Of a stretch of 64,000 nt of DNA, positions 1 through 64,000 are shown one piece after another. Under the pieces are notes generated by a model. The model searched no databases and had not been told where the DNA came from. It worked only from the letters and a program-made list of their open reading frames with translations. The translations under genes and the position numbers were made by a program. This DNA comes from an uncultured Candidatus Saccharibacteria bacterium (GTDB taxonomy: Bacteria > Patescibacteriota > Minisyncoccia > Phycocordibacterales > DATDWN01), in assembly GCA_964603545.1 (NCBI GenBank), contig CAZRVD010000001.1, positions 68,358 through 132,357 of the forward strand, given 5' to 3'. Positions within the stretch are counted from its first letter, which is position 1. The number at the start of each line of letters is the position of its first letter.

Positions 1-30
1 ATGTGCGGGACTCCCGGTCGGGGCGATTGG

Positions 31-372
31 TCAGGGAAACTCAGTCACCCCATAAATCAATTGGGGTTTGAGTTCGATCCCGAACCTCTTTCGAGCGAAG
101 ACTTTTTGAACCTCGCCCTGCTTGGTGTAGTACGTGACGTTGATGGCGCGCCCATCAGATTCACCATCACATCTGATCGGTGATTCGGTTGCGTTGCAGG
201 CAAACAGGATCGCGAACTGGTCGTTTGGATAGCGTTGGATTGCATCGTTGATCCGCCAGCCTGCATCCTGCAGTGCGTGAAAAGCCATATCTCGCCGGAG
301 ACCGTTCTTCAACGGCTCCCAGCCTGCCAGGATGACCACAGCAAACATTGCGGTAAACAGAATCTTCTTCAA
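31..372 (-). CDS. small secreted protein (high-GC cassette), probable TTG start
   Basis: ORF 31..420 trimmed to the TTG at 370-372, which is preceded by AGGGAGGG. Signal-peptide-like N-terminus KKILFTAMFAVVILAGW. GC-rich relative to the backbone. No recognisable family. Confidence 0.35.
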   Translation of the reverse strand: MKKILFTAMFAVVILAGWEPLKNGLRRDMAFHALQDAGWRINDAIQRYPNDQFAILFACNATESPIRCDGESDGRAINVTYYTKQGEVQKVFARKRFGIELKPQLIYGVTEFP

Positions 373-409
373 TTTAAGGCCCTCCCTTGGCCCATTAATA
401 TCCACACTC

Positions 410-438
410 ACTATACACATAAAAAGTATCTATGTCAA
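410..438 (-). promoter_or_regulatory. sigma70-like promoter (minus strand: TTGACA-N17-TATAGT) for cassette ORF 31..372
   Basis: The reverse complement of 410-438 reads TTGACAtagatactttttatgtgTATAGT, followed by AGGGAGGG and the TTG start. Confidence 0.4.
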
Positions 439-525
439 GTGGTATTTTACTTATAAAAATAGCTAAAAATCGCTTGTTTATGGTGATAGAATTTGCTATA
501 ATGAACGGACCAAAAACACATAAAT

Positions 526-2610
526 ATGGCTAATAAAGTAGAGAAAAAGTCAGTAAAGAAAGACAGCTACGGAGCGGATGCAATCCAGATCCTAGAGGGC
601 CTAGAACCGGTCAGAAAGCGACCTGGAATGTACATTGGTACAACAGGAACAGATGGACTACATCACCTAATAACAGAGATTTTTGATAACTCGAGAGACG
701 AAGCCATGGGTGGTTTTGCAAACGAAATTGAAGTCACTCTTTTGCCTGGAAATAGAATTCGAGTTACAGACAACGGGCGAGGTATTCCTGTAGACATTCA
801 CAAGCAGACAAAAGTTTCAGCACTTGAAACTATTATGACGACTCTCCATGCTGGAGGAAAGTTTGGTGGCGAAGACGGTGGCTACAAAGTTTCTGGAGGA
901 CTGCACGGAGTGGGAGCTTCTGTTGTGAACGCACTTTCTATTTATTGTAAAGTTACTGTACATAAAGATGGGGGTGTTTATATGCAGGAGTATTCTCAAG
1001 GTAAGAAAAAAGCTCTTGTAAAGAAGATCGGTTCGACAAAACTAAATGGAACTATCTCAGTTTTTGAACCAGACCCAGCTATTTTCCCAATTATAGAATT
1101 CGATGCACAGAGAGTTATGGATCATATGCGACAGCAAGCATATCTAGTAAAAGGTCTAAGAATCACAGTAAACTACGCATCAAAATACGAGGGTAAAATA
1201 AAAGAAGATGAAGTTTTCAAAATTTCTGAACTTGGACTGGAGATTCCTTCTATGAGCTTTTATTTTGAAGGAGGACTTCTTTCTCTTGTTAAGTTTATGA
1301 ATTCTACAGAGAAGCCAATTCACAAAAATGTTTTCTATATAGAGAAAAAAACAAACGAATGGGAATCTGTAGAAGTATCACTCCAATATGTAGATGACAT
1401 AACTTGTAGACTTTCAGCTTTTGCAAACAATATCAGTACTCCAGAAGGTGGAACACATGTTACCGGCTTCAAAACTGCACTCACAAGAACACTCAACACA
1501 TATGGTAGAAAAAATAATTTAATAAAAGAAAGCGAAGACAATTTTACCGGGGAAGATGTTCTAGAAGGACTCACAGCTGTTGTTTCTGTAAAGCTTCGAG
1601 AGATTCAGTTCGAAGGACAAACTAAAGCTAAGCTTGGGACAGTTGAAGCGCAGGGTGCGGTTAATACTATTTTCTCAGAAGCATTTACATATTTCCTAGA
1701 AGAGAATCCAGACGATGCAAAGGCTATAATAAACAAAGTCGTTCTTGCTCTTAAGGCTCGTAAGGCTGCAAAAGCTGCAAAAGATTCTGTGCTTCGGAAA
1801 GGCGCGCTAGAGGGCATGACTCTCCCTGGAAAGCTTGCAGACTGTCAGAGTAAATCTGCGGAGGATTCTGAACTGTTTATTGTGGAGGGAGATTCTGCGG
1901 GAGGTACTGCAAAAACTGGACGAGACAGAAGAACACAGGCAATTTTGCCACTCCGAGGAAAAATTTTAAACATTGAACGTGCAAGACTAGACAGATTGCT
2001 TGAATCAGAACAAATTAAAAATTTGGTTATCGCACTCGGTACCGCGATAGGAGATACATTTGATATTTTTAAACTGCGATATCACAAAATAATTATTGCA
2101 ACAGATGCGGACGTTGATGGTGCACACATAAGAACACTTATTCTTACACTACTTTACAGATACTTCAGACCACTTATCGATGGAGGATTTATTTATATTG
2201 CTCAACCACCACTTTATAAAATAAAGAAAGGTAAAGAAGTTTTCTACGCTTATTCTGACGAGGATAAAGAAAAAATAGTTGGAAAAGCAGAAGTTGCTGA
2301 AATCACAGAAGTAGACGAAATGCCTGAAGAAGAAGAGGATTTGGATTCCGCCGGAGGTAAAAAATCATCAGAGGCGAAAGCTTCGAGAGCGGCAAAAATT
2401 TCTATTCAACGATACAAAGGTCTTGGAGAAATGAATTCAGAAGAATTGTGGGAAACAACCATGGACCCTGCACGTAGAATTCTAAAACAGGTTGCAGTAG
2501 AATCCACAGCATCTGCCGACAAAGTGTTTGATGTTTTGATGGGTACGGATGTGCCGGCTCGTAAGTCTTTCATCCAAAGTAATGCTACAAAAGCGAATTT
2601 AGATATTTAA
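526..2610 (+). CDS. gyrB: DNA gyrase subunit B
   Basis: 694 aa. GHKL ATPase N-terminus (LEGLEPVRKRPGMYIGTTG), Toprim motif EGDSAGG and a GyrB C-terminal domain. Confidence 0.9.
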   Translation: MANKVEKKSVKKDSYGADAIQILEGLEPVRKRPGMYIGTTGTDGLHHLITEIFDNSRDEAMGGFANEIEVTLLPGNRIRVTDNGRGIPVDIHKQTKVSALETIMTTLHAGGKFGGEDGGYKVSGGLHGVGASVVNALSIYCKVTVHKDGGVYMQEYSQGKKKALVKKIGSTKLNGTISVFEPDPAIFPIIEFDAQRVMDHMRQQAYLVKGLRITVNYASKYEGKIKEDEVFKISELGLEIPSMSFYFEGGLLSLVKFMNSTEKPIHKNVFYIEKKTNEWESVEVSLQYVDDITCRLSAFANNISTPEGGTHVTGFKTALTRTLNTYGRKNNLIKESEDNFTGEDVLEGLTAVVSVKLREIQFEGQTKAKLGTVEAQGAVNTIFSEAFTYFLEENPDDAKAIINKVVLALKARKAAKAAKDSVLRKGALEGMTLPGKLADCQSKSAEDSELFIVEGDSAGGTAKTGRDRRTQAILPLRGKILNIERARLDRLLESEQIKNLVIALGTAIGDTFDIFKLRYHKIIIATDADVDGAHIRTLILTLLYRYFRPLIDGGFIYIAQPPLYKIKKGKEVFYAYSDEDKEKIVGKAEVAEITEVDEMPEEEEDLDSAGGKKSSEAKASRAAKISIQRYKGLGEMNSEELWETTMDPARRILKQVAVESTASADKVFDVLMGTDVPARKSFIQSNATKANLDI

Positions 2611-2613
2611 TTT

Positions 2614-3549
2614 ATGGCAAAATATTTAGTTACGGGTGGTGCAGGGTTTATTGGTTCAAATATTGTAAAGAAACTTGTGGAGGACGGTCATATCGTCAGA
2701 GTTTTGGACAACTTAGCTACAGGAAAAAGAAAAAATTTAGAATCACTTCTTTCTAAAATAGAATTTATAGAGGGAGATTTCACAGATTTAACCGTTGCAA
2801 AAAAAGCTGTTGAGGGAATTGATTTTGTGTTACATCAAGGTGCTATACCATCCGTACCACGTTCAGTTGACGATCCGATTAAAACTAACAACGCAAATAT
2901 TTTAGGAACACTAAATATGCTCGTTGCATCGAGAGATGCAAAGGTAAAAAGATTTATATACGCTGCGTCTTCATCCGCTTATGGGGATTCAAAAGTAATG
3001 CCAAAGGAAGAGAGTATGGGTACTGCTCCTAAGTCTCCATATGCAATTCAAAAATTAACAGGAGAAGAATATTGCCAAGTTTTTTATAAATTGTATGGGT
3101 TGGAGACAGTTTGTCTAAGATATTTTAATGTCTTCGGTCCAAACCAGGATCCGGAATCAGTTTATTCGGCCGTTATCCCATTGTTTATAAAAAAAATAAT
3201 GCGCAATGAGTCTCCAGTTATATTTGGAGACGGAACAACTTCTAGAGATTTTACTTTTGTGGAAAATAATGTTGATGCCAATATCAGAGCTTGTGTTGCT
3301 CCAAGTATTGTCTCTGGAGAAGTAATAAATATTGCTTGTGGATATGAAATATCTCTAAATGAACTTGTTCAAAAAATAAATAAAGAATTTGGAACAAACA
3401 TAAAACCTATTTATAAAGACGAGAGAGTTGGAGATGTTAAACATTCTCTTGCTGATATTACCAAGGCAGAAAAATTATTAGGTTATAAACCAATAGTAAA
3501 TTTTGATGATGGATTAAGAAAAACTATAGAATTTTATAAAAATAATTAA
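2614..3549 (+). CDS. NAD-dependent epimerase/dehydratase (UDP-sugar 4-epimerase-like)
   Basis: N-terminal Rossmann motif VTGGAGFIGSN, YxxxK catalytic motif (SPYAIQK), 311 aa. Confidence 0.8.
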   Translation: MAKYLVTGGAGFIGSNIVKKLVEDGHIVRVLDNLATGKRKNLESLLSKIEFIEGDFTDLTVAKKAVEGIDFVLHQGAIPSVPRSVDDPIKTNNANILGTLNMLVASRDAKVKRFIYAASSSAYGDSKVMPKEESMGTAPKSPYAIQKLTGEEYCQVFYKLYGLETVCLRYFNVFGPNQDPESVYSAVIPLFIKKIMRNESPVIFGDGTTSRDFTFVENNVDANIRACVAPSIVSGEVINIACGYEISLNELVQKINKEFGTNIKPIYKDERVGDVKHSLADITKAEKLLGYKPIVNFDDGLRKTIEFYKNN

Positions 3550-3552
3550 ACT

Positions 3553-3576
3553 AAAACCACTCGAGTGAGTGGTTTT
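3553..3576. terminator. bidirectional hairpin terminator between the epimerase and the PspC-domain gene
   Basis: AAAACCACTC-GAGT-GAGTGGTTTT: 10-bp stem with A and T runs on either side. Confidence 0.6.
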
Positions 3577-3579
3577 AGT

Positions 3580-3873
3580 TTATTCCAAGTCCAATTCTTC
3601 TGTCTTTGGTTCTTCAGTATTAGGTTCCTCTTTCTTCTCCTTTTTTTCTGTCTTTTTTTCAGTGTGGTGCATGTGCACGGTGATGGGTTTTTTTGGAACA
3701 ATAAGTACTGCGATAATATAGCCCACTACAGCAGGGAAGACTCCTGTGGCTATGGTGATAATAATATAAGCGAGGCGCAATATGGTTGGATCAACATCGT
3801 AATACTCTCCAAGTCCTCCAATAACTCCAGCCACTATTTTGTTCTCTTCACTTTTATATAATATTTTTACCAT
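3580..3873 (-). CDS. PspC-domain membrane protein
   Basis: N-terminus KIVAGVIGGLGEYYDVDPTILRLAYIIITIATG matches the PspC domain. One TM segment and a Lys/Glu-rich tail. Confidence 0.65.
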   Translation of the reverse strand: MVKILYKSEENKIVAGVIGGLGEYYDVDPTILRLAYIIITIATGVFPAVVGYIIAVLIVPKKPITVHMHHTEKKTEKKEKKEEPNTEEPKTEELDLE

Positions 3874-3884
3874 AAATTTATTGA

Positions 3885-5147
3885 CTATGATTTGTTTTTG
3901 ATTTCTGTTTGGAGTTTGGCTAAGACTTCTTCAATCGACATCTGTCCAAGTTGACCTGCATCCCTAGATTCAAGAGTGACTTTTCCCGCTTCTACTTCCT
4001 TATCTCCTAATACAATCCAGTAAGGCATTTTATTTGTCTTAGCGTCACGAACTTTTGTTCCAAGGTTTTCATCTGCATTGTCTAGCTCTACTCGAATACC
4101 TGCTTCCAGAAGAGTTTTATAAACCTCTTCTGCTTTTGCGTTGTGAGTATCACGAACAGGAATAATTTTTACCTGAACTGGTGCAAGCCAGAGGGGGAAT
4201 GAGCCCTCATATTTTTCAATGAGGAAAGCCATAATTCTTTCAATCGCACCTATAGAAGAGCGGTGAATTACAGATGAACATAGTTTTGTTATACCATCTG
4301 AATCGACATATGAAAGTTCGAATCTGCCAGGGGCTAGAAAATCATATTGAACTGTGAATGCTGTATTTTCCAAACCCCTAACATCTTTCATTTGTACATC
4401 GATTTTTGGTCCGTAAAATGCAGCTTCGTCTTCTGCCTCGTAGAATTTAACTTCCTGGTTTTTTAAAACTTTTCTTAAAATTTCTTCTGCATTGTCCCAT
4501 GCCTTATCATCTTTGTGATATTTTTTTGAATCTGTTCTTTTACCAAGGGATAGTCTGTACCAAAAATCCTCTCCTTTTTTAAGCCCAAATACTCCAGCAG
4601 CATAAGTTATCAAGTCAAGAGCTTTTTGTATTTCAACACCAGATTGTTCGTTGTTTGCACAAATAATATGGGCATCTGCTAAACAAAAAGATCTTACGCG
4701 AACTAACCCCGTCAGGTTTCCAGAAGCTTCATATCTATAAAGTTTTGCAACTTCAGCTATTCTCATTGGGAGTTCTTTGTATGAATGAGGTTTAGAAAGA
4801 TATAATTCATAATGATGCGGGCATGTCATCGGACGAAGCATGAATTCTTCACCATCAATATTGATAGGAGCATACATTGTGTCTTTATAGTATGGGTAGT
4901 GTCCAGATTTCTCGTATAAACCTATTTTGGCTATATCAGGGGTACTAACATGTTTGTATCCACGTTTTATTTCCTCATCCACAATAAATCTCTCTAGCTC
5001 ACGTCTTATAGATGCTCCTTTATCCGTGTATAGTGGGAGACCTTTTCCTATAACATCTGAGAATACAAAAAGTCCCAATTCTTTACCAATGACTCTGTGG
5101 TCATTTTTGTCCATTTCATTGTTATCTTTTTCCATATTTATTAGCAT
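3885..5147 (-). CDS. thrS: threonyl-tRNA synthetase, short form lacking the N-terminal TGS/editing domains
   Basis: Class II catalytic core (RVIGKELGLF, motif 2/3 region) and ThrRS anticodon-binding C-terminus (LPLWLAPVQVKIIPV). The ORF extends to 5270, but the first 41 codons have no ThrRS counterpart. ATGs at 5147 or 5135 are the likely starts. Confidence 0.8.
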   Translation of the reverse strand: MLINMEKDNNEMDKNDHRVIGKELGLFVFSDVIGKGLPLYTDKGASIRRELERFIVDEEIKRGYKHVSTPDIAKIGLYEKSGHYPYYKDTMYAPINIDGEEFMLRPMTCPHHYELYLSKPHSYKELPMRIAEVAKLYRYEASGNLTGLVRVRSFCLADAHIICANNEQSGVEIQKALDLITYAAGVFGLKKGEDFWYRLSLGKRTDSKKYHKDDKAWDNAEEILRKVLKNQEVKFYEAEDEAAFYGPKIDVQMKDVRGLENTAFTVQYDFLAPGRFELSYVDSDGITKLCSSVIHRSSIGAIERIMAFLIEKYEGSFPLWLAPVQVKIIPVRDTHNAKAEEVYKTLLEAGIRVELDNADENLGTKVRDAKTNKMPYWIVLGDKEVEAGKVTLESRDAGQLGQMSIEEVLAKLQTEIKNKS

Positions 5148-5176
5148 AGCATAACACCAGGTATTTTTGCGACATG

Positions 5177-5216
5177 TTGACATTATGTATAAATGGTTTA
5201 TTGTGAATGTGGGGGG
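5177..5216 (+). promoter_or_regulatory. promoter region of high-GC cassette A (TTGACA at 5177-5182, GGGGGG RBS at 5211-5216)
   Basis: TTGACAttatgtataaatggtttattgtgaatgtGGGGGGattaataccATG. The exact -10 is ambiguous. The region is divergent from the thrS start. Confidence 0.35.
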
Positions 5217-5225
5217 ATTAATACC

Positions 5226-5456
5226 ATGACTGCAGGATTTGAGAACGTGAATGTCTCGGCCCTCCTCCAAGAATTAGGTATCAGTCGAGATAGAGCAGTC
5301 GAACTGCTTCAAGTCAAATCTGATACTCTTGCTGATTGGCAGGCCAGAGGGGAGATGCCTAAGGGAGTTCGGGGGTATCTGAAGCATCTTGTCCGTGGAG
5401 GAGAACCATATCGTGAATTGGTGGCAGTTTCACTTCGTGACAGGATAAACCAATGA
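5226..5456 (+). CDS. small HTH DNA-binding protein (AlpA/Xis/MerR-like), high-GC cassette A
   Basis: 76 aa from the ATG at 5226. LLQELGISRDRAVELL followed by LADWQARGEMPKG resembles the AlpA/excisionase-type HTH pattern (compare WIKEGKFP). GC clearly above the backbone. Confidence 0.45.
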   Translation: MTAGFENVNVSALLQELGISRDRAVELLQVKSDTLADWQARGEMPKGVRGYLKHLVRGGEPYRELVAVSLRDRINQ

Positions 5457-5641
5457 GTATACCTAGGACAAGCTGGATGGTAGGTGCTGTAGGTGCTGTG
5501 GCTGGCAGTATTCTGTTCACCTACGGACATAATCTCAACAGCTTTCTCGCGTCCATTCTAAGCATGATCTTCGTTGCATGTATCCTTAGGGCTCTTCTTG
5601 GTTTCGGTCCAGTCCAAGACAGGAATTCCCGCGAGCAATAA
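5453..5641 (+). CDS. small two-TM membrane protein, translationally coupled (ATGA overlap) to the HTH gene
   Basis: 62 aa with two hydrophobic segments (MVGAVGAVAGSILF; ILSMIFVACILRALLGF). Its start overlaps the upstream stop by 4 nt. Confidence 0.4.
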   Translation: MSIPRTSWMVGAVGAVAGSILFTYGHNLNSFLASILSMIFVACILRALLGFGPVQDRNSREQ

Positions 5642-5658
5642 CATCACACATCTGCCGG

Positions 5659-5714
5659 CGACGGAGTGTGTTGCATTCACACTCCGCGTCGAGATTCGTC
5701 TCGGCGTTTTTCTT
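5659..5714 (+). terminator. tandem hairpins ending in a T-run (terminator of cassette A)
   Basis: GACGGAGTGTG-ttgcatt-CACACTCCGCGTC, then CGAGA-TTCG-TCTCGG-CGTTTTTCTTT. Confidence 0.6.
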
Positions 5715-5763
5715 TATCCAACAACAAATAAATTTAGAATATTTTTAGAGACTCACGGAAACA

Positions 5764-5899
5764 ATTAGTAATTAACGACGAAGATAAAATAAGCACGAAG
5801 CATTGTTTGAGCAAAGCGAGTTTGCGAGAGTGCTATGTATCAAGGAGATTAATTTCTTGATTGTTGAGTGCGAGCAAAATTGTACCAACAATTTATGCG
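5764..5899. repeat. intergenic repeat family 2, copy A (3' of dnaE)
   Basis: About 75% identical to 46327-46465. Shared blocks are AATTAnnAAnnAACGACGA, GAAGCAyTGTyTGAG, CGAGTTTGCGAGA, TTTCTTGATT, CGAGCAAA and the end TTTATGCG. Confidence 0.6.
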
Positions 5900-5923
5900 T
5901 GCTCTAAAAATATTCCAAATTTA

Positions 5924-8900
5924 TTACTCCATCAGCTTTACTTTGTCGATCAATATTGACTTCTCTCCATTTCTTAAAGAAAAAGTCCCTTTTATAACGA
6001 TGCAACTTTCAGGGATTAAAATGTCTTGAAATTCTTCAAAAATTTTAGGGAAAGCAACAACATCTATACTATCTGTTAGATCTGCAAGTTTTAGGAAAAT
6101 CATTTTGTCTCCCTTTTTTGTCATTACACTTCGGATTTCTTCTACAATACCCCCCACAACAACCGGAGCTCTTTCTGTGGCAGTTTCTTTTAATTTTTTG
6201 ATATTAGTTTCTCTTCCTTCCAACTTATGTTTAAAAGAATCCAGTGGGTGTCCAGAAATATAAAGTCCGAGAAGTTCCTTTTCCCATAAAAGTTTTTCAG
6301 CTGAGTCACCTGGCGGAGATAGATCAAGTTCAATTTCTGAAGCTTTAGTCGGAGTGGACATCAAAGAGAAAAGTGAATCTTGGTCAGATTCCTTGCTTCG
6401 CTCTTCTTTGTTGAAAGTAAGAAGTTTATCTAGATTAAAAAGTAATGTGCTTCGATCACTGCCTTTTGGTGTTATGGATTCAAGTGCTCCTGTTTTAATA
6501 AGAGCTTCCATAGATTTTTTATTTAAATTTTTATCTTTTATTCTACGAAGGAAATCAGAAAGGGTAGTAAAAGGCCCATTTGCTTTTCTTTCTGTAATTA
6601 TTGATGTTGCGATTCCTTCACCAAAGTTTTTAATTGTTGTTAGTCCAAAACGGATTGAGTCTTTTCCATTTGTCTTTATTACGGTGAAGCCTTCAAAAGA
6701 TTGATTTACATCTGGGGGAAGAACAAGAATTCCCATTCTTTTACACTCGCTAATTATTTCTGAAATCATGTCTGTGTCGCCCGATTCTGCTGTAAGGACG
6801 GCGGACATATATATTGCGGGGAAGTTGGCTTTCATATAAGCAGTTTGGTAAGCCACTTTTCCATAGCTTGCTGCGTGGGCTTTGTTGAAGCCATAACCCT
6901 GGAAAGGTTCAAACAAATTCCACAATTCTTCTGCTTTTTTCTCTGTCATCCCGCCATGCGTCTGACAGCCTTCAACGAATTTTACGTGTTGTTTTGCCAT
7001 TTCTTCGCGGATTTTTTTACCAACAGCCTTTCGGAATTTATCCACTTCACCCCAATTGTATCCAGCCACTTCAATAGCTGTGTAAAGAAGGTCATCTTGG
7101 TAAACTAGCACTCCAAAAGTTTTGTCCAAAAAATTTTTCATTTTTGGATGCAAATACGTCACGGGTTTTCTACCATGCTTTCTCTCAATGTATTCTTTTA
7201 TGTTATCCATCGGTCCTGGGCGGTACAGAGCTACCATAACATTTATGTCGTGAATTACAGTTGGCTTCAAATCCTTAAGAGATCGAGTCATCCCATCCCC
7301 GTTAAGTTGGAAAAGTCCAACGGTTTCTCCGCGGGCGAGCATTTCAAAAGTTTTTTTGTCATCCACTGGTACGTTTTCAATATCAATTTTTACTCCTTCC
7401 AGTTTTTCTGCTAGTTTTACGGCGTCTGCCAAAATAGAAAGGTTTCGTATTCCAAGAAAATCAAATTTAAGTAACCCCACGCCGTCTTCACCAACATCAT
7501 TCATGTCGTATTGAGTTATTATTTTATTGTCACCTTTTGTGTCGTATTGTAGTGGCACATAGTCAGTAAGTGGTGTAGGGGAGATCACCACACCAGCTGC
7601 GTGCACAGAGATGTGTCTTGCTCCACCCTCTATTTTTTTTGCCATATCTATTATTTTTCGGACATCAGTTTGTTCTGTGTACATAGTTTTGAGTTCCGGG
7701 TTTTCTTTCAGTGCTCTCTCAAGGGTCATTGGGAAACCTTGTGCGCCCATGGGGATTTGTTTGGCTATCGCATCTCCCAGACTATATGGAAAACCAAGTG
7801 CACGTGTTACATCTCGCACTGCACCGCGAGCCGCCATTGTTCCAAATGTTCCGATTTGAGCCACTTTGTCTATACCGTATTTCTGCCTTGCATAGTCAAT
7901 CATTTCATCACGTCTATCATCGGCAAAATCCATATCAATATCTGGTGCTGATGGTCTGTCTGGGTTTAGAAATCTTTCAAACGGTAGTTTGTATTCAATA
8001 GGGTTTACGTTTGTGATTCCAGAAAGAAAAGTAACGAGTGAACCAGCCACCGAGCCTCTAATTGTTGTTAGTATTCCATGTTTGTGAGCGTAGTCTAGCA
8101 GGTCATATACAACAAGAAAGTATGGTGCGTATCCTTTGTCCTTGATAACCTTAAGTTCGTATTCTATTCTTTCTAATAGTTCTGGAGTCTTTTCTAGTTT
8201 TCTTTTTGGGATACCTTCAAAAACTATTCTTCGAAACTCGTCATCGTGAGAGAGACCACTTTCTACGATAAAATTTGGTAAAAACCATTTTCCAATAGAA
8301 ATTTCTAGGTTACATCTGTTTGCAATTTTCTCGTTGTTTATTAGCGCCTCTGGTAAATCTTTGAAATATTTCTCTACGATTTTTTGATTTATAAAAGAAA
8401 AGTCGTCTGTTCCTTCTTCCACCTTTTCGTCACTTTGTGACTGAATAGCAAGTAGAGTTTCGCGAGCCACTCTATCTTCTTTGTTTATATAATAGACATC
8501 ATGATTTGCAACAATGGGGGTGTTTGTCTCTTTGGCAAAAGTTATCAACTTTTTCATATTTTCCTCGTGGCCTTTCATCTCTGGGTGGTGAGTGATTTCA
8601 ATATAAAAGTTCGGGACTTCAGTTGTCCCAGCGAATGTTTTTTTGTACCATTCTACTCTTTCTAGTGCCTGTTCCTTATTTCCTGTTTCAAGCGAGGATA
8701 AAATATCGTTTGAAAAAGATGGGGCAATTGCAATAAGTCCATCAGAGTATTTTTCCAAAAGTTCCCTGTCCACTCTCGGTTTGTAGTAGAAACCTTCAAG
8801 GTGCGCGAGTGTCACAAGTTGGATTAAATTTTTATAACCTTTTTCATTTTTCGCAAGAAGCACTAGTCTGTAGCGCTGTTTGTCTATACCGGTTTGTTTT

Positions 8901-9133
8901 TCATGGCGACTTCTGTAGGCAACGTATGCGTCAATTCCAATAATGGGTTTAATTTCTTTTTTCTTGCAAGCCTTGTAAAACTCAATAGCTCCGTAAAGGT
9001 TTGCGTTGTCTGTTAGAGCTAAAGCCGTCATGTCGTTTTTCTTAGCTTCCTCAATTAATGCGTCTATTTTAGGTAGGGCATTAAGTAGGGAGTAGTGGGA
9101 ATGCGTGTGGAGGTGGGTGAAACGGGGTGCCAT
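5924..9133 (-). CDS. dnaE: DNA polymerase III alpha subunit
   Basis: 1069 aa. PHP domain N-terminus (HLHTHSHYSLL), polymerase core and a C-terminal OB fold. Confidence 0.9.
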   Translation of the reverse strand: MAPRFTHLHTHSHYSLLNALPKIDALIEEAKKNDMTALALTDNANLYGAIEFYKACKKKEIKPIIGIDAYVAYRSRHEKQTGIDKQRYRLVLLAKNEKGYKNLIQLVTLAHLEGFYYKPRVDRELLEKYSDGLIAIAPSFSNDILSSLETGNKEQALERVEWYKKTFAGTTEVPNFYIEITHHPEMKGHEENMKKLITFAKETNTPIVANHDVYYINKEDRVARETLLAIQSQSDEKVEEGTDDFSFINQKIVEKYFKDLPEALINNEKIANRCNLEISIGKWFLPNFIVESGLSHDDEFRRIVFEGIPKRKLEKTPELLERIEYELKVIKDKGYAPYFLVVYDLLDYAHKHGILTTIRGSVAGSLVTFLSGITNVNPIEYKLPFERFLNPDRPSAPDIDMDFADDRRDEMIDYARQKYGIDKVAQIGTFGTMAARGAVRDVTRALGFPYSLGDAIAKQIPMGAQGFPMTLERALKENPELKTMYTEQTDVRKIIDMAKKIEGGARHISVHAAGVVISPTPLTDYVPLQYDTKGDNKIITQYDMNDVGEDGVGLLKFDFLGIRNLSILADAVKLAEKLEGVKIDIENVPVDDKKTFEMLARGETVGLFQLNGDGMTRSLKDLKPTVIHDINVMVALYRPGPMDNIKEYIERKHGRKPVTYLHPKMKNFLDKTFGVLVYQDDLLYTAIEVAGYNWGEVDKFRKAVGKKIREEMAKQHVKFVEGCQTHGGMTEKKAEELWNLFEPFQGYGFNKAHAASYGKVAYQTAYMKANFPAIYMSAVLTAESGDTDMISEIISECKRMGILVLPPDVNQSFEGFTVIKTNGKDSIRFGLTTIKNFGEGIATSIITERKANGPFTTLSDFLRRIKDKNLNKKSMEALIKTGALESITPKGSDRSTLLFNLDKLLTFNKEERSKESDQDSLFSLMSTPTKASEIELDLSPPGDSAEKLLWEKELLGLYISGHPLDSFKHKLEGRETNIKKLKETATERAPVVVGGIVEEIRSVMTKKGDKMIFLKLADLTDSIDVVAFPKIFEEFQDILIPESCIVIKGTFSLRNGEKSILIDKVKLME

Positions 9134-9196
9134 ATGAAAGGATTATAGCACGAGGTTTTTATAGTAGTTCTATTGAAAAATTGCTAGAGTTATTGC

Positions 9197-9793
9197 ATGA
9201 AATATATAGTTGGTATAGACGAGGTCGGTAGGGGGCCCTTGGCGGGACCAGTCACAGTTTGTGTAACTCTTTGTGAGGAAAAAATCTACAAAAAATTGAA
9301 ACTCAACAAAAATTTACCACCGATTGGAAAAGACAGTAAAAAACTAAAAGAAAAAGATAGAGAAAAATTTTCAAAAGTTTTGGAGGATTTGAAAAAGCAA
9401 GGAAAAATTTCGTTTTCAATAAATCATGTTTCAAACACTATTATAGATACAAGGGGAATTTCTTTCGCTATTAAAAAGGCTATTCATCTTGGTATGAAAA
9501 AACTAAAAATAAATCCTAAAAATTATAGGATACTTTTAGATGGGGGTTTAAAAGTTCCAGTCGAGTTCGAACAAAAAACAATAATAAAAGGGGACGAAAA
9601 AGAAAGAATTATTGCTTGGGCATCTATACTGGCAAAGGTTAGTCGCGATAGGTTAATGGTTAAAATGGCGGAGAAATATCCAAAATATGACTTTGGGCAA
9701 CACAAAGGTTATGGTACGGCGAAACACAGCAATGCTATTTATAAATATGGATTAACTTTGGTTCACAGGGTTACTTTCTGTAGAAAGTATTGA
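9197..9793 (+). CDS. rnhB: ribonuclease HII
   Basis: N-terminus VGIDEVGRGPLAGPV, the RNase HII catalytic motif. 198 aa. Confidence 0.85.
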   Translation: MKYIVGIDEVGRGPLAGPVTVCVTLCEEKIYKKLKLNKNLPPIGKDSKKLKEKDREKFSKVLEDLKKQGKISFSINHVSNTIIDTRGISFAIKKAIHLGMKKLKINPKNYRILLDGGLKVPVEFEQKTIIKGDEKERIIAWASILAKVSRDRLMVKMAEKYPKYDFGQHKGYGTAKHSNAIYKYGLTLVHRVTFCRKY

Positions 9794-9839
9794 TTTTTCT
9801 GAATGGATAGTGTAAAGTATTCCCACTATGGTAGTACGA

Positions 9840-10055
9840 ATGCGTCATACAAAAAGCCAGCGAAACCGAACAAGGTCTCACCACAGACTCTCTAAACCTG
9901 CGGTTACAATGGATAAAAACACAAATGTTCCTCACTTAAGACACAGAGCTAGTCTTCAAACTGGTCAATATAAAGGTAGAACAGTAATAGATATTACAGC
10001 AAAGCTAGAGCGTAAAAACAAGAAAGCAAAAGCCTCTAAAAAAGAAGGAAGATAA
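9840..10055 (+). CDS. rpmF: 50S ribosomal protein L32
   Basis: MRHTKSQRNRTRSHHRLSKPAVTMDKNTNVPHLRHR matches the bL32 pattern (KKSRSRRDMRRSH...HLRHH). The ORF 9828..10055 is trimmed to an internal ATG. Confidence 0.75.
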   Translation: MRHTKSQRNRTRSHHRLSKPAVTMDKNTNVPHLRHRASLQTGQYKGRTVIDITAKLERKNKKAKASKKEGR

Positions 10056-10080
10056 AAACCTCCGAAACGGAGGTTTTTAT
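10054..10080 (+). terminator. rho-independent terminator after rpmF
   Basis: AAAACCTCCG-AAAC-GGAGGTTTTTAT. Confidence 0.7.
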
Positions 10081-10136
10081 CTTAATTAAAATTTGTAAAT
10101 TTTTATAATTGTTCTATACTGTAATCAAACAGTAGT

Positions 10137-11048
10137 ATGGCAAACAGGCACCTTTCAAGATCAATAGTCTTACAATCGCTCTTTGAGTGGGATTTTAATT
10201 CCAAAAATTCTGAAGAGGCGACATCTATCTTTAATCGTGATGTACTAGAATTTGCCCCAGGTACAAATGATATGTCTTTCATGGAAGGTCTCATGAAGGG
10301 TGTTTTAGAGAAACAAAAAGATATAGATTTAATAATAGAAAAAGCTGCTCCTGACTGGCCAATAGATAAAATAAGTGTGATGGATAGAAATATCCTCCGA
10401 ATAGGCCTCTACGAACTACTTTTCTCTGAACGCTCACAAGTACCTCCAAAAGTTGCTATAAATGAAGCAATTGAACTTTCCAAAGCTTTTGGAGGAGAAA
10501 CTTCAAGTAAATTTGTAAACGGAGTTTTGGGCGCGGTGTACAAAGAACTTGGAGAGCCCGGGAAAGAAGAGACAAGTAAAAATAAAAATAATAAATCTTT
10601 TAGTGGAGCTCCTGTTGCCACAGAAAATCTTGGTGGTGCCGTTGTTTATGCAAAAGATGGGGAAGATATTTATCTAGCACTAGTTCACGATGTTTTTGGA
10701 CGTTGGACATTGTCCAAGGGTAAGATTGCTAACACACCAGAGACTGTTGGCGAAACATTAAAAGAGGGAACGGTAAGAGGGATAAAGGAAGAACTTGGTT
10801 TGGATGTAGAAATCAAAGAAAAGTTGGGTGATAACGAGTATATTGCATATCATCCAGAAAAGGGAAAGATAAAAAAGCACGTTACTTTCTTTTTGGCTGA
10901 GTCGCCATTTAACGATATTGTAAGAGAAGAGAAGGGGGGGCTAGATGATGCAAAATGGTTCAAACTTGCTGACATCCTTGATTTAAATTTTTATAACGAT
11001 ATACTACCTCTCGTGACCAAGGCGATTAACTTATTACTGAAGAAATAG
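10137..11048 (+). CDS. nusB: NusB antitermination factor fused to a C-terminal Nudix hydrolase domain
   Basis: N-terminal ~140 aa are NusB-like (SRSIVLQSLFEWDFN, LRIGLYELLF). C-terminal ~150 aa carry a Nudix-like box (GRWTLSKGKIANTPETVGETLKEGTVRGIKEELGL: E-x7-R-[G]-I-x-E-E-x-G-L). One continuous 303-aa ORF. Confidence 0.7.
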   Translation: MANRHLSRSIVLQSLFEWDFNSKNSEEATSIFNRDVLEFAPGTNDMSFMEGLMKGVLEKQKDIDLIIEKAAPDWPIDKISVMDRNILRIGLYELLFSERSQVPPKVAINEAIELSKAFGGETSSKFVNGVLGAVYKELGEPGKEETSKNKNNKSFSGAPVATENLGGAVVYAKDGEDIYLALVHDVFGRWTLSKGKIANTPETVGETLKEGTVRGIKEELGLDVEIKEKLGDNEYIAYHPEKGKIKKHVTFFLAESPFNDIVREEKGGLDDAKWFKLADILDLNFYNDILPLVTKAINLLLKK

Positions 11049-11148
11049 ATACGAATATGGGAACAAGGAAAATTACGAATATATACGAATAGAATTCATT
11101 CGCATACATTCGTAATTGTATTTGATTTCATTCGTATCTCAATCACAT
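11048..11148 (+). promoter_or_regulatory. three-level nested inverted repeat of the heptamer TACGAAT/ATTCGTA in the rnc leader
   Basis: GATACGAAT...ATTACGAAT..TACGAAT-agaattc-ATTCGCA..ATTCGTAAT...ATTCGTATC. It could fold as one ~95-nt interrupted hairpin ending 8 nt before the rnc ATG. Confidence 0.55.
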
Positions 11149-11839
11149 GCAACCAGACTTAAAAGAATTTCAAAAATCCATAGGAATTACGTTCACTGAT
11201 GCGTCACTAATCACGCAGGCTTTTGTGCATCGTTCATATATAAACGAAAACAAACAGTCGGGGCTAAGTCATAACGAAAGATTGGAGTTTTTGGGAGACG
11301 CAGTTCTAGAACTTGTTATTACAGATTTTTTATACAAAAAATATACAGACAAAGCAGAGGGTGAACTTACCGCGTACAGGTCAGCTTTGGTAAACGCAGA
11401 TACTTGCGCTGGGATAGCTACAAAACTTGGAATGGATCAGTACCTCATGCTTTCAAAAGGTGAGAGTAAAGACACTGGAAGAGCAAGACAGTATATATTA
11501 GCAAATGCACTTGAGGCTCTTATTGGTGCAATTTATTTAGACCAAGGATTAGAAAAAGCACACGAATTTATAGAAAAGAATTTTACTCCAATGATTGAAA
11601 AAATTATTTTGGAAGGAAGTCATGTAGACAGCAAGAGTTTGTTTCAGGAAAAAGCACAAGAATTTGATGGTATCACTCCAGCCTACAAAACAATAAAAGA
11701 GTCAGGCCCAGATCATGAGAAAAAATTTACAGTTGGTGTTTATCTTGGCAAAGAGCTGGTTGCGACTGGTGAGGGGGAGTCAAAACAAGATGCAGAGCAA
11801 GAGGCGGCGGAGGAAGCACTATCTAAACGAGGTTGGTAG
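11147..11839 (+). CDS. rnc: ribonuclease III
   Basis: RNase III signature NERLEFLGDAVLELVI. C-terminal dsRBD. 230 aa. Confidence 0.9.
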   Translation: MQPDLKEFQKSIGITFTDASLITQAFVHRSYINENKQSGLSHNERLEFLGDAVLELVITDFLYKKYTDKAEGELTAYRSALVNADTCAGIATKLGMDQYLMLSKGESKDTGRARQYILANALEALIGAIYLDQGLEKAHEFIEKNFTPMIEKIILEGSHVDSKSLFQEKAQEFDGITPAYKTIKESGPDHEKKFTVGVYLGKELVATGEGESKQDAEQEAAEEALSKRGW

Positions 11840-11846
11840 GTGGCTT

Positions 11847-11957
11847 TCAAATTTGGCGAACTTCTCGTTCCCAAATTAAAAATACTCATCACCTTACTAC
11901 TTGTAAGGCTCTTCGTCTTTTTAATTTCTCTCGTCGGATTTCACTCAAATTTGAAAG
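11847..11957 (+). repeat. intergenic long-hairpin repeat family 1, copy 1 (after rnc)
   Basis: Terminal CAAATTTG/CAAATTTG, an AU-rich inverted flank (AAAATTAAAAATA / TTTTTAATTT) and apical CCTTAC-TACTT-GTAAGG. Homologous to the copies at 18157, 36238, 39505 and 51402. Confidence 0.7.
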
Positions 11958-11993
11958 CCGATAAAAAACTCAATTTAAGGTGTATTTTTGTGT

Positions 11994-12023
11994 TTGACAG
12001 GCACACCTAAAGTGTGCTACAAT
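11994..12023 (+). promoter_or_regulatory. consensus sigma70-like promoter with an embedded palindromic operator (high-GC cassette B)
   Basis: TTGACA(11994-11999)-N18-TACAAT(12018-12023). The spacer contains the perfect inverted repeat GCACAC-ctaaa-GTGTGC. RBS AAAGGAGGG at 12032-12040. Confidence 0.6.
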
Positions 12024-12042
12024 CGTGGTGAAAGGAGGGCTT

Positions 12043-12456
12043 ATGACTGAGGTCCAAGTGAGGGCTATTTTGGCCGGATTGTTCTTCGGGATTTGGCCGA
12101 TTGTGATGAGTTGGACGGGACTGAAAGGCAACGCCTCAGCAGCAGCGTTCAGCGGTATCACTTTTCTGATCGTGATACCCTTGGCACTGCAGGGAACGAG
12201 TTTCGCAGATTTGGCTCAGGCCAACTGGAAGTTTGCTCTGCTAGCTGGCCTTACTGGCGCATTGGGAGTGATCGCCTTCAACGGCGGTCTCGCCATTACG
12301 AACAAGTATACCGTCAGCACTTTCTTTATCACGATGATCGCAGTTCAGATCATGGTGCCGGCGGTCTACAAGGTGTTCGCGACTCGTTTCGTTACGCCCG
12401 AGCAACTCATTGGATTTACGTTGGCCATGTCGGCGACATATCTCCTGAATAAGTAA
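12043..12456 (+). CDS. small 4-TM membrane protein (EamA/DMT-like half-transporter?), high-GC
   Basis: 137 aa from the ATG at 12043 (the track ORF starts at 12025). Four hydrophobic helices. GC clearly above the backbone. The overlapping ORFs 12093..12452 and 12241..12483 are frame artefacts. Confidence 0.45.
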   Translation: MTEVQVRAILAGLFFGIWPIVMSWTGLKGNASAAAFSGITFLIVIPLALQGTSFADLAQANWKFALLAGLTGALGVIAFNGGLAITNKYTVSTFFITMIAVQIMVPAVYKVFATRFVTPEQLIGFTLAMSATYLLNK

Positions 12457-12461
12457 TTCGT

Positions 12462-12512
12462 AAGCACACTTAAAGAAAGGCACATTCGCTTTTCGAGAGT
12501 GTGCTTTTTCTG
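12462..12512 (+). terminator. hairpin terminator of cassette B that reuses the GCACAC/GTGTGC arms
   Basis: AAGCACACT...(27-nt loop)...AGTGTGCTTTTTC. Confidence 0.45.
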
Positions 12513-12543
12513 TTACAGAAAAATTGTTATACTGAAAAGTGAA

Positions 12544-14802
12544 ATGTATTTAAAAAGTATCGAATTATCTGGGTTTAAATCTTTCGCGAAAAAAAGCGAA
12601 CTCTCTTTTAATTCAAAAGTTTCTGCCATAGTTGGTCCAAACGGTTCTGGAAAGTCTAATGTTGCGGAAGCTTTTCGCTTCGTACTTGGAGAGCAGTCAA
12701 TAAAAAGTCTGCGTGGAAAAAAGGGTGAGGACCTTATCTTTAATGGCGCAGGGGATTTGCCTAGAGCAAACAGGGCGTCTGTAAAGGTAGTTTTTGACAA
12801 CACCTCTAAATTTCTACCAGTGGACTTTGAAACAGTAACAATAGAGCGTGTTGTTCATAGAGACGGGGTGAACGAATATTTAATAAATGGCTCGCAGGTA
12901 CGACTGAGGGATGTGGTAGAGCTTTTGTCGTCTGCACATATTGGCTCCTCTGGGCACCACATTATCTCTCAAGGTGAAGCAGATAGAATACTAAACTCCA
13001 GTCCAAAAGAGAGAAAAAACATGATAGAGGATGCACTTGGTCTCAAGATGTATCAGTACAAAAAAACAGAAAGTGAAAAGAAGTTAGAGAAGACGCGGGA
13101 AAATATTGGGCAGGTGGAGTCTCTAAGACGGGAGATTTTACCTCATATAAAATTTCTTAAAAAACAAGTAGAAAAAGTTGAGAGGGCAATACAAATGAAA
13201 GACGAGCTACAAAGGGAAGCATTAGAGTATTGCAAACGAGAAGACGATTATATTAAAAAGACAGAAGAGAGACTGGCAAAAGAAAAAGAACCATTGAGTC
13301 GGAAAGAAAAAGAACTTGATCACGAACTTAAAACAGCTAAATCTGTTTTGGAAAGAGCCAAAGACAAAGATGGTTTGTCAGACAGACTCATACAACTTGA
13401 AAACGATTTACATAAGACAAGAGATGAGAAAGACGAACTATTTAAAAATTTTGGTCGACTAGACGGGGAGATAAACTCTTTAGTAAAAATGGTTAGAAAG
13501 CAGGAGGAGGTTGCGAGGTCAATCGAGCACAAAACAGTCACCCTAGTTTCTGTAGAAGAACTTTCTGTCAAAATAGAAGAGAGGGTAAAAAAAGCGAGGG
13601 GTTCTCTTGATGTGAATACACTTGCATCAACTTTAGACGAAGTTTTTACTATGTTAGTAGATTTTATTGACCACAACAAAGACAAGGTAGAAATGTCACT
13701 TATCGCAGATGTACAAAGAGATATAGATAACTTACAAGTTTCCAAAAAAGAGTTAGAAGAGAAGTTAGAGAAAATAAACAAGGAAGAAAAAGAATTAACT
13801 CTGGAATATAACAAACTAAAAACAGAAATAGAAAGAGAGAAAGATTCAAACAGAGATGCAGAGAAAGCAGTATTCAGAATAATGGCAGAGTCTGGGGAGG
13901 TGAGATCTAGCCTTCACGACATTACTCTTCAAGAAGAAAACTTGAAGTTGGTAAAAGATGATTTCAAAAGGGAATTAACGGAGCTCGGAGTTTTACTTGG
14001 AGTCCATTTATTACAATTTAATAATTTTGTTATAGAAAATACAGATGAAGACAGACACACACAGGAAGAGAGGAGAAAAAGAATAGAAAAAATAAAAATC
14101 CGTTTAGAGGATTCTGGTGGTGTTGCTGGTACTGAGATTTTGAAAGAATATACAGATGCTACAGAGAGAGATTCTTTTCTTGAAAAGGAACTTTTGGATT
14201 TGCAAAATTCAGCAACTTCACTTGGTACTCTTATAACGGATTTGGATCAGAGACTTTCTTCGGAGTTTAAAACTGGAGTTGAAAAAATAAATACACAGTT
14301 TAAAGAATATTTTTCTATGATGTTTGGAGGTGGGGAAGCGAAGCTTGAAGTTACACTGCCTGTAAAGAAAAAGAAAAAAGATACAGATTTACTTTCTGAA
14401 GATGAAATTGTAGAAGAAGCAGAGTCTGAATCGCTTGAAACCTCCGATGAAGGGATAGAGATTGAGGTAAATTTGCCAAAGAAAAAAGTTAAGGGACTCA
14501 TGATGCTATCTGGTGGAGAGAGAGCGTTGACTTCTATTGCACTTCTTTTTGCAATCTCTCAGGTAAATCCTCCACCTTTTATTATCTTAGATGAAACGGA
14601 TGCGGCGCTAGACGAGGCCAATTCTAAAAAATATGCAGATATGGTTGAGAACCTTTCAAATCGTTCCCAGCTCATTGTTATTACTCACAATAGGGAGACA
14701 ATGTCTCGGGCTGGAATACTTTATGGTGTAACCATGGGCGCAGGAGGTGGCTCAAAACTACTTAGTGTTGCTTTTGAGGAAGCTCTAGCAGTAGCTAAGT
14801 AA
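12544..14802 (+). CDS. smc: SMC-family chromosome segregation ATPase (short form)
   Basis: Walker A VGPNGSGKSN at the N-terminus. Signature and Walker B LSGGERALTSIALLFAI...ILDETDAALD at the C-terminus. Long coiled coil between them. The ATG at 12544 matches the SMC N-terminus MYLKSIELSGFKSF. Confidence 0.8.
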   Translation: MYLKSIELSGFKSFAKKSELSFNSKVSAIVGPNGSGKSNVAEAFRFVLGEQSIKSLRGKKGEDLIFNGAGDLPRANRASVKVVFDNTSKFLPVDFETVTIERVVHRDGVNEYLINGSQVRLRDVVELLSSAHIGSSGHHIISQGEADRILNSSPKERKNMIEDALGLKMYQYKKTESEKKLEKTRENIGQVESLRREILPHIKFLKKQVEKVERAIQMKDELQREALEYCKREDDYIKKTEERLAKEKEPLSRKEKELDHELKTAKSVLERAKDKDGLSDRLIQLENDLHKTRDEKDELFKNFGRLDGEINSLVKMVRKQEEVARSIEHKTVTLVSVEELSVKIEERVKKARGSLDVNTLASTLDEVFTMLVDFIDHNKDKVEMSLIADVQRDIDNLQVSKKELEEKLEKINKEEKELTLEYNKLKTEIEREKDSNRDAEKAVFRIMAESGEVRSSLHDITLQEENLKLVKDDFKRELTELGVLLGVHLLQFNNFVIENTDEDRHTQEERRKRIEKIKIRLEDSGGVAGTEILKEYTDATERDSFLEKELLDLQNSATSLGTLITDLDQRLSSEFKTGVEKINTQFKEYFSMMFGGGEAKLEVTLPVKKKKKDTDLLSEDEIVEEAESESLETSDEGIEIEVNLPKKKVKGLMMLSGGERALTSIALLFAISQVNPPPFIILDETDAALDEANSKKYADMVENLSNRSQLIVITHNRETMSRAGILYGVTMGAGGGSKLLSVAFEEALAVAK

Positions 14803-14827
14803 AGATATGACTTTTTATATACGATGA

Positions 14828-14856
14828 AGGGCGGTCGCGTATTGCACGCGCCGCCC
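14828..14856. terminator. GC-rich hairpin between convergent smc and cassette C
   Basis: GGGCGGTCGCGT-attgc-ACGCGCCGCCC. Confidence 0.45.
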
Positions 14857-14873
14857 AACAAGTCCATGAGGCG

Positions 14874-15089
14874 TCACACCTTCATATAGTGCCGAAGTGG
14901 TACCGTCGGCAATGTTCCGTCGGCATTCCGACGGGGGAGCTGGTCAGGGTGCTCACCCAGGACAACCAGTTCCTGATTGGGGTCCACGTTGATGACGTAG
15001 ACTTCTCTTGGCATCATTGCGAGCCCTCTCTGTATGACTTGTTTCACCTTGTCTCCAGGGCTGACGGTCTGTCCTGTCGCTGTTCCCAT
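14874..15089 (-). CDS. hypothetical 71-aa protein, high-GC cassette C
   Basis: ATG at 15089 preceded by AGAGGAGG. GC-rich. No recognisable family (weak AbrB/MazE-like flavour). Confidence 0.4.
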   Translation of the reverse strand: MGTATGQTVSPGDKVKQVIQRGLAMMPREVYVINVDPNQELVVLGEHPDQLPRRNADGTLPTVPLRHYMKV

Positions 15090-15110
15090 CGAACACCTCC
15101 TCTGACCCAG

Positions 15111-15144
15111 AATTATACCACAATATAAAAAATAATGCAAGTCA
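15111..15144 (-). promoter_or_regulatory. promoter of cassette C (minus: TTGACTTGCAT...TGGTATAAT, extended -10)
   Basis: The reverse complement reads cTTGACTTGCATtattttttatattgTGGTATAATtctgggtcAGAGGAGG. Confidence 0.5.
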
Positions 15145-15227
15145 AGAAGGGAATAGTTGGGGATAATGAATTTTACTAAACTCATCGAGACTATATTTTT
15201 ATGGCGCATCACGGAGTTCGTGAAGAT

Positions 15228-15300
15228 ACGAGTGCGAGGAAAATTTCGAGCACGAAATTATTCCAACGACAGAAAAATATAGTTGAGTAAGAGTTTAGTA
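15228..15300. repeat. repeat family 2, partial/permuted copy (3' of rnr)
   Basis: GAGTGCGAGGAAAATT matches the 3' block of family 2. It is followed by CCAACGACAGAAAAATA..TTGAG.AAGAGTTT, which matches the 5' block. Confidence 0.4.
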
Positions 15301-15317
15301 ATCCGATAAATAAAAAA

Positions 15318-17255
15318 TCAAGAAACAATAGAGTAGTCCAGTACTCTTTTTTCCATATCTGCAGAAACTACTTTGAATTTTACTTTGTCACCAAGAGTAA
15401 ATTTTTGTCCAGTCTTCTCACCTTTGATAGTGTAATTTTTTTCATCAAGTGTATAAAAGTCATCACCTAGATCGCGGATTTTTACCATCCCTTCACACTT
15501 TGTCTCAATTTCTTCAATGTAAATGCCCCATTCAACAACACCAGTTATAGCTCCTTCGAATATTTCTCCAATGTGCTCCGTCATGTATTCAACTTGTTTG
15601 TATTTGATACTTGCTCTTTCTGCTTCGGATGCTTTTTTCTCAAGTTCAGAAGATGCCAAACAAATTCTTTCAAATTTTGTGTATTCATCAATTTCTATTT
15701 TTCCACCTTTTAGTTCGCGTTCAAGGAATCTGTGCACCAATACATCAGGGTATCTTCTGATCGGTGAAGTAAAGTGTGTGTAGTATGCAAATGCAAGAGA
15801 GAAGTGGCCAATATTTTTTGTAGAGTATGTTGCTTTAGCCATACTGCGTATAACTGCGGTGTTTATAAGGTCTTCGTTTGGAGTACCTTTCACATCCTTT
15901 AATAGTTCGTTTAAATCTCTTGAAGTCACCGAACCTTCTTTATTTTTGAGTTCAAAGCCCATAGCTTTTAAAAATACAGCTAGGTCTTGGATTCTGTCTT
16001 TATCTGGTTTTGGATGGATTCTGTATACAGATTGTTTCCCTTTCAATAAGCCCTGGTTTTGAGACATAAAAATATGTTTCGCTACCGCACGGTTGGCCAG
16101 GAGCATAAACTCTTCAACTAGTTTGTGTGTATCTAGTCTAGACTTTTTATAAACTTTTATTGGTTTACCTTTCTCATCTAGAACAAACTTTACTTCCTCT
16201 GTTTCAAAAACCATCGCACCGTTTTGTGATTTTTTCTTTTCTAATTTTTTTGCGATTTCGTTTAGTTTACGAAGCTCGACTTGGTGTGGACCGTCTTGAT
16301 TTCCAAGTATGACTTCGTTTGCGTCTTCGTATGTAAATCTTTTATTGCTATGTATGATTGTTCGGCCAAACCACTCTTCTAGGACCTCTCCACTACCAGT
16401 CATTTTAAAAATTGCAGAGAAAGTGAATTTGTCTTCGTTTGGGTTCAGAGAACAGAGGTCGTTTGAAAGTACTTCTGGAAGCATTGGTATCGTTCTGTCT
16501 ACCAGGTAAACTGATAAGCCTCTTTTTTCTGACTCTCGGTCCAAATCTGATCCAGGAGTAACAAAGTGAGACACATCTGCAATATGCACACCGATCTCAT
16601 ATTTATCGTCACCTAAGTCTTGGAATGAAATAGCGTCATCAAAGTCTTTGGCGTCAAAAGGATCTATGGTCATTGTTGTTACTCCGCGCATGTCGCGTCT
16701 GTTTTTTACTTCTTGATCGAAATTGTTTTTATATTCACTTTTTATTTTATCTGCTTCGGCTTCTACAGAGTGGGGGAATTCAATCCGAAAACCTTTTTCT
16801 AAAACGATGGACTCCATTTCTGTATTGTTTTCACCCTTTTGACCGATAACTTTCATAACTTCTCCTGTTAGTGTGTCCCAGTCAACAATTTTTACCAACA
16901 CTTTCTCTCCCACATTTACATCTGCGTCGTTGGAAAGGGAAATGTCTACATAGAGACGCTGATCATCTGGCATAACAAATTTTTTTCCATCTCTCTCTAT
17001 TATTACCCCCACAAACTCTTCTTTTGCTCTCTTTATTACTTTAACAACCCTACCTTGCTCTCGATTTTTTATCTTCTCACCAGTCAGCTCTATTTCTACT
17101 GTGTCTCCGTGTAGGGCACGATTAACGTCCTTTGGCTGTATCTCAATATTATTTTCTCTGTTCTTTTCTTCTGGATTTGGATCGAAAAAACCAACACCCT
17201 TCGTGTTTATGCTAATAGGTCCAACAAGCGAGTTTTTTTTCATAAGTAGCACCAT
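15318..17255 (-). CDS. rnr: ribonuclease R (RNB family 3'-5' exoribonuclease)
   Basis: RNB catalytic motif HFSLAFAYYTHFTSPIRRYPDVLVHR. Cold-shock/OB domain at the N-terminus and S1 at the C-terminus. 645 aa. Confidence 0.85.
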   Translation of the reverse strand: MVLLMKKNSLVGPISINTKGVGFFDPNPEEKNRENNIEIQPKDVNRALHGDTVEIELTGEKIKNREQGRVVKVIKRAKEEFVGVIIERDGKKFVMPDDQRLYVDISLSNDADVNVGEKVLVKIVDWDTLTGEVMKVIGQKGENNTEMESIVLEKGFRIEFPHSVEAEADKIKSEYKNNFDQEVKNRRDMRGVTTMTIDPFDAKDFDDAISFQDLGDDKYEIGVHIADVSHFVTPGSDLDRESEKRGLSVYLVDRTIPMLPEVLSNDLCSLNPNEDKFTFSAIFKMTGSGEVLEEWFGRTIIHSNKRFTYEDANEVILGNQDGPHQVELRKLNEIAKKLEKKKSQNGAMVFETEEVKFVLDEKGKPIKVYKKSRLDTHKLVEEFMLLANRAVAKHIFMSQNQGLLKGKQSVYRIHPKPDKDRIQDLAVFLKAMGFELKNKEGSVTSRDLNELLKDVKGTPNEDLINTAVIRSMAKATYSTKNIGHFSLAFAYYTHFTSPIRRYPDVLVHRFLERELKGGKIEIDEYTKFERICLASSELEKKASEAERASIKYKQVEYMTEHIGEIFEGAITGVVEWGIYIEEIETKCEGMVKIRDLGDDFYTLDEKNYTIKGEKTGQKFTLGDKVKFKVVSADMEKRVLDYSIVS

Positions 17256-17311
17256 ATTAACAAATATATAGTAATTTGACCATTTGGACTTGTTCTGCTA
17301 GAGTAAGTGGC

Positions 17312-17743
17312 ATGTTAAAAATTCGATTACAGAGAGTAGGAAGAAAACACGAGCCATCATTTAGGCTTGTTTTGACTGACTCAAAAAACTCTACAAAAAG
17401 TGGCAAATATCTAGAAAATCTAGGAAACTATGACGCAAGACGAGGCGAGAAGTCAGAATTCAAGGCAGATAGAATAACTTACTGGGTTTCAAAGGGAGCT
17501 CAACTTTCAGGCACAGTTCACAACTTACTAGTAGATAAGAAGGTGGTTACAGGTAAAAAAATCAACGTTCTTCCGCTTAAAAAAGCTATAGTAAAAGAAG
17601 CTCCTGCAGAAGCTCCAGCTCCGGCTCCTGCAGAAACTCCAATAGCAGAAGCACCAGCTACTATAGAAGAACCAGCTCCAGTTGATGTGATTGTGGAACC
17701 AGCCCCCGCTCCGGCTCCTGCCGAAGAAACTCCTATAGCCTAA
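17312..17743 (+). CDS. rpsP: 30S ribosomal protein S16 with a Pro/Ala-rich C-terminal extension
   Basis: MLKIRLQRVGRKHEPSFRLV is the bS16 N-terminus. The C-terminal ~50 aa are APAEAPAPAPAE low complexity. Confidence 0.85.
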   Translation: MLKIRLQRVGRKHEPSFRLVLTDSKNSTKSGKYLENLGNYDARRGEKSEFKADRITYWVSKGAQLSGTVHNLLVDKKVVTGKKINVLPLKKAIVKEAPAEAPAPAPAETPIAEAPATIEEPAPVDVIVEPAPAPAPAEETPIA

Positions 17744-17838
17744 ACTAACTAATAAGTTTGTTGACTAAGGTCTATTTTGTTAATAAAATATACAGAGTAA
17801 CCGTGCGTAAAAAGAATTACAATTAACTGATTGAAACT

Positions 17839-18153
17839 ATGGAAACTGATGTAAAATTTTTGGAATTTGTTGTAAAGGCACTAGTTGAAAATCCTGATGA
17901 TGTAAAAATAAATAGAACAGTGGATGAAATGGGAGTTCTTATGACGCTTGATGTACACAAAGACGATATGGGTAAAATAATTGGCCGTGAAGGAAACACA
18001 GCAAAAGCAATAAGAACACTACTTAGAGTTGTAGGGATGAAAAACAATGCAAGAGTTAATCTAAAAATTAACGAACCAGCAGGGGTTATGGGAGAGGTGA
18101 AGACTAGCTCGACCAAATCTCTAGACGATGCCATGAACGATTTGAAGTTATAA
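17839..18153 (+). CDS. KH-domain RNA-binding protein (YlqC/UPF0109 family)
   Basis: KH signature VIGREGNTAKAIRTLL. Sits in the position between rpsP and trmD that is typical of the family. Confidence 0.75.
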   Translation: METDVKFLEFVVKALVENPDDVKINRTVDEMGVLMTLDVHKDDMGKIIGREGNTAKAIRTLLRVVGMKNNARVNLKINEPAGVMGEVKTSSTKSLDDAMNDLKL

Positions 18154-18156
18154 CTT

Positions 18157-18269
18157 CCAAATCTGGCGAACTCCTAGTCTCAAATTTAAAAATATTCGGC
18201 ACCTTACTACCTGTAAGGCTTCTCACATTTTCAAATTCTCAACGTCGGATTTCATCCAGATTGTGAAAG
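18157..18269 (+). repeat. long-hairpin repeat family 1, copy 2 (after the KH gene)
   Basis: 5' CCAAATCTGG, 3' CCAGATTGTG (compensatory to the 5' end), apical CCTTAC-TACCT-GTAAGG. Confidence 0.7.
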
Positions 18270-18366
18270 TTCTAATATTTAAATCCCTAAAACGCTAATT
18301 TTATATACTGCATCTTACATAAAAGGTTTCCTTGATAAAGGATGCTTTTTATGTTATAAATACGAA

Positions 18367-19056
18367 ATGAATTTTCATATAGTAACATTATTTCCTGGTG
18401 CCTTTGACTCATATCTAAATGAGTCGATTATTTCTCGTGCAATAGAAGACAAGAAAATAAAGGTGGAGTTTTATAACCCTCGAGACTATTCTGACGATAA
18501 ATGGAAGAGAGTAGACCAAAAACCATACAGCGGAGGTCCAGGGATGGTTATACAGGCACTTCCTGTCATAAAAGCTATTGAAGCGGTCTTGAGAAAGATT
18601 AACAAAGTTAAAAAAACAAAGTCAAAGACGAAGTCCGGTAGTGAGCTTCGCTCTACTACTCGGATAATTTTCTTTTCTCCAGGAGGAAAACAGTTTGATA
18701 CGGATTATGCTAAAAAAACTGTCAAGAAATTTACTGACACCATTTTAGTTTGTGGCAGGTATGAGGGAATTGATAGCAGGGTGAAAAAGGCGTTTAAAAT
18801 GGAAGAAGTCTCTGTTGGGCCTTTTGTTTTAACTGGTGGAGAACTTCCAGCAATGGTTGTTCTAGATTGTATTAGTCGACAAGTGGAAGGTGTGCTTGGC
18901 AATTTCAATTCTCTTGAAGAAAGTCGTGTGGCAAGTCATAATGTCTACACTAGACCAGAAGTTTTTGAACATAAGGGTAAAAAGTATCGAGTTCCAAAGG
19001 TTCTACTTAGTGGAAATCATAAACAAATTGAAGAATGGAAACTAAAGAAAAAATAA
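18367..19056 (+). CDS. trmD: tRNA (guanine37-N1)-methyltransferase
   Basis: MNFHIVTLFPGAFDSYL is the TrmD N-terminus. SPOUT knot region GGYEGIDSRV is present. Confidence 0.85.
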   Translation: MNFHIVTLFPGAFDSYLNESIISRAIEDKKIKVEFYNPRDYSDDKWKRVDQKPYSGGPGMVIQALPVIKAIEAVLRKINKVKKTKSKTKSGSELRSTTRIIFFSPGGKQFDTDYAKKTVKKFTDTILVCGRYEGIDSRVKKAFKMEEVSVGPFVLTGGELPAMVVLDCISRQVEGVLGNFNSLEESRVASHNVYTRPEVFEHKGKKYRVPKVLLSGNHKQIEEWKLKKK

Positions 19057-20174
19057 TAAAATATCTGTTATGGTTTTTTGTTTGTGTGGTTTTGGTTTTA
19101 GGGCTATTACTTTTAAAGACCAATTCGTCATTAAAAAATTCAGAAGTTAAGAGCGAAACATTGGTCGTAGAAAAAAACTTAGTAGCAACTTCAACAGAGA
19201 CTAAAGGCAAGGTGGTAGAAAAATTACCAACTTCTGTTTCTACAAAATGTGAGTTTCCAAGCACAGACTTTGACTGCTACTACAACTATTACACTAAGTT
19301 AGTCAAGGAGAAGGGTCCAAAGGAGGCTTTTATTGATTTGAAAAAGCAGTATGAAACAAGTAGCTATGTTCGTGCACAATGTCATCCATTAACACATGTT
19401 ATTGGTCGAACAACTGCTATGCTCTACCCAAACACTACTGAAGCTTATAAATACGGAGATCCTCTGTGTTGGTCCGGGTTTTATCACGGGGTTATGGAAA
19501 CTATAGTAAATGAAATTGGCATAGAAAAAATTAAAAGTAGTTTAGATAATATTTGCGACGGAATTCCTGGTAAAGAAAAATATAGTTTTGATTATTATAA
19601 TTGTGTCCACGGTTTAGGGCATGGACTAATGGCCATAACAGAAAATGAACTTTTTGACTCTTTAAAATATTGTGACAGTCTAACTGGAGATTGGGAAAGA
19701 AGTTCTTGTTACGGCGGGGTTTTTATGGAAAACGTTATCGTTGATAACTTGAGTCACTTTACAAAATATTTAAAACCATCTGAGCCTCTTTATCCGTGCA
19801 ATGCAGTTGGGGGAGTGTACAAAACCCAATGTTATTTAATGCAGACATCATATATGTTAAAAGTAACAAGTTATGATTTTAATAAAGTTTTTGAACTTTG
19901 TAGAAATGCAGATCTTGGTTTTGAAGCAACTTGTTTTCAAAGTTTAGGAAGAGACGCCTCAGGTCAGAGTTTGTCTAATGCTGATGCCACTTGGGCAAAG
20001 TGCAGTCTTGGTATAGGGTTTGATGAGCAGTCGAACTGCATTGTAGGTGCGGTTAAGGATTTTATTTCTTATTATCATTCGGACAACCAAGCAAATGTTT
20101 TATGCGCAATTGTTTCTCCAGATTTGCAAAAAATTTGTTTAGATACTGCAACTTCCTATTATAAAACTCTATAA
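19035..20174 (+). CDS. membrane-anchored Cys-rich repeat protein (hypothetical)
   Basis: N-terminal TM (LLWFFVCVVLVLGLLLL) followed by about eight repeats of a ~35-aa C-x(8-12)-C..G.G motif. No recognised family. Confidence 0.45.
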   Translation: METKEKIIKYLLWFFVCVVLVLGLLLLKTNSSLKNSEVKSETLVVEKNLVATSTETKGKVVEKLPTSVSTKCEFPSTDFDCYYNYYTKLVKEKGPKEAFIDLKKQYETSSYVRAQCHPLTHVIGRTTAMLYPNTTEAYKYGDPLCWSGFYHGVMETIVNEIGIEKIKSSLDNICDGIPGKEKYSFDYYNCVHGLGHGLMAITENELFDSLKYCDSLTGDWERSSCYGGVFMENVIVDNLSHFTKYLKPSEPLYPCNAVGGVYKTQCYLMQTSYMLKVTSYDFNKVFELCRNADLGFEATCFQSLGRDASGQSLSNADATWAKCSLGIGFDEQSNCIVGAVKDFISYYHSDNQANVLCAIVSPDLQKICLDTATSYYKTL

Positions 20175-20182
20175 TACAGAAA

Positions 20183-20205
20183 ACCCACCTATAGAACAGG
20201 TGGGT
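20183..20205. terminator. bidirectional hairpin between the Cys-rich gene and cassette D
   Basis: ACCCACCT-atagaac-AGGTGGGT. Confidence 0.55.
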
Positions 20206-20227
20206 CTGTCCCAGTGGTGGGCGTGGT

Positions 20228-20476
20228 CTACAGGCGACCAGTTTGTTGTCTTATCCTTTCCTTTATGCTGGGGTCGAGGTTGACCGTTTGGTAGTCCCTT
20301 GCAGGGTCAATACCTTCAAGTTGTCCTTCGGCGAAACGACGATCGAGTACACCTAGCAAGAAGCACTTAGCTAGGACGATCTTGCCTTCTTTCAGATGGT
20401 TGCTCACCTGAATTTGACCTTTCGGTCCAAGAATACGTACCGCGAGTTCCCAGATATCCATCTCTTCTTTTGTCAT
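20228..20476 (-). CDS. hypothetical 82-aa protein, high-GC cassette D
   Basis: ATG at 20476 preceded by GAGGAGG. GC-rich. No family recognised. Confidence 0.4.
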   Translation of the reverse strand: MTKEEMDIWELAVRILGPKGQIQVSNHLKEGKIVLAKCFLLGVLDRRFAEGQLEGIDPARDYQTVNLDPSIKERIRQQTGRL

Positions 20477-20492
20477 AGAGGCCTCCTCAGCC

Positions 20493-20530
20493 ATCCATCC
20501 TTACTATATCTAATTTGCAAAATTTGTCAA
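20493..20530 (-). promoter_or_regulatory. promoter of cassette D (minus: TTGACA-N16-TATAGT)
   Basis: The reverse complement reads TTGACAaattttgcaaattagaTATAGTaaggatggctGAGGAGGcctctATG. Confidence 0.5.
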
Positions 20531-20583
20531 TTATAATATTTTTGATATTTTAGTTAAAGGGTTAGTACTGGTACAATGTTCCA

Positions 20584-22281
20584 ATGCTTCAATCACAAGC
20601 TCTAGATATTTTAAAAATGGGCAAGAACGTTTTCATCACTGGTCCTGCTGGAAGTGGTAAAACTCATGTTATAAACACATATGTAAAATATTTAAAGGAG
20701 CACGCGGTAGACGTAGCAGTTACAGCATCTACTGGTATCGCAGCTACACACATTGGCGGGATGACCATTCACTCATGGTCAGGACTTGGAATACGCGACA
20801 CTCTGACTGACTATGACATTGAAGATATGATAGAGAGACAGTATTTGTACAAAAGATTCGATAGAACAAAAGTTTTAATAATAGACGAGGTTTCAATGCT
20901 CCATAACTACAGACTAGATCTTATCGATTGGATTTGTCGGCAGATGAAACACAACGAAAAACCTTTTGGTGGGATGCAAATTATTTTATGCGGAGATTTT
21001 TTCCAGCTTCCCCCAGTTACGAGAGCAGGGAATTATAGAACATTTTCAGATGTTCCTTTTGGCGACACGGTTGAAACAGAGTTTGCTTATAAGTCACAAA
21101 GTTTTCTAGCCTCCAAATTTACTGTGTGTTACTTATCCGAACAGCACAGACAAAAAGACAATACTTATCTTTCTATTCTCAATCAAATCCGCGAAAACAA
21201 AGTATCTAGTAAAACAATTGAACTTTTAAAATCACGTTTGAATATTGGCACGGACGAATCTGGTGAATCTACTCGGCTTTATACTCACAACATAGATGTG
21301 GATGTGGTAAACAAAAAACATTTGGATTTAATCAATTCAAATTCTAAAAAGTATTATATGACAAGTAAAGGTTCAAGTGGACTTTCTGAGACTTTGAAAA
21401 AAAGTTGTCTGTCTCCAGAAGAATTGGAACTAAAAGTTGGTGCAAAAGTTATGTTCACTAAAAATCATCCAGAAGGTTTGTATGTTAACGGGACACTGGG
21501 TGTAGTAAAGGAGTTTAATTCGTTTGGCGAGCCGGTGGTGGTTACAAACAGCGGGATGGAAATTTCTGTAAGTCCACAGTCATGGAAAATAGAAGAAGAA
21601 GGAAAAATAAAAGCAGAAATAAGTCAGCTCCCACTACGTTTGGCGTGGGCTATAACAGTTCACAAAAGTCAGGGTATGTCTCTTGATTCCATGGAGGTGG
21701 ATCTTTCAAAATCTTTTGTAAAGGGTATGGGGTATGTTGCTCTTTCTCGGGTTCGTTCGTTGGAAGGCATGAAGCTTTTGGGTTTCAACGACATGTCGCT
21801 TTTAGTTGACCCAGAAGTTTTGGAAATGGATAAAAAGTTTCGTGAACTTTCAGTAGATGCTGTAAATGATTTAAAAGAACTCTCACGAGAGCAAATTTTA
21901 GAAGCACAAAAGGCATGGATTAAGAAAATAGAACCAGAAGAAAAAGTGAGAATCAAGAAAAGGGAGAAGGAATTAAAAAAAAGTACTCACGAAATAACTT
22001 TGGAAATGCTAGGGAGCCAAATCCCACTCAAAGATATTGCCAAAGCTCGTGGTGTAAAAGAAGAAACTATAGTATCTCACATAGAAGATCTGAAAAAGGA
22101 AAATAAATATCCTGATGTAGAGTATTTAAAGAGGGAACTAAAACGAAGTGAACTAGATGATATTTTGGATGCTTTTGATGTTTGTAATACCACAACTCTT
22201 TCTCCAGTTTACAACTATTTAATGAAGAAAAAAAAGAAACCGAATTACCTTAAAATTCGACTAGCTAGACTGTTTTTGTGA
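20584..22281 (+). CDS. PIF1/RecD-family ATP-dependent DNA helicase
   Basis: Walker A GPAGSGKTHV, motif II LIIDEVSM and the characteristic WAITVHKSQGMSLD box. ~140-aa Lys-rich C-terminal extension. Confidence 0.8.
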   Translation: MLQSQALDILKMGKNVFITGPAGSGKTHVINTYVKYLKEHAVDVAVTASTGIAATHIGGMTIHSWSGLGIRDTLTDYDIEDMIERQYLYKRFDRTKVLIIDEVSMLHNYRLDLIDWICRQMKHNEKPFGGMQIILCGDFFQLPPVTRAGNYRTFSDVPFGDTVETEFAYKSQSFLASKFTVCYLSEQHRQKDNTYLSILNQIRENKVSSKTIELLKSRLNIGTDESGESTRLYTHNIDVDVVNKKHLDLINSNSKKYYMTSKGSSGLSETLKKSCLSPEELELKVGAKVMFTKNHPEGLYVNGTLGVVKEFNSFGEPVVVTNSGMEISVSPQSWKIEEEGKIKAEISQLPLRLAWAITVHKSQGMSLDSMEVDLSKSFVKGMGYVALSRVRSLEGMKLLGFNDMSLLVDPEVLEMDKKFRELSVDAVNDLKELSREQILEAQKAWIKKIEPEEKVRIKKREKELKKSTHEITLEMLGSQIPLKDIAKARGVKEETIVSHIEDLKKENKYPDVEYLKRELKRSELDDILDAFDVCNTTTLSPVYNYLMKKKKKPNYLKIRLARLFL

Positions 22282-22293
22282 TAAAATTAAGCA

Positions 22294-23250
22294 GTGAAGA
22301 AAACCTATTTTTTATTTCTTGTACCACTTTTACTTTTTACTCTTGCTGAAGCCCCAACCTTTTTTCTTGGACCTAGTGTTAAAATTTTGAATTTCGGAGA
22401 CGTAATGTTTGATAGGGGTGTAAGAAATATAATTGAAAATAGAGGAAGAGATCCATTTGAATATATTAAAAAAGATTTGAGTTTACTTAAAGGCTTTGAT
22501 GTTTTTATCGTGAACCTTGAAGGTCCGCTAGTAGAAATGGATAGAAGTGAGTGCCAGCAGAAGGCGTATAATTTTCAATTTGCACCCGACACAGCGGAGA
22601 GATTAAAAAGCATTGGCGTAAATATAGTTAACATTGCAAACAATCATAGCTATGATTGTTTTGAGGGGGGTCTTGAAAGTACAAAAAAATATTTAAGTCT
22701 TTCTAAGATAGATTATATTGGAGACCAGAACCTAGAGAAAAGTTACCATATCAAAGAAATATCAGGCAAAAAAGTGGCTTTCGTTGGTATGGATGAAACC
22801 GTGCAAATAATTCCTCTTTCAAGTTTTTATCCACTCGTGAAAAAAATAAAAGCTGAAAATGATTTGGTGGTTGTAAATATTCACTGGGGTACAGAGTATG
22901 AACTTACAAACAATTCAAACCAACAAGCTATTGCTCACAGACTAATAGATAGTGGTGCAGATGTTGTTTTCGGTCACCACCCCCACGTTGTACAAAATAT
23001 GGAAATATACAAAGGCAAAGCAATATTTTACTCACTCGGGAATTTTGTCTTTGACCAAAAATTTGGAGACACCACAGTTGGGTTAGGAGTTGGAGTTGAA
23101 TTTGAAGAAGATAAAACCACTTTTGAACTTTTCCCGTTTAATATAAAAATTTTCGCACCAGATATGATGAAGGGGGAAGAAAGAGAAAAGTTTTGTAATG
23201 AATATTTAGAAAAATTCAATCATAATGATTGTGAATTTACTGTGATATAA
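22294..23250 (+). CDS. CapA/PGA_cap family metallophosphatase-like protein
   Basis: N-terminal signal/TM. Motifs NLEGPL, NIANNHSYD and GHHPHVVQ are typical of CapA. Confidence 0.7.
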   Translation: MKKTYFLFLVPLLLFTLAEAPTFFLGPSVKILNFGDVMFDRGVRNIIENRGRDPFEYIKKDLSLLKGFDVFIVNLEGPLVEMDRSECQQKAYNFQFAPDTAERLKSIGVNIVNIANNHSYDCFEGGLESTKKYLSLSKIDYIGDQNLEKSYHIKEISGKKVAFVGMDETVQIIPLSSFYPLVKKIKAENDLVVVNIHWGTEYELTNNSNQQAIAHRLIDSGADVVFGHHPHVVQNMEIYKGKAIFYSLGNFVFDQKFGDTTVGLGVGVEFEEDKTTFELFPFNIKIFAPDMMKGEEREKFCNEYLEKFNHNDCEFTVI

Positions 23251-23398
23251 TTTGCATATGCAAAAAAACAAAACAAAAAATTTTGATACTAGAATCAAGG
23301 TGAAGTCCAAAAAAAGTGGAAAGAGTATGAGTGTAAAGGCAAAAGTAAAAGGCAAGGCTCCTAGACCAAGTCGTACAAACAGCTAACTAAATTATTGT

Positions 23399-23428
23399 TT
23401 GACGTATATTCTTGTTTGTTGTTATATA
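23399..23428 (+). promoter_or_regulatory. promoter of high-GC cassette E (TTGACG-N18-TATATA)
   Basis: TTGACG at 23399-23404, TATATA at 23423-23428, RBS GGGGAG at 23434-23439, ATG at 23448. Confidence 0.5.
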
Positions 23429-23447
23429 AACCTGGGGAGTGTGATAC

Positions 23448-23738
23448 ATGCCAGATATTCCAAAAGCAGTCATTAGTCCTTTCTGGACTAAAGTGGAGAG
23501 AGACAGGGTGATAGTCAGGGTTCGGCTCGAGTTCAAGTATCTCGAGAGTGTAGTGGCCGGTCTTGCATCCTCTCGAGAGATAGATACCGACGCCTACCAG
23601 TATGCATGTAGTCGCAGGTGGTGGCTGGCAATTCTTCAGGAACTGCTGAACCATTATTCCGCTGAATTTCTGGAGAGACACCGAATCCTGTTCCATGAGT
23701 ACGTAGATGACTCTCGTTCAAACGCCTCGACACACTAA
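23448..23738 (+). CDS. hypothetical 96-aa protein, high-GC cassette E
   Basis: GC-rich. No family recognised. Its stop codon lies in the loop of the terminator hairpin. Confidence 0.4.
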   Translation: MPDIPKAVISPFWTKVERDRVIVRVRLEFKYLESVVAGLASSREIDTDAYQYACSRRWWLAILQELLNHYSAEFLERHRILFHEYVDDSRSNASTH

Positions 23739-23750
23739 GTGTCGGGGCGT
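23722..23750 (+). terminator. hairpin at the end of cassette E
   Basis: ACGCCTCGACAC-actaa-GTGTCGGGGCGT. The core CACACTAAGTGT resembles the cassette B operator. Confidence 0.45.
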
Positions 23751-23822
23751 CGTTGTATATGAAAATAAAAAATCCTCATGCTATAATTATTATTATAGAA
23801 ATTATAAATTTTAATAAACTAA

Positions 23823-24182
23823 TTGATAAATATGGTAGAAAATAAAAATGTGTGTGAGGTTTGTGGTTCTGGAGATGGAAGGTGTGGCCAATGCGGAAAT
23901 ATGTGTGGCTACAGAGGAAATCATCTTCTAAGATGGATACTTGGAATTATTATTATAACTTGGGTGTTTAGCATTGGAATGAAATTTGGTGAAATGAAAA
24001 CCTATCTAGAGCAATCTGGATATGGCCGAGGCGGTAACGGTTTTTATAAAACAATGCCAATGATGGGAGGAACTTACCCCGTTGGAGGACAGTGGAGTGG
24101 TGAAGATGTTATTTATTCAACATCAGCTACACCAGCAACTATGATGGGCACAGGGGCAGTCAGGGTAATAAAGTCTAACTAA
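23823..24182 (+). CDS. hypothetical membrane protein with an N-terminal CxxC..CxxC cluster
   Basis: CEVCGSGDGRCGQCGNMCGY, then one TM segment, then a Gly/Met-rich tail. Low GC. Confidence 0.4.
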   Translation: MINMVENKNVCEVCGSGDGRCGQCGNMCGYRGNHLLRWILGIIIITWVFSIGMKFGEMKTYLEQSGYGRGGNGFYKTMPMMGGTYPVGGQWSGEDVIYSTSATPATMMGTGAVRVIKSN

Positions 24183-24226
24183 AAAACAAGTAGAAAGTAT
24201 AGTCAATGCTTTTTGTTGTAAGGAGG

Positions 24227-24267
24227 AGTCCGTATTATCGTCTCAAATGGCAGTACGGACTTTTCTG
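24227..24267 (+). terminator. hairpin terminator
   Basis: AGTCCGTA...TACGGACTTTTCTG. Confidence 0.45.
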
Positions 24268-24304
24268 TACACATTAGTCTTAATTCTTCAATTTATACAA
24301 AACA

Positions 24305-25603
24305 ATGAAAACAAAAACATTAGTATTCTCTAATATTTCTATGTCAGTCATTTTGGCTGCTCTGGTGGTTGTGGTTTATGCATTTACAGCTTCATCTGCT
24401 TTTGCAGCAACAATACCTACAGTTGAAACGACAATCAGAAACACAAGTAACACGAACGTAACAACTGCTCCTATCGGAACAGTGGTTCATGCAAACACTT
24501 CAGTTTCTTCTTCAACAGGGCCTACAGTACTTGGTACTGTTGATTTTAGTTTATATCCAAACACAACTTGTTCTGGGATAGCTTCGGTGCAAGCCGGAGT
24601 GTTACTAGCTACAGGAGTAGCAGATTCTTCTACTACAACAGTTGGAAGTAGTGGACTTTCTTACAAAGTTACATTTAACGGACAAAGTGATGTTTACGCA
24701 ACTACCACAGGACCTTGTGTATCACTTAGTCCAACTTCTTCTAACGTTAGTGTGAATTCAACACTTTCAAGTACAACAGTTGTACAAGGAACAAACGTGT
24801 ATCAAAATTCTACTCTCTCTGGAGTAACAGCTAATGCTACAGGAACAGTAGCTTATGGAATTTACACAAACAACGCATGTACTCTTGGAAAAATAGATGC
24901 AGGTAGCAAAACAGTTGCAAACGCAGTTGTGCCACAGTCAAACTCTGTTCAAATGAACACAGTTGGAACTCTTTATTTCCAAGCACAGTATTCTGGTGAC
25001 CAATTTAATACTGGAGCAAATGGCCCATGTCAGGCATTCTCTGTAATTTCTGGTTCTACTACACCTCCTCCACCAGTACCTGTTGGTTCAGGAACTCTTG
25101 CCGGGGTATCTTTTAACGACTTAAATAAAAACAAAACCAAGGATAGCGGTGAAGCGGGGATTGCTGGTTTTACAGTTAGACTTTACGGTGGAACTTTCTG
25201 GTGGAACTGGGGTAGACCTAGAGCGGTTGCCACAACTACAACGGATGTAAACGGAAACTACTCATTTACAGGACTGGCAGATGGTTTATACAGAGTTGAA
25301 GAGACAAAATTAAAAGGTTGGGCACAAATATCTCCCGACTACAAATGGGTTCTACTTCTAAATGGCAAAAGTGTAACAGAACTAAACTTCGCTAACATTT
25401 CTGTTGCAAGTGGAGCAAACGCTACAACAACAAAACCAAGAATTGATGATGATCATAAAAACAGAGGACAAGAAAAGAAACAAGAAAAAATGGAACAGAA
25501 AGAAATAAAGAAGGAAGCTCAAAAACAAAAAAAGATAAACAAACTTTTCGACAGAATAAATAAACTTAGAGGAAACGGAAACGATAACGATAGAGATGAC
25601 TAA
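24305..25603 (+). CDS. Thr/Ser-rich cell-surface protein with an SdrD-B/Cna-B-like domain
   Basis: Signal/TM N-terminus, long T/S/N-rich region, GIAGFTVRLYGG...TDVNGNYSFTGLADGLYRVEE (SdrD B-like fold), and a Lys-rich C-terminus. Confidence 0.6.
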   Translation: MKTKTLVFSNISMSVILAALVVVVYAFTASSAFAATIPTVETTIRNTSNTNVTTAPIGTVVHANTSVSSSTGPTVLGTVDFSLYPNTTCSGIASVQAGVLLATGVADSSTTTVGSSGLSYKVTFNGQSDVYATTTGPCVSLSPTSSNVSVNSTLSSTTVVQGTNVYQNSTLSGVTANATGTVAYGIYTNNACTLGKIDAGSKTVANAVVPQSNSVQMNTVGTLYFQAQYSGDQFNTGANGPCQAFSVISGSTTPPPPVPVGSGTLAGVSFNDLNKNKTKDSGEAGIAGFTVRLYGGTFWWNWGRPRAVATTTTDVNGNYSFTGLADGLYRVEETKLKGWAQISPDYKWVLLLNGKSVTELNFANISVASGANATTTKPRIDDDHKNRGQEKKQEKMEQKEIKKEAQKQKKINKLFDRINKLRGNGNDNDRDD

Positions 25604-25623
25604 AAAATAAGCAAAAACAAAAA

Positions 25624-25647
25624 AGACCCGACCAGGGTCTTTTTTGT
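25624..25647. terminator. rho-independent terminator (bidirectional)
   Basis: AAAAAGACCC-gacca-GGGTCTTTTTTG. Confidence 0.7.
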
Positions 25648-25707
25648 GTAAAAGAAAAATCGGTGGCCCCGTAGTGGGGCCCCGATCGTTGTGCGCGTGG
25701 CGGGGTG

Positions 25708-25911
25708 TTAATCCCGCCGAATCCTGGCAGAGACTTCCCGGGAAGGATCCTCCGAACTCCAGGCCCGGATGGGTGCCTGCCCAGGGAGTCGGCGGCTTGC
25801 CGACACGCTGTCGCGCGACCGTGGGAAGGGCTTCCCGGGATTGTCGCTGGGGAGTGTGACTCCTCGGCAGATTACACCGAAGATGGGACGGTTTCCGTTG
25901 ACGTCAGGCAT
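25708..25911 (-). CDS. hypothetical Pro/Arg/Ser-rich 67-aa protein in a ~65% GC, hairpin-dense segment (cassette F)
   Basis: Minus-strand ATG at 25911 preceded by AGGAG (8 nt) and a TTGACA-N17-TAAGAT promoter. The protein MPDVNGNRPIFGVICRG...SRDSVSASRRLPG is low complexity. Coding status is uncertain. Confidence 0.3.
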   Translation of the reverse strand: MPDVNGNRPIFGVICRGVTLPSDNPGKPFPRSRDSVSASRRLPGQAPIRAWSSEDPSREVSARIRRD

Positions 25912-25931
25912 GTGGTGGTCTCCTACTGTGT

Positions 25932-25960
25932 ATCTTAGCACATCTAATCTAAACTGTCAA
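25932..25960 (-). promoter_or_regulatory. promoter for 25708..25911 (minus: TTGACA-N17-TAAGAT)
   Basis: The reverse complement reads TTGACAgtttagattagatgtgcTAAGATacacagtAGGAGaccaccacATG. Confidence 0.4.
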
Positions 25961-26054
25961 GTACATTTAAATAACTTAAAAAGGACCTGGCTGGTTACAA
26001 ACCATGCAGGTCCCTCGTGTTTGTAACTTATCCACAGTTTTATCTGCATATTAA

Positions 26055-26084
26055 TTGACTGGTGAACCATCGTTCACTTATAAT
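26055..26084 (+). promoter_or_regulatory. SOS promoter: TTGACT-N18-TATAAT with a Cheo-type LexA box (GAAC-N4-GTTC) in the spacer
   Basis: TTGACT(26055-60) ggtGAACcatcGTTCact TATAAT(26079-84), upstream of the 66-aa ORF and lexA. Confidence 0.65.
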
Positions 26085-26125
26085 AAACCTATATAAAACA
26101 AGGGTTAGTAATTTATAAAAACAAA

Positions 26126-26326
26126 ATGACACATCAAAATTTAGAAAGATCATTAAAAAAAGAATTGTATTTATTAAATGATATTATTGACAGGAAAATA
26201 GTAAGAGGGTTACCTTACTCAAAAGAGGCAAAACAACATAAGTTTATTTTGACAAAACTTTCAAATCTTCGTAGGGACAGAATGAACTGGATGCTAAGAC
26301 CATTCTCATCACTTTCTTTAATTTAA
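26126..26326 (+). CDS. small hypothetical protein co-transcribed with lexA
   Basis: 66 aa, low GC, directly downstream of the LexA-box promoter. Ends 4 nt before lexA. Confidence 0.4.
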   Translation: MTHQNLERSLKKELYLLNDIIDRKIVRGLPYSKEAKQHKFILTKLSNLRRDRMNWMLRPFSSLSLI

Positions 26327-26330
26327 AAAT

Positions 26331-26912
26331 ATGAGTGACGAAAAATATTCTACATATAGAGACAAAATACTTTCTTTCTATCGTGCCAACAGACGTATGC
26401 CTGGTTACAAGGAAATAATGTCACTAGTGGGATTCAAATCCAAAAACGCTGTCTACAAACTCATAAACAAACTTGTTGATGACGAAGTTATAGACAAGGA
26501 CAGTAACGGTAAGCTCACTCCTCTTAAAATATTTGGAGAAACTCCACTCCTTGGGCTTGTTGAAGCAGGTATTCCTACTACAGTAGATCAAGACAATACA
26601 GAAACAGTAAACATAGGAGAATATTTGATTGGCAACAACAAAAGGTCAACATACTTGCTAGAAGTAAAGGGGGATTCAATGATAGACGAAGGTATTCGTG
26701 AGGGCGATCTGGTTTTAGTAGAAAGACGGGGTGACCCAAAGGATGGTGACATTGTTATCGCGGAAGTAGATGGTGGTTGGACTATGAAATATTTCAAAAA
26801 GAAGGGAAACACGATTTACTTAAAACCAGCTAATAAAAATTATTCACCTATTTACCCTGAATATGATCTAAAGATTGCAGCGATAGTCAAAGGCGTAATT
26901 AGGAAGTATTAA
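26331..26912 (+). CDS. lexA: LexA repressor (S24 peptidase)
   Basis: N-terminal winged HTH. C-terminal S24 Ser/Lys dyad context (EVKGDSMIDEGI...DGDIVIAEVDGGWTMKYF). Confidence 0.85.
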   Translation: MSDEKYSTYRDKILSFYRANRRMPGYKEIMSLVGFKSKNAVYKLINKLVDDEVIDKDSNGKLTPLKIFGETPLLGLVEAGIPTTVDQDNTETVNIGEYLIGNNKRSTYLLEVKGDSMIDEGIREGDLVLVERRGDPKDGDIVIAEVDGGWTMKYFKKKGNTIYLKPANKNYSPIYPEYDLKIAAIVKGVIRKY

Positions 26913-27202
26913 TGTCTAGAGTTTTTACATTTGATGGGGTAGTTTGGGTATGGCCAGGAGTAGGAGGTTGGCATTTTGTAAATGTACCAGATAAGATTTC
27001 AAAACCTATAAGAAAAAATTTTGGGAAAGGTATGATAAAAATTGGTGCAAAAGTCGGCAAGACTATGTGGAACACATCTCTATTTCCTCACAAAAACTCT
27101 AAAGGTGAATTTGGTTACTTGATATCAATCAAAAAAATTGTAAGAAAGAATGAAAATATATATGAAAATGATAATATTAAGGTAACATTTAACTTAAAAT
27201 AA
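26912..27202 (+). CDS. DUF1905-like small protein
   Basis: WHFVNVPDKISKPIRKNFGKGMIKIGAKVGKTMWNTSLFP resembles the DUF1905/YdeI N-terminal domain. Confidence 0.4.
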   Translation: MSRVFTFDGVVWVWPGVGGWHFVNVPDKISKPIRKNFGKGMIKIGAKVGKTMWNTSLFPHKNSKGEFGYLISIKKIVRKNENIYENDNIKVTFNLK

Positions 27203-27204
27203 TT

Positions 27205-27474
27205 ATGGAAAGAGACCCAATACAAGAAATAGAAAGGATGATAAGGGGGATTCATGACCAGATGGCAAGTAAAGCAAAACCAGTACTTACGAGATACCCA
27301 CTTATTTTTGCTTTTTTGGTTACATTCGGTTTGGCCTCGATACTTCATGGTTTTGAACTTTTTACGGACAAGATGCCGGTTTTTCGACAGAATCCTCACT
27401 ATCTAGTTATTATTGGAATCGTAGTTCTGCTTATTACTGGGACTTTGTATAAAAAACTTGATAAGGGGGAATAA
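27205..27474 (+). CDS. small 2-TM membrane protein (hypothetical)
   Basis: 89 aa with two hydrophobic helices. Confidence 0.35.
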   Translation: MERDPIQEIERMIRGIHDQMASKAKPVLTRYPLIFAFLVTFGLASILHGFELFTDKMPVFRQNPHYLVIIGIVVLLITGTLYKKLDKGE

Positions 27475-27475
27475 A

Positions 27476-27730
27476 ATGAGAATAATTGTTAAGACAAAAC
27501 CAAATGCAAAAGTTGAAAGTGTAGAGAGAGTCACCCAAGCGACACTTCCACTTGATTTGAAAAAGGAAATGGAAGTTTACAGAGTCTCTGTAAAAGAACC
27601 CCCAGTAAATGGTAAGGCCAATACGGCGGTGGTAAAAGCTCTAGCAAAGTATTTTGAAGTTTCTCCGTCACTAGTGACTTTGGTTTCTGGTGGGTCTTCA
27701 AAAAGTAAAGTTTTTGAAATACTAAAATGA
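27476..27730 (+). CDS. DUF167 (YggU-like) protein
   Basis: VKTKPNAKVESV...VSVKEPPVNGKANTAVVKALAKYFEVSPSLVTLVSGGSSKSKVF matches the YggU pattern. ATG at 27476 after AAGGGGGA. Confidence 0.6.
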   Translation: MRIIVKTKPNAKVESVERVTQATLPLDLKKEMEVYRVSVKEPPVNGKANTAVVKALAKYFEVSPSLVTLVSGGSSKSKVFEILK

Positions 27731-27987
27731 GACCAACATTTAAAGACAAGGTAAGAAATATTGTTAAAAAAATTCCTAAAGGAAAAACTTTAACATACAA
27801 ACAGGTAGCGAGTTTAGCTGGTAGTCCTGGTGCAAGTCGAGCTGTGGGAAGTATTATGAAAAATAATTTTGATCCGCACATTCCCTGTCACCGTGTCATT
27901 CGCTCAGATGGAAGGATGGGGGGATATAATAGAGGCGGGGTAGAAAAAAAGAGGCAAATGTTGAAAAAGGAAGGGGCTTTGAAATAG
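27727..27987 (+). CDS. methylated-DNA-protein-cysteine methyltransferase DNA-binding/active-site domain protein (Ogt C-domain-like)
   Basis: IPKGKTLTYKQVASLAGSPGASRAVGS...IPCHRVIRSDGRMGGY carries the PCHRV active-site motif. Only 86 aa. Confidence 0.65.
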   Translation: MRPTFKDKVRNIVKKIPKGKTLTYKQVASLAGSPGASRAVGSIMKNNFDPHIPCHRVIRSDGRMGGYNRGGVEKKRQMLKKEGALK

Positions 27988-28034
27988 AAATAAAGGGAGT
28001 ATAATTGTTAGTATTATAAATAGTCTCAAATATT

Positions 28035-28580
28035 ATGAACAAACAAGTCATTGGAGTGGTTGTGGTGGTTGCGATTCTAGTTGTCGGTTATTTTACTTAT
28101 ACAAGCATGAGTGGTGTAGGAGGTAGAGATAGCAAATTGATTGGACCTCCAGTAAATCAAGATGAGGTAAACGGAAATACCAATACAACTGGCAAGAAGA
28201 TGTCTTTTGATTCTTTCTTAAGGCAGGGGGGTGCTTACCTCTGTACCGTGAATCAATCTGTAGAGGGTGTAGAAAGTAAAGGCACAGTTTATGTAGATGG
28301 AGCTCGCACTCGAGGTGAGTTTAAAACTAGTGTGCAGGGTATGAGCATAGACAATATTTTTGTTGTAAAGGACGGCTTTTCCTATTCTTGGTCTAGTATG
28401 ATGCCAGGCAAAGGTTACAAAGTAGCTGTTAGTGGAACCGGTGGATCCGGCGGGACTACATCAGGTCAGTATAGTTTTAATGCAGAACAGATAGGAGATT
28501 ATAACTGTGAGGCATGGAGCGTTGATAGTTCAAAGTTTGCATTACCAAGTGGAGTAGTGTTTACAGAAATTAAAAATTAA
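28035..28580 (+). CDS. membrane-anchored hypothetical protein
   Basis: N-terminal TM (VIGVVVVVAILVVGYF) followed by a Gly/Ser-rich extracellular part. Confidence 0.4.
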   Translation: MNKQVIGVVVVVAILVVGYFTYTSMSGVGGRDSKLIGPPVNQDEVNGNTNTTGKKMSFDSFLRQGGAYLCTVNQSVEGVESKGTVYVDGARTRGEFKTSVQGMSIDNIFVVKDGFSYSWSSMMPGKGYKVAVSGTGGSGGTTSGQYSFNAEQIGDYNCEAWSVDSSKFALPSGVVFTEIKN

Positions 28581-28587
28581 TAATTAA

Positions 28588-28623
28588 TTACAACCGTGCG
28601 AAGCCCAGAGTGGTCGCATGACC
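28588..28623 (+). promoter_or_regulatory. 33-nt conserved leader motif (family 3) overlapping the start codon of 28618
   Basis: AACCGTGCGAAGCCCAGAGTGGTCGCATGACCA. The ATG of the downstream gene sits in the TGGTC-GCAT-GACCA mini-hairpin. Confidence 0.5.
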
Positions 28624-29025
28624 AAACTTATGTTAACAATTATTTTAAGTGCAGTTGCGATATTTGCTTTCGGAGCTTTTTGGTTTACTGTTTTGTTTGG
28701 ACAGACTTGGGCAAAACTTATGGACTTTAACCCTGCAGGGGACGATGTTGCTAGGCAAATGGGGATGGGTAAGCCCTTAGTTCAGAATTTTATATCAAAT
28801 CTTGTTATCGCAACAGTTTTTTACTACATGATTCCACAGTTATTGGTTTCTTCATATTTAAGTCTAGCAAAGGTCCTGTTTATAGTTTGGTTAGCCTTTA
28901 GTTTGCCTATTTTTGCCAATGCCGCTATTTGGGAGAGAAAAAGCTGGAAGCTAGTTTTGATTAACTCTGCTCAGAGTCTTATCTCTCTGGCTATAGTTTC
29001 AAGTATTGTCTACTATATGCAGTAG
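28618..29025 (+). CDS. 4-TM membrane protein (DUF1761-like)
   Basis: 135 aa, four hydrophobic helices. Confidence 0.4.
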   Translation: MTKLMLTIILSAVAIFAFGAFWFTVLFGQTWAKLMDFNPAGDDVARQMGMGKPLVQNFISNLVIATVFYYMIPQLLVSSYLSLAKVLFIVWLAFSLPIFANAAIWERKSWKLVLINSAQSLISLAIVSSIVYYMQ

Positions 29026-29304
29026 TCAAACTGGGTGTTAGTAGTATGTGGATAACTTCATTGACTTTTGTTGACAAAAAATACCTATTGACATATACTC
29101 CTCTTTAGCTTCAATGATTGAGTTTCGGCAGGGGCAAGATAGAATCTAGGGTTGTTTTGAGTTTTTTACAGGGTTTAATAGTTTCATGACTATTTTGCAG
29201 TTCAATCGCTAACAGTTTAAAAGTTTTTAATAGCTATCCTCAGACAGGATGGCTGGTTTTGTTTGTAATTATTAAAGTTTCCGGGGTTAATTTTAATATT
29301 TTTT

Positions 29305-32300
29305 ATGCAAAAATTAAGAAGTGCTCGGCCACAGAAGTTTTTTAGTCGCTATAAAAAACCTCTATTGCCATCACCTAACTTTGTTGAATCCCAACTAGAC
29401 TCTTTCAAGATGTTAATTGAAAAGGGTCTCAAAGAGGTATTCGAAGAGTTTTCTTCTATTAAAGATTTTTCAGGAAAGAAGTTCACTCTGGACTTCACTG
29501 GTTTTGAGCTATCTGAGCCAAAATACGATGAGTATTATGCAAAGGACAACAAGCTTTCATACGAAGCACCACTTAAGGCAAAAGTTAGACTAAAAAACCA
29601 TATACTTGGGACAGAGAAAGAGCAGGAGATTTTCATGGCGGATTTTCCACTTATGACTTCTCACGGTACTTTTATTATCTCTGGGATCGAAAGAATCATT
29701 GTTCCGCAACTAGCAAGATCTTATGGAGTTTTCTTTACCGCTACAGAAATAAAAGGACGAAAGTTTTTTGGTGCAAAAATCATTCCATCTCGTGGAGCGT
29801 GGGTAGAAATAGAATCTGACAGCGAGGGTGTAATTTCAGTTAGAATAGATAGAAAGAGAAAGTTTGCCGGTACAACCCTGCTTCGGGTTCTTGGGGTAAA
29901 GGATGATGAGGCGATCAAAAAGCTTTTTAAGGATGATGCTTTTGCTACAGCTTCAATTGAAAAGACTCTACTTAAGGATCACACAAAGACTCCAGAGGAA
30001 GCATATATAGATATACACAAAAGACTACGAGATGGGGACTTGGCTACAGCCGAGAATGCCAAGGAATTCGTGGATTCTATTTTCGACTCCGAAAGATACG
30101 ACCTTTCTCCAGTTGGACGACACAGATTTAACAAAAGATTTGGTCTGAGCATGGACGACAAGGAACTTAAGAGAAAAACTGTATCTGTCTCTGACTTAGT
30201 AACTATTATTTCTCACGTAGCGATGTTAAACAACACTCCAAACGCTGCGGAGGATGACATTGATCACTTAGGATCAAGACGAGTTAGATTTGTTGGTGAA
30301 CTCTTTCAGCAAAACATCAGAAAGGGTATTGCACAAATAAAAAGAAATATTCAGAACAAAATGTCTACAATTGAGACAGATGTTACACTTCCAGTACAGT
30401 TTGTTGCTCCTAGACCATTACAAGCAAGAATAAAAGAATTTTTCACAACCAACCAACTTTCACAGTTCATGCTTCAGGAAAACCCCGTTGCGGAAATTGA
30501 GCACCTTCGAACCCTGTCTGCATTGGGTCCAGGAGGACTAAACAGAACTCGAGCGGGATTTGAAGTTCGTGACGTTCACACATCTCATTATGGAAGAATT
30601 TGTCCGATTCACACACCAGAAGGTCCAAACATCGGACTAGTTCTTCGTCTTGCCATTTATGCAAGAATAAATAGTTTTGGAATGATTGAAACTCCATACG
30701 CAAAAGTTAAACACGGAAAAGTTACAGACGAAATAGTTTATATGAATGCTTCTGAGGAAGAGGGTTATGCTATTGCACACGCAGCTACACCAGTAGATGA
30801 AAATGGAAAAATATTAGCTGATGAAGTTGAGGTTCGTATAGAAGGTAACCCAGCGACTGCTTCAAAAGACAAAGTTGATTTTATTGATGTTGCAACAAAC
30901 CAAGCATTCTCCATCGCAACTTCTATGATTCCTTTCCTAAACCACAATGAAGCAAGTAGAGCACTGATGGCATCAAACATGCAGAAACAAGCTACACCTT
31001 GTATTATTCCTGAAGTTCCCCTTGTGGCTACAGGCATGGAAGCAGATGGTATAAAAGACGCTGGTAGACTACTTTTTGCAGATGAAGAAGGAACAGTAAC
31101 GCATGCAGATGGAAATAAAATTGTTATAAAAAATAATAAAGGAAAGGAAGTTGAACACAATTTAGTAAAATTCTCTAGAACAAATGGCTTTACTTCTTTC
31201 CATCAGAGACCATCAGTAGATGTTGGAGACAAGGTAAAGAAGGGACAAATTCTAGCTGACACTTCTTCTAGTAAAGATGGACAGGCAGCGATTGGTCAAA
31301 ACATGCTGGTCGCTTTTATGTCATGGAGTGGTAGTAACTACGAAGATGCAATTATTCTTTCCGAAAGAGTTATAAAAGATAGTAAATTTACATCTATTCA
31401 TATAGATGAGTTTGTAGTTAATGTGCGAGATACAAAACTTGGTCCTGAAATCACCACTTGTGACATTCCAAACGTTGGTGAGGCAAAACTAAAGAACTTG
31501 GCAGAAGACGGAATCGTACGTGTTGGTGCAGAAGTAAGACCTGGAGATATTTTGGTTGGTAAAATTACTCCAAAAGGAGAAACACAACTTACTCCAGAAG
31601 AGAGATTACTTAGATCACTTTTCGGCGAGAAAGCTCACGATATCAAAGATACTTCAAAGAGAATGGAAGGAGGTAAAAGAGGAAGAGTGGTTAAGGTTCA
31701 AGTATTTAGTAGAGAGAAAGGTGACAAACTTGATTCTGGAATTATAAAAAGAATTCACATTGAAGTAGCACAGCTTAGAAACGTTTCTGTTGGAGACAAA
31801 CTTGCAGGACGACACGGAAATAAAGGAGTTATTTCTAGAATTCTTCCAGAAGAAGATATGCCATATATGGCTGACGGTACTCCAATTGACGTTATTCTTA
31901 CACCACTTGGTGTGCCATCACGTATGAACCTGGGTCAGATTCTTGAGCTCCACCTAGGCTTAGCGGCAAATACACTTGGTTATCAAGCTATCGTCCCACC
32001 ATTTGCAGGAGCAACTGGAGAAGAAATTAAAGAAGAGCTTGTGAAGGCAGGATTTTCTCCAACAGGAAAAATGAAACTGTTTGACGGTAGGACAGGGGAA
32101 GCTTTTGCTCAGGATGTTGCCGTTGGATATATGTATATTATGAAGCTCCATCATATGGTAGAGGACAAGATTCACATGCGATCTATCGGTCCATACTCTC
32201 TTATTACTCAGCAACCACTTGGAGGAAAGGCTCAAAACGGAGGCCAGAGATTTGGAGAAATGGAAGTGTGGGCACTTTTGGGTCATGGAGCAGCTCATAC

Positions 32301-32508
32301 TCTGCAAGAAATTCTAACTATCAAGTCAGACGATATTGTCGGACGCTCTGCTGCTTTTGATGCAATTGTGAAAGGTCTTCCAATCACACAGTTAAACATT
32401 CCAGCATCATTTAATGTGCTATTAAATAATTTAAGAGGATTAGCATTAGATGTTCAGATAAAAAGAGGGTCGAAAGAATTATTAGATGGTCACAAACAAA
32501 TCGTTTAG
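29305..32508 (+). CDS. rpoB: DNA-directed RNA polymerase beta subunit
   Basis: 1067 aa. Conserved RpoB blocks (GRHGNKGVISRILP, MNLGQILELHLG). ~280-nt leader with a triple TTGAC promoter region. Confidence 0.95.
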   Translation: MQKLRSARPQKFFSRYKKPLLPSPNFVESQLDSFKMLIEKGLKEVFEEFSSIKDFSGKKFTLDFTGFELSEPKYDEYYAKDNKLSYEAPLKAKVRLKNHILGTEKEQEIFMADFPLMTSHGTFIISGIERIIVPQLARSYGVFFTATEIKGRKFFGAKIIPSRGAWVEIESDSEGVISVRIDRKRKFAGTTLLRVLGVKDDEAIKKLFKDDAFATASIEKTLLKDHTKTPEEAYIDIHKRLRDGDLATAENAKEFVDSIFDSERYDLSPVGRHRFNKRFGLSMDDKELKRKTVSVSDLVTIISHVAMLNNTPNAAEDDIDHLGSRRVRFVGELFQQNIRKGIAQIKRNIQNKMSTIETDVTLPVQFVAPRPLQARIKEFFTTNQLSQFMLQENPVAEIEHLRTLSALGPGGLNRTRAGFEVRDVHTSHYGRICPIHTPEGPNIGLVLRLAIYARINSFGMIETPYAKVKHGKVTDEIVYMNASEEEGYAIAHAATPVDENGKILADEVEVRIEGNPATASKDKVDFIDVATNQAFSIATSMIPFLNHNEASRALMASNMQKQATPCIIPEVPLVATGMEADGIKDAGRLLFADEEGTVTHADGNKIVIKNNKGKEVEHNLVKFSRTNGFTSFHQRPSVDVGDKVKKGQILADTSSSKDGQAAIGQNMLVAFMSWSGSNYEDAIILSERVIKDSKFTSIHIDEFVVNVRDTKLGPEITTCDIPNVGEAKLKNLAEDGIVRVGAEVRPGDILVGKITPKGETQLTPEERLLRSLFGEKAHDIKDTSKRMEGGKRGRVVKVQVFSREKGDKLDSGIIKRIHIEVAQLRNVSVGDKLAGRHGNKGVISRILPEEDMPYMADGTPIDVILTPLGVPSRMNLGQILELHLGLAANTLGYQAIVPPFAGATGEEIKEELVKAGFSPTGKMKLFDGRTGEAFAQDVAVGYMYIMKLHHMVEDKIHMRSIGPYSLITQQPLGGKAQNGGQRFGEMEVWALLGHGAAHTLQEILTIKSDDIVGRSAAFDAIVKGLPITQLNIPASFNVLLNNLRGLALDVQIKRGSKELLDGHKQIV

Positions 32509-32542
32509 TAACCGTGCAAAGCCGAGCAATGGTCGCATGACC
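32508..32542 (+). promoter_or_regulatory. family-3 motif filling the rpoB-rpoC spacer and overlapping the rpoC ATG
   Basis: TAACCGTGCAAAGCCGAGCAATGGTCGCATGACCACC. Confidence 0.5.
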
Positions 32543-35500
32543 ACCAATAAAAATTATATGAAAAATAGAATAAACACAGACGCAAACGATTTCGAAACAA
32601 TAGCTCTAAAAATTGCTTCTCCTGAAAGAATAAAGGAGTGGTCATTTGGTGAAGTTACGAAACCAGAAACAATAAACTACAGAACACAGAGATCTGAAAA
32701 AAACGGTTTGTTTGATGAAAAGATTTTCGGTCCAGATAAAGATCATGAATGTTATTGTGGAAAATACAGAGGTATTAGATACAAAGGTATTATTTGTGAA
32801 AAATGTGGAGTTGAAATCACTCGTTCAATCGTTAGAAGAGAGAGAATGGGCCACATCGAGCTAGCAACTGTCGTTTCTCACATTTGGTTTTTGAAATCAA
32901 TGCCAAGTAGAATTTCTCTTGTTCTCGGTATTCCAGTAGCTGATATAGAGAAGGTTATATACTTTGCCGGATACATAATTACAAAAGTTTCTGAGGAAGA
33001 TAGGACAAGATATCTAAAGGATTTAGATTCTGAATATAAATCAAAAATAAAATCTCTTCAGGATGAAAAAACAAAAGAGAAGTTGAAAGAAATGTTACTT
33101 AATGCCAAGCGAGATATTGATTCTATCCAAGAAGGCAAGGTTTTGGATGAAGTAGAATACTACAACTTTGGAATGAAGTACGGAACAATGTTTGAGGCAA
33201 GTATAGGAGCAGAAGCGATTTACAACATTTTCAAAAAACTAGATCTAAACAAACTGCTTGAGCAACTACACGTTGAGCTTGAAAAAGCTGGTTCACTTGA
33301 GGTAGGAAAAGTTAATAAAAGAATTGGGGTGGTTAGCTCAATGATAAACTCAAACATCAGACCTGAGTGGATGTTTCTTACACATATTCCAATTATTCCT
33401 CCAGCACTGCGTCCTATGGTTCCATTAGACGGAGGAAGATACGCAACTTCTGATGTAAACGATTTGTATCGAAGAGTTATAAACAGAAATAATCGTCTAA
33501 AGAAACTAAAAGAAATTAGTGCTCCTGACGTTATTTTGCGAAATGAAAAAAGAATTCTACAAGAGGCAGTGGATGCACTTATAGATAACTCTATCAGACA
33601 TGGTTCAGCAACAAGTGCTTTAAATCAATCCCAGAGAAGAGCTTTGAAGTCTCTGGCGGACAATCTAAAAGGCAAGAGAGGAATTTTTCGACAGAATCTT
33701 CTTGGTAAAAGAGTAGACTACTCTGGACGATCTGTTATCGTTGTCGGTCCTGATCTTCACTTAAATCAATGTGGTCTTCCAAAACACATGGCTCTGGAGC
33801 TTTTCAAACCGTTTGTAATTTCACAGCTTCTAAAAAGTGAATTGGCTTACAACATAAAAGGGGCAAGCAAACTTATTGATGATGGTATTCCTGAAGTGTG
33901 GGCAATTTTAGAAGAAGTTATTTCTGACAGATTTGTTCTTCTAAACCGTGCACCAACTCTTCACAGACTTGGTATTCAAGCTTTCAAACCTATATTGATT
34001 GAAGGTAATGCTATTCAGGTACATCCACTCGTTTGTTCTGCTTTCAACGCGGACTTCGACGGTGACCAAATGGCAGTTCACGTACCACTTTCTGACGAAG
34101 CACAACTTGAAGCACGGGAGATAATGGCGTCTGACAAAAATATTCTAAAACCAGGATCTGGCGACCCAACTGTGTCCGCAAAAATGCTAGATATCACACT
34201 TGGTTGTTATTGGATGACAAAAGGAATAGATGGAGAGATGGGTGAAGGAAAGTTTTTCTCATCTCCAAACGCGGCCATTACCGCGTATGACCTTGGCGCA
34301 GTTTCTTTCAGAGCGAAAATAAAAGTTCTTCCATCTGATACAGAAAAGTACTCACAGTTTGGAGGAAAATTATTTGAAACAACAGTTGGAAGACTTTTGT
34401 TTAACTCCGTTCTGCCAAAAGATTACGCATTTATTAACAACGAATTTGATAGAAAGAAAATATCTGCACTAGTGGATGATCTTATAGAAAAATATGGTAT
34501 TGAAAATGTTCCTGTTATTATCGACAAGATAAAAACATTCGGTTTCAAATATGCTACTTACTCTGGCGTTACATGGGGACTAGATGACGTGGCTATTCCA
34601 GAAGGTAAGAAAGCTATTATTCTAAAATCAAAAGAGAAGTCTGATTCTATTGTCGGTCACTTTAACGCAGGACTTATTTCAAAGGAAGAAAGACTAAGAC
34701 AGACGATTGAGATTTGGCAGGGTGCAAAAATGGAAGTTGAAAAACTAATGCCTGGTGCACTTCCTAAAAACGGCTCAGTTCTTGACATGGTACTTTCTGG
34801 AACTAGAGGTTCTATGTCAAACATCACCCAGATGGCAGGTATGAAGGGTCTTATTGCAAACAACGCCGGAGAGACTATTGAATTTCCGATTATATCTTGT
34901 TCAAAAGAGGGTCTTACCCCGCTTGAATACTTTATTACTACTCACGGCGCTAGAAAGGGTTTGACTGACACTGCTCTGAACACTGCGAAATCTGGATATC
35001 TAACGAGAAAAATGTTCGTTGTAGCACAGGATACTATAATTGTAGAAGAGGATTGCGGTACAAAAGAAGGTGTTGTTATCGACAAGTTTGCTATTTCTGG
35101 AATCGAAACTCCAATTGCAAAACACGTTAAGGGTAGATTTTTGTCAGAGGATGTCTCCACTCCTGACGGAAAGGTTCTCTTTAAAAAAGATCACTTGGTA
35201 AGCAAGGCAGATGCACAAGCTATAGAAGCAAGCGGTGTTACAAAAGTGTGGGTACGGTCACCGCTGTCATGTAAAACTCCAAACGGTATCTGTATAAAAT
35301 GTTACGGAACTGATCTTGGTAAAAACAAGGTGGTTGAACTTGGTGAAGCAGTAGGAACAGTTGCAGGACAAGCTATTGGTGAGCCAGGAACACAGCTTAC
35401 TATGAACACAAAACATGCGGGAGCGGCTTCAGTTTCTGGAGACATTGTTCAAGGTTTGCCTCGTGTTGAAGAGTTGTTTGAAAAAAGAAAACCGAAGAAT

Positions 35501-36232
35501 CCTGCTGTTGTCTGTTCTGTTTCTGGAACTATTTCAGAGGTTAAGGTTACTGATAAGGAAAAAATTATCACCATCACCCCTGACCTAGAAGATAGAAAGA
35601 AATCAAAAGACAGAATAGACTACTCAACATCTCTAAACAGAACGATATTAGTAAAAGTGGGGGATGAAGTTAAAAAGGGTGACATAATCACAGACGGTTC
35701 AGCAGACATAGATGAACTTTTCAAATATGCTGGTAAAGATAAAACTGTTGACTATATTATTCACGAAATTAACAAACCATACGAACTTCAAGGGGAAAAT
35801 GTTTCCAGAAAACACATTGAAACTATTGTCAGGCAAATGTTCTCTAGAAAGAGAATTAAAACTACAGGAGATACTTACTTTGTAGCCGGGGACATTGTAG
35901 AAGCAAATCTTCTTACAGAGGAAAATGCAAAAATGAAAACTGAAGGAAAGGAAGAGGCAAAAGCAGAGCCAGTCGTGATGGGTATCACAGATGTGTCACT
36001 TTCAAGACATAGTTTCCTTTCAGCGGCTTCATTCCAACACACAACACGAATCCTTATCTCAAGTGCCATAAGAGGTAATGCAGATAAACTAGCTGGTCTT
36101 ATGGAAAACGTTATCTTAGGAAAACTTATCCCAGCGGGTACTGGTTTTAAGGGAAGTAGCAAGGCGGAGATGATAGCTAAGATGCGAGCAGAGAGACCTG
36201 TAGTATTCGACGAGAGCACTCGCTACCAGTAA
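32537..36232 (+). CDS. rpoC: DNA-directed RNA polymerase beta-prime subunit
   Basis: Zn-binding CYCGKYRG...CEKCGVEI. Catalytic NADFDGD. The ATG at 32537 matches RpoC N-termini; the track ORF starts at 32486. Confidence 0.95.
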   Translation: MTTNKNYMKNRINTDANDFETIALKIASPERIKEWSFGEVTKPETINYRTQRSEKNGLFDEKIFGPDKDHECYCGKYRGIRYKGIICEKCGVEITRSIVRRERMGHIELATVVSHIWFLKSMPSRISLVLGIPVADIEKVIYFAGYIITKVSEEDRTRYLKDLDSEYKSKIKSLQDEKTKEKLKEMLLNAKRDIDSIQEGKVLDEVEYYNFGMKYGTMFEASIGAEAIYNIFKKLDLNKLLEQLHVELEKAGSLEVGKVNKRIGVVSSMINSNIRPEWMFLTHIPIIPPALRPMVPLDGGRYATSDVNDLYRRVINRNNRLKKLKEISAPDVILRNEKRILQEAVDALIDNSIRHGSATSALNQSQRRALKSLADNLKGKRGIFRQNLLGKRVDYSGRSVIVVGPDLHLNQCGLPKHMALELFKPFVISQLLKSELAYNIKGASKLIDDGIPEVWAILEEVISDRFVLLNRAPTLHRLGIQAFKPILIEGNAIQVHPLVCSAFNADFDGDQMAVHVPLSDEAQLEAREIMASDKNILKPGSGDPTVSAKMLDITLGCYWMTKGIDGEMGEGKFFSSPNAAITAYDLGAVSFRAKIKVLPSDTEKYSQFGGKLFETTVGRLLFNSVLPKDYAFINNEFDRKKISALVDDLIEKYGIENVPVIIDKIKTFGFKYATYSGVTWGLDDVAIPEGKKAIILKSKEKSDSIVGHFNAGLISKEERLRQTIEIWQGAKMEVEKLMPGALPKNGSVLDMVLSGTRGSMSNITQMAGMKGLIANNAGETIEFPIISCSKEGLTPLEYFITTHGARKGLTDTALNTAKSGYLTRKMFVVAQDTIIVEEDCGTKEGVVIDKFAISGIETPIAKHVKGRFLSEDVSTPDGKVLFKKDHLVSKADAQAIEASGVTKVWVRSPLSCKTPNGICIKCYGTDLGKNKVVELGEAVGTVAGQAIGEPGTQLTMNTKHAGAASVSGDIVQGLPRVEELFEKRKPKNPAVVCSVSGTISEVKVTDKEKIITITPDLEDRKKSKDRIDYSTSLNRTILVKVGDEVKKGDIITDGSADIDELFKYAGKDKTVDYIIHEINKPYELQGENVSRKHIETIVRQMFSRKRIKTTGDTYFVAGDIVEANLLTEENAKMKTEGKEEAKAEPVVMGITDVSLSRHSFLSAASFQHTTRILISSAIRGNADKLAGLMENVILGKLIPAGTGFKGSSKAEMIAKMRAERPVVFDESTRYQ

Positions 36233-36237
36233 AAGTT

Positions 36238-36347
36238 TCCAAATTTGGCCAATTTCTTTGTCAGAGTTCAAAAAATAATTCTCACCGTACTAGTTGTACG
36301 ACTCGAATTATTTTTATCCTCTTTCGCGAAATTGTCTCAAATTTGAA
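36238..36347 (+). repeat. long-hairpin repeat family 1, copy 3 (after rpoC)
   Basis: Terminal CAAATTTGG / CAAATTTG. Apical helix is CGTAC-tagtt-GTACG (compensatory relative to CCTTAC/GTAAGG). Confidence 0.65.
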
Positions 36348-36392
36348 AATTTTACGAGAATTCTGATGATAAAGTTTTAAACTCAAAACTAA

Positions 36393-38168
36393 ATGTCCTC
36401 AGTAGATCAAATCAAATCAAAAATAGATATCGTAAGCCTAGTTTCATCTTATATAAAACTGGAAAAGGCTGGAACGAACTTTAAAGGCAAGTGTCCTTTT
36501 CACAACGAAAAGACGCCGTCCTTTTTCGTCTCTCAAGATAGGGGCAACTATTATTGTTTTGGCTGTCACGCTAAAGGCGACATCTTTACTTTTGTACAGG
36601 AGTTTGAAGGGTTGGATTTTGTTGGAGCGCTTAAAGTTTTGGCAGAAAAGGCAGGAGTAGAGCTTGAGCAGTACAAAAGCGGAGAGAAGTCAGAAAAAGA
36701 CAGACTTTTTTCTGTTCTAGAAAAAGCAGTTTTCTTTTACGAAAAAAAATTATCTGAAAATAAGATTGCCTTGGACTATGTTCACAGTAGGGGCATCACA
36801 GACGAAACAGTAAAAAATTTCCGTATTGGTTATGCACCACTTGACTGGAGATTACTTTATGACTATCTGAAAGAAAAAGGTGTGACAGAAAAAGATATGC
36901 TTGCTGTAGGGCTCATAAAACAAAAAGATTCTACTTTTTCTAGCTCCTCTTATTATGATGTTTTTCGTGGAAGAATTATGTTTCCAATAGCAGACTCTTC
37001 CGGAAGAGTAGTTGGTTTTTCTGGAAGAATCTTGGTTCCTGACGAAAAGTCTCCAAAATATTTAAACACTCCTGAAACAGAACTCTATAATAAATCGGAA
37101 ATTCTTTTTGGGTTAGATAAGGCCAAGAAAGATATAAAACTAAAAGACTATTCTATTTTGGTAGAGGGTCAAATGGATCTTGTAATGATGCACCAGGTAG
37201 GGATGTCTAATACTGTAGCTTCTTCTGGCACGGCAGTTACAGCTGATGAAAACAAGAAAGATGAAGATAATAAAAGATCTCAGGATCACCTTGTTAAACT
37301 TCGCCGTCTTTCAAATCGCATAGTCATGTCTTTTGATTCAGATAGTGCTGGTTTCTCGGCTTCTAATAGAACTGCTAAACTTGCTTTGGCTCTAGATATG
37401 GACTTGAAAATTGTTAAATTGCCGAAAGGTAAGGACCCTGCAGAACTTGCAAAAGAGGATCCGGAGTTACTGAAAGAGTGTTTTAGGAACTCTAAATCAA
37501 TAGTAGATTTCTACGTTGATTACTTATTAGATCAAGATTTAAACCCTAGAGATTTAGCAACAGAAATAAGGAAAAAAGTATTACCATATGTAGCAGAAAT
37601 GGCACCTACAAATCAATCTTCGTCAATAATGAGTATTAACCAAAAAACTTTTATCAATCCAGAAGCATTACGTGCCGACCTAAATACTATAACTACTGGC
37701 CAAACCCCTTATGTTCCAGTAATAAATACTTCTCCACCTGGAAAAAGAGTGGATAGTATAGAGAGAAAAATATTTGGAATTATACTTTGGACAAAGGAGA
37801 AAAAAAATAAAGAAGAAGATGTCAAAGTTGAGATAGATGTAGAGAGTCGGGCAAAAGCAATTTTAGGAAAAAGATTGGATGAACTTGAAAAAGAATTTCA
37901 AAAAGATAAGGAACTACTTTTATTTGAGACGGAAAGCTATTATAATGATAAGGCAAATTTAGAAAAAGATATTGACGAACTCCTAGTCTCACTTGAGGAA
38001 GAATATTTAAAAAAAGATTTGTCTCTTGCCATGATAAATCTTCAAAAGGCCGAGCAGAAAAGGGAAAGTGGGGAGGTCTTAAAATTTTTAGAAGAGTGCC
38101 AGAGAATAACACAAAGAATAAACACAATAAGAACAATCAAAAACGCATTCCAAGATAATACAAAATGA
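36393..38168 (+). CDS. dnaG: DNA primase
   Basis: Zinc ribbon [11 protein letters not shown]...CFGC. Toprim core EGQMDLV...DSD. Confidence 0.85.
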
Positions 38169-39490
38169 AAAAAGGTAAAAAATCAAAAAAAAATAAATCT
38201 GTCTCACGGAAGTCTACAAAAAAAGTAGCAAGAAAACCTGAGAAGAAAGTGAAGAAGGTAAGGGTATCTAGTAGACAGCCGAAGCGTAAGCTACGAAAGC
38301 CTAAGAAAATATCCGTACCTAAAATTCGTTTAAAAAAGAAAAACAAGTCTTCTCTTGCCATGAGAGCCTCTAAATCCGTGCCAAAAAGTACCAAAGTACT
38401 TAAAAAGGCAGATAAACAGCACGATGGAATGGCGAGACTTCTTCACAAAGGAAAGGAGAGGGGCTATATAACGTTTGATGAAATTTTGAAGGAGTTTCCT
38501 ACTGTTGAGGATGACATTCTTTTCCTAGAAGAACTTTATGATAAGTTTTCAGTAAGTGGTATAGACGTTTTGGAAGGAGGCGGACTTCTTGACGCTTCTA
38601 CTACAGAAGATTTAGTAAGTAAAAAATATACATATGGCAGAGGCAATGAGTCTTCGTACGATTCTATTCAGATGTACCTAAAGGAAATTGGTCAGTACCA
38701 ACTTATTTCTGGTGGAATGGAAAAAGAATTGGCAAAAAGAATTGAGGCGGGGGATGTGGAAGCAAAAACTCTTTTAGCTCGAGCAAATCTCCGTTTGGTT
38801 GTTTCTATCGCAAAAAAATATGCAAATCGAAGTGCGGATCTGACACTTCTAGATCTTATTCAAGAGGGAAATCTAGGTTTGTTTAAGGCGGTAGATAAAT
38901 TTGATTGGACAAAGGGTTACAAGTTTTCAACATATGCAACTTGGTGGATACGCCAAGCTATCACTCGTGCCTTAGCAGACCAAAGCAGAACAATTCGTGT
39001 ACCAGTACACATGGTAGAGACAATCGCAAAATACAAACAAGTAGTAAGACGACTTTCACAAGACTTGGGCAGAGATCCACTTCCAGAGGAAATTGCAGTT
39101 GAGATGAATCTTAGTGTTGATAAAGTTTATACAATTGAAAAAATTGACCAAAGTACACTTTCTCTTGAAGCACCGATAGGGGATGAAGGAGATGAAAGTA
39201 AAAGTAAGCTCGGGGATTTCTTGGCTGATGATAAAATACTTTCTCCAGAACAAGAAGCATCACGCAGAATTATAGGAGACCAAGTTCGTGAAATACTAAA
39301 CGACCTTCCAGAAAAAGAAAGAAAAATTCTAGAACTTAGACATGGACTTGTCGACGGCGTTACTCATACACTTGAAGAAGTGGGGAAAGAGTTCGGAGTT
39401 ACGAGAGAGAGAATTCGACAAATCGAAGCTAAGGCGCATGAGAAAATCCGCCAGCATGACAAGATCAATAGGTTAAGGAACTATTACTAG
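38165..39490 (+). CDS. rpoD: RNA polymerase sigma-70 factor with a Lys-rich N-terminal extension
   Basis: Regions 2-4 present ([30 protein letters not shown]). ~80-aa KKxK-rich N-terminus. Confidence 0.9.
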
Positions 39491-39504
39491 GCTCGGGTCT
39501 TTTT

Positions 39505-39595
39505 ACTCAATCTCATCTTCTAAAATTTGAAAATAATCATCACCTTACTACTTGTAAGGCTCTTCATATTTTAAAATTTTATAAGCGACCTTGAG
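39505..39595 (+). repeat. long-hairpin repeat family 1, copy 4 (after rpoD)
   Basis: Its own terminal helix GCTCgGGTC / GACCttGAGC. Shared core TCTAAAATTTGAAAATAATCATCACCTTACTACTTGTAAGGCTCTTCATATTTTAAAATTTTATAAGCGACC. Confidence 0.65.
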
Positions 39596-39626
39596 CAAAA
39601 ATCCTCCAAGTTTCATAGCTTCATTA

Positions 39627-39704
39627 AATACAAGAACACTCTCAATTGAGAGTGTTCTTGTATTGACAAAAGGAAATAATTATGCTAGTGTCTTGCGCAG
39701 GAGG
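39627..39704 (+). promoter_or_regulatory. 32-bp perfect palindrome abutting a TTGACA promoter (cassette G)
   Basis: ACAAGAACACTCTC-AATT-GAGAGTGTTCTTGT at 39627-39658, then TTGACA(39662-67)-N17-TAGTGT, then AGGAGG at 39699-704. Confidence 0.5.
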
Positions 39705-39742
39705 GGATTTTCCCCTTGCATTAGACCAGAAAGGTTACTACG

Positions 39743-40408
39743 TTGAAAACACTCCGTATTGTCATGGCGATGACTCTGTTCTCTCTCACTTCCTTCGCTT
39801 CGGCGACGGCGCAGGACGGAGGATACAAGGTTTCGGCGATTTCTGTCGGTTCGGGGGAAACCCCGATCTCCGGCGGGATCTCCGCTTCAGTCGATCTGAC
39901 GACCGAAAGTGGCGGATTCATGCAGGTCATGGTTCAATCTGAGCAGGCTTGGTTCATGATTGGCAAGGACTGGAAGTTCTCTCGCTCCCGTTGCAGTTTC
40001 TACGGTTCAGTGGGGCATTTCCAGTCGGCGCCGTGGGTGGGTCCGTACGCGGGTTGTACCCTTGTTCTGGCCAACCTTGGTGGGCAGGAGGTTTCTATCA
40101 GTGCTCTGACTTGGCCCGGCTTTTACATCGGTTGGGAGCCGAAGAACTGGCGCACAGCCGAGGATGGGGTGGAGAATCCGGAGTCCTTGAAGGCTGGGTA
40201 TTTCTCGGTTGCCTCGCTCAATCTCGGGAGGGTTTCGGTGAGCATCGCTCATTTGAACTTTTTGGACGACAAGACCAACATCCTTCCGGGCGTCGCATAC
40301 ACCCAGAAGGTGCGTAGTGACATGGATGTCAGCGGGAGTTTCACTTGGAACTCCAACTCTGACTCCCCGATGTTCTTCGTTGGTGCATCATGGCATCCGA
40401 AGAAGTAG
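39743..40408 (+). CDS. secreted beta-rich protein (possible beta-barrel or adhesin-like), high-GC cassette G, TTG start
   Basis: Signal peptide KTLRIVMAMTLFSLTSFASATAQD, then alternating-hydrophobic beta-strand-like sequence. GC well above the backbone. Only TTG is in frame upstream, after GAAAGG. Confidence 0.45.
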   Translation: MKTLRIVMAMTLFSLTSFASATAQDGGYKVSAISVGSGETPISGGISASVDLTTESGGFMQVMVQSEQAWFMIGKDWKFSRSRCSFYGSVGHFQSAPWVGPYAGCTLVLANLGGQEVSISALTWPGFYIGWEPKNWRTAEDGVENPESLKAGYFSVASLNLGRVSVSIAHLNFLDDKTNILPGVAYTQKVRSDMDVSGSFTWNSNSDSPMFFVGASWHPKK

Positions 40409-40427
40409 AGCGACTAGCTTCGTGTAC

Positions 40428-40470
40428 GGCAGGACACCCGAGTGGGGGTCCTGCCGGCGCGGAGTTTTTT
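40428..40470 (+). terminator. rho-independent terminator of cassette G
   Basis: GGCAGGAC-acccgagtgggg-GTCCTGCC ggcgcggagTTTTTT. Confidence 0.6.
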
Positions 40471-40549
40471 GATACCTGAAATTATCCACAAGGGGTTTAA
40501 AAAATCTTCATGTTAGTATTGATACGGAAAGTCTGAGAGGGGAGGTGAC

Positions 40550-40753
40550 ATGGAGAAGTGTCCGGATTGTGAGGGTCCTGTCGGTGTGCTCATGAACTAT
40601 TATATTTGTAGGGGTCAGTGTGACGGCAAACTTTTGTTGCACACTGATCCAGATGAAAACAGGAAGGAGATGAGAAGGAGAGGGGCTCTTCTTCAAGTTA
40701 GCCACACGGATGAGGACGTAGTACACTTCGTCAGTCGAACACCCAAAGTCTAG
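40550..40753 (+). CDS. small zinc-ribbon-like protein, high-GC cassette H
   Basis: CPDCEG...CRGQC (CxxC-N16-CxxxC). RBS GGGGAGGTGA. 67 aa. Confidence 0.4.
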   Translation: MEKCPDCEGPVGVLMNYYICRGQCDGKLLLHTDPDENRKEMRRRGALLQVSHTDEDVVHFVSRTPKV

Positions 40754-40798
40754 TCTTGTCATGGTGGAGTCGTTTTGTGACTCCACCCGCAAGGCCTG

Positions 40799-40831
40799 CC
40801 CCGTAGTAGAGATACTCTACCGGGGTTTTTT
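40799..40831 (+). terminator. terminator of cassette H
   Basis: CCCCGTAGTAGAG-atac-TCTACCGGGG TTTTTTCG. Preceded by a second hairpin GGTGGAGTC-gttttgt-GACTCCACC at 40763-40787. Confidence 0.55.
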
Positions 40832-40853
40832 CGTATTAAAAAGTATATGAGAA

Positions 40854-40877
40854 GGCCCCGGGGTTGATTCCGGGGCC
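40854..40877 (-). terminator. terminator of the minus-strand coiled-coil gene
   Basis: GGCCCCGG-ggttgatt-CCGGGGCC, followed on the minus strand by TTCTCATATACTTTTTAAT. Confidence 0.5.
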
Positions 40878-40905
40878 TGGTATTCGATGTCGCAACTTGC
40901 GCTTC

Positions 40906-41542
40906 CTACTTCTTCTTCGTCAGGAGCGCACGAAGCGCGTCAGCTTTGCTCTTGCGCGCGGCCATCAGGACCGCGCGCTGTTCGGTTCCGGAGGGTCGAG
41001 GCGTGGCGACCACCACGGCGGGGTTTGCGACCTTCGCCTTGTTCGCGACTTCTCGCTGAACCCGACGTACCTGGTCGCGCTTCTTCTGCTCGACTTCGGC
41101 CTCGTCGACTGCGTTCGCCAGTGCGTTGTAGGCGTTGATGCGAAGTTCGAATGTGCCGTTCAGTTCTGCGCTGACTGCGCTGACGAGCTCAGCCTGGAGC
41201 TTCTGGAGGCGTTCGATGAGGTCCTTGTCGTAGCCCTCCTCGTCGCGCAGGCGGTTGATGATCTTGGTGAAGCGTGCCGTCTGCACCTGGTTGCCCTCGA
41301 GTGGCTTGTCGGTGACCGAGTAGCGCAGGAAGGCTCGGAGCTTGCCGTGTTCCGGTCGACACGATATCGGCCCCGATGACGATCGCCTTCTCGTTCTCGC
41401 CTTCCTCGATGGCGTCCGCCATCGCCAGGATGTAGCTGTCGATGGGGTTGCCGATCTGGAAATCGCGCGTCTTGCTCATCGCGCCCATGATTTCCGCGAC
41501 CGCTTCCTGAGACTGTTCGAAGGTCATTGTCGTCTTGGCCAT
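40906..41542 (-). pseudogene. GC-rich alpha-helical/coiled-coil protein gene interrupted by a frameshift near 41330-41360 (cassette I)
   Basis: ORF 41189..41542 is protein-like for about 62 aa (MAKTTMTFEQSQEAVAEIMGAMSKTRDFQIG...AIVIGADIVS) and then becomes P/R/G-rich junk. The +1 frame continues protein-like (EHGKLRAFLRYSVTDKPLEGNQVQTARFTKIINRL...) into ORF 40906..41286. The plus-strand ORF 40864..41379 is an antisense artefact. Confidence 0.5.
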
Positions 41543-41609
41543 ATCGGACTCCGTTCTATGAAGGTACTGCTTTTCTGAGGGCGAAATGCCGTTCAGATCT
41601 AACTAGACG

Positions 41610-41638
41610 TAGTGTAGCATGCTATGCAAAAAATGTCA
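41610..41638 (-). promoter_or_regulatory. promoter of cassette I (minus: TTGACA-N17-TACACT, with TAGCATGCTA palindrome in the spacer)
   Basis: The reverse complement reads TTGACAttttttgcatagcatgcTACACT...GGAGtccgatATG. Confidence 0.5.
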
Positions 41639-41677
41639 ATAGATTAAACATACACTAAAAAATGCTATTCTATAACC

Positions 41678-44611
41678 ATGTCTGACACTATTTTGAACAA
41701 AAAATTTCAGGAAAAATATAAAGCCTTGAACAAGGCGCAGAAGGAGGCAGTGGATGCAATTGATGGCCCTGTCATGGTTGTGGCGGGGCCTGGAACAGGT
41801 AAGACAACTATTTTAACTTTACGTATTGCAAATATCCTAAAGGAAACAGACACTCCGCCTTCGGGCATTTTGGCCCTTACTTTTACTGATGCCGGAGCAA
41901 AAGTAATGAGACTTAAATTACGTGAGATTATTGGAAGTTCTGCTGACCTAGTTCGCATTCACACTTTTCATGGATTTGCCTCAAGCGTGATAGCAGAGTT
42001 TCCAGATCACTTTCCTCACCTTTCTCGTTCTACACAAATCACAGAAATAGAAGCTGAGGCGATTGTTAGAGAAATATTAAAAGATAAAAAATTTTCCAAA
42101 TTGAGACCCTTTGGAGATAAGGATTATTATATTGGTAAAATTTTGGGAGCTATTCGTGACTGTAAAAAAGAAGCTTGGACTCCAGACGTAGTAAAAAGTT
42201 TTGCCAAAGAAGAAATAGAAAGAGTTAAGACCAACGAAGATTCCATATCTACACGGGGTAGTTCAAAAGGAGAACTTAAAGCTGATGCACTTAAGAGGAT
42301 AGAGAAGTGTGAGAGAACGATTTTATTTTCTGATGTTTATAGTGAATATGAAATAAAAAAAAGAGAAGAAAGAAAAATGGATTTTGATGACCTTCTTTTT
42401 GAGCTACTTTTAGCACTACAAAAAGACGAGTTATTACTGCGACTGTTGCAAGAAAAGTTTTTATATATTTTAGTTGACGAACATCAAGACACAAACGACT
42501 CACAAAATTTAATAGTGACACTTCTTGCCAACTTCTTTGAAAACCCAAATGTTTTTGTTGTAGGGGATGAAAAGCAAGCCATCTACCGTTTCCAAGGAGC
42601 GTCAGTTGAAAATTTCTTGAAATTCCAAAACATTTGGAAAAGTATGAAAGTCATAACTCTTAAAAGTAATTATCGTTCCCATCAGAGCATTCTTGACGCC
42701 ACATTCTCTATGATAGAGAACAATTATGCAGACGGAGAGCATTTAGGTTTAAGAACGATTTTAAAATCTGAATCAAAAACAAAACAAAAACCTATAGAAG
42801 TTGTGTCGGCTGGCAATAGTCAGTCTGCCGACAATTATCTAGTGAAAAAATTAAAAGAAATCCACAAAAACGCTTTCGAGAGCACGGTTGCGGTTATTGT
42901 TCGCAAAAACAGAGAAGTGGAACATATTTTAAATATTTGCGAAGCAGGGGGTGTGCCAGTTTCTGCTGAACGCGGAACAGATGTTTTCTCTCACCCAGTA
43001 GGGATTTTATATTTTAACCTACTGGAGTATTTGGACGACCCAACAAAAGTAGAGTGCCTGGCGGAGACACTGGCAGTGGGACTTTGGAAAGTAAGTTTTA
43101 CAAAAGGCAAAGATTTAATTTCTAAACTGCGCAGTAGCAACATAGAAATAGAAAAAGAAATTCCAGCACTAAATAAACTTCAACAAGAAATAACAAATTC
43201 TGGAGTTATTTCTTTTCTAATTCTTGTTGGAGATTTGTCAGGGTTTACAGAACTAACAACAAAGAATCCACTTTCGGCAGAAGTTTGGAGAAGTATTATT
43301 GATCTTTCTCGGGATATAGCTGAGAGACAAAAAATTTCTGACCCAAAGGTTTTAATCAAAGAACTTCTAGCCTACAGAAAGACAGCAGAAACTAAGAGTA
43401 TAAAAATCGGGGGTGGGAAACTGGATGCCAATATTCACATAATGACAGCGCATGGTTCAAAGGGTTTGGAGTATGACCTTGTGTTCCTACCTTTTGCCAC
43501 AGAGGAGTCTTGGATGAGACACACTTTTGGCTCATCTTTTGTGTTACCTCGTGAGAAAGACGAGAAAGACGAGATTCGTGATGCTAGGAGACTTTTTTAT
43601 GTGGCTATGACCAGAGCGAGAGAGCATGTGGAGATTGTAGTGCCACTAGAGGATAATCTGGGTAAGATTTTTACACCACTACGGTTTATTTCTGAGATGG
43701 ATAAAAATCATGTGAAGTATATAGATACACCAGCGGTTCACGAACTACCAAAATCTTTCAAACTCTCCGATATAGAGTCACAGAGAAGGAGTGATATGAT
43801 AGAGCATACCAAAAGAACTATTGTAGAGAAGGGCCTGTCTGTCACGGCACTAAATCACTATATGGTTTGTCCTAGACAATTTTTTTACAAAAGTATTTTG
43901 AAAATCCCAGAAGCACCGAGTGTATCTTCTGAAAAAGGTATCGCAATGCACAAAGCACTTGCTTATGTGTGGAAAGAGGAAGATAGAAGTGTAAAAAACA
44001 TTTCACGAGTTATTGAGGACACAGTGAAAGATTATTTTCACGTCTCACTACTTCCTAGTTTTGAAAAAGAAATAATAGTAGAAGAACTTCTGGAGAGCGC
44101 CCCAAAAGTCGCTACAGCTCTCCATGGATATTTCCAAAGTGAGGGAAAAGTTTTTACAGAGATTTGGGAAGAACGTGCTTTTGATACAACTTTTGGTAAA
44201 AAGCAAATCTCTTTTAATTTACACGGACAACTTGATGCGGTTATTGACCTTGCAGACAAAGTAGGGGTTTTTGATTATAAAACTCGCGAAGCTTTGAGCG
44301 TAAACGCTATAAAAGGGGAGACCAAGGATTCCGACGGAAATTATTTTAGACAACTGGTGTTTTATAAGATTTTACTCGGAACAAATTCAAAGTATAAAGG
44401 TAAGCAAATAGAACCTGCGCTTATTTTTGTAAAACCAGATAGCAAGGGAAGATGTCCAACTATTGTTTTGCCAATAGAAAAAGAAGATGAGGCGAAAGTA
44501 ATGTCGGAAGTAGAAGCCCTTGTACAAAGCGTTTGGTCCGAAAAGTTTCTAGAAGCAGATTGTGAAGACAAAGACTGCAAATACTGTAAAATGTTCAAAC
44601 TAATAGTTTAG
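41678..44611 (+). CDS. UvrD/PcrA-family helicase fused to a C-terminal PD-(D/E)XK nuclease with a 4-Cys cluster (AddA/AddB-Cas4-like)
   Basis: Walker A VVAGPGTGKTT, DExx ILVDEHQDTN, helicase motif VI VAMTRAREHV. C-terminal nuclease-like domain ending with CEDKDCKYC. Confidence 0.75.
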   Translation: MSDTILNKKFQEKYKALNKAQKEAVDAIDGPVMVVAGPGTGKTTILTLRIANILKETDTPPSGILALTFTDAGAKVMRLKLREIIGSSADLVRIHTFHGFASSVIAEFPDHFPHLSRSTQITEIEAEAIVREILKDKKFSKLRPFGDKDYYIGKILGAIRDCKKEAWTPDVVKSFAKEEIERVKTNEDSISTRGSSKGELKADALKRIEKCERTILFSDVYSEYEIKKREERKMDFDDLLFELLLALQKDELLLRLLQEKFLYILVDEHQDTNDSQNLIVTLLANFFENPNVFVVGDEKQAIYRFQGASVENFLKFQNIWKSMKVITLKSNYRSHQSILDATFSMIENNYADGEHLGLRTILKSESKTKQKPIEVVSAGNSQSADNYLVKKLKEIHKNAFESTVAVIVRKNREVEHILNICEAGGVPVSAERGTDVFSHPVGILYFNLLEYLDDPTKVECLAETLAVGLWKVSFTKGKDLISKLRSSNIEIEKEIPALNKLQQEITNSGVISFLILVGDLSGFTELTTKNPLSAEVWRSIIDLSRDIAERQKISDPKVLIKELLAYRKTAETKSIKIGGGKLDANIHIMTAHGSKGLEYDLVFLPFATEESWMRHTFGSSFVLPREKDEKDEIRDARRLFYVAMTRAREHVEIVVPLEDNLGKIFTPLRFISEMDKNHVKYIDTPAVHELPKSFKLSDIESQRRSDMIEHTKRTIVEKGLSVTALNHYMVCPRQFFYKSILKIPEAPSVSSEKGIAMHKALAYVWKEEDRSVKNISRVIEDTVKDYFHVSLLPSFEKEIIVEELLESAPKVATALHGYFQSEGKVFTEIWEERAFDTTFGKKQISFNLHGQLDAVIDLADKVGVFDYKTREALSVNAIKGETKDSDGNYFRQLVFYKILLGTNSKYKGKQIEPALIFVKPDSKGRCPTIVLPIEKEDEAKVMSEVEALVQSVWSEKFLEADCEDKDCKYCKMFKLIV

Positions 44612-44612
44612 G

Positions 44613-45314
44613 TTATTCGAAGAGAAGAGCATCTATGACACGCTTTAGGTTTTCGTAAGGTTGTGCGCCTTGAACAACTGTTTTTGTTCCATCTCTTGAA
44701 ACAATTATAGAGTTTGGTGTGCCTCTTCCTCCGGCCTTAACAGCGTCTTGGTAGTCTACTTCTACTTTGGTTGCGTATTTACCACTAGATAGACATTCGT
44801 TGAATGCAGTTACATTAAGTCCGACATCTTTTGCGATTTTTGGAAGCTCTGCTGGATCTAGAGAGTCGTTTGAATTTGTTCTTGTGTAGATAGTGTTTAG
44901 GTATTCCCAGAATTTTGTAGGTCCACCAAGTTCGTTTGCACATTCTGTCGCTTCCGCTTCCTTACGAGCCTTTGGATGGAGTTGGTCTATAGGGAAGTGT
45001 CTGTAAACCCAAGCCACTTTTCCATTTTTGCCATACTCATCCATCATGCGTCTTAGCGTTGTGTGGAATTGTTTACAGTAAGGGCATTCTGTATCAGAGT
45101 ATTCAACTAGTATAAGTTTTGCATCTGGGTTTCCCAAAATATGATCCTGTGCTGTTATTGGTCTCATTTCTTCACCAGCAGTAGTTTCTGTCCCTGTTGT
45201 TTTGACTTTAGCTAACTCCTGTCCGTTTTTAAGGTTTGAATAATAAAATGCTCCAGCTATTAAGGCTCCTGCGATAACTATTGCTATCGGTACAGATAAT
45301 TTTTCTATATTCAT
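44613..45314 (-). CDS. DsbA-family thiol:disulfide oxidoreductase (membrane-anchored)
   Basis: N-terminal TM. Thioredoxin active site ECPYCKQF. Confidence 0.75.
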   Translation of the reverse strand: MNIEKLSVPIAIVIAGALIAGAFYYSNLKNGQELAKVKTTGTETTAGEEMRPITAQDHILGNPDAKLILVEYSDTECPYCKQFHTTLRRMMDEYGKNGKVAWVYRHFPIDQLHPKARKEAEATECANELGGPTKFWEYLNTIYTRTNSNDSLDPAELPKIAKDVGLNVTAFNECLSSGKYATKVEVDYQDAVKAGGRGTPNSIIVSRDGTKTVVQGAQPYENLKRVIDALLFE

Positions 45315-45384
45315 ATGTGACCATTCTACTAGGGAATAAATTTATATGCAATTGGACTTTTTTAGAATCGTGTTATTATGATAA

Positions 45385-45519
45385 CGGATGCATGTGCATC
45401 TCCGGGAAAGGAGGGTATCGCATGAGGTAGTCGCCATTCTCCTGGGGGAGTATACTTTCGCACTGGGAAGAGGAGGGGTTCTATGACACCACCCTCCTCA
45501 ACCCGGTTTTTCTTTTATT
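45385..45519 (+). ncRNA. candidate ~135-nt GC-rich small RNA with its own promoter and intrinsic terminator
   Basis: TTGGAC(45352-57)-N16-TATTAT(45374-79) promoter. Terminator GAGGAGGG-gttctatgacacca-CCCTCCTC aacccggTTTTTCTTTTATTT at 45468-45519. No ORF longer than 10 codons with an RBS inside. Not matched to a known RNA family. Confidence 0.35.
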
Positions 45520-45570
45520 TGAAAACTAGTATAATTAAAAAGGATCGAGGGCGGTCCAGAAAGGAGTGTA

Positions 45571-45612
45571 ATGGCTATGAAGGCAAAGAAGGCTGCGAAG
45601 AAGACCGCCTAG
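45571..45612 (+). CDS. tiny Lys/Ala-rich ORF (13 aa, MAMKAKKAAKKTA) with strong SD and terminator
   Basis: TATAAT at 45529-34, AAAGGAG at 45559-65, ATG at 45571, TAG at 45610-12, then the hairpin terminator at 45650-45674. Confidence 0.25.
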   Translation: MAMKAKKAAKKTA

Positions 45613-45649
45613 AAGCGGTAGGTTGCGATCTTCGCGACTGCACTATCCA

Positions 45650-45674
45650 GGGGGCACCGTGTGCCCCCTTTTTT
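45650..45674. terminator. bidirectional hairpin terminator
   Basis: GGGGGCAC-cgt-GTGCCCCC TTTTTT. Confidence 0.6.
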
Positions 45675-45678
45675 ATAT

Positions 45679-46260
45679 CTAAAAAAGACTTTGAGTTTTT
45701 ATTTCAGGAACTGGCTCCCAATGTTTAGTTTCCAACTTTATTTCTTTTGTAAAAGGTCCTTCTTTGAACATCAGCTTCTTATTTTTCATAGCAAATTCAA
45801 AAACATCTTTGGTTATTTTTACATCGTCTAAACAATACTTGCGTATTTTTTCTATCTCTCCTGACCTCCACCAAGCTACGGCTTCTAGTCCGTTACCACT
45901 TTTACTTAATCCAAAAGTTCCTTGGGCTATTTGTTCTAGTTTCATTCTACGACCGTAGGCTTGGCGGATTTCTTTTAGTAGGTCTAGTGAAAGTGTTTGT
46001 GTAAGGTCACCGTGTCCAGCTTTTTTATAGTATTTATTTAATAGGGGAATATCAAAGTGGTCGCCGTTAAAAGTGACAAGCATTTCCGCTTTTTTAAAGT
46101 AAGGCCACATTTTTTCAAATTCTTCTTCTAAAAAACTTTCATACTTGCCGGTTTCGTAGTCAAAAAGCCCAACTAGAGAAATATCTAAATCTACTGGGTC
46201 ATTAGATCCCACATCTTGAAATATGTTTTTTGTTTCAATATCAAAAACTACTTTTCTCAT
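45679..46260 (-). CDS. RNase H-like 3'-5' exonuclease (DEDDy, PolB-exonuclease-domain-like)
   Basis: Exo I FDIET, Exo II FNGDHFDIPLL, Exo III YCLDDV. Confidence 0.65.
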   Translation of the reverse strand: MRKVVFDIETKNIFQDVGSNDPVDLDISLVGLFDYETGKYESFLEEEFEKMWPYFKKAEMLVTFNGDHFDIPLLNKYYKKAGHGDLTQTLSLDLLKEIRQAYGRRMKLEQIAQGTFGLSKSGNGLEAVAWWRSGEIEKIRKYCLDDVKITKDVFEFAMKNKKLMFKEGPFTKEIKLETKHWEPVPEIKTQSLF

Positions 46261-46326
46261 AAAATTCAGTATAACAGGTATTCCACGTTCGTAAAATATT
46301 AATTAATTTTAAGACATTGCGCAGGA

Positions 46327-46465
46327 AATTAGAAAACAACGACGAGCGAAAAGAAGCCTGAAGCACTGTCTGAGGGTAATCCCGAGTTTGCGAGAAGGCT
46401 CTGGAGTGAGGAAGATTGTTTTCTTGATTTCCGAGCAAAGCAAAATCAAAGCTTTGATTTATGCG
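46327..46465. repeat. intergenic repeat family 2, copy B (3' of hisS)
   Basis: Aligns with 5764-5899 across ~135 bp (AACGACGAG...CGAGTTTGCGAGAAGGCT...TTTTCTTGATTTCCGAGCAAAG...TTTATGCG). Confidence 0.6.
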
Positions 46466-46475
46466 GGTCTTAAAA

Positions 46476-47756
46476 TTAATTAAGATTTGAAGCTATCTCT
46501 TCCAATTTCACTTTCTTTTCTTCACCACTTTCCATATTTTTTAGGTTATATACACCAGATTTTACTTCATCTTCACCAACACAGATAACAAAAGGAATTT
46601 TCTGTTTATTGGCAAGTTTCAATTGATCACTAAGTTTTTTGTCTGTGAGGTCAACTGCAGTATTTACGCCAAACTCTCTCATTTTTCCCGCCAGAGTTTC
46701 TGCTTCATTTTTAAACTCACTACTTACGGTACAAATATAGACTTGCGTTTTAGGTTTATAAATAGGAAGTAGGTTGTGTTTCTCTAGAAAATCCTGAGCA
46801 GTGACGTCTCCTGCGCCGAAACCAACAGAAGGAACTTTTTTTACTCCAAAAATATTCATAAGGTCATCGTACCTGCCACCGCCAAAAACAGAGCGAGTAT
46901 TCTCTGGGTCTGTATCAAAAACCTCAAAAACCATACCAGTGTAATAATCAAAACCACGTACTAGGGTTGGGTCAAAAGTTACATTTTTGACACCAAGGTT
47001 TAAGAGTTTCTCTATAGTAGAGATCATTTCTTTTGTCACTTCACTTTCACCTAGAAAATCCAAAAGTTTATCATGTGATTCAAGTAATGAGGTAAATTCA
47101 ATAGCTTTATCTCCTAAAAGTTCTCCGAAAGCTTCTTGAAACCCGGATTTTGAGATTTTATCTTTTTTGTCTATTACTTTTGAAGCCTTGTTTGACTTCT
47201 CTTCATCTAAACCAAATTTTTCATAAAGTTTCTTTATGATTCTTCTGTCATTTATTCGAATAATAAAATCTTCGTCCTTTGCACCAAAATTTTTCATTAT
47301 TTGGTAGGCGATGTTTACAATTTCTATATCTGCTAGGCTAGAATCTACTCCAAACAAGTCAACGTTGAGTTGCCAGTGCTCGCGCAGTCTGCCTCTTTGG
47401 GGTTTCTCGTATCTAAAAAGGTTTGGGATGGAATACCAGCGAAGTGGAAAAGCAAGTTCCTTTTCTTTTCCTGCTACCATTCTAGCCACAGTTGGCGTCA
47501 TCTCTGGACGAAGAGTAACTTCGCGGTCACCACGGTCTGTAAAAGTATAAGTTTGTTCGCTTACTATTTCTTCACCAGATTTTGCTTTGTATAGTTCTGC
47601 CGATTCTAGTATAGAAGCCGAATATTCTTCGTATCCGAATTTTTCAACGGTGTCTTTCCAGGTTTGGAATATGTAGTTTTGTATAAAAAGTTCTTCGGGG
47701 TAGAAGTCGCGCACGCCTTTGTAGCTTTCTGTACTTAACTTTGATTTGTCTGTCAT
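46476..47756 (-). CDS. hisS: histidyl-tRNA synthetase
   Basis: Class II motif 2 FRYEKPQRGRLREHWQ. HisRS-specific GGGRYD. Anticodon-binding C-terminus. The ATG at 47756 (MTDKSKL) is the likely start; the track ORF extends to 47837. Confidence 0.85.
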   Translation of the reverse strand: MTDKSKLSTESYKGVRDFYPEELFIQNYIFQTWKDTVEKFGYEEYSASILESAELYKAKSGEEIVSEQTYTFTDRGDREVTLRPEMTPTVARMVAGKEKELAFPLRWYSIPNLFRYEKPQRGRLREHWQLNVDLFGVDSSLADIEIVNIAYQIMKNFGAKDEDFIIRINDRRIIKKLYEKFGLDEEKSNKASKVIDKKDKISKSGFQEAFGELLGDKAIEFTSLLESHDKLLDFLGESEVTKEMISTIEKLLNLGVKNVTFDPTLVRGFDYYTGMVFEVFDTDPENTRSVFGGGRYDDLMNIFGVKKVPSVGFGAGDVTAQDFLEKHNLLPIYKPKTQVYICTVSSEFKNEAETLAGKMREFGVNTAVDLTDKKLSDQLKLANKQKIPFVICVGEDEVKSGVYNLKNMESGEEKKVKLEEIASNLN

Positions 47757-47776
47757 ATGGGTTATTGTATCAGAAT

Positions 47777-48535
47777 ATGGAAGCTTCACAAGAAAAGGAT
47801 GTGTATGTTGTATATAAAAATCTGGGCGAGACTCCACTTGAATGTATACAAAGATTTAAAAAAAATAAGCCGGAATTTGGAAGTTCTAGCGTGACCTATG
47901 CAGGAAGGCTGGACCCCATGGCAGAGGGGCTACTTATTTTACTTACAAACGAAAAAGTAAACGAGAAGGAGAAATATTTGGATTTACCAAAAACGTATGA
48001 ATTTGAGGTTCTGTGGGGCTTTGAAACGGATACACTAGATATATTAGGAAAAATTTCAAATTCAAAATTTCAAATTTCAAAACAGGAAGAGGTTGAAGAT
48101 TATTTAAAAAAAACGGTTGGAAAATTTGAACAAAAATATCCAGATTATTCGTCAAAGCCAGTGCAAGGCAAACCTTTGTTTCAGTGGGCTAGGGAAGATA
48201 GACTTTCAGAAATAGACATTCCAAAACACGAGGTTGAAGTTTTTGAAGCGAAGTATATTTCTAGAAGGATTATTTCAAAAGAGGATTTGCTTAATGACAT
48301 TGATTTTAAAATAGGAAAAGTAAGGGGAGACTTTAGACAGAAGGAAATACTTGAGAAGTGGAAAGAAGTTTTGAGTGGAACGAGTGAGGAAAACTTTGTA
48401 ATTGATAAATTAGAATTAAAAGTTTCTAGTGGTTTCTATGTTAGGCAATTTGTTTCTGATATGGCAGAGGACTTAGGGATGCTTGCAACTACTTTTCATA
48501 TAAAGAGGACAAAGATTGGTGATTGCGAAATTTAA
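47777..48535 (+). CDS. truB: TruB-family tRNA pseudouridine synthase (divergent)
   Basis: Catalytic Asp context YAGRLDPMAEGLLILLT (compare GTLDPLATGLL). Confidence 0.6.
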   Translation: MEASQEKDVYVVYKNLGETPLECIQRFKKNKPEFGSSSVTYAGRLDPMAEGLLILLTNEKVNEKEKYLDLPKTYEFEVLWGFETDTLDILGKISNSKFQISKQEEVEDYLKKTVGKFEQKYPDYSSKPVQGKPLFQWAREDRLSEIDIPKHEVEVFEAKYISRRIISKEDLLNDIDFKIGKVRGDFRQKEILEKWKEVLSGTSEENFVIDKLELKVSSGFYVRQFVSDMAEDLGMLATTFHIKRTKIGDCEI

Positions 48536-48652
48536 AATGAAAGAAATACACAGTTTTGATTGTAATAGGCGTTTACAGACTATTTCTTATGTGATTAGAT
48601 ATTATAGGAGGATCCTCGTTTCAATTTGAGGGTCTCTAGGGAGTGTGATTTG

Positions 48653-49003
48653 ATGCCGGCTGAGGACACACGGAAATCTGAAGCGTTGGTGGCGATTGGG
48701 CAAACCCTGGTCACCGCCCGTCGACGTTCGGGTCTGAGTTTGACTCAACTCGTTCGTTCAACCCGTAACCCGCGCCTTTCAGGTGTGGGTGACAAGTTCG
48801 TTCTCGCTGAGAAGGGGACGTTTGAGGGCAAGGAAGACCTGCTTCGGGAAATCATTCAGGCTTACCACCTGAACACTTCCGAGGACGTGGAGGTGGAACG
48901 CTGTCTGGCCGTCACGTTCCCGAAGACGGATGCCAACTCTCGCAGAAGTGGTGTTCCCGGCCATCCAAGGCCTTCACTCGGAGGGTACAGACCCTCGGCG
49001 TAG
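48653..49003 (+). CDS. XRE-family HTH regulator, high-GC cassette K1
   Basis: AIGQTLVTARRRSGLSLTQLV is a helix-turn-helix. ATG at 48653 after GGGAGTGTGA. GC-rich. The C-terminal ~30 aa are low confidence. Confidence 0.45.
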   Translation: MPAEDTRKSEALVAIGQTLVTARRRSGLSLTQLVRSTRNPRLSGVGDKFVLAEKGTFEGKEDLLREIIQAYHLNTSEDVEVERCLAVTFPKTDANSRRSGVPGHPRPSLGGYRPSA

Positions 49004-49023
49004 AAAAAGCACACAACAGGGGC

Positions 49024-49058
49024 CGGTCGCGCATGCGCGACCGAGCTCTTTTTCTTAT
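49024..49058 (+). terminator. terminator after K1
   Basis: CGGTCGCGC-at-GCGCGACCG agctcTTTTTCTT. Confidence 0.55.
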
Positions 49059-49061
49059 GGT

Positions 49062-49128
49062 CATGCGACCATTCTGGGTTGCGCACGGTTGCGGTCATAC
49101 GACCACTGCTCGCTTTCAGCGGTTGCAT
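49062..49128 (-). repeat. two adjacent TGGTCGYATGACC-core sites (family 3 copy plus 33-bp direct-repeat copy 1), minus strand
   Basis: The minus strand reads CGCTGAAAGCGAGCAGTGGTCGTATGACC-GC-AACCGTGCGCAACCCAGAATGGTCGCATGACCA. Confidence 0.6.
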
Positions 49129-49172
49129 AAAGTTTAAGTAAGTGTAGATTGATATTTAGGGAGGCAGACAGG

Positions 49173-49499
49173 ATGCTGAGCGGAGTCCAGCTGAACGAGG
49201 TAGTGAAGGATGTCAAGATATTTCGGATGAAGAGAGGACTGGAGAGAAAAGACCTGGCCTTGGAGGCTCAGGTTGGAGTTAGGTTTGTCCGAAACGTGGA
49301 AGAAGAGAGAAGGCTCAAGTGGAGGCTTCCACTAGTGCAGAAGCTTCTGCGGGTTCTGGTGGCACTGGATCTCAAACTTCATGAAGAGGCCATCAAAAAG
49401 AAAGTCAGCCAAGTTGCTCATTCACCTCGCAAGAAGAGGCGTTGCAGATTCGACCGGCGTCGTGGCGGAGTTGTTCTGAATCGGCGCTGTCGCAGGTAA
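49173..49499 (+). CDS. XRE-family HTH regulator, high-GC cassette K2
   Basis: MKRGLERKDLALEAQVGVRFVRNVEE is a helix-turn-helix. ATG at 49173 after GGGAGG. Basic Arg-rich tail. Confidence 0.5.
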   Translation: MLSGVQLNEVVKDVKIFRMKRGLERKDLALEAQVGVRFVRNVEEERRLKWRLPLVQKLLRVLVALDLKLHEEAIKKKVSQVAHSPRKKRRCRFDRRRGGVVLNRRCRR

Positions 49500-49518
49500 G
49501 TTCTTCGTTTTCGAAAAA

Positions 49519-49565
49519 GGCTCTGGGTGTGTGGCGTCACACACCCAGAGCCTTCGTTCGTTTTG
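49519..49565 (+). terminator. 15-bp perfect-stem terminator after K2
   Basis: GGCTCTGGGTGTGTG-gcg-tCACACACCCAGAGCC ttcgttcgTTTT. Confidence 0.65.
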
Positions 49566-49566
49566 G

Positions 49567-49599
49567 TCATACGACCTCTGCTCGCTTTCAGCGATTGTT
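49567..49599 (-). repeat. 33-bp direct-repeat copy 2 (31/33 identical to 49094-49126), abutting the typA stop codon
   Basis: GGTCATACGACCtCTGCTCGCTTTCAGCGaTTG versus GGTCATACGACCaCTGCTCGCTTTCAGCGgTTG. Confidence 0.6.
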
Positions 49600-51388
49600 A
49601 TTTTCTAACTGATTTCTTTCTCAATCGGACGGATTTTGGGGTTATCTCAATATACTCATCATCCGACATGATTTCCATAGCTTTTTCAATATCTAGTTTA
49701 AAAGTAGCGGCAAGGTAAACAGAACCATCTGAACTAGAAGATCGCATGTTTGTTAGTTGTTTACCTTTTGTTGGGTTTACTATTAGATCTTCACCCTTTG
49801 ATACGTTTCCAATAACCATTCCAACATAAACTTCTGTTCCGGGGTCTATGTATAGTGTTCCTCTTTGTTGTAGGTTATCTAATGCAAAAGCAAGTGCTTT
49901 ACCTTTTTCCATTGAAACCATTGAACCGTAGCTAGTACGATTTATTTCTCCAACATATTCTCTGAATTCAACAAATCGTGAAGAAAGTATTCCGAGACCT
50001 TTTGTATCTACTACAAATTGTCCACGGTATCCCAAAAGTCCTCTTGTTGGTATTTCAAACGTCAGCCGTTGTGTTCCGTGACCTTGTTTTACGTTCATTA
50101 GAACTCCGCGTCTTTCTGTAAGTCTTGAAATAACTGAGCCAGCGATTTCGTCTGGAACATCCACCGTGACTTCTTCAAAAGGTTCCATTTTTATCCCATT
50201 AACTTCTTTTATAATAACTTGTGGCTGTGAGACTTGGAGTTCAAAACCTTCTCGTCTCATATTTTCACAAAGTATTGCAATATGAAGTTCACCACGACCA
50301 TATACGGTGTAGTATTCGTTGTTGTTCCAATCCACTTTTAGTCCGACGTTTATTTCCAGCTCCTTTTCAAGTCTGTCGCGGATTTGTCTACCTGTAACAA
50401 ACTTTCCTTCCTTTCCTGCGAAAGGTGAGTCGTTAACTAAAAAGTTTAGAGAAATTGTAGGTTCATCAATGTTGATAGATGGTAGTGGTTCCGCATCTTC
50501 ACTTTGGCAAATAGTGTCTCCAATATAAACTGTTGGAAGTCCAGCAATCATCACAATGTCTCCTGCGGAAGCCTCTTTTATTTCTACTCTTTTGGTTCCT
50601 TCAAAACTGAAAAGTTTAGTAAGCTTTCCAGAAACAGTAGCTGGCGCTTTTGCATCGTGATGTTGTTTCACAAACACGGCATCATTGTTTTTAATAACAC
50701 CTTCATAAACTCTACAAACTGCAAGTCGTCCAAGGAAGTTGTCGTATGCTAAATTAAACGATTGCAGTCTTGCGGGCGCGGTTTTGTCACCTGTAGCAGG
50801 TGGGACTTCTTTTAAAATTGTTTCAAGAAGGGGGGTAAGGTCCTTGCTTTCATCTATTAGTTTCATTTTTGCAATACCTTGTCTTCCTATAGCATACACA
50901 GTTGTGAAATTAAGCTGTTCATCATTTGCTCCAAGTTCCATAAACAATTCCAAAACCATTTCGTGTACATCATCTGGTCTTGCAGCTGGTTTATCTATTT
51001 TGTTTATAATAACGATTGGTTTAAGTCCGAGTTCAAGGGATTTTTTCAAAACAAAACGAGTTTGTGGCATTGGCCCTTCTTGGGCGTCTACTAAAAGTAA
51101 AACTGTATCAATAGAACGTAGTACGCGTTCTACTTCAGAACCAAAGTCTGAGTGGCCTGGAGTATCCACAATGTTGATTTTTGTTACTTCTCGGCCTGAA
51201 TCAGCTGGGGGATAGTAAACTGATGTATTTTTTGCATATATAGTAATACCACGCTCTTGTTCTAGAGCGTTTGAGTCCATGGTTACACCTTCCTCGGTTA
51301 CCATGCCAGTCTGGCGCATTAGGGCGTCAGTTAGGGTTGTTTTGCCGTGGTCGACGTGGGCTATAATTGCTATGTTACGAATTTCCAT
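49598..51388 (-). CDS. typA: GTP-binding protein TypA/BipA
   Basis: N-terminus MEIRNIAIIAHVDHGKTTLTDALM. EF-G-like domains. 596 aa. Confidence 0.85.
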   Translation of the reverse strand: MEIRNIAIIAHVDHGKTTLTDALMRQTGMVTEEGVTMDSNALEQERGITIYAKNTSVYYPPADSGREVTKINIVDTPGHSDFGSEVERVLRSIDTVLLLVDAQEGPMPQTRFVLKKSLELGLKPIVIINKIDKPAARPDDVHEMVLELFMELGANDEQLNFTTVYAIGRQGIAKMKLIDESKDLTPLLETILKEVPPATGDKTAPARLQSFNLAYDNFLGRLAVCRVYEGVIKNNDAVFVKQHHDAKAPATVSGKLTKLFSFEGTKRVEIKEASAGDIVMIAGLPTVYIGDTICQSEDAEPLPSINIDEPTISLNFLVNDSPFAGKEGKFVTGRQIRDRLEKELEINVGLKVDWNNNEYYTVYGRGELHIAILCENMRREGFELQVSQPQVIIKEVNGIKMEPFEEVTVDVPDEIAGSVISRLTERRGVLMNVKQGHGTQRLTFEIPTRGLLGYRGQFVVDTKGLGILSSRFVEFREYVGEINRTSYGSMVSMEKGKALAFALDNLQQRGTLYIDPGTEVYVGMVIGNVSKGEDLIVNPTKGKQLTNMRSSSSDGSVYLAATFKLDIEKAMEIMSDDEYIEITPKSVRLRKKSVRK

Positions 51389-51401
51389 ATTGTTGTGAAC
51401 T

Positions 51402-51515
51402 TCCAGATTTGGCCAATCTCATCTTCTAAAATTTAAAAATACTCCTCACCTTAGCGCTAACTAAGGCTCGTCACATTTTTAAATTTTATAAGCGACCTTG
51501 TCTCAAATCTGAAAG
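51402..51515 (+). repeat. long-hairpin repeat family 1, copy 5 (typA-dedA divergent spacer)
   Basis: Terminal CCAGATTTGG / CAAATCTG (compensatory pair). Apical CCTTAG-cgctaa-CTAAGG (compensatory pair). Confidence 0.7.
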
Positions 51516-51636
51516 TTCGGGTTAATTTCATTCAAAAGCCGGCAAGGCCGGCAATAGAGGTCTTATTAAAGCAAATTTAGGGAGAAAAGTCAAAAAATCG
51601 GTTGCTTTATCTCTACAAAATTGAGATTATTAAACA

Positions 51637-52233
51637 ATGTTCGCGTCACCTGCAGAGCTTATAGGAATACTAGAGCACTATAAATATTGGATTATTTTTC
51701 CAATAGCCATTTTTGAGGGACCTATAATAATAATTATTTCAGGGTTTCTCGTAAGTCTTGGTTATTTAAATGGGGTAATAGCTTATATCGTTGTTGTTGT
51801 GGCAGACATGATAGGGGATTCTCTTTATTATTCTATAGGTAAGTACTGGGGCAAAGCCTCTTGGATTAAAAAAGTAGGTAAATTTGTTGGTTATGATGAA
51901 AATAGTGAAAAGTTTTTAGAGGAGCACTTTAAAAAACACAAGGTCAAAACTTTTCTTATAGGTAAGGTAACACATGGTTTGGGGGGCTCGGTACAGATCG
52001 CTTCTGGCATAGGGAAGGTTAAATACTCAGAGTTTTTCGTATTGTCTCTTCTGGGCACAGTCCCAAAAGCGTTATTTCTAATTTTACTTGGATATTTTGC
52101 AGGTAGTTATTACGAAAGAATAAATGGTTACCTACACAATATTGCACTTGTAACTATAAGTATTTTTGTTTTAGTTTTGTTTTTTGTGATTTCAAGAAAA
52201 ATTCAGAGTAATTTTTTAAAAAGTAAAGATTAG
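51637..52233 (+). CDS. DedA-family membrane protein
   Basis: DedA signature region GFLVSLGYLNGVIAYIVVVVADMIGDSLYYSIGKYWGK. Confidence 0.7.
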   Translation: MFASPAELIGILEHYKYWIIFPIAIFEGPIIIIISGFLVSLGYLNGVIAYIVVVVADMIGDSLYYSIGKYWGKASWIKKVGKFVGYDENSEKFLEEHFKKHKVKTFLIGKVTHGLGGSVQIASGIGKVKYSEFFVLSLLGTVPKALFLILLGYFAGSYYERINGYLHNIALVTISIFVLVLFFVISRKIQSNFLKSKD

Positions 52234-52280
52234 CTTTTTATCTTACGTGCGTTTTTTAATTTTCTTGATATAATATTAGT

Positions 52281-52529
52281 ATGGAATTCGAGATTTTCTC
52301 ACTACCAACGTTTTCAGGTTTTAATATAAGTTCAGTTTTAAATAAACCCGTGCTCGTGTGGATACTTATTGTTTTTTTCTTTTTCTACTGTGTGATTTCT
52401 GGGATACTTATGTATCACTGGTCAGCATACGGGATGAGACATCGTGGAATAATTTTGGCTAGGAGTTTATATATTTTCGTTTCTATTGTCCTGTTTGTCA
52501 TAGCAGGACTTGCTATATCTTATTATTAA
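52281..52529 (+). CDS. small 2-TM membrane protein (hypothetical)
   Basis: 82 aa, hydrophobic. Confidence 0.3.
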   Translation: MEFEIFSLPTFSGFNISSVLNKPVLVWILIVFFFFYCVISGILMYHWSAYGMRHRGIILARSLYIFVSIVLFVIAGLAISYY

Positions 52530-52534
52530 ATTAT

Positions 52535-53077
52535 ATGAATTATAAAGCGTTACACTTAGATGAAGGAGAAACTGTGGTTTTAGAAGTTCGAAAACATTGG
52601 ATTGTTTTTGCTGGTATTGCTTTCGGACTTTTAACTATTGCCTTTTTGCCAATTATTATTTTTTCTCTTCTTGAAATATTTTTGCCAAGCTTGGTGAATT
52701 TTGATTTTCCTGGGAATGGAAGTGCTTTATTTGTATTTTTGCACACTCTCTGGATATTAGGACTGTGGGCTCTATTTTTTGTTGATTGGACAAAATATTA
52801 TTTAGACGTTTGGTATGTTACCGAGAAAAGAATTATAGCTATTGATCAGAGATTTATCTTTAGTAGGGAGGTTTCAAACTTACGTTTTGACAAAATTCAA
52901 GATATCACAGTAGATGTTCATGGTTTTATTCCAACAATGCTAAATTTCGGCAGTATTCGTGTTCAAACTGCTAGTGAAGACAGTAAAGAGTTTTACATAA
53001 AAAATATAAGACATCCAGAAAACATAAGAAAGGTTATTTTTGGCCGTCAAAATAAAATAAACGACGCAGTACGTTGA
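52535..53077 (+). CDS. membrane protein with a bacterial PH domain (YdbT/DUF304-like)
   Basis: Two TM helices followed by WYVTEKRIIAIDQRFIFSREVSNLRFDKIQDI (bPH_2 pattern). Confidence 0.6.
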   Translation: MNYKALHLDEGETVVLEVRKHWIVFAGIAFGLLTIAFLPIIIFSLLEIFLPSLVNFDFPGNGSALFVFLHTLWILGLWALFFVDWTKYYLDVWYVTEKRIIAIDQRFIFSREVSNLRFDKIQDITVDVHGFIPTMLNFGSIRVQTASEDSKEFYIKNIRHPENIRKVIFGRQNKINDAVR

Positions 53078-53201
53078 TTTTTTTAGTTTCTTAACCAAAT
53101 TCTTATTCACATGTGTTTTAGCACGAATCTAGAAATCAACTATTCCCTCGTGATATAATATACACGTAGTTAGTATTTATAATTAAGATAAACATTTTTT
53201 T

Positions 53202-53426
53202 ATGAAATCATTACACATGGTTACTTTTGTTCTTCTAGTAGTTGGAGGTCTAAACTGGTTACTTGTTGCTTTCGGGTATAACCTAGTAGATGGTCTTTTG
53301 GGAGAAGGATCAACGTTATCAATGTTGGTTTATATATTAGTTGGTTTGTCTGCTGTTCATCAGGTAGTTACTCATAAGAGTCATTGCAGAGCTTGTGGAG
53401 GTTCCTCTATGGGTGGCCAAATGTAA
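53202..53426 (+). CDS. DUF378-family small membrane protein
   Basis: VGGLNWLLVAFGYNLVDGLLG...LVYILVGLSAV matches DUF378. Confidence 0.55.
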   Translation: MKSLHMVTFVLLVVGGLNWLLVAFGYNLVDGLLGEGSTLSMLVYILVGLSAVHQVVTHKSHCRACGGSSMGGQM

Positions 53427-53457
53427 TATTAGAAATCTTAAATTCAGCACATAAAAA

Positions 53458-53490
53458 CAAAAAACCAGAGACACAAATCTCTGGTTTTTT
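53458..53490. terminator. bidirectional rho-independent terminator
   Basis: AAAAACCAGAGA-cacaaa-TCTCTGGTTTTTT. Confidence 0.7.
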
Positions 53491-53494
53491 GTGT

Positions 53495-54388
53495 CTAGTC
53501 GAAGAAATTAATAAGATAACCGTCTATTACTCTCTGATCCAAATCATAAAAATTTAACTTGTCATTGTACAGACTGGTAGCAAGAGGAATACTGACAAAA
53601 CGGAAGTGCCATGGCTCATAAACATAGTAGGTGTTTCCTTTGGGATAGGATAGTGTAAAGCCGTATCTGTGAGAATTTTCAGTTAGCCATTTATAGGCTG
53701 TGGTTTTTTCAAAACCAACTAGATTACCTCCGATTTCTTGGGTGGTGAAATCTAGTGTTGTGCCAAGTTGGTGTTCAGAGTAGCCCTGGTCGGCAGAAAA
53801 TTTGTTAGCTGTTCCCACACCATAAGTTACGCTATATGTTGATTTTAAACCCGCTTGTGCCCCGAAAGACCTGTACCCAGATGCTATTTGTATTTTTATA
53901 CCACTTGCAAGTGCTGATTCCAGCATTTTCTGTAGATGTGGCCAGACACTTTCGTGTATCTCTACAGGTTTGTCTTTAGTAAAAAGATATTGGGATGGAA
54001 TAGAGACTAGTTTTGGTGGTACATAATTTTCATTCAAAAAATATACTTTTGAATACTTTTTAAGCAGTTCTGTATCAGTCTTACTTAATTTCTCTAGGAC
54101 CCCTACTGTGCCCGTTAGGTTTTGTATTTGGTTTTGGAATAAACTAGTGTATTCTTTTTCTTTCTGTAGTGTGTCAGCTAAAGCTAATTTCTCTGACATT
54201 GTGTTTGTAAGTCGTTTTTGGCTAACAGAAAGGGCAGTGTCAGATTCTTCTAACTTTTGCAAAAGTACCAAATTCTGCTCCTTCAGTTTCCAAAATTGGT
54301 ATCCATTATAAGCAAAAGACAAAAGAAGAAGTGAGAGAGAACCTGTGAGAATCAGGGTTTTTCTTTTTGTTTTATCTATTGTGTGCAT
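53495..54388 (-). CDS. D-alanyl-D-alanine carboxypeptidase (peptidase M15B/VanY-like), membrane-anchored
   Basis: N-terminal TM and coiled coil. M15 motifs SGYRSF, HQLGTTLDF, EPWHFRF. Confidence 0.7.
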   Translation of the reverse strand: MHTIDKTKRKTLILTGSLSLLLLSFAYNGYQFWKLKEQNLVLLQKLEESDTALSVSQKRLTNTMSEKLALADTLQKEKEYTSLFQNQIQNLTGTVGVLEKLSKTDTELLKKYSKVYFLNENYVPPKLVSIPSQYLFTKDKPVEIHESVWPHLQKMLESALASGIKIQIASGYRSFGAQAGLKSTYSVTYGVGTANKFSADQGYSEHQLGTTLDFTTQEIGGNLVGFEKTTAYKWLTENSHRYGFTLSYPKGNTYYVYEPWHFRFVSIPLATSLYNDKLNFYDLDQRVIDGYLINFFD

Positions 54389-54400
54389 GGTCTTATGGTA

Positions 54401-54730
54401 TCACATAATACCATATGAAAAATCATTAATTTTAATATCAAAATGGCTTGCAGAGTAGGTCACTAAACCTCTACTTATTATTATGATTTGAGGGGATTCG
54501 TGTTTGATATTAAAAAATTCTGCTATTTTTTTAGAAAGAATAGGCTTTTCTTGTACAGTTAAAAGGTATATTGAATTTTTTAGTTTTTTGTTGGTGATAT
54601 TTTTCTCTAGTTCTGTTTTTAAGGTATCACTACTTTCACATTGATTAGAGTATTTAAAGATTATTACAGGATTTTTTTCTGATTCTTCTAATATTTCAGA
54701 TAAATGAGTTGTTATTTTGAACAAATTCAT
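54401..54730 (-). CDS. YtxJ-like monothiol thioredoxin-fold protein
   Basis: VIIFKYSNQCESS resembles the YtxJ TxxC motif. 109 aa. Confidence 0.45.
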   Translation of the reverse strand: MNLFKITTHLSEILEESEKNPVIIFKYSNQCESSDTLKTELEKNITNKKLKNSIYLLTVQEKPILSKKIAEFFNIKHESPQIIIISRGLVTYSASHFDIKINDFSYGIM

Positions 54731-54805
54731 TTAAAAAGTGTAGCATATACATATGGGTATATGAATGATAAAATAAACGAAAGATTATTAAATAACTTAA
54801 AAATC

Positions 54806-55109
54806 ATGAAAGGATTTTTGGATTTTGTAAGAGAGCAGGGGGGTTGTAGGGCTCGCAGTCGGTTTTATTTTGGGCGGGGCTGTTTCAAAAGTCGTTACAG
54901 CTCTTGTAACTGATATTGTAAATCCACTATTGGGAACGATTTTGGGTGGAACTGGGGAATTAAAAACTGCTTCATTCGGGATAGGTTCTGCTCGGATTCT
55001 TTACGGAGACCTTATCTCAGTAGCCATAGATTTTCTAGTTATAGCACTCGTGGTTTATTATGGGGTAAAGCTTCTTAAACTTGATAAATTAGATAAGGCA
55101 AAGGCATAA
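54806..55109 (+). CDS. mscL: large-conductance mechanosensitive channel MscL, interrupted by a +1 frameshift in a G6 tract (54838-54843)
   Basis: ORF 54704..54913 encodes MKGFLDFVREQGG (MscL N-terminus). ORF 54870..55109 continues in the +1 frame. Removing one G from GGGGGG yields MKGFLDFVREQGVVGLAVGFILGGAVSKVV, which matches the MscL TM1 consensus. Confidence 0.7.
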
Positions 55110-55624
55110 TGGATATATTTTCACACGGACTGTATGGTGGAGTGGCTTTTGGTCGGAAGACCAAGAGAGACTACATTACTGCTTTTTTGTTTGGTATTGG
55201 GCCAGACCTTCTTGCTTTTGGTCCATTTTTCATTTTTGCTTTTTTAGGGTTTGTTCCATTTCCAACAGGAAGAATTGAACCCCCAAGTTCGAACGTTATA
55301 CCAGAGTATATTCACTCACTTTATAATTTTACGCACAGTTTTATTATATACGCTCTATTTTTTGCTTTGCTTTGGTTTTTAGGCAAAAAAACTTTTGCCA
55401 AATTGACTTTGGGATGGCCACTTCACATTCTAATTGATATGCCGGTACACTCGCTCAACTTTTTCCCAACTCCATTTTTATGGCCGGTGTCAGATTTTCA
55501 TATTGACGGAGTTCCTTGGAGTAACCCTTATATATTTTTTCCTAATATTATAGTTTTACTTGTTCTTTATGTTTTCTGGTTTTTTAAGAAAAAAAGAAAA
55601 AGATTAGAAAACCAAAACAATTAG
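55109..55624 (+). CDS. membrane-bound metal-dependent hydrolase, YdjM/DUF457 family (native low-GC copy)
   Basis: FGIGPDLLAFGPF and WPLHILIDMPVH motifs. 171 aa. Low GC. Confidence 0.6.
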   Translation: MDIFSHGLYGGVAFGRKTKRDYITAFLFGIGPDLLAFGPFFIFAFLGFVPFPTGRIEPPSSNVIPEYIHSLYNFTHSFIIYALFFALLWFLGKKTFAKLTLGWPLHILIDMPVHSLNFFPTPFLWPVSDFHIDGVPWSNPYIFFPNIIVLLVLYVFWFFKKKRKRLENQNN

Positions 55625-56392
55625 AATTAAACAGGCAATTACAATACGATAAATTCCAAAATAGGTAAGTGAGATTTTTGTTAAATATTTCTCCATTAAA
55701 TATAATGTAAAATAGCTTGTAATAAAGGCTACTAATATTCCAAAACTCAAACTACCATAAGAATTTATCGTTTCAAATATTTCTCTAGATTTGTATGCAT
55801 CGTACAAAACTGCCACTCCCAATGTTGGAAGTGCTAGTACAAAAGTGTACTCGATTATTACAGCTTTTTTTATACCTCTTAAAATACCGGCAACTATAGT
55901 TGCGCCAGAACGAGATACTCCGGGGATAATGGCTAGTGCTTGGACTAGTCCAACCACAAAAGCATCCATAATTGTCATTTCAATTTTACCAAAGGTTGCT
56001 GAGTCAGTGACTTCATTTTGTTTCATAAAAACTTTTTCAAGATATATAAAAATTATTCCCCCGATAAGTAGAGCTAGTGACAGCACCAACATGTTTCCTT
56101 CAAGTAATTTTTTAAAAGATTTATATAAAACAAAACCTAAGATCGCACTTGGTAGGAAACTAATACATATGTTGATAAAGAGTTTTTTGTTAGTTAAGAC
56201 CTTTTTTGCAAAGAAAAATAGACCAGCAAGTAAGGCTCCTAGTTGTATAACAAGTAAATAAAATTTTATATACGGCAGAGTCAAGTTTACTCCAAGGATT
56301 TTTGAAGTGACTATAAGATGCGCGGTGGAGGATATTGGTAGGAACTCTGTCAGTCCTTCTAAAAAAGAGATAAATATTAAGTTTAAATCCAT
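55604..56392 (-). CDS. uppP: undecaprenyl-diphosphatase
   Basis: N-terminus LEGLTEFLPISSTAHLI is the BacA/UppP signature. 262 aa, 7-8 TM. Confidence 0.85.
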   Translation of the reverse strand: MDLNLIFISFLEGLTEFLPISSTAHLIVTSKILGVNLTLPYIKFYLLVIQLGALLAGLFFFAKKVLTNKKLFINICISFLPSAILGFVLYKSFKKLLEGNMLVLSLALLIGGIIFIYLEKVFMKQNEVTDSATFGKIEMTIMDAFVVGLVQALAIIPGVSRSGATIVAGILRGIKKAVIIEYTFVLALPTLGVAVLYDAYKSREIFETINSYGSLSFGILVAFITSYFTLYLMEKYLTKISLTYFGIYRIVIACLILIVLVF

Positions 56393-56424
56393 TCGAATAT
56401 TTTAGTCTAAAACTTTGAAGTTGG

Positions 56425-56841
56425 CTATTTAAAACATTTCATGCATTTACATCCAACTGGTTTCAAGTGTTCGTCAAAGTATTCCTTGCCATAGTCGTAG
56501 GTAAGTTCCTCGCCCGCTTTGATGTTTTTAATCGCAGAGATAAAGACTCTTCCTGCTGGTCCATCGGCTTCGCAGTTACCGACACATGAGTGGTTTATAA
56601 ATCGAGCCGTGTTACTTTTTATATTTCCGTTTATGGTTTTATTTTTACCCACTTCAAAAAGGTATTTACTGTTGATTGTGTACAAATCTTTTTCTTTCAT
56701 CAAAATCCCCGTGTATTCAATAATACAACTCCCTTTAGGTATTGGGCTAAGAGTAAAAAGGCCCTTTCCAGTTCCTGATTTTTTAACTTTTAATGCAAAG
56801 TTTCCTGGGGTGTATTTACTTTTTTTCATACGGTTTTTCAT
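56425..56841 (-). CDS. SET-domain protein (lysine methyltransferase-like)
   Basis: RFINHSCVGNC...ELTYDY and post-SET CKCMKC. Confidence 0.7.
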   Translation of the reverse strand: MKNRMKKSKYTPGNFALKVKKSGTGKGLFTLSPIPKGSCIIEYTGILMKEKDLYTINSKYLFEVGKNKTINGNIKSNTARFINHSCVGNCEADGPAGRVFISAIKNIKAGEELTYDYGKEYFDEHLKPVGCKCMKCFK

Positions 56842-56856
56842 TCTAACTTAAATTAT

Positions 56857-56907
56857 CCAAAAGCGAAACCCGCCGAGACTGCACAATGTCCGTGCTGTAA
56901 CGGCGGG
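56857..56907 (-). terminator. terminator of the high-GC YdjM-like gene
   Basis: CCCGCCG...CGGCGGG stem. On the minus strand it is followed by TTTCGCTTTTGG. Confidence 0.45.
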
Positions 56908-56915
56908 GGAGAGAT

Positions 56916-57452
56916 TCATAAAGACATCTCGGGGACTTTTATTGGTGCTACTCTAACCACCATCTTACTTCTAGGCCTGAATTTCCATGCGAACCACCAT
57001 AGGAGTAAGGTGTCGATCGTGCCAATCGTGATTGACCACTGTTTCGGCCAGTCACGTTTCCACCAGTTGTGAAGCTGGTGGTGGAAGTTCTCGTAGTCCT
57101 TAAGCCACTGTGACTGTGGGAGGTAGTCAATCTGGGTCCATGCCTGTACAAGGTCTGGACCGATCCCAGCAATGAAGATGAGCCACACAACCCGCCTGTA
57201 TTCTGGTTGGTTTTTGGTAAGTTTGTGACATAGCAAGAACGAAATTGCTATGTCGGTCTGGGCCCACCAGAAGTTAAAGGTGTAAGGGCTCGTGTATTCC
57301 GAACCCGAGAACAGTCCTGGCTCGAGATGTGGTATGAGGTCGAACGGCACATGTGCCAGTATGACCATGATAGGAAACCAGATCCATGATGTTTCTGGTC
57401 TGGTTTTTATGGCCACAGCTATGGCAGGTAAAATGTGCGCGCTCGGCAACAT
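56916..57452 (-). CDS. YdjM/DUF457-family membrane hydrolase, high-GC xenolog of 55109..55624 (cassette L)
   Basis: IAGIGPDLV and HVPFDLIPH correspond to the motifs of the low-GC paralog. GC clearly higher. GGAGG 9 nt upstream of the ATG. Confidence 0.55.
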   Translation of the reverse strand: MLPSAHILPAIAVAIKTRPETSWIWFPIMVILAHVPFDLIPHLEPGLFSGSEYTSPYTFNFWWAQTDIAISFLLCHKLTKNQPEYRRVVWLIFIAGIGPDLVQAWTQIDYLPQSQWLKDYENFHHQLHNWWKRDWPKQWSITIGTIDTLLLWWFAWKFRPRSKMVVRVAPIKVPEMSL

Positions 57453-57521
57453 GAGACAATCCTCCGGTTTTTTGTGAACAGTCTGAGGATTAGCTTATCT
57501 CAAACTTAAATTAATATCAAA

Positions 57522-59000
57522 TTATTTAGCCCAAATATAACTTAATGTAGATTCATACCACTTTTTATTTTCAATTCTTTTTTCCTGTTTTTCTATCCAA
57601 GGGTTCCAGTCAAATTCTTTTTTGGTGATTTCCATTTCTCCATTTGGTTTTATGATAATTAAGTCTACTTCCTCAATTAATTTTCCTTCAGCTTTGTATT
57701 TTTTGATTTGGGGCAGAACGTCAGGAGAAAGCATTGTCATCTCAAATAAATGAATTTTTGTATCTGGTCTGTCTACCAGAGTCATATTTGATTTCAGTAT
57801 AAACAATTCAACTGGGAATATTGATACTAGTGAAAACATCCAAAGAAACTGAAATGCCAGGAATTTAACGACATTTGATTTTTTATTAATAAATAGTCGT
57901 GAGATGAGCCAGAGAAAAAGTACTCCACAAAATAATACGGTATATGATGCATAAAACTTTTCGTAACTAAAACCATAATGAGTTACATAGAGTACGATTC
58001 TTTGCGCAGAGGAAACCAAAAGCAAAAGAGAGGCAAAAGAAAATACACCCAGCAGTTTTTGCCCCACAGAGACAGTTCTGCGATAGAGGAAAAGGAAAAT
58101 AGCAATATTTATAACCGAGAGGAATAGAAGTTGCCAAAAACCGCTTTTTACCAAATTTTCTGTTTCCTTGAAATCAAATGGTAATGCTCCTACCCACAGA
58201 CGATCAATTTGTATCCAAAGAAATAGGAGATAAACAACAAAAATTCCTCCCAAAACAATGCTGGTAATTACAATGTCTACGTCAGTTTTCTTTTCAGTAT
58301 TAGTTATTGTAAGAGGTCTGCCCCATGCGATTAGCGCTGTTAGTGTTCCCAGGGTCAGTAATACAAAGACAATTATTTTTGCAACAATTGAAGTAGATAA
58401 GATTTTAGTAAAAGCGTCGTAAAAAGGTTTTAATTTTTCTGCAAAAAGTGGGTCAGAGGAAGAAAGAAGAGGAACGATGACAAGGAGGGCAACCAGGAGG
58501 AGGGCTATACCAGTCAATACTCTTTTCCATACTTCACCTTTATTTTTTTCCTTATTATAAATAGTGTTCAAAATAAACTGTATAGATGGATATAGAAAAA
58601 CTAAGAAACCTAAAATGTGTTTAACTATTTTAATGGCAAAAAGACTATTCCAATCAATTTCTTTCTTTCTCTCTAGCCATGAGTAAGAATAAAAGACAGA
58701 AAAAAGTACAGGAAATAACAAGAAACTAAATGCTTTGAAAAAAGGATTCTCATATACTGCAAACGAAACAGAAAGTAAAAATAAGGGAACAATCCACACA
58801 GAGTCACTTACATCAAATTTAAGATTTTTTCTCAATCTATATACGAAAAAGGCGACAACAGAAACAAGGTAAACAGCGAAGTTAATTCCAAGAGCGAAAA
58901 TTTCTCTTGAAAAGAAGCCCCACATGAAAATGATAAAAAACAACGACAAGATAAGACTTATGCCTACTTCTTTTTTTGTTGCAAATAATTTGTTTTCCAT
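57522..59000 (-). CDS. large polytopic membrane protein (hypothetical, 12 or more TM)
   Basis: About 490 aa. The ATG at 59000 (MENKLF) is used; the track ORF extends to a TTG at 59039. It is the last gene of a three-gene minus-strand operon (59257..59790, 59049..59252, 57522..59000). Confidence 0.5.
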   Translation of the reverse strand: MENKLFATKKEVGISLILSLFFIIFMWGFFSREIFALGINFAVYLVSVVAFFVYRLRKNLKFDVSDSVWIVPLFLLSVSFAVYENPFFKAFSFLLFPVLFSVFYSYSWLERKKEIDWNSLFAIKIVKHILGFLVFLYPSIQFILNTIYNKEKNKGEVWKRVLTGIALLLVALLVIVPLLSSSDPLFAEKLKPFYDAFTKILSTSIVAKIIVFVLLTLGTLTALIAWGRPLTITNTEKKTDVDIVITSIVLGGIFVVYLLFLWIQIDRLWVGALPFDFKETENLVKSGFWQLLFLSVINIAIFLFLYRRTVSVGQKLLGVFSFASLLLLVSSAQRIVLYVTHYGFSYEKFYASYTVLFCGVLFLWLISRLFINKKSNVVKFLAFQFLWMFSLVSIFPVELFILKSNMTLVDRPDTKIHLFEMTMLSPDVLPQIKKYKAEGKLIEEVDLIIIKPNGEMEITKKEFDWNPWIEKQEKRIENKKWYESTLSYIWAK

Positions 59001-59048
59001 ATTTGTTACGGTTATGTGGCCGGCTACTCGGCTTCGCAAGGTTGTTAA

Positions 59049-59252
59049 TTATTTTTTGTATTCTAAAATGTCACCTGGCTGACAATCTAGCGCCTTACAA
59101 ATCGCCTCGAGTGTTCCAAATCTCACAGCTTTTGCTTTTCCGTTTTTCAATATAGAAAGATTGGCCATAGTTATCCCAACTTTTTCAGTAAGTTGGGTCA
59201 AACTCATTTTTCTTCTTGCTAGCATCACATCTATATTGATTATAATTGACAT
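59049..59252 (-). CDS. XRE-family HTH transcriptional regulator (YozG-like)
   Basis: LARRKMSLTQLTEKVGITMANLSILKNGKAKAVRFGTLEAICKALDCQPGDIL. Confidence 0.8.
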   Translation of the reverse strand: MSIIINIDVMLARRKMSLTQLTEKVGITMANLSILKNGKAKAVRFGTLEAICKALDCQPGDILEYKK

Positions 59253-59256
59253 GATG

Positions 59257-59790
59257 TTATACGGTTAAGTCGTTCTCAGTTTTGATATCTATGGCATTTT
59301 GTAAAAGTCTCTCAAACACCGCCGCAGCAGTAGCAATTACCGCAGACAGAAAAATCATTACAAGACCTATTACAACACCACCAGCGATGTCTTCACCCTT
59401 GCTACGCTCCACTGTATTGAAGTACACTTCTGCTCCCACAATAAAACCGATGAGAGTCATTGCGCAGTATTTAATAGTACGTAGTGTTCCCACAGAATCT
59501 AATGAGAATACTTTATTTTGTCCAATATATCCGAGTAACTTAAATGCTTGGTAGATTGCAATGAAAAAGGGAATAGATGCAATATATGCATATGCCAAGA
59601 ATGGGTCATTGAAATATATTTGAAAGAGTGTGGCATTTACATTCCTGCCCTCAAGGTGGGGTTCCCAAAGCATAAGGGCAAGAGCACCTAGGGCTACAAC
59701 TACTAGGACAAATTTTAAAAATAATGTTGATCCTTTTTTCATAGGGTAAATTTTCTTATGTAGTAATAAGGTAATACTAGCATACCTCAC
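59257..59790 (-). CDS. DUF2975-like membrane protein (typical partner of YozG-type regulators)
   Basis: Four TM helices. Lies upstream of and adjacent to the HTH gene. The start may be the internal MKKGSTLF at 59742. Confidence 0.5.
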   Translation of the reverse strand: MRYASITLLLHKKIYPMKKGSTLFLKFVLVVVALGALALMLWEPHLEGRNVNATLFQIYFNDPFLAYAYIASIPFFIAIYQAFKLLGYIGQNKVFSLDSVGTLRTIKYCAMTLIGFIVGAEVYFNTVERSKGEDIAGGVVIGLVMIFLSAVIATAAAVFERLLQNAIDIKTENDLTV

Positions 59791-59901
59791 ATCGTATTAC
59801 AATAAATATATATTGTTTATTACAAATAGTCACATGAGTCTAGTTTGTATATACAGAATCGCCCGACGCAGTCGGGCGACCTGTCGGGCGTGTAGTTTGC
59901 C

Positions 59902-60084
59902 TTATTCACGAGGGATAGCCATCTCTGGCACCTGTCCCGCGAATTCTTTCAAACACTGGTCATAGATATCAAGCCAAAATCTGGCCCAATTACCACCGTC
60001 TCGCCCTTCTCTGTAGGCGATTTCCATCTCTCTTTCTGCGATGTGCATCGCACGTTCCGCTGGGTTGTTTGTGTGGTGCCTCAT
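59902..60084 (-). CDS. hypothetical 60-aa protein, high-GC cassette M
   Basis: Minus-strand TTGACA-N16-TATAAC promoter (60100-60128), AGGAGG, ATG. Downstream hairpin CGCCCGAC-tgcg-TCGGGCG at 59861-59880. Confidence 0.4.
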   Translation of the reverse strand: MRHHTNNPAERAMHIAEREMEIAYREGRDGGNWARFWLDIYDQCLKEFAGQVPEMAIPRE

Positions 60085-60099
60085 GACAAACCTCCTGTG

Positions 60100-60128
60100 T
60101 TTGTTATAACAATTATAAATAATCTGTC
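60100..60128 (-). promoter_or_regulatory. promoter of cassette M
   Basis: The reverse complement reads TTGACAgattatttataattgtTATAACaaacacAGGAGGtttgtcATG. Confidence 0.45.
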
Positions 60129-60248
60129 AACTATCAACTCTTGCGATAGAGTAAAAAAGAAGTAATTGCGTTGCTTTCTTACTTATTTTTGATATTATCT
60201 ATTCTGTTAGAATTTGTACTTTGAAAATTAAATAAATGATTAATAAGC

Positions 60249-60320
60249 TCCGGTGTAGCTCAGTGGTAGAGCAATCGCCTGTTAAGCGATTGGTCGTAGG
60301 TTCGATCCCTACCGCCGGAG
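60249..60320 (+). tRNA. tRNA-Asn (anticodon GTT)
   Basis: Acceptor stem TCCGGTG/CGCCGGA. D arm GCTC-AGTGGTA-GAGC. Anticodon stem ATCGC/GCGAT with loop CTGTTAA. T arm GTAGG-TTCGATC-CCTAC. Discriminator G. No encoded CCA. Confidence 0.85.
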
Positions 60321-60363
60321 CTTAGTAATCATTTAAATTTTATAAATTTATTACAATTGAATT

Positions 60364-60585
60364 ATGAATAATGAAAACAGCCCACGAGTTGATTCTTTAT
60401 CTGAAGGCTTCACTACAGAATTTGAAGTTTTAGCTAGTCGTTTAAAAGAATTAGAAGTGAAAAGACGAAAACTAGAAGATGAAGGGATGAATGGTATTCC
60501 GAAAGAAGAGGATGTTTCAGAAGCAGCTAGTATTTCCTTAGAAATGCTTGATATTAAAGAAGAATTGAAAAAACTTCAAAACTAG
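60364..60585 (+). CDS. small acidic coiled-coil protein (hypothetical) between the tRNA and its 3'-end repeat
   Basis: 73 aa, low GC, weak RBS. Confidence 0.25.
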   Translation: MNNENSPRVDSLSEGFTTEFEVLASRLKELEVKRRKLEDEGMNGIPKEEDVSEAASISLEMLDIKEELKKLQN

Positions 60586-60660
60586 GTAGAAATTGATACC
60601 AGACATCAATCTCACTTTAATTTTATCTATACAGACAAAATTAAAAAAGATCACTCTATG

Positions 60661-60683
60661 CCGCCGGAGCTTAGTAATCATTT
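60661..60683 (+). repeat. 23-bp exact direct repeat of the tRNA-Asn 3' end plus its downstream flank (att-like)
   Basis: CCGCCGGAGCTTAGTAATCATTT at 60312-60334 and again at 60661-60683. Confidence 0.75.
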
Positions 60684-60691
60684 TTTATAAA

Positions 60692-60725
60692 TTGACACAA
60701 ATGTCATTTTAATAGATAATCCTTC
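60692..60725 (+). promoter_or_regulatory. promoter of cassette N (TTGACA with overlapping TGACA-caaa-TGTCA palindrome)
   Basis: TTGACAcaaatgtcattttaaTAGATAAT, then AAAGG, then ATG at 60759. Confidence 0.45.
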
Positions 60726-60758
60726 TCGGAACTTCTTCCAAGAAAGGTTGGGTTAGCT

Positions 60759-61523
60759 ATGCTTTTGAGAAAAGGAGACCACTCTGTATGGGCAACGTCT
60801 GAAGGCGGGTCCATACTCTCGTGGCAATGGCGAGAGCACAACATTCTCGGACCAGCACGTTTTGTGCGTGTAGATGGAGAACTTAAACTTCGCGGTGAGA
60901 CGCACTGGTGTTACCCGAACTTTGGGTCTGTGCCAGAGGGTGCCAATTTCAATTACCCCAAACATGGGCACCTTCGAAACGTCGTTCTTGACATTGAACG
61001 ACTTTACGACGATTCTGCACAGTTCTATCTGCCATCCAATCGTACCGGCAACTCCACCGAAGTCAGGGTTGACTTGGGAGTTCATAATTGGGGGGTTAGC
61101 ACATGGCTTTCTGCCATCAATCGAGGCGATGAGCGTGTGCCAATGTTGGTTGGGAGTCACCCCTACTTTGTAGTTCCGGAAGATGGCCTTGAAGTCTGGG
61201 TGAACGGCAAGTTGGAAGCTGAGGTTGTACGCCTAGGAGCTGGCCTATTGCAATCGGCAGGAGTTTTCTCGAAGGCGCGAATCCTGCCTCGATTTGGTGG
61301 TAGGGTCGCGGTAAACCTCAAGGGTCTCGGAGAGGTGCATCTCGGTTTGCACGATCACTGTTCACACATTGTCATTTGGTCTGATTGCCGGGCGGAGTAC
61401 ATTTGTGTTGAACCCGTATTTGGTGAACCCGGGGAATTTGGTACCGAGGAGGGAAATTGGCTTAGCAAGAATGAGTCCACTTTCTGCCAGGTGGACTTCA
61501 ACTTCAAACCGCGCTCGGTATAA
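60759..61523 (+). CDS. aldose 1-epimerase-family protein (glucose-6-phosphate 1-epimerase/YeaD-like), high-GC cassette N
   Basis: GGSILSWQ, HPYF and ICVEP motifs. GC-rich. Confidence 0.55.
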   Translation: MLLRKGDHSVWATSEGGSILSWQWREHNILGPARFVRVDGELKLRGETHWCYPNFGSVPEGANFNYPKHGHLRNVVLDIERLYDDSAQFYLPSNRTGNSTEVRVDLGVHNWGVSTWLSAINRGDERVPMLVGSHPYFVVPEDGLEVWVNGKLEAEVVRLGAGLLQSAGVFSKARILPRFGGRVAVNLKGLGEVHLGLHDHCSHIVIWSDCRAEYICVEPVFGEPGEFGTEEGNWLSKNESTFCQVDFNFKPRSV

Positions 61524-61644
61524 CCGCGTGCGATCAAGAAAGGATGGGCTCGCTTTAGCTACGGCTAAGGGCGGGCCCGTTTCATTTAAGTTAATTATTT
61601 GGTATATTAATAATTAGAAATTTCAGTTCATCTGGAGGTCTTAC

Positions 61645-61845
61645 ATGGGTAATCGGGGAACTACTCCTTCGTGGGATGATGAGCAAATCGCATTGTACGG
61701 CCTTTTTGGACACATGGACAATGTGAGAAGAGGTTACAGGATGAGGGAAGTCTCTCGTAAGAAAGCGCGACGCCGGAATATAAAGGAGGATCTCAAGCGT
61801 CGGCTTGACTCCAAAAGAGAAGAAAGGAGTCGTTCAAAGAAGTGA
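61645..61845 (+). CDS. hypothetical 66-aa basic protein, high-GC cassette O
   Basis: TTTCAT-N17-TATATT promoter, GGAGG RBS, ATG at 61645. Arg/Lys-rich C-terminus. Confidence 0.35.
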   Translation: MGNRGTTPSWDDEQIALYGLFGHMDNVRRGYRMREVSRKKARRRNIKEDLKRRLDSKREERSRSKK

Positions 61846-61875
61846 ATCTGCCGAACTCTACACTAGTTCTACAGT

Positions 61876-61918
61876 CCGCCCCGAAGGCCAAACGCTTTTG
61901 CGGGCGGCTTTCGTTTTG
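61876..61918 (+). terminator. hairpin terminator after cassette O
   Basis: CCGCCCCG...CGGGCGG, then cTTTCGTTTTG. Confidence 0.4.
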
Positions 61919-61944
61919 TATTTAGGTGGGTGTATAATGTAGGT

Positions 61945-62322
61945 ATGAATATTAAAATACGATCAATAAACTTTGATTTAACAGATGCGATAGAGGAATA
62001 TGTAAATAAAAAAGCATCTTCTCTTGAGAAGTTTTTGCAAAACAAAGAGGGTGCGCTCTGTGAAGTGGAAATAGGTAGAACAACCAAACATCACAATTCT
62101 GGTGATATTTTTAAGGCAGAAATCAATATTATGGTACCCGGTAGCGGACAGGTTTATGCAGTAGCAGAAGAACCAGAGCTTTACACTGCAATAGATATTG
62201 TTCGGGATGAAGCAGAAAGGGTAATAGTCAGTCAAAAAAGTAAAAGAGACACTCTTTTTAGAAGAGGGGCATCACAAATAAAAAATTTAATAAAGAGGAT
62301 TAACGGTGGGAGCAAAAATTAA
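61945..62322 (+). CDS. hpf: ribosome hibernation-promoting factor (RaiA/YfiA family)
   Basis: MNIKIRSINFDLTDAIEEYV...AEINIMVPG matches the HPF/sigma-54 modulation protein fold. Extended -10 TGTATAAT at 61931-61938. Confidence 0.8.
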   Translation: MNIKIRSINFDLTDAIEEYVNKKASSLEKFLQNKEGALCEVEIGRTTKHHNSGDIFKAEINIMVPGSGQVYAVAEEPELYTAIDIVRDEAERVIVSQKSKRDTLFRRGASQIKNLIKRINGGSKN

Positions 62323-62486
62323 ATGAGAGTAGGTTCTTTACAAGAAAGGGCCAACTGGTTTTTAGTCGGTTTTGTATTCGGGTGTATTTTTATAATTATC
62401 TTACTTCTTTACGCAATGGTTAAGGCAGAACAAAAAGCAGATTATTTAGATTCAGTTTCACTTTATTATGTGCACAATCCAAAAAT

Positions 62487-63371
62487 CTAGTTGATCTTTA
62501 TTCCCCGGAGGAAGTCAGTATAATCCATTTCTTTTTTTCCTTCAGGAATAACTCTTTCTAACACTAACTCGCCATTCTCTAAGTGAGCCGTTTTAACTAT
62601 AATTCTTTTTTTAACCCCATCTATTTCTTTAAAGAAGTAAGCCCCTGGCCAACTACAATAAGCTCTAATTTTTCTCAAGTTTATCTCTCCCGGGTCTTTC
62701 ATATCAAGTTCGCCGTCCGCTTTTTCTATTTTTTTTGTAAAAGTAGCTAGATTATGGTTTTGCTCTATTTCTTTTACCTCGCCCATTATCCATGGAGAAA
62801 TAATATGGGCTAACATTTTACCACCGAGCTCCCCAGCCAATTTTTCTAAGTTATAAAAATATGGTGGCCACTCCACCTCTATTTTTTCTTGGGCTAATAT
62901 AGGTCCATGATCAATTTCTTCATCCAGTCTCATTATAGTTACTCCCGTCTCATTTTCAGATAAAATTGCACTTTGGATAGGGGATGGACCACGAAGTTTG
63001 GGTAGTAGGGATGGGTGGACGTTTAGTGTTTTGAATCTAGGGATATCTAATATATTTTTAGGTATTATTTTCCCATAAGAACAGACAATAAATAAGTCAA
63101 AACCACTTGATGAGAATGACCTTATTTCATCTATCATTTCATTTGTTTTAAGTGTTTTTGGTTGGATGTACTTAACCCCTTCTTTTTCTGCCCAAGTTTT
63201 TACTTCGGAGGGCGTTAGTGTGAGTTTCCTACCCTTTGGCTTATCTTCAGTTGTTATAACGAGAGATGGTACAAACCCTCCCTTTTTGAGTTCATCTAAA
63301 ACATTTACTGCAAATTTTGATGTACCAAAATATGCAACAGTGGGTTTATTTTGTTTTTCTTGATTTACCAT
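62487..63371 (-). CDS. fmt: methionyl-tRNA formyltransferase
   Basis: Formyltransferase core LNVHPSLLPKLRGPSPIQ. C-terminal Fmt domain. Confidence 0.85.
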   Translation of the reverse strand: MVNQEKQNKPTVAYFGTSKFAVNVLDELKKGGFVPSLVITTEDKPKGRKLTLTPSEVKTWAEKEGVKYIQPKTLKTNEMIDEIRSFSSSGFDLFIVCSYGKIIPKNILDIPRFKTLNVHPSLLPKLRGPSPIQSAILSENETGVTIMRLDEEIDHGPILAQEKIEVEWPPYFYNLEKLAGELGGKMLAHIISPWIMGEVKEIEQNHNLATFTKKIEKADGELDMKDPGEINLRKIRAYCSWPGAYFFKEIDGVKKRIIVKTAHLENGELVLERVIPEGKKEMDYTDFLRGIKIN

Positions 63372-63945
63372 TCTTTTTGTATTCTTCGGGGAATATTTCT
63401 TCTACGTTTTGAGCCTTATCAATAAAAAGCACTCCGTCTAAATGGTCCATCTCGTGTTGAAATATCTGTGCCAAAAGTCCTGTACCACCTCTTTCAAATT
63501 TATTTCCATTTTCATCAAATGCTACTACTGTGGCTTTTTTACTACGACTAACTTGGCCGTAGAGGTATCTTACGGACAAACACCCCTCTTCTACCGTTTT
63601 TCTTTCTTTAGAAAGCTTTTTAATTGTTGGGTTAATAAAAACGAGATCTTTCGTATCTTTGGTTTTAAAAGCTAAATCTCCCTCAATCTGCTTTGTTGGA
63701 AGACTAGTTTTTTTTCTTTTTGTTTCAGCTAGAATATCCTCTACTTTTCTGGAAACCACAAATATTCTAAGTGAGTGGCCAATCTGCGGAGCGGCAATAG
63801 CCACGCCGTCCTCCTGGGAGTCTAAAGCTTCCTTCATTTCAGATAAAACTTTTTTTATTTTAATCGATTTTATCTCCTCTACTGCGACAGGTAGGGCTAT
63901 TTCTCTCAGGATTTCCGCGTCTTTCTGTAAAATCTTAGTTGTCAT
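63346..63945 (-). CDS. def: peptide deformylase
   Basis: Motifs GVAIAAPQIG, EGCLSV and QHEMDHLDG. Overlaps fmt by 26 nt (def-fmt operon). Confidence 0.85.
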   Translation of the reverse strand: MTTKILQKDAEILREIALPVAVEEIKSIKIKKVLSEMKEALDSQEDGVAIAAPQIGHSLRIFVVSRKVEDILAETKRKKTSLPTKQIEGDLAFKTKDTKDLVFINPTIKKLSKERKTVEEGCLSVRYLYGQVSRSKKATVVAFDENGNKFERGGTGLLAQIFQHEMDHLDGVLFIDKAQNVEEIFPEEYKKNGKSRKTK

Positions 63946-64000
63946 TTATTCTATTAAAATATCATAAAAGACTGGCTGGGTCTATTCTAACGGAGAATTG

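Follow-up and report, generated by a model that had tools for sequence, protein, structure and literature searches.

GC-rich, mostly single-gene units between core genes of an AT-rich Zambryskibacteria-like chromosome

Results

The window, a 64,000-nt stretch of chromosomal DNA, is from a Zambryskibacteria-like CPR bacterium. Most of its RpoC relatives (79-91% identical over the best segment) are MAGs that carry the label Zambryskibacteria, Parcubacteria, Paceibacterota or "uncultured Saccharibacteria". Sixteen GC-rich segments, all intergenic relative to the backbone genes, sum to 8,234 bp (12.9% of the window).

Cassette 1 (1-440, minus strand) exhibits an ORF (31-378, about 115 aa) with an N-terminal hydrophobic anchor, a promoter TTGACA-17-TATAGT (438-410) matching 11 of 12 consensus positions, and the SD GGGAGGG; its GC is 0.53, its 3' end is truncated by the window edge, and it has no match in Pfam, PHROG, NCBIfam or PADLOC. 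Cassette 2 (5177-5715, plus strand, GC 0.48) is bicistronic, with ORFs of 76 aa (5226-5456) and 62 aa (5453-5641, hydrophobic) that overlap at ATGA and exhibit no family matches, a promoter at 5177-5204 (TTGACA-16-TATTGT), and a terminator at 5686-5707 with a T-run. Cassette 3 (11994-12512, plus strand) encodes a membrane-like protein of 137 aa (12043-12456), with promoter TTGACA-18-TACAAT, SD AAGGAGG and a hairpin terminator; homologues at 33-41% identity lie at a different locus, the rpoD-downstream slot of the relatives L001-L004 and L006. Cassette 4 (14828-15160, minus strand, GC 0.54) contains a 71-aa ORF (14874-15089), a -10 box TATAAT, the SD GAGGAGGTG and a GC hairpin (14828-14860) that no clear T-run follows. 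Cassette 5 (20183-20530, minus strand) contains an 82-aa ORF (about 20228-20476) with the N-terminus MTKEEM and no family matches, promoter TTGACA-16-TATAGT, SD GAGGAGG and a terminator at 20183-20215. Cassette 6 (23399-23775, plus strand, GC 0.48) has a 96-aa ORF (23448-23738), a -35 box TTGACG, SD GGGGAG and a short GC hairpin 3' of the stop codon. The 67-aa ORF of cassette 7 (25640-25975, minus strand; ORF 25708-25911, 64% GC) is accompanied by promoter TTGACA-17-TAAGAT, SD AGGAG and a strong terminator. At this slot promoter, SD and terminator are conserved in L001, L003 and L004, and a homologous frame is retained in L008 and L026; behind the conserved signals, the ORFs of 62-71 aa are mutually unrecognisable across relatives.

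Cassette 8 (39627-40470, plus strand) encodes a secreted protein of 214-221 aa (ORF from 39743 or 39764 to 40408), with a -35 box TTGACA at 39663 and a terminator at about 40425-40466. The protein is predicted to form a 12-strand beta-barrel (AlphaFold pLDDT 89.6), and the top PDB matches of the predicted structure are the KdgM and NanC porins. Cassette 9 (40500-40831, plus strand) carries a Cys-rich 67-aa ORF (40550-40753; CxxC...CxxxC), the SD GGGGAGGTGA and a terminator; for the Zn-ribbon first proposed, the ORF exhibits only a weak Pfam match, alongside a weak one to DTW. Cassette 10 (40854-41640, minus strand) has the highest GC of all cassettes (60%), promoter TTGACA-17-TACACT and a terminator at 40856-40880. 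Its gene (41542-40906) is split by a 1-nt frameshift, either a pseudogene or an assembly error. The sole non-self homologue among 5.8 billion proteins is 43% identical, and the family members in L011, L016, L020, L025 and L030 exhibit a GC3 of about 0.77.

The segment at 45350-45675 (plus strand), thought to be sRNA-like and ORF-less, indeed exhibits only micro-ORFs (ATG-AGG-TAG behind an SD, and MAMKAKKAAKKTA) within two short structured units that both close with a terminator hairpin and both have a folding z-score of -2.9. The segment has no Rfam match, and in most relatives this slot is filled by GC-rich genes over 1.1-2.2 kb. That every other segment carries one or two ORFs holds with qualifications: the two ORFs of 5177-5715 overlap, 48560-49600 comprises two units, and 40854-41638 contains the frameshifted gene.

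Cassette 12 (48560-49052, plus strand, GC 0.58) has a 116-aa ORF (48653-49003) without Pfam match even up to E 5, SD AGGGAG and a terminator. Cassette 13 (49053-49600, plus strand) has a 108-aa ORF (49173-49499), SD AGGGAGG, a strong terminator, and 38-nt direct repeats on either side (49088-49125 and 49560-49597). Of the three HTH regulators that the original prediction named, those at 5226 and 48653 have no Pfam match; the one at 49173 exhibits weak HTH signals, namely the NCBIfam HipB-like antitoxin family TIGR03070 (E 8.7e-7, under the cut-off) and Pfam HTH_3 (E 0.14). Cassette 14 (56857-57500, minus strand) encodes a multi-pass membrane-like protein of 178 aa (56916-57452), with SD GGAGGA and a terminator; 24 related cluster representatives were found among 1.84e9, with a top identity of 49%. 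Its identification as a YdjM xenolog is not supported, there being no Pfam match. Cassette 15 (59860-60130, minus strand) has a 60-aa ORF (59902-60084), a -35 box TTGACA, SD AGGAGGT and a GC hairpin at 59860-59885. Cassette 16 (60690-61590, plus strand), with promoter TTGACA-17-GATAAT and a terminator, encodes a 254-aa protein (60759-61523) distantly resembling aldose-1-epimerase; the match to PF01263 exists (E 2.4e-5) and falls short of the gathering score. Relatives are at most 49% identical, and the two contexts fetched for its homologues are CPR-like, on backbones of 50-58% GC. Cassette 17 (61590-61918, plus strand) has a basic 66-aa ORF (61645-61845), SD GGAGGT and a terminator.

All of the approximately 17 island proteins stay below the Pfam gathering threshold, whereas 26 of 30 backbone proteins have a Pfam match at E <=1e-5. 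The cargo is therefore no random draw from the genome of a cellular donor. Most functional labels first given to it were not reproduced by family searches. Judged from their sequences, the proteins appear to be small and lineage-restricted, and of secreted, membrane or small basic type.

The discreteness of the segments was confirmed by measurement. Their GC is 0.46-0.61, slightly below the anticipated 50-65%, and 51.8% when pooled; the remainder of the window has 36.5%. Island ORFs (n=17; GC 0.48-0.64, GC3 0.39-0.80) do not overlap with backbone ORFs (n=51; GC 0.25-0.43, GC3 0.19-0.37) in either range (GC, Mann-Whitney p ~9e-10), and small backbone ORFs (n=13), a control for size, reach a maximum GC of 0.40. 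The boundaries are sharp. Mean GC rises from 0.28 in promoters to 0.52 in 5'UTRs, 0.54 in ORFs and 0.58 in 3'UTRs with terminators, backbone intergenic DNA having a mean of 0.32; the GC excess begins at the transcription start, and the ends of the adjacent core genes are free of it (GC3 0.311 vs 0.310).

Expression signals are enriched in the units, as had been proposed, at frequencies lower than the "nearly every" first stated. In 7/17 island units versus 4/46 backbone genes, the promoter agrees with the consensus at 10 or more of 12 positions. An SD of 5 nt or longer is found in 10/17 versus 1/46 (a GGAG or GAGG core is visible by eye in 13/17 units), and a hairpin of -12 kcal/mol or lower followed by a T-run in 12/17 versus 3/46. 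Upstream of the ATG, at a distance of 6-10 nt, eight of 26 unit-first backbone genes exhibit a -10 box. We predict that the units are translated from leadered, SD-dependent mRNAs, and that the host's own genes lack SDs and are often leaderless-like. In relatives, the SD frequency is 38% for GC-rich ORFs (reverse-complement control 9%) and 7% for the backbone (control 3%), and SDs are linked to higher GC also in CPR loci whose backbones have 45-58% GC.

The GC-rich segments are not an artefact, because three cassette proteins match a deposited MAG and about 40 MAGs produced by unrelated studies and assemblers show the same pattern. We assign the window to the deposited MAG, Parcubacteria group bacterium Gr01-1014_46 (Candidatus Zambryskibacteria), which represents a very small, AT-rich bacterium of groundwater. 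Its proteins CEO12_36 (P0001; cassette 8) and CEO12_58 (P0027; cassette 16) are 100% identical to ours, and CEO12_37 is 87% identical to the frameshift-repaired query.

A comparison of syntenic regions, sampled as one genome per species, indicates that GC-rich units hold the same slots lineage-wide with variable contents: the same gaps between core genes are filled by them in dozens of independent related MAGs. About 14% of the ORFs in the fetched loci exceed their own backbone by more than 0.09 GC. Between rpoD and the helicase gene, the slot measures 386-6000 bp in 27 genomes, and in 22 of them it reaches 50% GC or more over a 200-bp window. Slot contents differ by gain or loss, by unrelated ORFs, and by alleles grouping against the flanking genes, short timescales being represented by few pairs (L008/L026, L018/L054 and the L013 cluster). 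L008 carries a full unit of about 1.2 kb, from promoter to terminator, that L026 lacks, although pS between the flanks of the two is only 0.23. Within the same pair, a 71-aa ORF is about 60% identical in its body (pS 0.76 vs 0.23 in the flanks), against about 98% in the promoter, 5'UTR, first four codons and terminator. The beta-barrel family occurs at two slots (rpoD|helicase and gyrB|mraZ). Its alleles group L013, L052, L056 and L057 versus L018 and L054, against the grouping of the adjacent rpoD and dnaG (L013 with L054 versus L018 with L057, and L056).

Discussion

The description of the segments as self-contained accessory units, foreign-looking to the backbone, is upheld. We give an even chance to the reading that they are a flexible genome of about 17 autonomous, mostly single-gene expression units residing long-term in the lineage; homologues are shown for five of the approximately 17 window cassettes, and the other ORFs may evolve differently or partly be non-coding. 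In such a scheme, a resident AT-rich sigma-70-type promoter would precede a GC-rich SD leader, a small ORF and a GC hairpin terminator, the whole sitting in a fixed slot between conserved core transcription units. Slot contents change by gain or loss of entire units and by swapping of divergent alleles or unrelated ORFs; the exchange probably proceeds by homologous recombination via the conserved flanks or the promoter/terminator frame, possibly after natural transformation. The "cassette-type mechanism" of the original prediction found no counterpart, as neither an integrase nor an attC-like site turned up, nor a flanking repeat common to the units. The closest analogues are phage "morons" and core-flanked HGT hotspots.

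That a high-GC donor or host has supplied the units repeatedly and recently is not supported. A search of 5.8 billion proteins with three cassette proteins gave best non-self identities of 66%, 49% and 43% and no near-identical donor, and the lack of Pfam matches at gathering score and the lineage-wide occupation of the slots also speak against it. Nor does the beta-barrel family show a sign of decay towards AT. Between its CPR members, 4-fold sites have reached saturation (identity 0.22-0.45; chance ~0.31), yet GC3 is still 0.68-0.81. The 86 polarised changes in this one family, polarised by parsimony among alleles that themselves recombine, are 48 S->W versus 38 W->S (28 versus 16 at third positions), which rejects the ~7:1 S->W bias expected under backbone mutation pressure (p = 5e-5); a backbone control gives the mirror-image ratio (~0.6-1:1). 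An ultimately foreign origin is another matter: a distinct clade of the beta-barrel family is found in genomes with 58-69% GC (on contigs as long as 4.3 Mb), and derivation of the family from outer-membrane bacteria outside CPR is partially supported. The units look like long-term members of an accessory pool, stably GC-rich rather than fading imports, which is closer to the alternative originally offered, accessory small proteins kept GC-rich. We regard the GC-richness as a stable cassette-specific compositional state limited to the transcribed part.

Such a state suggests a force favouring G and C on the transcript-coding block. Selection on leadered, structured mRNA is a possible cause, to which we give somewhat less than even weight; we know of no mechanism favouring GC in such transcripts alone, and GC-richness is not seen in the ribosomal-protein and rpoBC genes, whose expression is presumably high. 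We give a little less weight to continual flux out of an unsampled GC-richer gene pool, and less again to GC-biased gene conversion. The GC of the beta-barrel genes is roughly constant (0.47-0.64) across host GC of 0.36-0.61, a behaviour that a common external pool would explain no worse than selection. Unlike it, the epimerase-like family of cassette 16 has a GC that tracks the backbone GC with a positive offset.

Composition of the GC-rich segments

The sixteen segments that the original prediction had picked out as GC-rich have GC contents of 0.46-0.61 (pooled 0.518), against 0.365 for the remainder of the window, and every one of them lies between backbone genes, as had also been claimed. 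We call the GC-rich units in these gaps cassettes and number them by position. Their 17 ORFs range from 0.48 to 0.64 in GC and from 0.39 to 0.80 in GC3, the 51 backbone ORFs from 0.25 to 0.43 and from 0.19 to 0.37; the two GC ranges do not overlap (Mann-Whitney p ~9e-10). As a control for gene size, 13 small backbone ORFs reach a maximum GC of 0.40. The elevation affects every codon position as well as the untranslated parts, with an equal rise in G and C. Averaged by part, GC amounts to 0.28 in promoters, 0.52 in 5'UTRs, 0.54 in ORFs and 0.58 in 3'UTRs with terminators; the mean for backbone intergenic DNA is 0.32. The boundaries are as sharp as predicted, the GC step coinciding with the edges of the predicted transcription unit of each segment. 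The promoters and the DNA upstream of them stay at ~0.28-0.30, and the core-gene ends adjoining cassettes show no rise in GC3 (0.311 vs 0.310, p = 0.37).

Expression signals of cassettes and backbone

In a typical unit, the promoter is AT-rich and often has a perfect TTGACA; downstream of it come a GC-rich leader that contains a Shine-Dalgarno (SD) sequence, a small ORF and, at the end, a GC hairpin plus T-run. Promoters matching the consensus at 10 or more of 12 positions precede 7 of the 17 island units versus 4 of 46 backbone genes; the claim of a near-perfect promoter in nearly every segment was right in direction and overstated the frequency. SD sequences of at least 5 nt were found in 10/17 units versus 1/46 backbone genes, and strong hairpin terminators in 12/17 versus 3/46. 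By eye, a GGAG or GAGG core stands upstream of the ORF in 13 of the 17 units.

Upstream regions of the backbone genes are A/T-rich and essentially devoid of SD sequences. Eight of the 26 backbone genes heading a transcription unit have a -10 box that ends 6-10 nt before the ATG, a spacing that makes these starts look leaderless. Examples of backbone genes without an SD, many of them with such a box, are 5924-9133 (minus strand), 20584, 45679-46260 (minus strand), 52281 and 55604-56392 (minus strand). Judging from these sequences, the backbone natively seems to use mRNAs with no leader or a very short one. Core genes likewise lack an SD in CPR-like loci whose backbones have 45-58% GC (L049-L051), where the GC-richest genes carry one. 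Across relatives, an SD was detected in 38% of GC-rich ORFs versus 9% in a reverse-complement control, the corresponding figures for the backbone being 7% and 3%. Taken together, these comparisons set the cassettes apart from the backbone by composition and codon usage, by the signals for translation initiation and for termination, and by -35 usage. The contrast in SD use is a feature absent from the original prediction.

At ~26056-26090, the operon that begins at 26126 has the promoter TTGACTGGTGAACC-N3-GGTTCACTTATAAT. The inverted repeat between its -35 and -10 boxes, near-invariant in the window and in five loci of related genomes (L001, L003, L004, L008 and L026), looks like a conserved operator.

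Recurrence, turnover and exchange in relatives

GC-rich blocks recur across 40 loci around rpoC, taken from different species and projects, about 14% of the ORFs exceeding the GC of their own backbone by more than 0.09. The order of core genes is conserved across these loci and the GC-rich DNA lies in the same gaps, with variable contents, in the comparison with syntenic regions that had been proposed. Between rpoD and the AddA-like helicase gene the gap varies from 386 to 6000 bp in 27 genomes, and in 22 of them it includes a 200-bp window with a GC of 50% or more; that between the DsbA-like and RNase-H-like genes varies from 65 to 2194 bp in 17 genomes. Over all slots, as we call these gaps between conserved core genes, sizes run from 15 to 6000 bp. 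The GC-rich ORFs of the loci comprise ~85 singletons and 12 small families, whose members are 22-66% identical.

The pair L008/L026 illustrates both the gain or loss of a unit and replacement. L008 possesses a complete promoter-to-terminator unit of ~1.2 kb with a 343-aa ORF; in L026, which lacks it, the stop and start codons of the neighbouring genes are 4 nt apart, and the flanking DNA of the two genomes differs by a synonymous divergence (pS) of 0.23. Since a 37%-identical homologue of this unit occupies the same site in the distant L015, a loss in L026 is favoured. The two genomes also share a 71-aa cassette of which the promoter, 5'UTR, SD, first four codons and terminator are ~98% identical, whereas the body of the ORF is ~60% identical, with pS 0.76 (vs 0.23 in the flanks) and a nonsynonymous divergence (pN) of 0.22. 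The same pattern is found in the slot upstream of the 26126 operon: promoter, SD and terminator are kept in the window, L001/L004, L003 and L008/L026, and the ORFs of 62-71 aa between them are mutually unrecognisable.

Alleles of the beta-barrel family of cassette 8 (ORF 39743/39764-40408) fall into a group A (L013, L052, L056, L057; 78-92% DNA identity) and a group B (L018, L054; 90%), with ~60% identity between groups. The adjacent rpoD and dnaG genes group otherwise, as L013 with L054 and L018 with L057 (and L056). In L018 and L054 the cassette region is ~90% similar, versus ~85% for rpoD. Families also change slots: the beta-barrel family is found downstream of rpoD in six genomes including the window, and between gyrB and mraZ in L046 and L051; the family of cassette 3 (ORF 12043-12456) lies at 12 kb in the window and in the rpoD slot of L001-L004 and L006.

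No mobility gene was found in or near the cassettes by a Pfam scan of 30 backbone ORFs and the island ORFs, and a repeat search of the window revealed no shared boundary repeat or att-like site. Hence we infer that exchange proceeds by homologous recombination through the conserved flanks. Local hypermutation was considered for the divergent ORF body of L008/L026 and set aside; exchange fits better, given an L018/L054 cassette that is closer than rpoD and allele groups in conflict with their flanks.

Core DNA of L008 and L026 is itself uneven. Between L008 1-6200 and L026 1200-6300, identity at 4-fold sites is 0.67-0.89 over a 5-kb stretch, and only ~0.52 in rpoB and rpoC, a mosaic that suggests recent recombination between lineages there too. 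The slot downstream of rpoD differs between L018 (~8460-9180) and L054 by an insertion or deletion of ~700 bp that is AT-rich, so the variable DNA of slots is not all GC-rich.

Proteins encoded by the cassettes

Nearly all of the relatives found through RpoC (79-91% identity over the best segment) are MAGs of CPR/Patescibacteria that bear the label Candidatus Zambryskibacteria, Parcubacteria, Paceibacterota or "uncultured Saccharibacteria". Three cassette proteins match CEO12_36, CEO12_37 and CEO12_58 of "Parcubacteria group bacterium Gr01-1014_46". The first of these is identical to the product of cassette 8, with a different gene start (221 aa for the ORF in the window, 214 aa for the deposited protein).

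The backbone encodes gyrB, dnaE, rpoBC, rpoD, dnaG, aminoacyl-tRNA synthetases and ribosomal proteins, and 26 of its 30 scanned ORFs have confident Pfam domains, all of ordinary housekeeping or envelope functions, with no integrase, transposase or reverse transcriptase among them. None of the ~17 island proteins reaches a Pfam gathering score. Of the functional labels proposed earlier, the HTH labels for 5226 and 48653 and the YdjM label for 56916 could not be reproduced, and the aldose-epimerase-like gene at 60759 (cassette 16, ORF 60759-61523) does have a Pfam match, at a sub-threshold score. ORF 49173-49499 (cassette 13) gave only a marginal match, to a HipB-like antitoxin family (E = 8.7e-7, below cut-off; PHROGs, NCBIfam and PADLOC searched). 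The family of ORF 56916-57452 is rare but genuine: of 1.84 billion cluster representatives, 24 are related to it. The most GC-rich gene, that of cassette 10 (40906-41542, minus strand), has a 1-nt frameshift relative to intact homologues of 217-233 aa in five loci (L011, L016, L020, L025 and L030), and is either a pseudogene or affected by an assembly error.

In the segment 45350-45675, which lacks a real ORF, the sequence folds more stably than its shuffled versions (z = -2.9). Two micro-ORFs stand behind strong SDs: ATG-AGG-TAG (45421-45429), a minimal start-stop located just upstream of a hairpin that sequesters a second SD, and MAMKAKKAAKKTA (~45571-45612), with a strong terminator behind it. 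Both might act as regulatory leaders or as small RNAs.

A predicted porin-like barrel in cassette 8

The structure of the 214-aa cassette 8 protein, predicted from an alignment of 25 family members (pLDDT 89.6, pTM 0.80), shows 12 antiparallel strands behind a signal peptide, forming a barrel of ~190 residues. Its best matches in the PDB are the 12-strand porins KdgM and NanC (4fqe, 4pr7, 2wjq; probability 1.0, TM 0.58-0.73). The predicted protein thus shares with these porins both the signal peptide and the 12-strand fold. It differs from them in sequence, being only 7-12% identical in structural alignments and giving no match to the KdgM/NanC family in Pfam or NCBIfam, and in its host, a CPR bacterium. 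CPR bacteria are generally described as lacking an outer membrane. A separate, well-conserved clade of the family resides in genomes of 58-69% GC, on contigs of up to 4.3 Mb, and is 35-42% identical to the CPR clade, a deep split. An outer-membrane-type barrel most plausibly comes from bacteria with an outer membrane, and the predicted fold therefore supports an ultimately foreign origin of the family. Such a barrel in a CPR bacterium would be a concrete and testable lead on the contact between episymbiont and host; it may sit either in the envelope of the CPR cell itself or in the outer membrane of the host.

Origin and maintenance of the high GC content

The seven CPR members of the beta-barrel family are 34-68% identical in protein sequence, and their 4-fold sites are identical at a level of 0.22-0.45, against ~0.31 by chance. 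Despite these saturated synonymous sites, GC3 is 0.68-0.81 in all seven. Values of dN/dS of 0.15-0.2 mark the genes as constrained. Polarised changes within allele group A comprise 48 from G/C to A/T (S->W) versus 38 in the reverse direction (W->S), or 28 versus 16 at third positions. By our calculation, a GC3 of 0.74 decaying under the backbone equilibrium (GC3 ~0.29) would yield a ratio of roughly 7:1; with one family, small counts and recombining alleles, the observed ratio rejects 7:1 (p = 5e-5) and does not reject 1:1. The same polarisation applied to the adjacent rpoD and dnaG gives a mirror-image ratio of ~0.6-1:1, which places the mild S->W excess within parsimony bias. Two compositional equilibria thus appear side by side in one chromosome.

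These results bear directly on the suggestion that every cassette is a separate, recent import from a donor of high GC, such as the host of the episymbiont, and has not yet ameliorated. Composition, codon usage, SD and terminators foreign to the backbone agree with it, as do the presence or absence of cassettes between fairly close genomes, the beta-barrel relatives in 58-69% GC genomes, and the most GC-rich cassette, if a pseudogene. The searches for a donor were nevertheless unrewarding: among 5.8 billion proteins, the best non-self identities of the three cassette proteins searched are only 66%, 49% and 43%, just one relative turned up for the most GC-rich cassette, and the non-CPR beta-barrels form their own distant clade. 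None of the ~17 cargo proteins passes Pfam, compared with 26/30 in the backbone; the families are old within CPR, with GC3 unchanged past synonymous saturation; the substitution spectrum is balanced; and the same slots are GC-rich throughout the lineage. Recent import is not supported by these data and we regard it as improbable. The alternative put forward with it, accessory genes kept GC-rich, fits better. More credit, if still doubtful, may be given to a continuous flux from an unsampled, GC-richer and SD-using pool (CPR phages, plasmids, other CPR lineages), whose genes would transit any one genome faster than they ameliorate, no GC-favouring force being required. Allele groupings at odds with the flanking backbone, the shifts of families between slots, an architecture like that of phage morons and ORFan cargo typical of mobile elements all speak for such a flux. 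The beta-barrel family, with a GC of 0.47-0.64 whether its flanks are at 0.36 or 0.61, fits a fixed external pool; the epimerase-like family does not, since its GC (0.52, 0.54 and 0.66) tracks backbones of ~0.37, 0.50 and 0.58 and exceeds each of them, even in a 58% GC CPR genome. Also against a flux, no more than marginal hits came from IMG/VR, from tblastn searches of INPHARED phages and PLSDB plasmids, or from PADLOC; of 10 cassette proteins, only one had a match in PHROGs, a marginal one to a generic transcription regulator (E = 0.0018); no mobility genes were found in or near the cassettes among the scanned ORFs; and all sampled members of the CPR clade reside in AT-rich chromosomes, yet show balanced substitutions.

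Biased repair of heteroduplexes at slots that act as recombination hot spots, i.e. GC-biased gene conversion, would account for the direct evidence of recombination there and for an excess shared by all codon positions and untranslated parts, equally in G and C. We consider it very unlikely. Conversion predicts leakage into the flanks, and neither the sharply bounded promoters and upstream DNA nor the adjacent core-gene ends exhibit any; alleles of ~60% identity could not form the required heteroduplex; and an effect of +0.3 to +0.5 in GC3 is far above the bacterial cases on record, which Lassalle et al. in 2015 reportedly found to be much smaller. A reading of the blocks as structured non-coding RNA genes with incidental ORFs draws on the GC-rich islands that, as Klein, Misulovin and Eddy are said to have described in 2002, mark RNA genes in some AT-rich genomes such as those of thermophiles, and on the ORF-less, well-folding segment at 45350-45675. 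The only known RNA family in the window is tRNA-Asn at 60249-60321 (Rfam at the gathering threshold and at E up to 1; ARAGORN). Several of the ORFs have protein-level homologues and low dN/dS, one product is confidently predicted to fold as a beta-barrel, and SD and start codon are in the proper geometry. The RNA reading, highly improbable overall, is already refuted for the conserved families and survives for 45350-45675 and perhaps the smallest ORFs. An artefact of assembly or binning, in which reads of high-GC organisms were joined chimerically, comes to mind for any MAG, GC-deviant segments being a classic warning of contamination. Here it has a negligible probability: the same slots are GC-rich in ~40 MAGs from unrelated projects and assemblers, the junctions delimit functional units (AT-rich promoter, GC-rich body, terminator), and the flanks of homologous cassettes are conserved across genomes. 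The recurrence of GC-rich units in the same gaps of relatives rules out assembly chimeras.

For the GC excess, which is limited to the transcribed block and paired with mRNAs predicted to be leadered and SD-dependent, selection on the transcript is the explanation that we tentatively prefer. In a broader reading, which we advance as speculative and on balance unlikely, Zambryskibacteria, and probably other CPR, would maintain two expression regimes in one small genome. One would be native, AT-rich, SD-less and often leaderless; the other would consist of conserved slots (promoter, SD, terminator) whose GC-rich ORF bodies are swapped among lineages and held at their own GC equilibrium by a cassette-specific force, the cargo serving as a host-interaction toolkit. 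That force could be selection acting on the transcript, or else an exchange mechanism whose limits are those of the transcript. The porin-like barrel, made by a cell that has no outer membrane, would perhaps be inserted into the outer membrane of the host.

Two other patterns were examined and discarded. Adenine-specific mutagenesis of the kind produced by diversity-generating retroelements (DGR) does not account for the composition, A and T being both depleted in a pattern that varies between cassettes; no reverse-transcriptase domain was found in the scanned ORFs and no TR/VR-like repeat in the window. The correlation of island with backbone GC across loci (slope 0.65) was discounted, since the island threshold moves with the backbone.

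The biology of CPR bacteria is largely unknown, and a GC excess together with an SD in an SD-less genome provides a simple signature for listing their otherwise invisible accessory genes, possibly including those for interaction with hosts. Deviant GC is routinely used as a clock of recent transfer; if the stability past synonymous saturation holds, this inference is wrong for the present lineage. Filters for MAG contamination may clip such segments, and the starts of cassette genes may be misplaced by gene callers whose training backbone has no ribosome-binding sites. The predicted coexistence of leaderless or non-SD genes with strongly SD-led ones makes this reduced genome a natural test case for the partitioning of initiation modes.

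Comparison with known systems

Phage morons carry their own promoter and terminator, have a deviant GC and lie between genes that are adjacent in relatives (PMC3594210; Juhala/Hendrix 2000). The cassettes resemble them as independent transcription units (a strong promoter in 7/17, a terminator in 12/17) with a GC disjoint from that of surrounding genes, with flanking genes adjacent in relatives, as at the site of the 1.2-kb unit of L008 and L026, and with a small accessory cargo that is horizontally spread. They differ in residing in a cellular chromosome of housekeeping genes, with no phage genes in the scanned ORFs; in being numerous (~1 per 4 kb) and filling conserved slots lineage-wide; in using a translation-initiation mode unlike that of the backbone; and in a deviant GC that is apparently stable and not a mark of recent arrival. 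Lacking a phage context, they are not strict morons.

The accessory content of the slots between core genes varies among relatives, a property shared with the chromosomal hotspots of horizontal transfer. There, according to what Oliveira, Touchon and Rocha are said to have reported in 2017, accessory genes concentrate in a few core-flanked intervals with high turnover, many without mobility genes, and exchange by recombination of the flanks has reportedly been inferred. Unlike in such hotspots, each cassette gene is its own promoter-to-terminator unit, the signals within a slot can persist while only the ORF body changes, and composition and SD usage are uniformly deviant. Integron cassettes are likewise small and mostly single-gene units, and short arrays of cassettes exist at 39627-41638, 48560-49600 and 60690-61918. 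The present units differ from them by having their own promoters, by occurring on both strands and by being dispersed over ~14 separate sites; no attI and no integrase or recombinase domain (IntI) was detected in the 30 Pfam-scanned backbone ORFs or in the island ORFs. Their ends are ordinary hairpin and T-run terminators, and no repeat family is shared among them. Nor do they conform to a tRNA-linked genomic island: we found no integrase, and the repeat at the one tRNA (Asn) of the window brackets an AT-rich segment, not a GC-rich cassette. The gene finder GeneMarkS-2 (PMC6028130) distinguishes classes for non-SD or leaderless genomes and "atypical" genes. In these terms, the genome that the window comes from would combine a native non-SD or leaderless class with a class of atypical composition, the latter differing by its opposite signal (a strong SD) and its apparently stable composition.

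The cassettes belong neither with integron cassettes or tRNA-linked islands nor with DGR targets or RNA genes. Accessory units that are self-contained and lie in hotspots are a known kind of thing. Their combination of features here is not known to have been described: a dense lineage-wide spread, SD-led units in an SD-less genome, signals that persist as ORF bodies are exchanged, and a GC excess that appears stable. The literature that we searched contained nothing relevant on GC islands in Zambryskibacteria or Patescibacteria, or on SD or leaderless genes in CPR.

Repeats in the vicinity of cassettes

An AT-rich repeat of ~87 nt occurs at 11844-11930, 18154-18240 and 39495-39581, with partial copies at 36237-36289 and 51401-51500 and one in the related locus L002 (10040-10060). 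It directly follows the stop codons of RNase III, ORF 17839-18153 (downstream of rpsP), rpoC and rpoD; within it, a T-rich tail comes after the hairpin CCTTAC-TACTT-GTAAGG. It lies just upstream of only two cassettes, and the copy after rpoD is conserved in L002. This repeat may be a weak terminator of the lineage's own or a REP-like element.

Cassette 13 (ORF 49173-49499) is the sole cassette with flanking repeats. A 38-nt direct repeat (GGTCATACGACC...CTGCTCGCTTTCAGCG) surrounds it at 49054-49091, 49088-49125 and 49560-49597; the repeat and its core motif are absent from 54 related loci.

An exact 23-bp direct repeat (60312-60334 and 60661-60683) corresponds to the 3' end of the tRNA-Asn gene plus 13 nt, the second copy being 349 bp downstream. 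The two copies bracket a 326-bp AT-rich segment with a 73-aa ORF (60364-60585); they border two GC-rich cassettes and contain neither. From its sequence, this repeat pair is the att-like signature of a putative small or decayed integrated element.

Follow-up and report, generated by a model that had tools for sequence, protein, structure and literature searches.

In this 64 kb stretch of DNA (hereafter the window), related sequences recur in the short spacers beyond minus-strand genes, which raises the question of whether they are regulatory parts of those genes or members of something more general. The initial annotation had aligned 5764-5899 with 46327-46465, added a permuted partial third copy, and proposed a 3'-UTR, terminator or antisense-encoded element of ~135 bp. 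The two segments are indeed homologous, with 80% mean column identity over 203 columns including flanks and an nhmmer E-value of ~1e-54 each, and they represent a distinct intergenic repeat family that is unrelated by sequence to the one previously numbered family 1. The proposed extent was too small, as near-perfect inverted repeats enclose each of the two conserved cores. Searching the whole 64 kb with covariance model R1, filters off, identified exactly three copies, all on the plus strand (c1, c2 and c3). As had been noticed, each is located just past the stop codon of a minus-strand gene: a dnaE-like ORF (5924-9133) adjoins c1, hisS (46476-47756) adjoins c2, and an rnr-like ORF (15318-17255) adjoins c3.

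Copies in the window

Copy c1, of the long type, spans 5727..5925 on the plus strand as stalk plus core (R1 165.6 bits at 5741-5911), belongs to the GAGAC-UCACGG subfamily and folds at -57.3 kcal/mol (z -6.8). Its stalk is a 24-nt, 96% complementary inverted repeat in which 5727..5750 pairs with 5902..5925, and the last 2 nt of the 3' arm lie inside the stop codon of the dnaE-like ORF (5924-5926, minus strand). The conserved core (5751..5901), which is supported by RNAalifold on c1 and c2, by family-wide pair counts and by covarying apical helices, comprises P2 (5762-5775/5849-5863), an apical domain (5776-5848) with AACGACGA, P3 and GAAGCA..UGAG-hairpin-CGAGUUUGCGAGA, and the P4 hairpin (5874-5898), which has an ACCA loop and a bulged A. 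Outside the element, a canonical G+C-rich terminator with a T-run (5686..5716, plus strand) lies 11-20 nt upstream of the c1 stalk, and many copies elsewhere also have a canonical terminator just upstream.

Copy c2, also of the long type, spans 46294..46488 on the plus strand (R1 168.8 bits at 46305-46477), belongs to the ACAUUGCGCAG subfamily and folds at -62.8 kcal/mol (z -6.2). Its 22-nt, 95% complementary stalk is formed by 46294..46315 and 46467..46488. The 3' arm covers the hisS stop codon and final four codons, so that stalk arms reach into the last codons or stop codon of both dnaE and hisS. The conserved core (46316..46466) has the junction ACAUUGCGCAG and a second junction, CGAGCAAAG, and contains P2 (46324-46339/46417-46432), which carries an invariant U.G wobble, an apical domain (46340-46416) and the P4 hairpin (46440-46464). 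Directly after the stalk, in the minus-strand direction, is a promoter-like site of an RNase H-like gene (TTTACG-16-TG-TATACT, 46268..46295, minus strand), identified as a consensus match only, whose TATACT box is kept at the loci L027, L023 and L026.

The third copy, c3, is a true member of the family (44.6 bits, E-value of 1e-8 over the window), although it is not permuted: it is a "mini" variant at 15173..15301 (plus strand) that lacks the P2 arm and aligns collinearly to positions 1-169 of model R1. The AACGAC that had been matched initially is the 3' arm of the c3 stalk. The copy folds at -42.8 kcal/mol (z -5.1) into an outer helix (15173-15183/15291-15301), an internal loop (AUCGA, 15184-15188; UGAGUAA, 15284-15290), P1 (15190-15206/15267-15283), a short hairpin that replaces P2 (15210-15223) and the P4 hairpin (15238-15264) with an AGCA loop and a bulged A. 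Homologous mini copies were found in L026, L030, L049, L114 and L128.

Covariation and strand specificity of the fold

The whole element measures 200-300 nt and comprises nine helices. A variable outer helix is followed by P0 (AAAWYUC / GARWUUU), inside which lies a conserved, purine-rich internal loop (GUCGA / GAGAAA). P1, of ~18 bp and variable in sequence, leads to a three-way junction, past which extend a rod of P2-P2b-P3-P3a-P3b with GA-rich internal loops and the side hairpin P4. The stalk is AT-rich, 25-40 bp long and encloses >150 nt (an asymmetric core of 150-250 nt). Across genera, conservation of the loop sequences is 90% or more, and the bulges are conserved as well, while optional peripheral domains are inserted at points that differ between copies.

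Comparing c1 with c2 in RNAalifold revealed compensatory changes at 20 of 58 pairs. Among 61 distinct copies, 95.9% of cells were paired; shuffles gave 78.5% and slid partners 40-51%. Double-sided changes were present in 31 of 40 pairs. Almost all of the column pairs with the highest APC-corrected mutual information are predicted pairs, and the apical helices P3 and P3a covary too. G.U and U.G combinations outnumbered A.C and C.A (117 versus 23), the P2 U.G wobble was kept in 59 of 60 copies, and the plus strand was the more stable one in 83 of 88 copies (median -9.5 kcal/mol). The element has a conserved secondary structure with compensatory changes and strand asymmetry, the generic hallmarks of a structured non-coding RNA.

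Folding had initially been recommended for the minus strand, the sense of the adjacent genes, but the strand that folds is the plus strand. As this strand is antisense to the three neighbouring genes, the element is not simply their 3' UTR. What stands of the first proposal is a structured element at a terminator or 3'-end position; its identity as a plain 3' UTR or terminator does not, since the folded strand is antisense to the neighbours and the core is oversized for a terminator. A conserved multi-helix core of 150-170 nt is far beyond what termination requires.

In copy pairs with 93-97% identical cores, the P1 arms are just 57% identical. Where P1 base pairs differ in those copies, 25 of 27 have changed on both sides with pairing retained, and alignments between copies stop exactly at the core edges. 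Because the core is far better conserved than the stalk in the same two copies, purifying selection or gene conversion would act on every copy, and a host-useful RNA therefore fits better than a decaying selfish insert. The near-identical cores need not indicate recent transposition.

Distribution, turnover and genomic neighbourhood

Approximately 90 further copies were found in related Paceibacteria MAGs and metagenomes. Related GTDB loci (1.33 Mb) contained 16 copies, in closer relatives only, and 76 metagenome loci contained 74; the density is ~1 copy per 15-20 kb, or ~1% of the examined sequence. The viral contigs searched had no copies. Querying the window and 12 related loci with Rfam 15 returned only tRNA at the gathering threshold and matched the element to no family, and with E-values up to 10 the element regions gave chance-level snoRNA and sRNA matches far under threshold. 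The family is confined to a clade of Paceibacteria (ultra-small Patescibacteria/CPR bacteria), and this previously undescribed, multi-copy repeat probably represents a new class of structured RNA or mobile element. Two early doubts, that there might be neither further copies nor conserved structure and that the similarity might stem from recent local duplication, are dispelled by these relatives and their covarying fold. Since the long copies c1 and c2 are 20% apart, fall into separate subfamilies and are joined by ~90 relatives from other genomes, neither chance nor local duplication explains them.

Orthologous sites gain and lose copies or exchange one for another. The spacer between hisS and the RNase H gene contains a long-type copy in the window, L027, L024, L114 and L172, whereas L023 has an oppositely oriented copy there and L026 a mini copy. 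In L021 (hisS 80% identical), L029, L031-L035 and L025 the spacer is empty and only 15-50 nt long; the closest relative has no copy there. Between a small gene and a tRNA gene, L148 has an empty spacer, L135 a long-type copy and L110 another variant, and the subfamily at the dnaE 3' end differs between the window and L112/L164. Paralogues on one contig are 89-95% identical (L028, L174, L148). Contig Ga0172379_10000242 contains four exact pattern matches, all in one orientation, as are the three copies in the window.

All copies are intergenic, and their usual site is against a stop codon. For ~79 copies with assignable neighbours, the settings were co-directional sense (23), convergent (21), co-directional antisense (18) and divergent (6), showing that divergent (promoter) spacers are depleted (6/68). 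The stop codon of the convergent gene is usually 15-19 nt from the model edge. The tie to minus-strand housekeeping genes is incidental, as copies are found in either orientation and no spacer type lacks them, and the hisS spacer of the closest relative is empty. At the base of the stalk, a 5' A-run and a 3' T-run are each ~3-fold enriched, as in bidirectional terminators, with the T-run present in 43% of copies versus a background of ~13%. A consensus terminator scan did not call the stalks as intrinsic terminators, and the AT-rich stalk and loop of >150 nt do not fit an intrinsic terminator with its G+C-rich stem, loop of 3-8 nt and U-tract. Upstream of the copies, we found no enrichment of -10-like motifs and no dedicated promoter.

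Signs of mobility were sought at the element ends and among neighbouring genes. No stalk-abutting direct repeat >2 nt was found at 75 copies, nor any excess over shifted controls, with boundaries taken from MFE folds and thus approximate. Among the 348 ORFs within 1.5 kb of copies, we found neither a transposase nor a reverse transcriptase, nor any other gene that recurs as a neighbour, and no Y1 (HUH) transposase, IscB, TnpB or HNH ORF lay beside any copy. As the divergent P1 arms imply, conserved terminal inverted repeats are absent, and no flanking target tetranucleotide is conserved. Orientation relative to local GC skew was 41:30 (p 0.24). An unpaired CGTC-containing motif is located 5' of the main stem.

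Explanations and comparison with known systems

The reading that we favour, tentatively and as something short of probable, is a dispersed, duplicative, non-autonomous structured-RNA element at the terminator position, whose stalk ends or processes transcripts and whose core binds a factor. The element would be transcribed within neighbouring transcripts, where the long stalk, with a 5' A-tract and a 3' U-tract at its base, may close into a transcript-end or RNase III processing hairpin; acting in this way, it would make the module tolerated, or useful, precisely at gene ends. The conserved core would be a structured plus-strand RNA and bind a partner acting in trans, which may be a host protein or the machinery that copies the element to new sites. 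Complementarity of the stalk arms may be upheld by selection and/or palindrome (template-switch) correction, so that the arms could diverge fast, stay paired and creep into adjacent coding sequence. Against such an element stand the lack of -10-like enrichment upstream and the many copies just past a canonical terminator, and against the stalk as a terminator its AT-richness and the >150 nt it encloses, unlike known intrinsic terminators. No linked transposase or reverse transcriptase, target duplication or viral-contig copy was found that would point to a means of spread, and the stronger conservation of the core, which better suits a host-useful RNA, also counts against this reading. It is possible, if on the unlikely side, that the core is a new Paceibacteria-specific class of large, complex-folded RNA, comprising either dozens of stalk-flanked ribozyme or RNP genes or a new kind of non-autonomous, SINE-like bacterial element that lacks terminal repeats, makes no target duplications and spreads via an RNA or single-stranded intermediate, with the stalk built or extended from inverted copies of the flanks.

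The main rival, unlikely but serious, holds that each locus is a gene of a stand-alone trans-acting non-coding RNA family (RNP scaffold, protein-sequestering RNA or ribozyme), with the stalk as processing stalk and terminator, as in rRNA precursors, and the core as the functional molecule. A conserved interior with variable ends is the reverse of a TIR transposon, and the 94% core versus 57% stalk identity in the same copies suggests selection on each. Conserved loops and bulges, the strand-specific fold with its invariant U.G wobble, peripheral domains at varied places, as in large ribozymes and RNPs, and the frequent T-run after the stalk also agree with a gene. However, an upstream promoter signal was not found, the density is very high for an RNA gene, and orthologous spacers that are empty in close relatives or have swapped subfamilies and orientations are unusual for essential RNA genes. 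Nor is there a variable single-stranded segment to give the copies separate specificities.

We consider it doubtful that the family is a single-stranded-DNA hairpin element in the style of REP/REPIN or IS200/IS605-derived PATEs, whose plus strand, in the lagging-strand template, would fold as DNA and serve as substrate for cutting and pasting by an HUH (Y1) transposase or similar enzyme encoded in trans. The strand-specific structure and tolerated G.T, the absence of terminal inverted repeats and target-site duplications, the position at gene ends, the shared orientations on single contigs and the CGTC motif, as in CGTC-tagged REPs (PMC3733652), fit this mechanism. Conversely, orientation shows no significant bias relative to local GC skew, neither a conserved tetranucleotide nor an adjacent Y1 transposase was found, and no known DNA transposition hairpin comes near the complexity of this nine-helix, multi-junction fold with its conserved GA-rich loops. 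In REPs, a stem of 5-13 bp carries a loop of 2-20 nt.

A classical MITE, a deleted insertion sequence moved by a TIR-binding transposase, would likewise be small, non-coding, multi-copy, intergenic, hairpin-forming and variably present among relatives. This is very improbable and largely refuted, as the terminal arms differ where interiors are 94-98% identical, the ends have no abutting direct repeat, neighbouring ORFs include no related transposase, and short-range internal helices covary in a strand-specific way. A cis element specific to dnaE, hisS and rnr, serving them as 3' UTR, attenuator or antisense regulator and suggested by the three window copies abutting their stop codons and by recurrence at dnaE and hisS 3' ends in several relatives, has next to no credibility, being contradicted by empty spacers in the closest relative and many others, by dozens of unrelated genes flanked in every orientation and by a folded strand antisense to all three genes.

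The genomes of CPR/Patescibacteria are tiny, their spacers are very short, and descriptions of non-coding elements in them are few. The covariation signal is among the clearest obtainable from ~60 sequences, and Rfam has no entry for the element. Should the core be a functional RNA, it would be a new large non-coding RNA class in a major uncultured lineage; if the element is mobile, its conserved interior, copy-specific self-complementary ends and lack of target duplication would point to spread and maintenance unlike those of classical MITEs. Either way, it marks gene boundaries, should be masked or modelled in annotation of these genomes, and can serve as a concrete substrate in work on how CPR bacteria terminate transcripts and process them with RNase III.

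ERIC/IRU are enterobacterial 127-nt imperfect palindromes and BOX elements are pneumococcal boxA-boxB-boxC modules. Like these, the element is non-coding, multi-copy and intergenic, lies in either orientation in spacers (transcribed ones for ERIC and BOX), forms long RNA hairpins, is modular (as is BOX), varies in presence between relatives and has no known dedicated transposase. Unlike them, it has a far more elaborate, strongly covarying fold (nine helices, three-way junction, conserved GA-rich loops, invariant U.G), a conserved interior with copy-specific ends and a CPR host, and its sequence does not resemble theirs. Correia (NEMIS) and RUP MITEs, interspersed elements of ~100-160 nt, have paired ends that form RNase III-sensitive mRNA hairpins and can have promoter or terminator activity. 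They are set apart by 26-nt terminal inverted repeats that are conserved, duplication of a TA target and descent from IS630-type elements, none of which was found here.

A REP is a unit of 20-40 nt in which a tag (GTAG or CGTC) accompanies a 5-13 bp stem and a 2-20 nt loop, and REPINs consist of two inverted REPs (PMC3733652). The element shares with them extragenic palindromes at gene ends, compensatory stem changes, an unpaired CGTC motif 5' of the main stem (PMC3733652) and the lack of classical terminal inverted repeats or target-site duplications. It does not belong to them, as its "loop" is a structured, asymmetric core of 150-250 nt and its arms are not REP units; no RAYT was seen. Resembling bidirectional terminators and T7-type RNase III hairpins, it follows stop codons, has an A-tract, stem and U-tract at the stalk base, and is laid out with an asymmetric internal loop between a lower and an upper stem. 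It differs from both in its 25-40 bp AT-rich stem around a large conserved domain. 6S RNA (~180-200 nt) is built similarly to the element: a long stem closes it, an asymmetric loop at its centre bears a small hairpin on the 3' side, and the apical stem is long. The 6S covariance models gave no match to the element even at E-values up to 10, and whereas the element has three copies in 64 kb, a genome has one to a few 6S copies, whose presence at orthologous sites does not vary. Finally, HEARO and omega-RNA of IS200/IS605-type elements are also large, strongly covarying RNAs with many copies per genome, often without an adjacent ORF. The element has no Rfam HEARO match and no IscB, TnpB or HNH neighbours, and its flanks pair with each other, whereas in HEARO/omega-RNA one flank is the guide. 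In those systems a conserved interior is recognised by a trans protein, as we propose for the core of the element.

Copies in the window and host range

The window holds three copies of a structured intergenic element, two of a long type (c1, 5727-5925; c2, 46294-46488) and one short variant (c3). In an alignment of 5727-5925 with 46299-46483, 80% of 203 columns were identical, and a profile HMM built from c1 and c2 recovered both with E-values of ~1e-54 and no other match in the window. The homology proposed for these two regions in the initial annotation is therefore upheld, but at ~135 bp their size had been underestimated, as each conserved segment is enclosed by a near-perfect inverted repeat. 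This repeat is 24 nt long and 96% complementary in c1 (5727-5750 / 5902-5925), 22 nt long and 95% complementary in c2 (46294-46315 / 46467-46488), and its sequence differs between the two. ORFs inside the element were rejected as coding because they are not conserved between c1 and c2.

A covariance model of eight family members, run on the window with filters off, detected exactly three copies, all on the + strand: c2 (46305-46477, 168.8 bits), c1 (5741-5911, 165.6 bits) and c3 (15197-15276, 44.6 bits, E-value of 1e-8), the last spanning 15173-15301 with its outer helices. The third copy had been described as permuted; instead, it aligns collinearly to the model, with a 10-nt segment in place of the long arm of helix P2. 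All three were correctly placed just past minus-strand stop codons, and adjoin those of a dnaE-like ORF (c1), hisS (c2) and an rnr-like ORF (c3).

The window belongs to a metagenome contig of 115.7 kb, and the relatives of its hisS gene are found in Paceibacteria / Parcubacteria MAGs (Zambryskibacteria, Taylorbacteria and Minisyncoccia), the best with 80% identity. The covariance model identified 16 copies in 1.33 Mb around hisS from 80 species, in closer relatives only. A further 74 matches came from 76 metagenome loci that were picked with an exact pattern derived from the 5' junction and P2, including some copies that this pattern could not have selected. The proposed search for further copies thus returned relatives beyond the window, with 93 model matches in all, 89 of them distinct. 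Searches of Rfam with the window, the element regions and 12 related loci, at gathering and permissive thresholds, returned tRNA only. In viral contigs, a loose DNA pattern gave 18 matches that nhmmer judged to be noise, and two more specific patterns gave zero and one matches, the latter rejected by the covariance model. In the literature, we found no description of a CPR repeat or RNA of this kind. One related locus (L034) carries at least four family copies in 21 kb. Two of its members, of different subtypes, lie back to back in one 530-nt spacer (5353-5494 on the - strand and 5531-5711 on the + strand); the corresponding spacer of the related genome L035 measures just a few tens of bases.

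Fold and strand of the element

The element consists of a long stalk around a conserved core. From the outside inwards, a variable outer helix is followed by P0 (AAAWYUC / GARWUUU), a conserved asymmetric internal loop (5' (C)GUCGA, 3' GAGAAA(G)) and P1, with a sequence-variable outer part of 6-12 bp and an inner part of the form UUUU-NNNNN-AC ... GU-NNNNN-AAAA. The junction ACAUUGCRCAG then leads into the 3-bp helix P1a and into P2 (UUAGAAAACAA / UUGUUUUCUUGA), which continues as an apical rod of P2b, P3, a GAA/GAGA loop, P3a (GCA/UGC) and a variable hairpin flanked by UGAG and CGAG. A further junction, CGAGCAUAG, precedes P4, a side hairpin with a bulged A and the loop ACCA or AGCA. P0 and the internal loop are clearly displayed by c3, and c1 and c2 have one long stalk that reaches into the dnaE stop codon and the last hisS codons, respectively. 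Read by eye, the UGAG..CGAG and GUCGA/GAGAAA loops did not fit the canonical consensus of a hammerhead or k-turn.

In mini variants such as c3, a short hairpin substitutes for the whole P2 arm, and extra modules are present in some members, either in the apical domain or beside P4. An optional structured module, composed of GUGAGAAG, CUUCGCAAGACCUUGAGC and GAGAGGUGUAC, each followed by a hairpin, occurs in four related loci (L034, 5650-5770; L142, 403-656; L136, 1661-1854; L176, 1048-1226). Its insertion points differ, as it lies either within P2, on the 3' side, or between P4 and the CGAG junction, and it could represent a nested element in its own right or a peripheral domain of the RNA.

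Between c1 and c2 alone, 20 of the 58 predicted pairs are compensatory. Across 61 distinct sequences, standard pairs fill 95.9% of cells, compared to 78.5% in shuffles and 40-51% with slid partners, and 31 of 40 pairs have changed on both sides, in an alignment that was fitted to the covariance model and is thereby biased towards the structure. No shuffle attained any of the observed measures. As an energy-free check, the top APC-corrected mutual-information pairs were nearly all predicted pairs, and covariation of P3 and P3a also emerged from an independently made MAFFT alignment of the apical domain.

P2 carries a U.G wobble in 59 of 60 sequences, G.U and U.G together number 117 versus 23 for A.C and C.A, and 83 of 88 copies fold better on the + strand than on its complement (median difference -9.5 kcal/mol). 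By these strand data, the functional form is a single strand of + polarity. Folding had initially been envisaged on the minus strand, but the strand that folds is antisense to the adjacent window genes.

Genomic position, turnover and stalk evolution

Every copy is intergenic. Among the 68 copies with both neighbours assignable, counted in the element's own frame, co-directional sense (n = 23), convergent (n = 21) and co-directional antisense (n = 18) arrangements were common, and only six were divergent, so promoter-containing spacers are avoided. Genes that converge on the element typically have their stop codon 15-19 nt from the model edge, which is the stalk base; here the 5' side is enriched about threefold for an A-run, and the 3' side likewise for a T-run. 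Many copies have a canonical G+C-rich terminator 20-50 nt upstream, located at 5686-5707 for c1. No -10-like motif was enriched upstream on either strand, consensus scans for promoter- and terminator-type signals gave matches at shuffle level, and orientation had no significant relation to local GC skew. Clustering of the neighbouring genes yielded housekeeping genes and syntenic orthologues only, and did not reveal a transposase, a reverse transcriptase or any other recurrent partner.

Orthologous sites differ in occupancy. The spacer between hisS and an RNase H-like gene contains a long-type copy in the window and in L027/L171, L024, L114 and L172, a copy in the opposite orientation in L023 and a mini copy in L026. 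It is empty, at just 15-50 nt, in L021 (the closest relative), L029, L031-L035 and L025. Between a small gene and a tRNA gene, L148 has an empty spacer, L135/L124 a long-type copy and L110 another variant. At the dnaE 3' end, the window carries the c1 subfamily, and L112 and L164 a c2-type one. Sites are thus gained, lost or replaced, and this varying occupancy at three sites means that the element is no fixed cis-regulator tied to particular genes. At the nucleotide level, the filled and empty sites compared (L034/L035, L135/L148) are too diverged for base-exact insertion boundaries.

Where cores are 94-98% identical, the copies still differ in their stalk arms and are flanked by unrelated sequence. 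Alignments of near-identical copies break at or within the inner P1 arms, mostly exactly at the core edges. Copy pairs whose cores are 93-97% identical share just 57% identity in the inner P1 arms, and 25 of the 27 differing P1 base pairs changed on both sides with pairing kept. In the L028 pair, identity spans AATCTCG to GAGATT, and the flanks, although not homologous, retain complementarity (GCCC|GGGC and TTTAG|CTAAA). Stalk arms extend into dnaE (window, L112) and hisS (window, L114), where they take in the stop codon or the last codons, and no direct target duplication was found next to the stalk. Three non-exclusive explanations fit these data: strong purifying selection on a core whose stalk needs pairing only, gene conversion that swaps cores among resident stalks, and arm-to-arm template switching, which keeps the arms of a long palindrome complementary and allows outward creep of the repeat. 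The data do not fit a TIR transposon that decays neutrally after insertion.

A 14-nt sequence at 5130-5143 recurs twice, directly at 5913-5926 on the dnaE stop and in inverted form at 5727-5739 within the c1 stalk. As a target-site duplication around c1 and the adjacent G+C-rich island, the direct repeat was discarded, since we estimate it to be near chance level in AT-rich sequence. It lies at the probable start, an internal Met near 5136, of a thrS-like ORF (3885-5270, - strand), and could be a statistically weak trace of an ancestral dnaE-thrS junction. G+C-rich islands lie at 5200-5715, 14820-15110 and ~40400-41600 (46-55%, versus ~37% in the window). Both c1 and c3 have an island of their own directly on the 5' side, an association that may simply reflect permissive spacers. 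Their small ORFs had no Pfam match; the first island holds ORFs of 87 and 62 aa and its own terminator.

The window contains other repeats. Family 1, a distinct hairpin-containing repeat of ~90-100 nt with the core CACCUUACUACUUGUAAGG, has five copies in one orientation (11844-11942, 18154-18240, 36237-36289, 39495-39593 and 51401-51500). Four of them begin 4-5 nt past the stop codon of a + strand gene and therefore look like a second gene-end module family in this genome. A third short repeat, the GGTCATRCGACC hairpin (28591-28624, 49054-49125, 49560-49597), occurs in both orientations (a 91% complementary pair) and, at 49054-49125, in tandem. A G+C-rich, hairpin-rich stretch at 45380-45680, downstream of the RNase H-like gene, holds a tiny ORF (MAMKAKKAAKKTA) and a strong terminator (45649-45669). 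It had no Rfam match, its gene context is conserved in L027/L171, and it could be a small RNA or leader not described so far. Finally, the segment 60312-60334, made up of the last 10 nt of tRNA-Asn (60249-60321) and the 13 nt that follow, has an exact second copy 349 nt further along (60661-60683), the signature of putative attL/attR sites from a small element integrated at the tRNA gene.

Interpretation and known systems

Together, these results show a new, strongly structured, strand-specific and dispersed intergenic family, found here only in Paceibacteria, whose copies sit at the terminator position of spacers and come and go at orthologous sites. Our preferred reading, held tentatively, is a composite one. 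The element would be read as RNA inside neighbouring transcripts, its stalk would serve as a transcript-end or RNase III processing hairpin, and its conserved core would bind a trans factor, either the copying machinery or a host protein.

The main rival, which we consider unlikely, is a multigene family of stand-alone, complex-folded RNAs with a processing stalk. Conservation of the core copy by copy would suit such RNAs, but a density of about one copy per 15-20 kb, the absence of promoters from our searches and the turnover of sites argue against them. Quite improbable is a REP- or IS200-type element acting as single-stranded DNA: its fold would be too large and complex, and neither a Y1 transposase among the neighbours nor a replication bias was found, despite the agreement of strand specificity, the CGUC motif and the lack of terminal repeats and target duplications with such an origin. 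A classical MITE is largely contradicted and very improbable, and a gene-specific 3' UTR or antisense regulator, likewise largely contradicted, is hardly credible.

It is conceivable, if doubtful, that the family is categorically new, as a novel class of large ncRNA or ribozyme, or as a SINE-like element. The closest known systems are structured interspersed repeats (ERIC, BOX, REP/REPIN and Correia) and HEARO/omega RNA, the multi-copy structured RNAs of mobile elements, all of which have their lifestyle in common with this family. Unlike ERIC, BOX, REP/REPIN, Correia and HEARO, it combines a conserved interior and copy-specific self-complementary ends with a nine-helix covarying fold, optional peripheral domains and a CPR host.

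Follow-up and report, generated by a model that had tools for sequence, protein, structure and literature searches.

The window, i.e. the whole stretch of 64,000 nucleotides that was analysed, contains a complete gene in which nusB is joined to the coding sequence of a Nudix-fold domain. The gene starts with ATG, ends with TAG and encodes 303 amino acids without interruption, comprising a NusB part (residues 1-140), a linker (141-164) and the Nudix-fold domain (165-303). The following features were identified at the locus:

9828-10055, plus strand: rpmF (ribosomal protein L32), located upstream of the fusion gene and on the same strand in 77 of 80 loci
10093-10120, plus strand: promoter-like sequence TTGTAA-16-TATACT upstream of the fusion gene, weakly supported (9 of 12 positions match)
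10137-11048, plus strand: the nusB::nudix fusion gene in full, with 303 codons, a TAG stop and both Pfam domains in one ORF
10137-10556, plus strand: NusB domain, residues 1-140, seven helices (TIGR01951, PF01029, phmmer, AF2)
10557-10628, plus strand: flexible linker, residues 141-164 (AF2 pLDDT, identity, composition)
10629-11045, plus strand: Nudix-fold domain, residues 165-303, Ap(n)A-hydrolase-like and catalytically degenerate (PF00293, AF2, Foldseek)
10719-10802, plus strand: degenerate Nudix box, residues 195-222, G195-X10-E206-X7-R214-G215-I-K-E218-E219-L-G221-L
10779-10781, plus strand: codon GGG of Gly215, which replaces the Glu of "RE" (alignment to Ndx1; tree)
10938-10940, plus strand: codon GGG of Gly268, at the presumed position of the distal Glu (motif E-[IV]-x-D-A-x-W-F of standalone homologues)
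11047-11139, plus strand: long hairpin with imperfect pairing, located in the spacer that separates the fusion gene from rnc (inverted repeats; dG -31.7 kcal/mol)
11147-11839, plus strand: rnc (RNase III), directly downstream of the fusion gene and on the same strand in 79 of 80 loci

Gene order and intergenic regions

The order rpmF - nusB::nudix - rnc - smc was conserved among the fetched loci, and the gap between the fusion gene and rnc often measured only 3-50 nt in these 80 loci. In two of them (L085 and L086), the downstream gene was matched by the Pfam families Ribonuclease_3 and dsrm, and in L086 a weak Ribosomal_L32p match was obtained for the upstream neighbour. Within one class, common descent instead of a functional link may account for such a conserved gene order. 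Promoter-like sites were no more numerous in the region than in shuffled sequences. The spacer hairpin has a z-score of -5.5, none of 200 shuffles being equally stable, and analogous spacer hairpins are present in relatives. When all six frames of the window were scanned with family HMMs, no second NusB or Nudix gene was found, nor were SuhB, NusA or NusG detected among the about 40 window ORFs scanned with Pfam. The window harbours a single tRNA and no rRNA operon.

The fusion in related genomes

Relatives of the fusion protein are encoded by at least 193 species genomes (Parcubacteria/Paceibacteria), from which 80 genomic loci were fetched and used for a tree of 80 taxa. A single fusion ORF was found in all 80 loci, and in 79 it was full length (query residues 1 to about 300), the exception being L020, where the ORF is cut by the contig end. 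Likewise, PF01029 and PF00293 occurred together in all 120 best protein clusters (NCBI, JGI, ENA, Logan), a recurrence far beyond chance. Even divergent fusions, whose Nudix half is only about 31-37% identical, have the same locus arrangement. In these divergent proteins, NUDIX is no longer detected by Pfam. On the evidence of these genomes, the fusion is a clade-wide and long-standing architecture that is not peculiar to the window genome.

It is hardly conceivable that nusB and a Nudix gene were joined by a frameshift or an assembly error at the junction (about 10560-10600), even though this region is A-rich and of low complexity and some database entries resemble standalone Nudix proteins of about 140 aa, for the ORF is continuous in 80 independent assemblies despite differing linker sequences and lengths, the 120 clusters from four sources carry the fused form, the short Nudix entries are mostly fragments of short contigs, and true standalone relatives occupy unrelated loci. 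Split-gene versions were rejected as well, as none of the genuine standalone proteins adjoins nusB: P0160 lies within a phage-like element, and P0221 is surrounded by metabolic genes in what seems to be a different kind of genome. The distant standalone homologues possess a full canonical box.

The original prediction of a NusB fused in frame to a Nudix domain within one uninterrupted ORF of 303 aa was confirmed by these data, both Pfam profiles scoring above their cut-offs, and its view that the architecture has not been described was supported: a NusB-Nudix protein is not mentioned in the searchable literature, including the main Nudix-clan survey, and the fusion appears to be undescribed. 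In the databases, these proteins bear the plain name "NusB". The Nudix domain is therefore hidden by current annotation.

The NusB half and the linker

By profile and predicted fold, residues 1-140 are a bona fide NusB, as had been proposed for the first approximately 140 aa. Pfam NusB (PF01029) covers residues 7-136 with an E-value of 1.2e-33 (116.8 bits, cut-off 23.1), and the NCBIfam nusB equivalog TIGR01951 gave 127 bits (cut-off 88.35). By phmmer, the NusB half matched the sequences of the Thermotoga maritima, Aquifex aeolicus and Escherichia coli NusB structures with E-values of 1.9e-18 to 3e-15. The AF2 model shows the all-helical NusB fold of seven helices within about 130-140 aa (residues 4-20, 25-39, 46-58, 60-70, 81-96, 104-118 and 121-138), with block pLDDT values of 81-94 across residues 1-130. 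Two segments, which were aligned to 1tzt and 3r2c, are invariant in the family, the basic N-terminal segment M1-I10 including R4 and R8, and the KFVNGVLG helix (K125, F126, N128-G132).

The linker is rich in K, P and E across the family and varies between 20 and 29 aa in relatives. Its pairwise identity is 0.45, its pI about 8.9, and AF2 assigned pLDDT values below 50 to residues 140-158. In the full-length model (pTM 0.52) the linker is disordered, and a fixed interface between the NusB and Nudix parts was not predicted. Two separately folded domains connected by a disordered linker fit a tethered module.

The Nudix half

The C-terminal part is a Nudix-fold domain. Pfam NUDIX (PF00293) matched residues 168-286 with an E-value of 6.4e-9 (36.4 bits, cut-off 21.1), and AF2 modelled this half with a pLDDT of 87.3 and a pTM of 0.81. 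A Foldseek search with the model, which has the Nudix alpha/beta/alpha fold, returned 510 Nudix matches in the PDB at E<=1e-3. The best matches were the Ap4A/Ap6A hydrolases 3i7u (aq_158) and 1vc8 (Ndx1) and also 6m72 (MutT1), with E-values of about 1e-10 to 1e-9, and 9cxx, 4mpo, 1ktg and 4ijx were also among the top matches. For the Ap(n)A-type structures, E-values ranged from 2.5e-10 to 3e-8, TM-scores from 0.70 to 0.86 and identities from 20 to 27%. The ADP-ribose-sensing Nudix domain of NrtR (3gz8) ranked fifth, and BdRppH 43rd. Membership in the RppH family was rejected on account of this low rank, of the score with the NCBIfam RppH model NF001936 (12.9-14.7 bits, cut-off 118) and of missing Mg ligands. 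With the Ap(n)A hydrolases the domain shares the motif W-T-x-(P/S)-K-G, here WTLSKG (P replaced by S), in which K194 is invariant. Descent of the Nudix half from small Ap(n)A/NTP-type Nudix hydrolases is the best explanation of these similarities. The subfamily it forms is small and distinctive, with 563 members among 1.84 billion representatives. With a pI of 5.4 and a net charge of about -6, the Nudix half is acidic, which disfavours extensive RNA binding of the kind known from CFIm25, though a local site may exist.

The signature quoted in the original prediction (GRWTLSKGKIANTPETVGETLKEGTVRGIKEELGL) corresponds to residues 188-222. It deviates from the complete box GX5EX7REUXEEXGU by the change of RE to RG and by an insertion of five residues (201-205), which results in GX10E in place of GX5E. 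G215 aligns to E46 of Ndx1 (equivalent to E53 of RppH) and E219 to E50; of the two box glutamates of Ndx1, only E50 has an equivalent. The prediction had assigned the Gly to the second catalytic Glu of REUXEE. The replacement by Gly is correct, but it affects the first Glu of this motif, directly following R214. Gly215 occupies the place of a "second Glu" only if the whole 23-residue box is counted.

A further deviation concerns the distal position, G268, which is G in 29 of 35 divergent fusions versus E in 8 of 11 standalone relatives. Judged by its place in the motif and not by superposition, this position probably corresponds to the distal metal-ligand Glu (E117 in NudB, E120 in RppH). Mg is bound by E53, E57 and E120 in RppH (PMC7144940), and E56 and E117 are among the ligands in NudB (PMC5526541). 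Only the E57 equivalent of the RppH set is retained in the window protein.

No other part of the domain is as poorly conserved as the box, whose pairwise identity is 0.47; the value is 0.65 over the entire Nudix half and 0.45 in the linker. In the tree of 80 taxa, the site of the RE-Glu displayed eight residue types and at least 29 changes, the Glu being kept in 24 of 80 sequences, while E206 changed at least 15 and R214 at least 12 times. All five key residues of the canonical box were present in 21 of the 80 orthologues, and at least 15 switches were counted. The RE-Glu was found in 7 of 35 divergent fusions versus all 11 standalone homologues. The assumption of a divergent and possibly inactive box is supported by the RG motif, the insertion, the low identity and the distal Gly. 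Dismantling of the canonical catalytic apparatus in the fusion lineage explains these observations best.

Other parts of the domain are strongly conserved. K194, K244, K247, D270 and W274 did not change at all on the tree, E219 is kept in 79 of 80 sequences, and E218 (E/D) is almost invariant. Near-invariant surfaces also occur outside the box, above all the C-terminal helix DLNFYxDILPxVTKAI and GGLDDAxWF. The dN/dS values of the Nudix half (0.01-0.05) are as low as those of NusB, also inside the Arg-Gly lineage to which the window protein, L001 and L002 belong. Since the RE-Glu drifts while the domain is under strong purifying selection, the conserved function should be independent of this residue. 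This selection indicates that the Nudix half is most probably still functional.

Possible function of the fusion protein

The product of the gene would be the NusB of this organism, the boxA-RNA- and S10-binding subunit of the rRNA antitermination complex. Its NusB half is expected to work as elsewhere by binding S10 (NusE) and boxA on the nascent rRNA leader, so that its function in rRNA antitermination would be retained, and a tether of about 24 residues would connect it to the Nudix-fold domain. We consider it somewhat more likely than not that this domain, while tethered to NusB, binds Mg-(poly)phosphate compounds, with very slow catalysis or none, and/or offers a docking surface. This reading is in accord with the free variation of the RE-Glu, the frequent loss of the Arg and of the Glu of GX5E and the distal Gly, and with the retention of the presumably phosphate-contacting lysines K194, K244 and K247, the metal-binding E219 and large surfaces outside the box. 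Candidate ligands are a nucleotide, a dinucleoside polyphosphate, an alarmone or the 5'-polyphosphate end of an RNA, which might be bound without turnover. The Nudix half would then modulate or stabilise the antitermination/rRNA-processing complex, bulk hydrolysis not being its task. Its action presumably takes place in the context of rRNA transcription and processing by RNase III. RNase III processing during transcription has been reported to be enhanced by the antitermination complex (bioRxiv 10.64898/2026.03.17.712431). A binding or regulatory role fits the data better than catalysis, though residual or non-canonical hydrolysis may occur. Some observations speak against this reading. The canonical box is kept by 21-25 of the 80 species, and some orthologues may be active enzymes; a non-canonical metal site that still supports hydrolysis might be built from E218/E219 and the invariant residues D270/D271, E234 and E255; and the acidity of the Nudix half disfavours extensive RNA binding.

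The most serious alternative, which we nevertheless regard as fairly unlikely, is an active pyrophosphohydrolase with a partly non-canonical site that is tethered to the antitermination complex. Such an enzyme would strip the nascent rRNA leader of its 5'-triphosphate or of an Np4A/NAD-type cap, or it would degrade Ap(n)A or (p)ppGpp in its vicinity. It would account for the NUDIX score above threshold, for true hydrolases as the nearest structures, for the invariance of the phosphate-binding lysines and for the almost invariant pair E218(E/D) and E219, the latter corresponding to E50 of Ndx1, which is replaced by Gln in the structure 1vc9 (E50Q). It also agrees with the complete box of the 21-25 orthologues. 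In some Nudix enzymes the catalytic base lies outside the box or is not provided by the protein; it varies among these enzymes and may even be dispensable (PMC5526541). Furthermore, RppH itself has a slow hydrolytic activity on NTPs and (p)ppGpp, which it binds (PMC7144940). By contrast, of the three carboxylates that bind Mg in RppH, two (E53 and E120) correspond to Gly here, the RE-Glu has drifted extensively within a domain under strong purifying selection, and conservation of the box does not exceed that of the linker. The suggestion that the fusion places nucleotide or RNA 5'-end chemistry on the NusB/NusE complex is weakened by this drift, by the distal Gly, by the poor RppH score and rank and by the Ap(n)A-like fold.

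A second alternative, quite improbable in our opinion, dispenses with a small-molecule ligand altogether. The Nudix half would be a pure protein-protein or structural module that might either stabilise NusB/S10 on the transcription complex from within, much as SuhB does in E. coli, or serve RNase III as a docking site. The near-invariant surfaces off the active site, the proximity of rnc in 79 of 80 loci and the acidic Nudix half are in line with this idea, as is the finding that SuhB, a protein with an enzyme fold, is needed for stable integration of NusB/E in E. coli (PMC6614801). However, a ligand-free scaffold leaves the invariance of E219, K194, K244 and K247, which belong to the phosphate/metal site in homologous enzymes, unexplained. 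In addition, the full-length model contains no confident interface with NusB, and in divergent fusions the conservation of the helix motifs is much lower.

Starting from the favoured reading of a tethered binding module, a more specific, doubtful proposal can be made. The protein could be a parcubacterial NusB with a tethered, enzyme-derived sensor or clamp, which switches or stabilises the engagement of NusB/S10 with boxA and the hand-over to RNase III. Its ligand might be a nucleotide reflecting stress or growth rate (Ap4A-type, (p)ppGpp or NTP), or else the 5'-polyphosphate end of the leader. If true, a SuhB-like stabiliser would be built into the NusB of these minimal-genome bacteria, and their ribosome synthesis would respond to nucleotides at the stage of elongation and processing, a regulatory layer not known from any model organism.

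To our knowledge, NusB is a universal and normally single-domain part of the machinery for rRNA transcription and folding. The Parcubacteria make up much of the Candidate Phyla Radiation and are ultra-small, uncultivated and mostly symbiotic bacteria with reduced genomes. A strongly selected, clade-wide extension of NusB in this group points to an additional element of rRNA synthesis or processing that model organisms lack, and the fusion could reveal how nucleotide pools might be coupled to both processes. It is also a clean natural case of an enzyme fold becoming a probable binding module, in which the box drifts and the rest is frozen.

Comparison with known systems

Canonical NusB proteins consist of a single domain of about 140 aa, to which the fusion adds a linker of 24 aa and a Nudix domain of 139 aa. 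The fold, the basic segment and the KFVNGVLG helix are common to the fusion and the NusB reference structures (1tzt, 3r2c, 3d3b). A NusB-like RNA-binding domain N-terminal to an enzyme-type domain is also found in a protein of ribosome biogenesis, RsmB/Sun, the 16S rRNA m5C967 methyltransferase, and the NusB half matched RsmB models at 7.6e-16 as well as the structure 1sqf. However, the score with RsmB models (57.9, cut-off 319) is far too low, the partner in RsmB is a methyltransferase instead of a Nudix domain, and the NusB part of the fusion is of the genuine antitermination-factor type.

As to the Nudix half, the Ap(n)A hydrolases are the best structural matches (A. aeolicus aq_158, 3i7u; Thermus thermophilus Ndx1, 1vc8; mycobacterial MutT1/Rv2985, 6m72 and 9cxx; CT771; NUDT2). 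Unlike them, the fusion has a Gly at the E46 site, the box insertion of 5 aa, the distal Gly and NusB as a partner. RppH, whose function the original prediction envisaged, is also a Nudix-fold protein and acts on RNA 5' ends. In NrtR, the Nudix fold serves as the ligand-recognising part of a nucleic-acid-directed regulator, but its partner is a winged helix and a specific sequence relationship to the fusion does not exist. CFIm25 (NUDT21), whose partners are CFIm68/59, likewise has no specific sequence relationship to the fusion; two Glu are missing from it, and Ap4A is bound but not hydrolysed. This mRNA 3'-processing factor recognises UGUA (Yang et al. 2010, cited in PMC7705103). A class of non-enzymatic Nudix proteins is recognised (PMC5389931). 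The fusion shares with such proteins the coupling of a degenerate-box Nudix fold to a nucleic-acid-binding function, which defines a functional class and not a homologous family. Finally, SuhB stabilises NusB/E on the rRNA antitermination complex of E. coli (PMC6614801) and is an example of a small-molecule-phosphatase fold recruited as a subunit. For the tethered Nudix domain it offers a functional analogy only, since SuhB has the inositol monophosphatase fold, is a separate polypeptide and binds to NusA-AR2.

Identity of the fusion protein

A NusB fused in frame to a C-terminal Nudix domain, as proposed in the original prediction, was borne out, both Pfam domains being found in one ATG-to-TAG ORF of 303 codons. 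The features of the window discussed here are:

10049-10083, hairpin of 16 bp containing G+C, with T-runs on either side, overlapping the rpmF 3' end (stop at 10055)
10137-11048 (+), fusion gene nusB::nudix
10934-10940, run of seven Gs made up of the third base of the K266 codon and all of the G267 and G268 codons (GGLDDAKWF motif)
11047-11139, imperfect hairpin of 93 nt filling the spacer from the fusion-gene stop to the rnc start
12499-14802, SMC homologue of 767 aa following rnc
56428-56841, small SET-domain protein of 138 aa (PF00856, 2.7e-21)

In profile searches with the fusion protein, Pfam NusB covered residues 7-136 (E 1.2e-33; 116.8 bits, cut-off 23.1) and Pfam NUDIX, anticipated for the C-terminal part, residues 168-286 (E 6.4e-9; 36.4 bits, cut-off 21.1). 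The NCBI NusB equivalog TIGR01951 scored 127 bits (cut-off 88.35), and the N-terminal half matched NusB of known structure from T. maritima, A. aeolicus and E. coli (1.9e-18 to 3e-15). By these tests the protein is a NusB, while its C-terminal half has the Nudix fold but not a regular Nudix box. The predicted Gly substitution in REUXEE is present, but at the first and not the second Glu (R214-G215-I-K-E218-E219). The box additionally contains a 5-residue insertion (residues 201-205), resulting in GX10E instead of GX5E.

A full-length AlphaFold2 model (pTM 0.52) yielded two confident domains separated by a linker with pLDDT <50 (residues 140-158). According to this model, the halves would behave as two beads on a flexible string, without a predicted fixed interface. 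Throughout the family the linker is rich in K, P and E, 20-29 aa long and basic (pI about 8.9), and both the NusB (pI about 5.2) and the Nudix domain (pI about 5.4) are acidic. The seven-G homopolymer is error-prone in sequencing; frame and motif are kept in all relatives.

Distribution among relatives

The fusion was searched for in a collection of 5.8 billion proteins clustered at 90% identity. All of the best 120 clusters (75-93% identity, mostly 293-352 aa) contained both Pfam domains; where the source gives a name, it is only 'transcription antitermination factor NusB'. When genomes were scanned, one for each species, at least 193 proved to encode a relative. The survey of relatives for fused versus separate genes gave a single ORF in 80 of 80 fetched loci (61-89% identity), with no frameshift or stop at the junction. 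Seventy-nine of these ORFs were full length (query residues 1 to about 300), the remaining one (L020) being cut by the contig end. As the same ORF occurs in all these clusters and loci, with linkers differing in sequence and length, a frameshift or misassembly is excluded, and an artefactual fusion is practically out of the question.

By their record titles, the loci belong to Parcubacteria (Zambryski-, Kaiser-, Adler-, Taylor-, Wolfe- and Nomurabacteria, 'Paceibacterota/Minisyncoccia'); the labels 'Saccharibacteria' and 'Nitrospira' on some of them reflect the submitters' naming and are probably unreliable. In agreement with the supposed novelty of the architecture, no mention of it was found in the literature searched, despite the abundance of these proteins in databases where their two Pfam domains are precomputed. 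For a divergent fusion (P0217; locus L086, 4001-4873), the precomputed Pfam entry lists NusB only, its Nudix half being too degenerate for detection of PF00293. Domain-based surveys will therefore undercount the architecture.

Gene neighbourhood

The fusion gene lies between rpmF (L32) and rnc (RNase III). Upstream, rpmF was present in 77 of 80 loci; rnc followed directly on the same strand in 79 of 80, often after a gap of only 3-50 nt, and smc came next in 68 of 80. The order dnaE/rnhB/(rpmF)/nusB::nudix/rnc is kept even at about 31-37% identity of the Nudix half. Upstream of the fusion gene there is a weak promoter-like site, and the hairpin at the rpmF end, which looks like a bidirectional intrinsic terminator, would separate rpmF from the fusion gene.

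The hairpin between the fusion gene and rnc (dG -31.7 kcal/mol, z -5.5, none of 200 shuffles as stable) is single-copy within the window. Relatives with long spacers (L001, L002, L005, L008, L014, L015, L019, L030, L032 and L046) possess similarly long and stable hairpins of unrelated sequence. In E. coli, the rnc leader is a known autoregulatory substrate of RNase III; the hairpin could be such a substrate, a terminator or an insertion hotspot. Two relatives share an 82-nt hairpin element between nusB::nudix and rnc (L001, 4933-5014; L002, 2381-2462), which is 98.8% identical in opposite orientation, even though the genes on either side have saturated synonymous sites. This points to a palindromic element that moves or inverts, or else to an RNA structure under very strong constraint.

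Elsewhere in the window are the usual housekeeping genes of a small genome (gyrB, dnaE, rnhB, RNase R, rpsP, trmD, dnaG, rpoD, rpoB, rpoC, hisS, bipA, fmt, def). Scanned in six frames with HMMs, the window showed no second NusB or Nudix, and SuhB, NusA and NusG were absent from the ORFs scanned with Pfam. The SMC homologue is unusually short for a bacterial SMC: SMC_N matches its split head domains, and no hinge domain was detected at E<=1e-5. Its counterpart in L086 has 700 aa and is directly followed by a SET-domain gene (7694-8104).

Origin of the Nudix half

An exhaustive phmmer search with residues 160-303 against 1.84 billion representatives gave only 563 matches at E<=1e-3 and 134 at E<=1e-10, pointing to a small, distinctive subfamily. 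The great majority of full-length matches were NusB+Nudix fusions of 280-360 aa. The short ones included many fragments and a few genuine standalone proteins (about 140 aa); three matches had other architectures. AlphaFold2 modelled the Nudix half as a confident Nudix fold (pLDDT 87.3, pTM 0.81). The best PDB match was the Ap4A hydrolase aq_158 (3i7u; E 2.5e-10, TM 0.74-0.86), and Ap6A hydrolase Ndx1 (1vc8), mycobacterial MutT1/Rv2985, CT771 and the C. elegans and human Ap4A hydrolases were also among the best. The ADP-ribose-sensing NrtR Nudix domain ranked 5th, BdRppH only 43rd, and the RppH family model scored 12.9-14.7 bits against a cut-off of 118, so that an RppH identity was rejected. 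Hence, the Nudix half stems from small Ap(n)A/NTP-type Nudix hydrolases.

Some subfamily members have unusual settings. The standalone P0160 (150 aa; L081, 5001-5453) is located amid an integrase, a DNA methylase and a faint Phage_rep_O match, a gene content resembling that of a phage or mobile element. The singleton P0216 (577 aa; L087, 3605-5338) combines a long N-terminal extension, including by eye a cold-shock-like segment, with part of a NusB domain and a Nudix domain of this subfamily. The neighbouring genes, which encode an NB-ARC STAND NTPase, a DDE transposase and a HEPN_Swt1 protein, resemble a defence island, for which the NusB-Nudix module may have been co-opted. In P0220 (379 aa), the Nudix domain is C-terminal to segments resembling, by eye, sigma-70 region 4 and a DnaA-C-like helix-turn-helix, a layout recalling NrtR-type Nudix-sensor regulators. 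P0132 and P0151 join the C-terminal two-thirds of the domain to unrelated N-termini (by eye, another Nudix-type N-terminus and an endonuclease-V-like segment) and are probably chimeric assemblies or recombinants. Four fusions (P0127, P0138, P0147, P0205) have a Met exactly where the Nudix half begins (MP[IV]E...), and the short database entries P0134 and P0142 start there; the window protein lacks this Met, which could mark an internal initiation site, be left over from an ancestral start codon, or result from faulty gene calls on short contigs.

Catalytic residues and remaining constraint

The Nudix box is usually the best conserved stretch of a Nudix family. In pairwise comparisons of the window protein and its 80 orthologues, mean identity was 0.71 for NusB, 0.65 for the Nudix half, 0.45 for the linker and 0.47 for the box. 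Parsimony on a neighbour-joining tree of non-box columns (80 taxa) revealed at least 29 changes and eight residue types at the Glu following the box Arg, which is E in only 24 of 80 proteins; the GX5E Glu changed at least 15 times and the Arg at least 12 times. All five key residues occur in only 21 of 80, and the box switched at least 15 times between a canonical and a degenerate state. Among 35 more divergent fusions, seven retain this first Glu, while the box is fully canonical in all of 11 distant standalone homologues. A second loss concerns the Glu in the E-[IV]-x-D-A-x-W-F motif of standalone proteins, kept in 8 of 11 of them and replaced by Gly in 29 of the 35 fusions (G268 in the window).

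Metal ligands are E53 (the Glu after Arg), E57, Q37 and E120 for Mg1-3 in RppH (PMC7144940) and E56, E60 and the out-of-box E117 in NudB (PMC5526541). Aligned with Ndx1, G215 corresponds to E46 and E219 to E50, which is changed in the E50Q structure 1vc9. With G268 taken, by motif position, as the equivalent of E120/E117, the window protein would retain only one of three carboxylate ligands. The pattern indicates that the catalytic apparatus decayed while the domain was preserved.

On the same tree, K194, K244, K247, D270 and W274 never changed, and E219 is found in 79 of 80 proteins. Although dS is saturated for most pairs, dN/dS of the Nudix half was 0.01-0.05 in the least saturated ones, as low as that of NusB; box-only dN was 2-4x that of the rest of the domain. 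For the three proteins with Arg-Gly (window, L001, L002), dN/dS was about 0.04-0.05 with saturated dS, indicating that the domain is still constrained after loss of the Glu. Judged from these alignments, the canonical catalytic residues are dispensable, and the phosphate/metal-site lysines, E219 and large outer surfaces are strongly constrained. An active, partly non-canonical hydrolase, compatible with the near-invariant E219 and the intact boxes of some relatives, is unlikely given the repeated losses. A ligand-free scaffold would account for the constrained surfaces, less so for the invariant lysines, and is rather improbable.

Proposed role and comparison with known systems

The protein is a genuine NusB permanently tethered to a Nudix fold derived from Ap(n)A hydrolases. 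We cautiously favour a role in which the NusB half would do its usual work with S10 and boxA, and the Nudix half would modulate or stabilise the rRNA antitermination/processing complex, either by binding a Mg-(poly)phosphate ligand with no or very slow catalysis, or by offering a docking surface, or by both. NrtR and CFIm25 (cited in PMC7705103) are precedents for a non-enzymatic Nudix domain. Such domains are a recognised class (PMC5389931), and in E. coli SuhB, a protein with an enzyme fold, is needed for stable NusB/E integration (PMC6614801). Since the assembled antitermination complex boosts co-transcriptional RNase III cleavage (bioRxiv 10.64898/2026.03.17.712431), the adjacency of the fusion gene to rnc is suggestive.

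The protein shares with RsmB a layout in which an enzyme domain follows a NusB-like one. It is not a member of the RppH family and, in function, would rather resemble non-catalytic Nudix modules of the NrtR and CFIm25 type.
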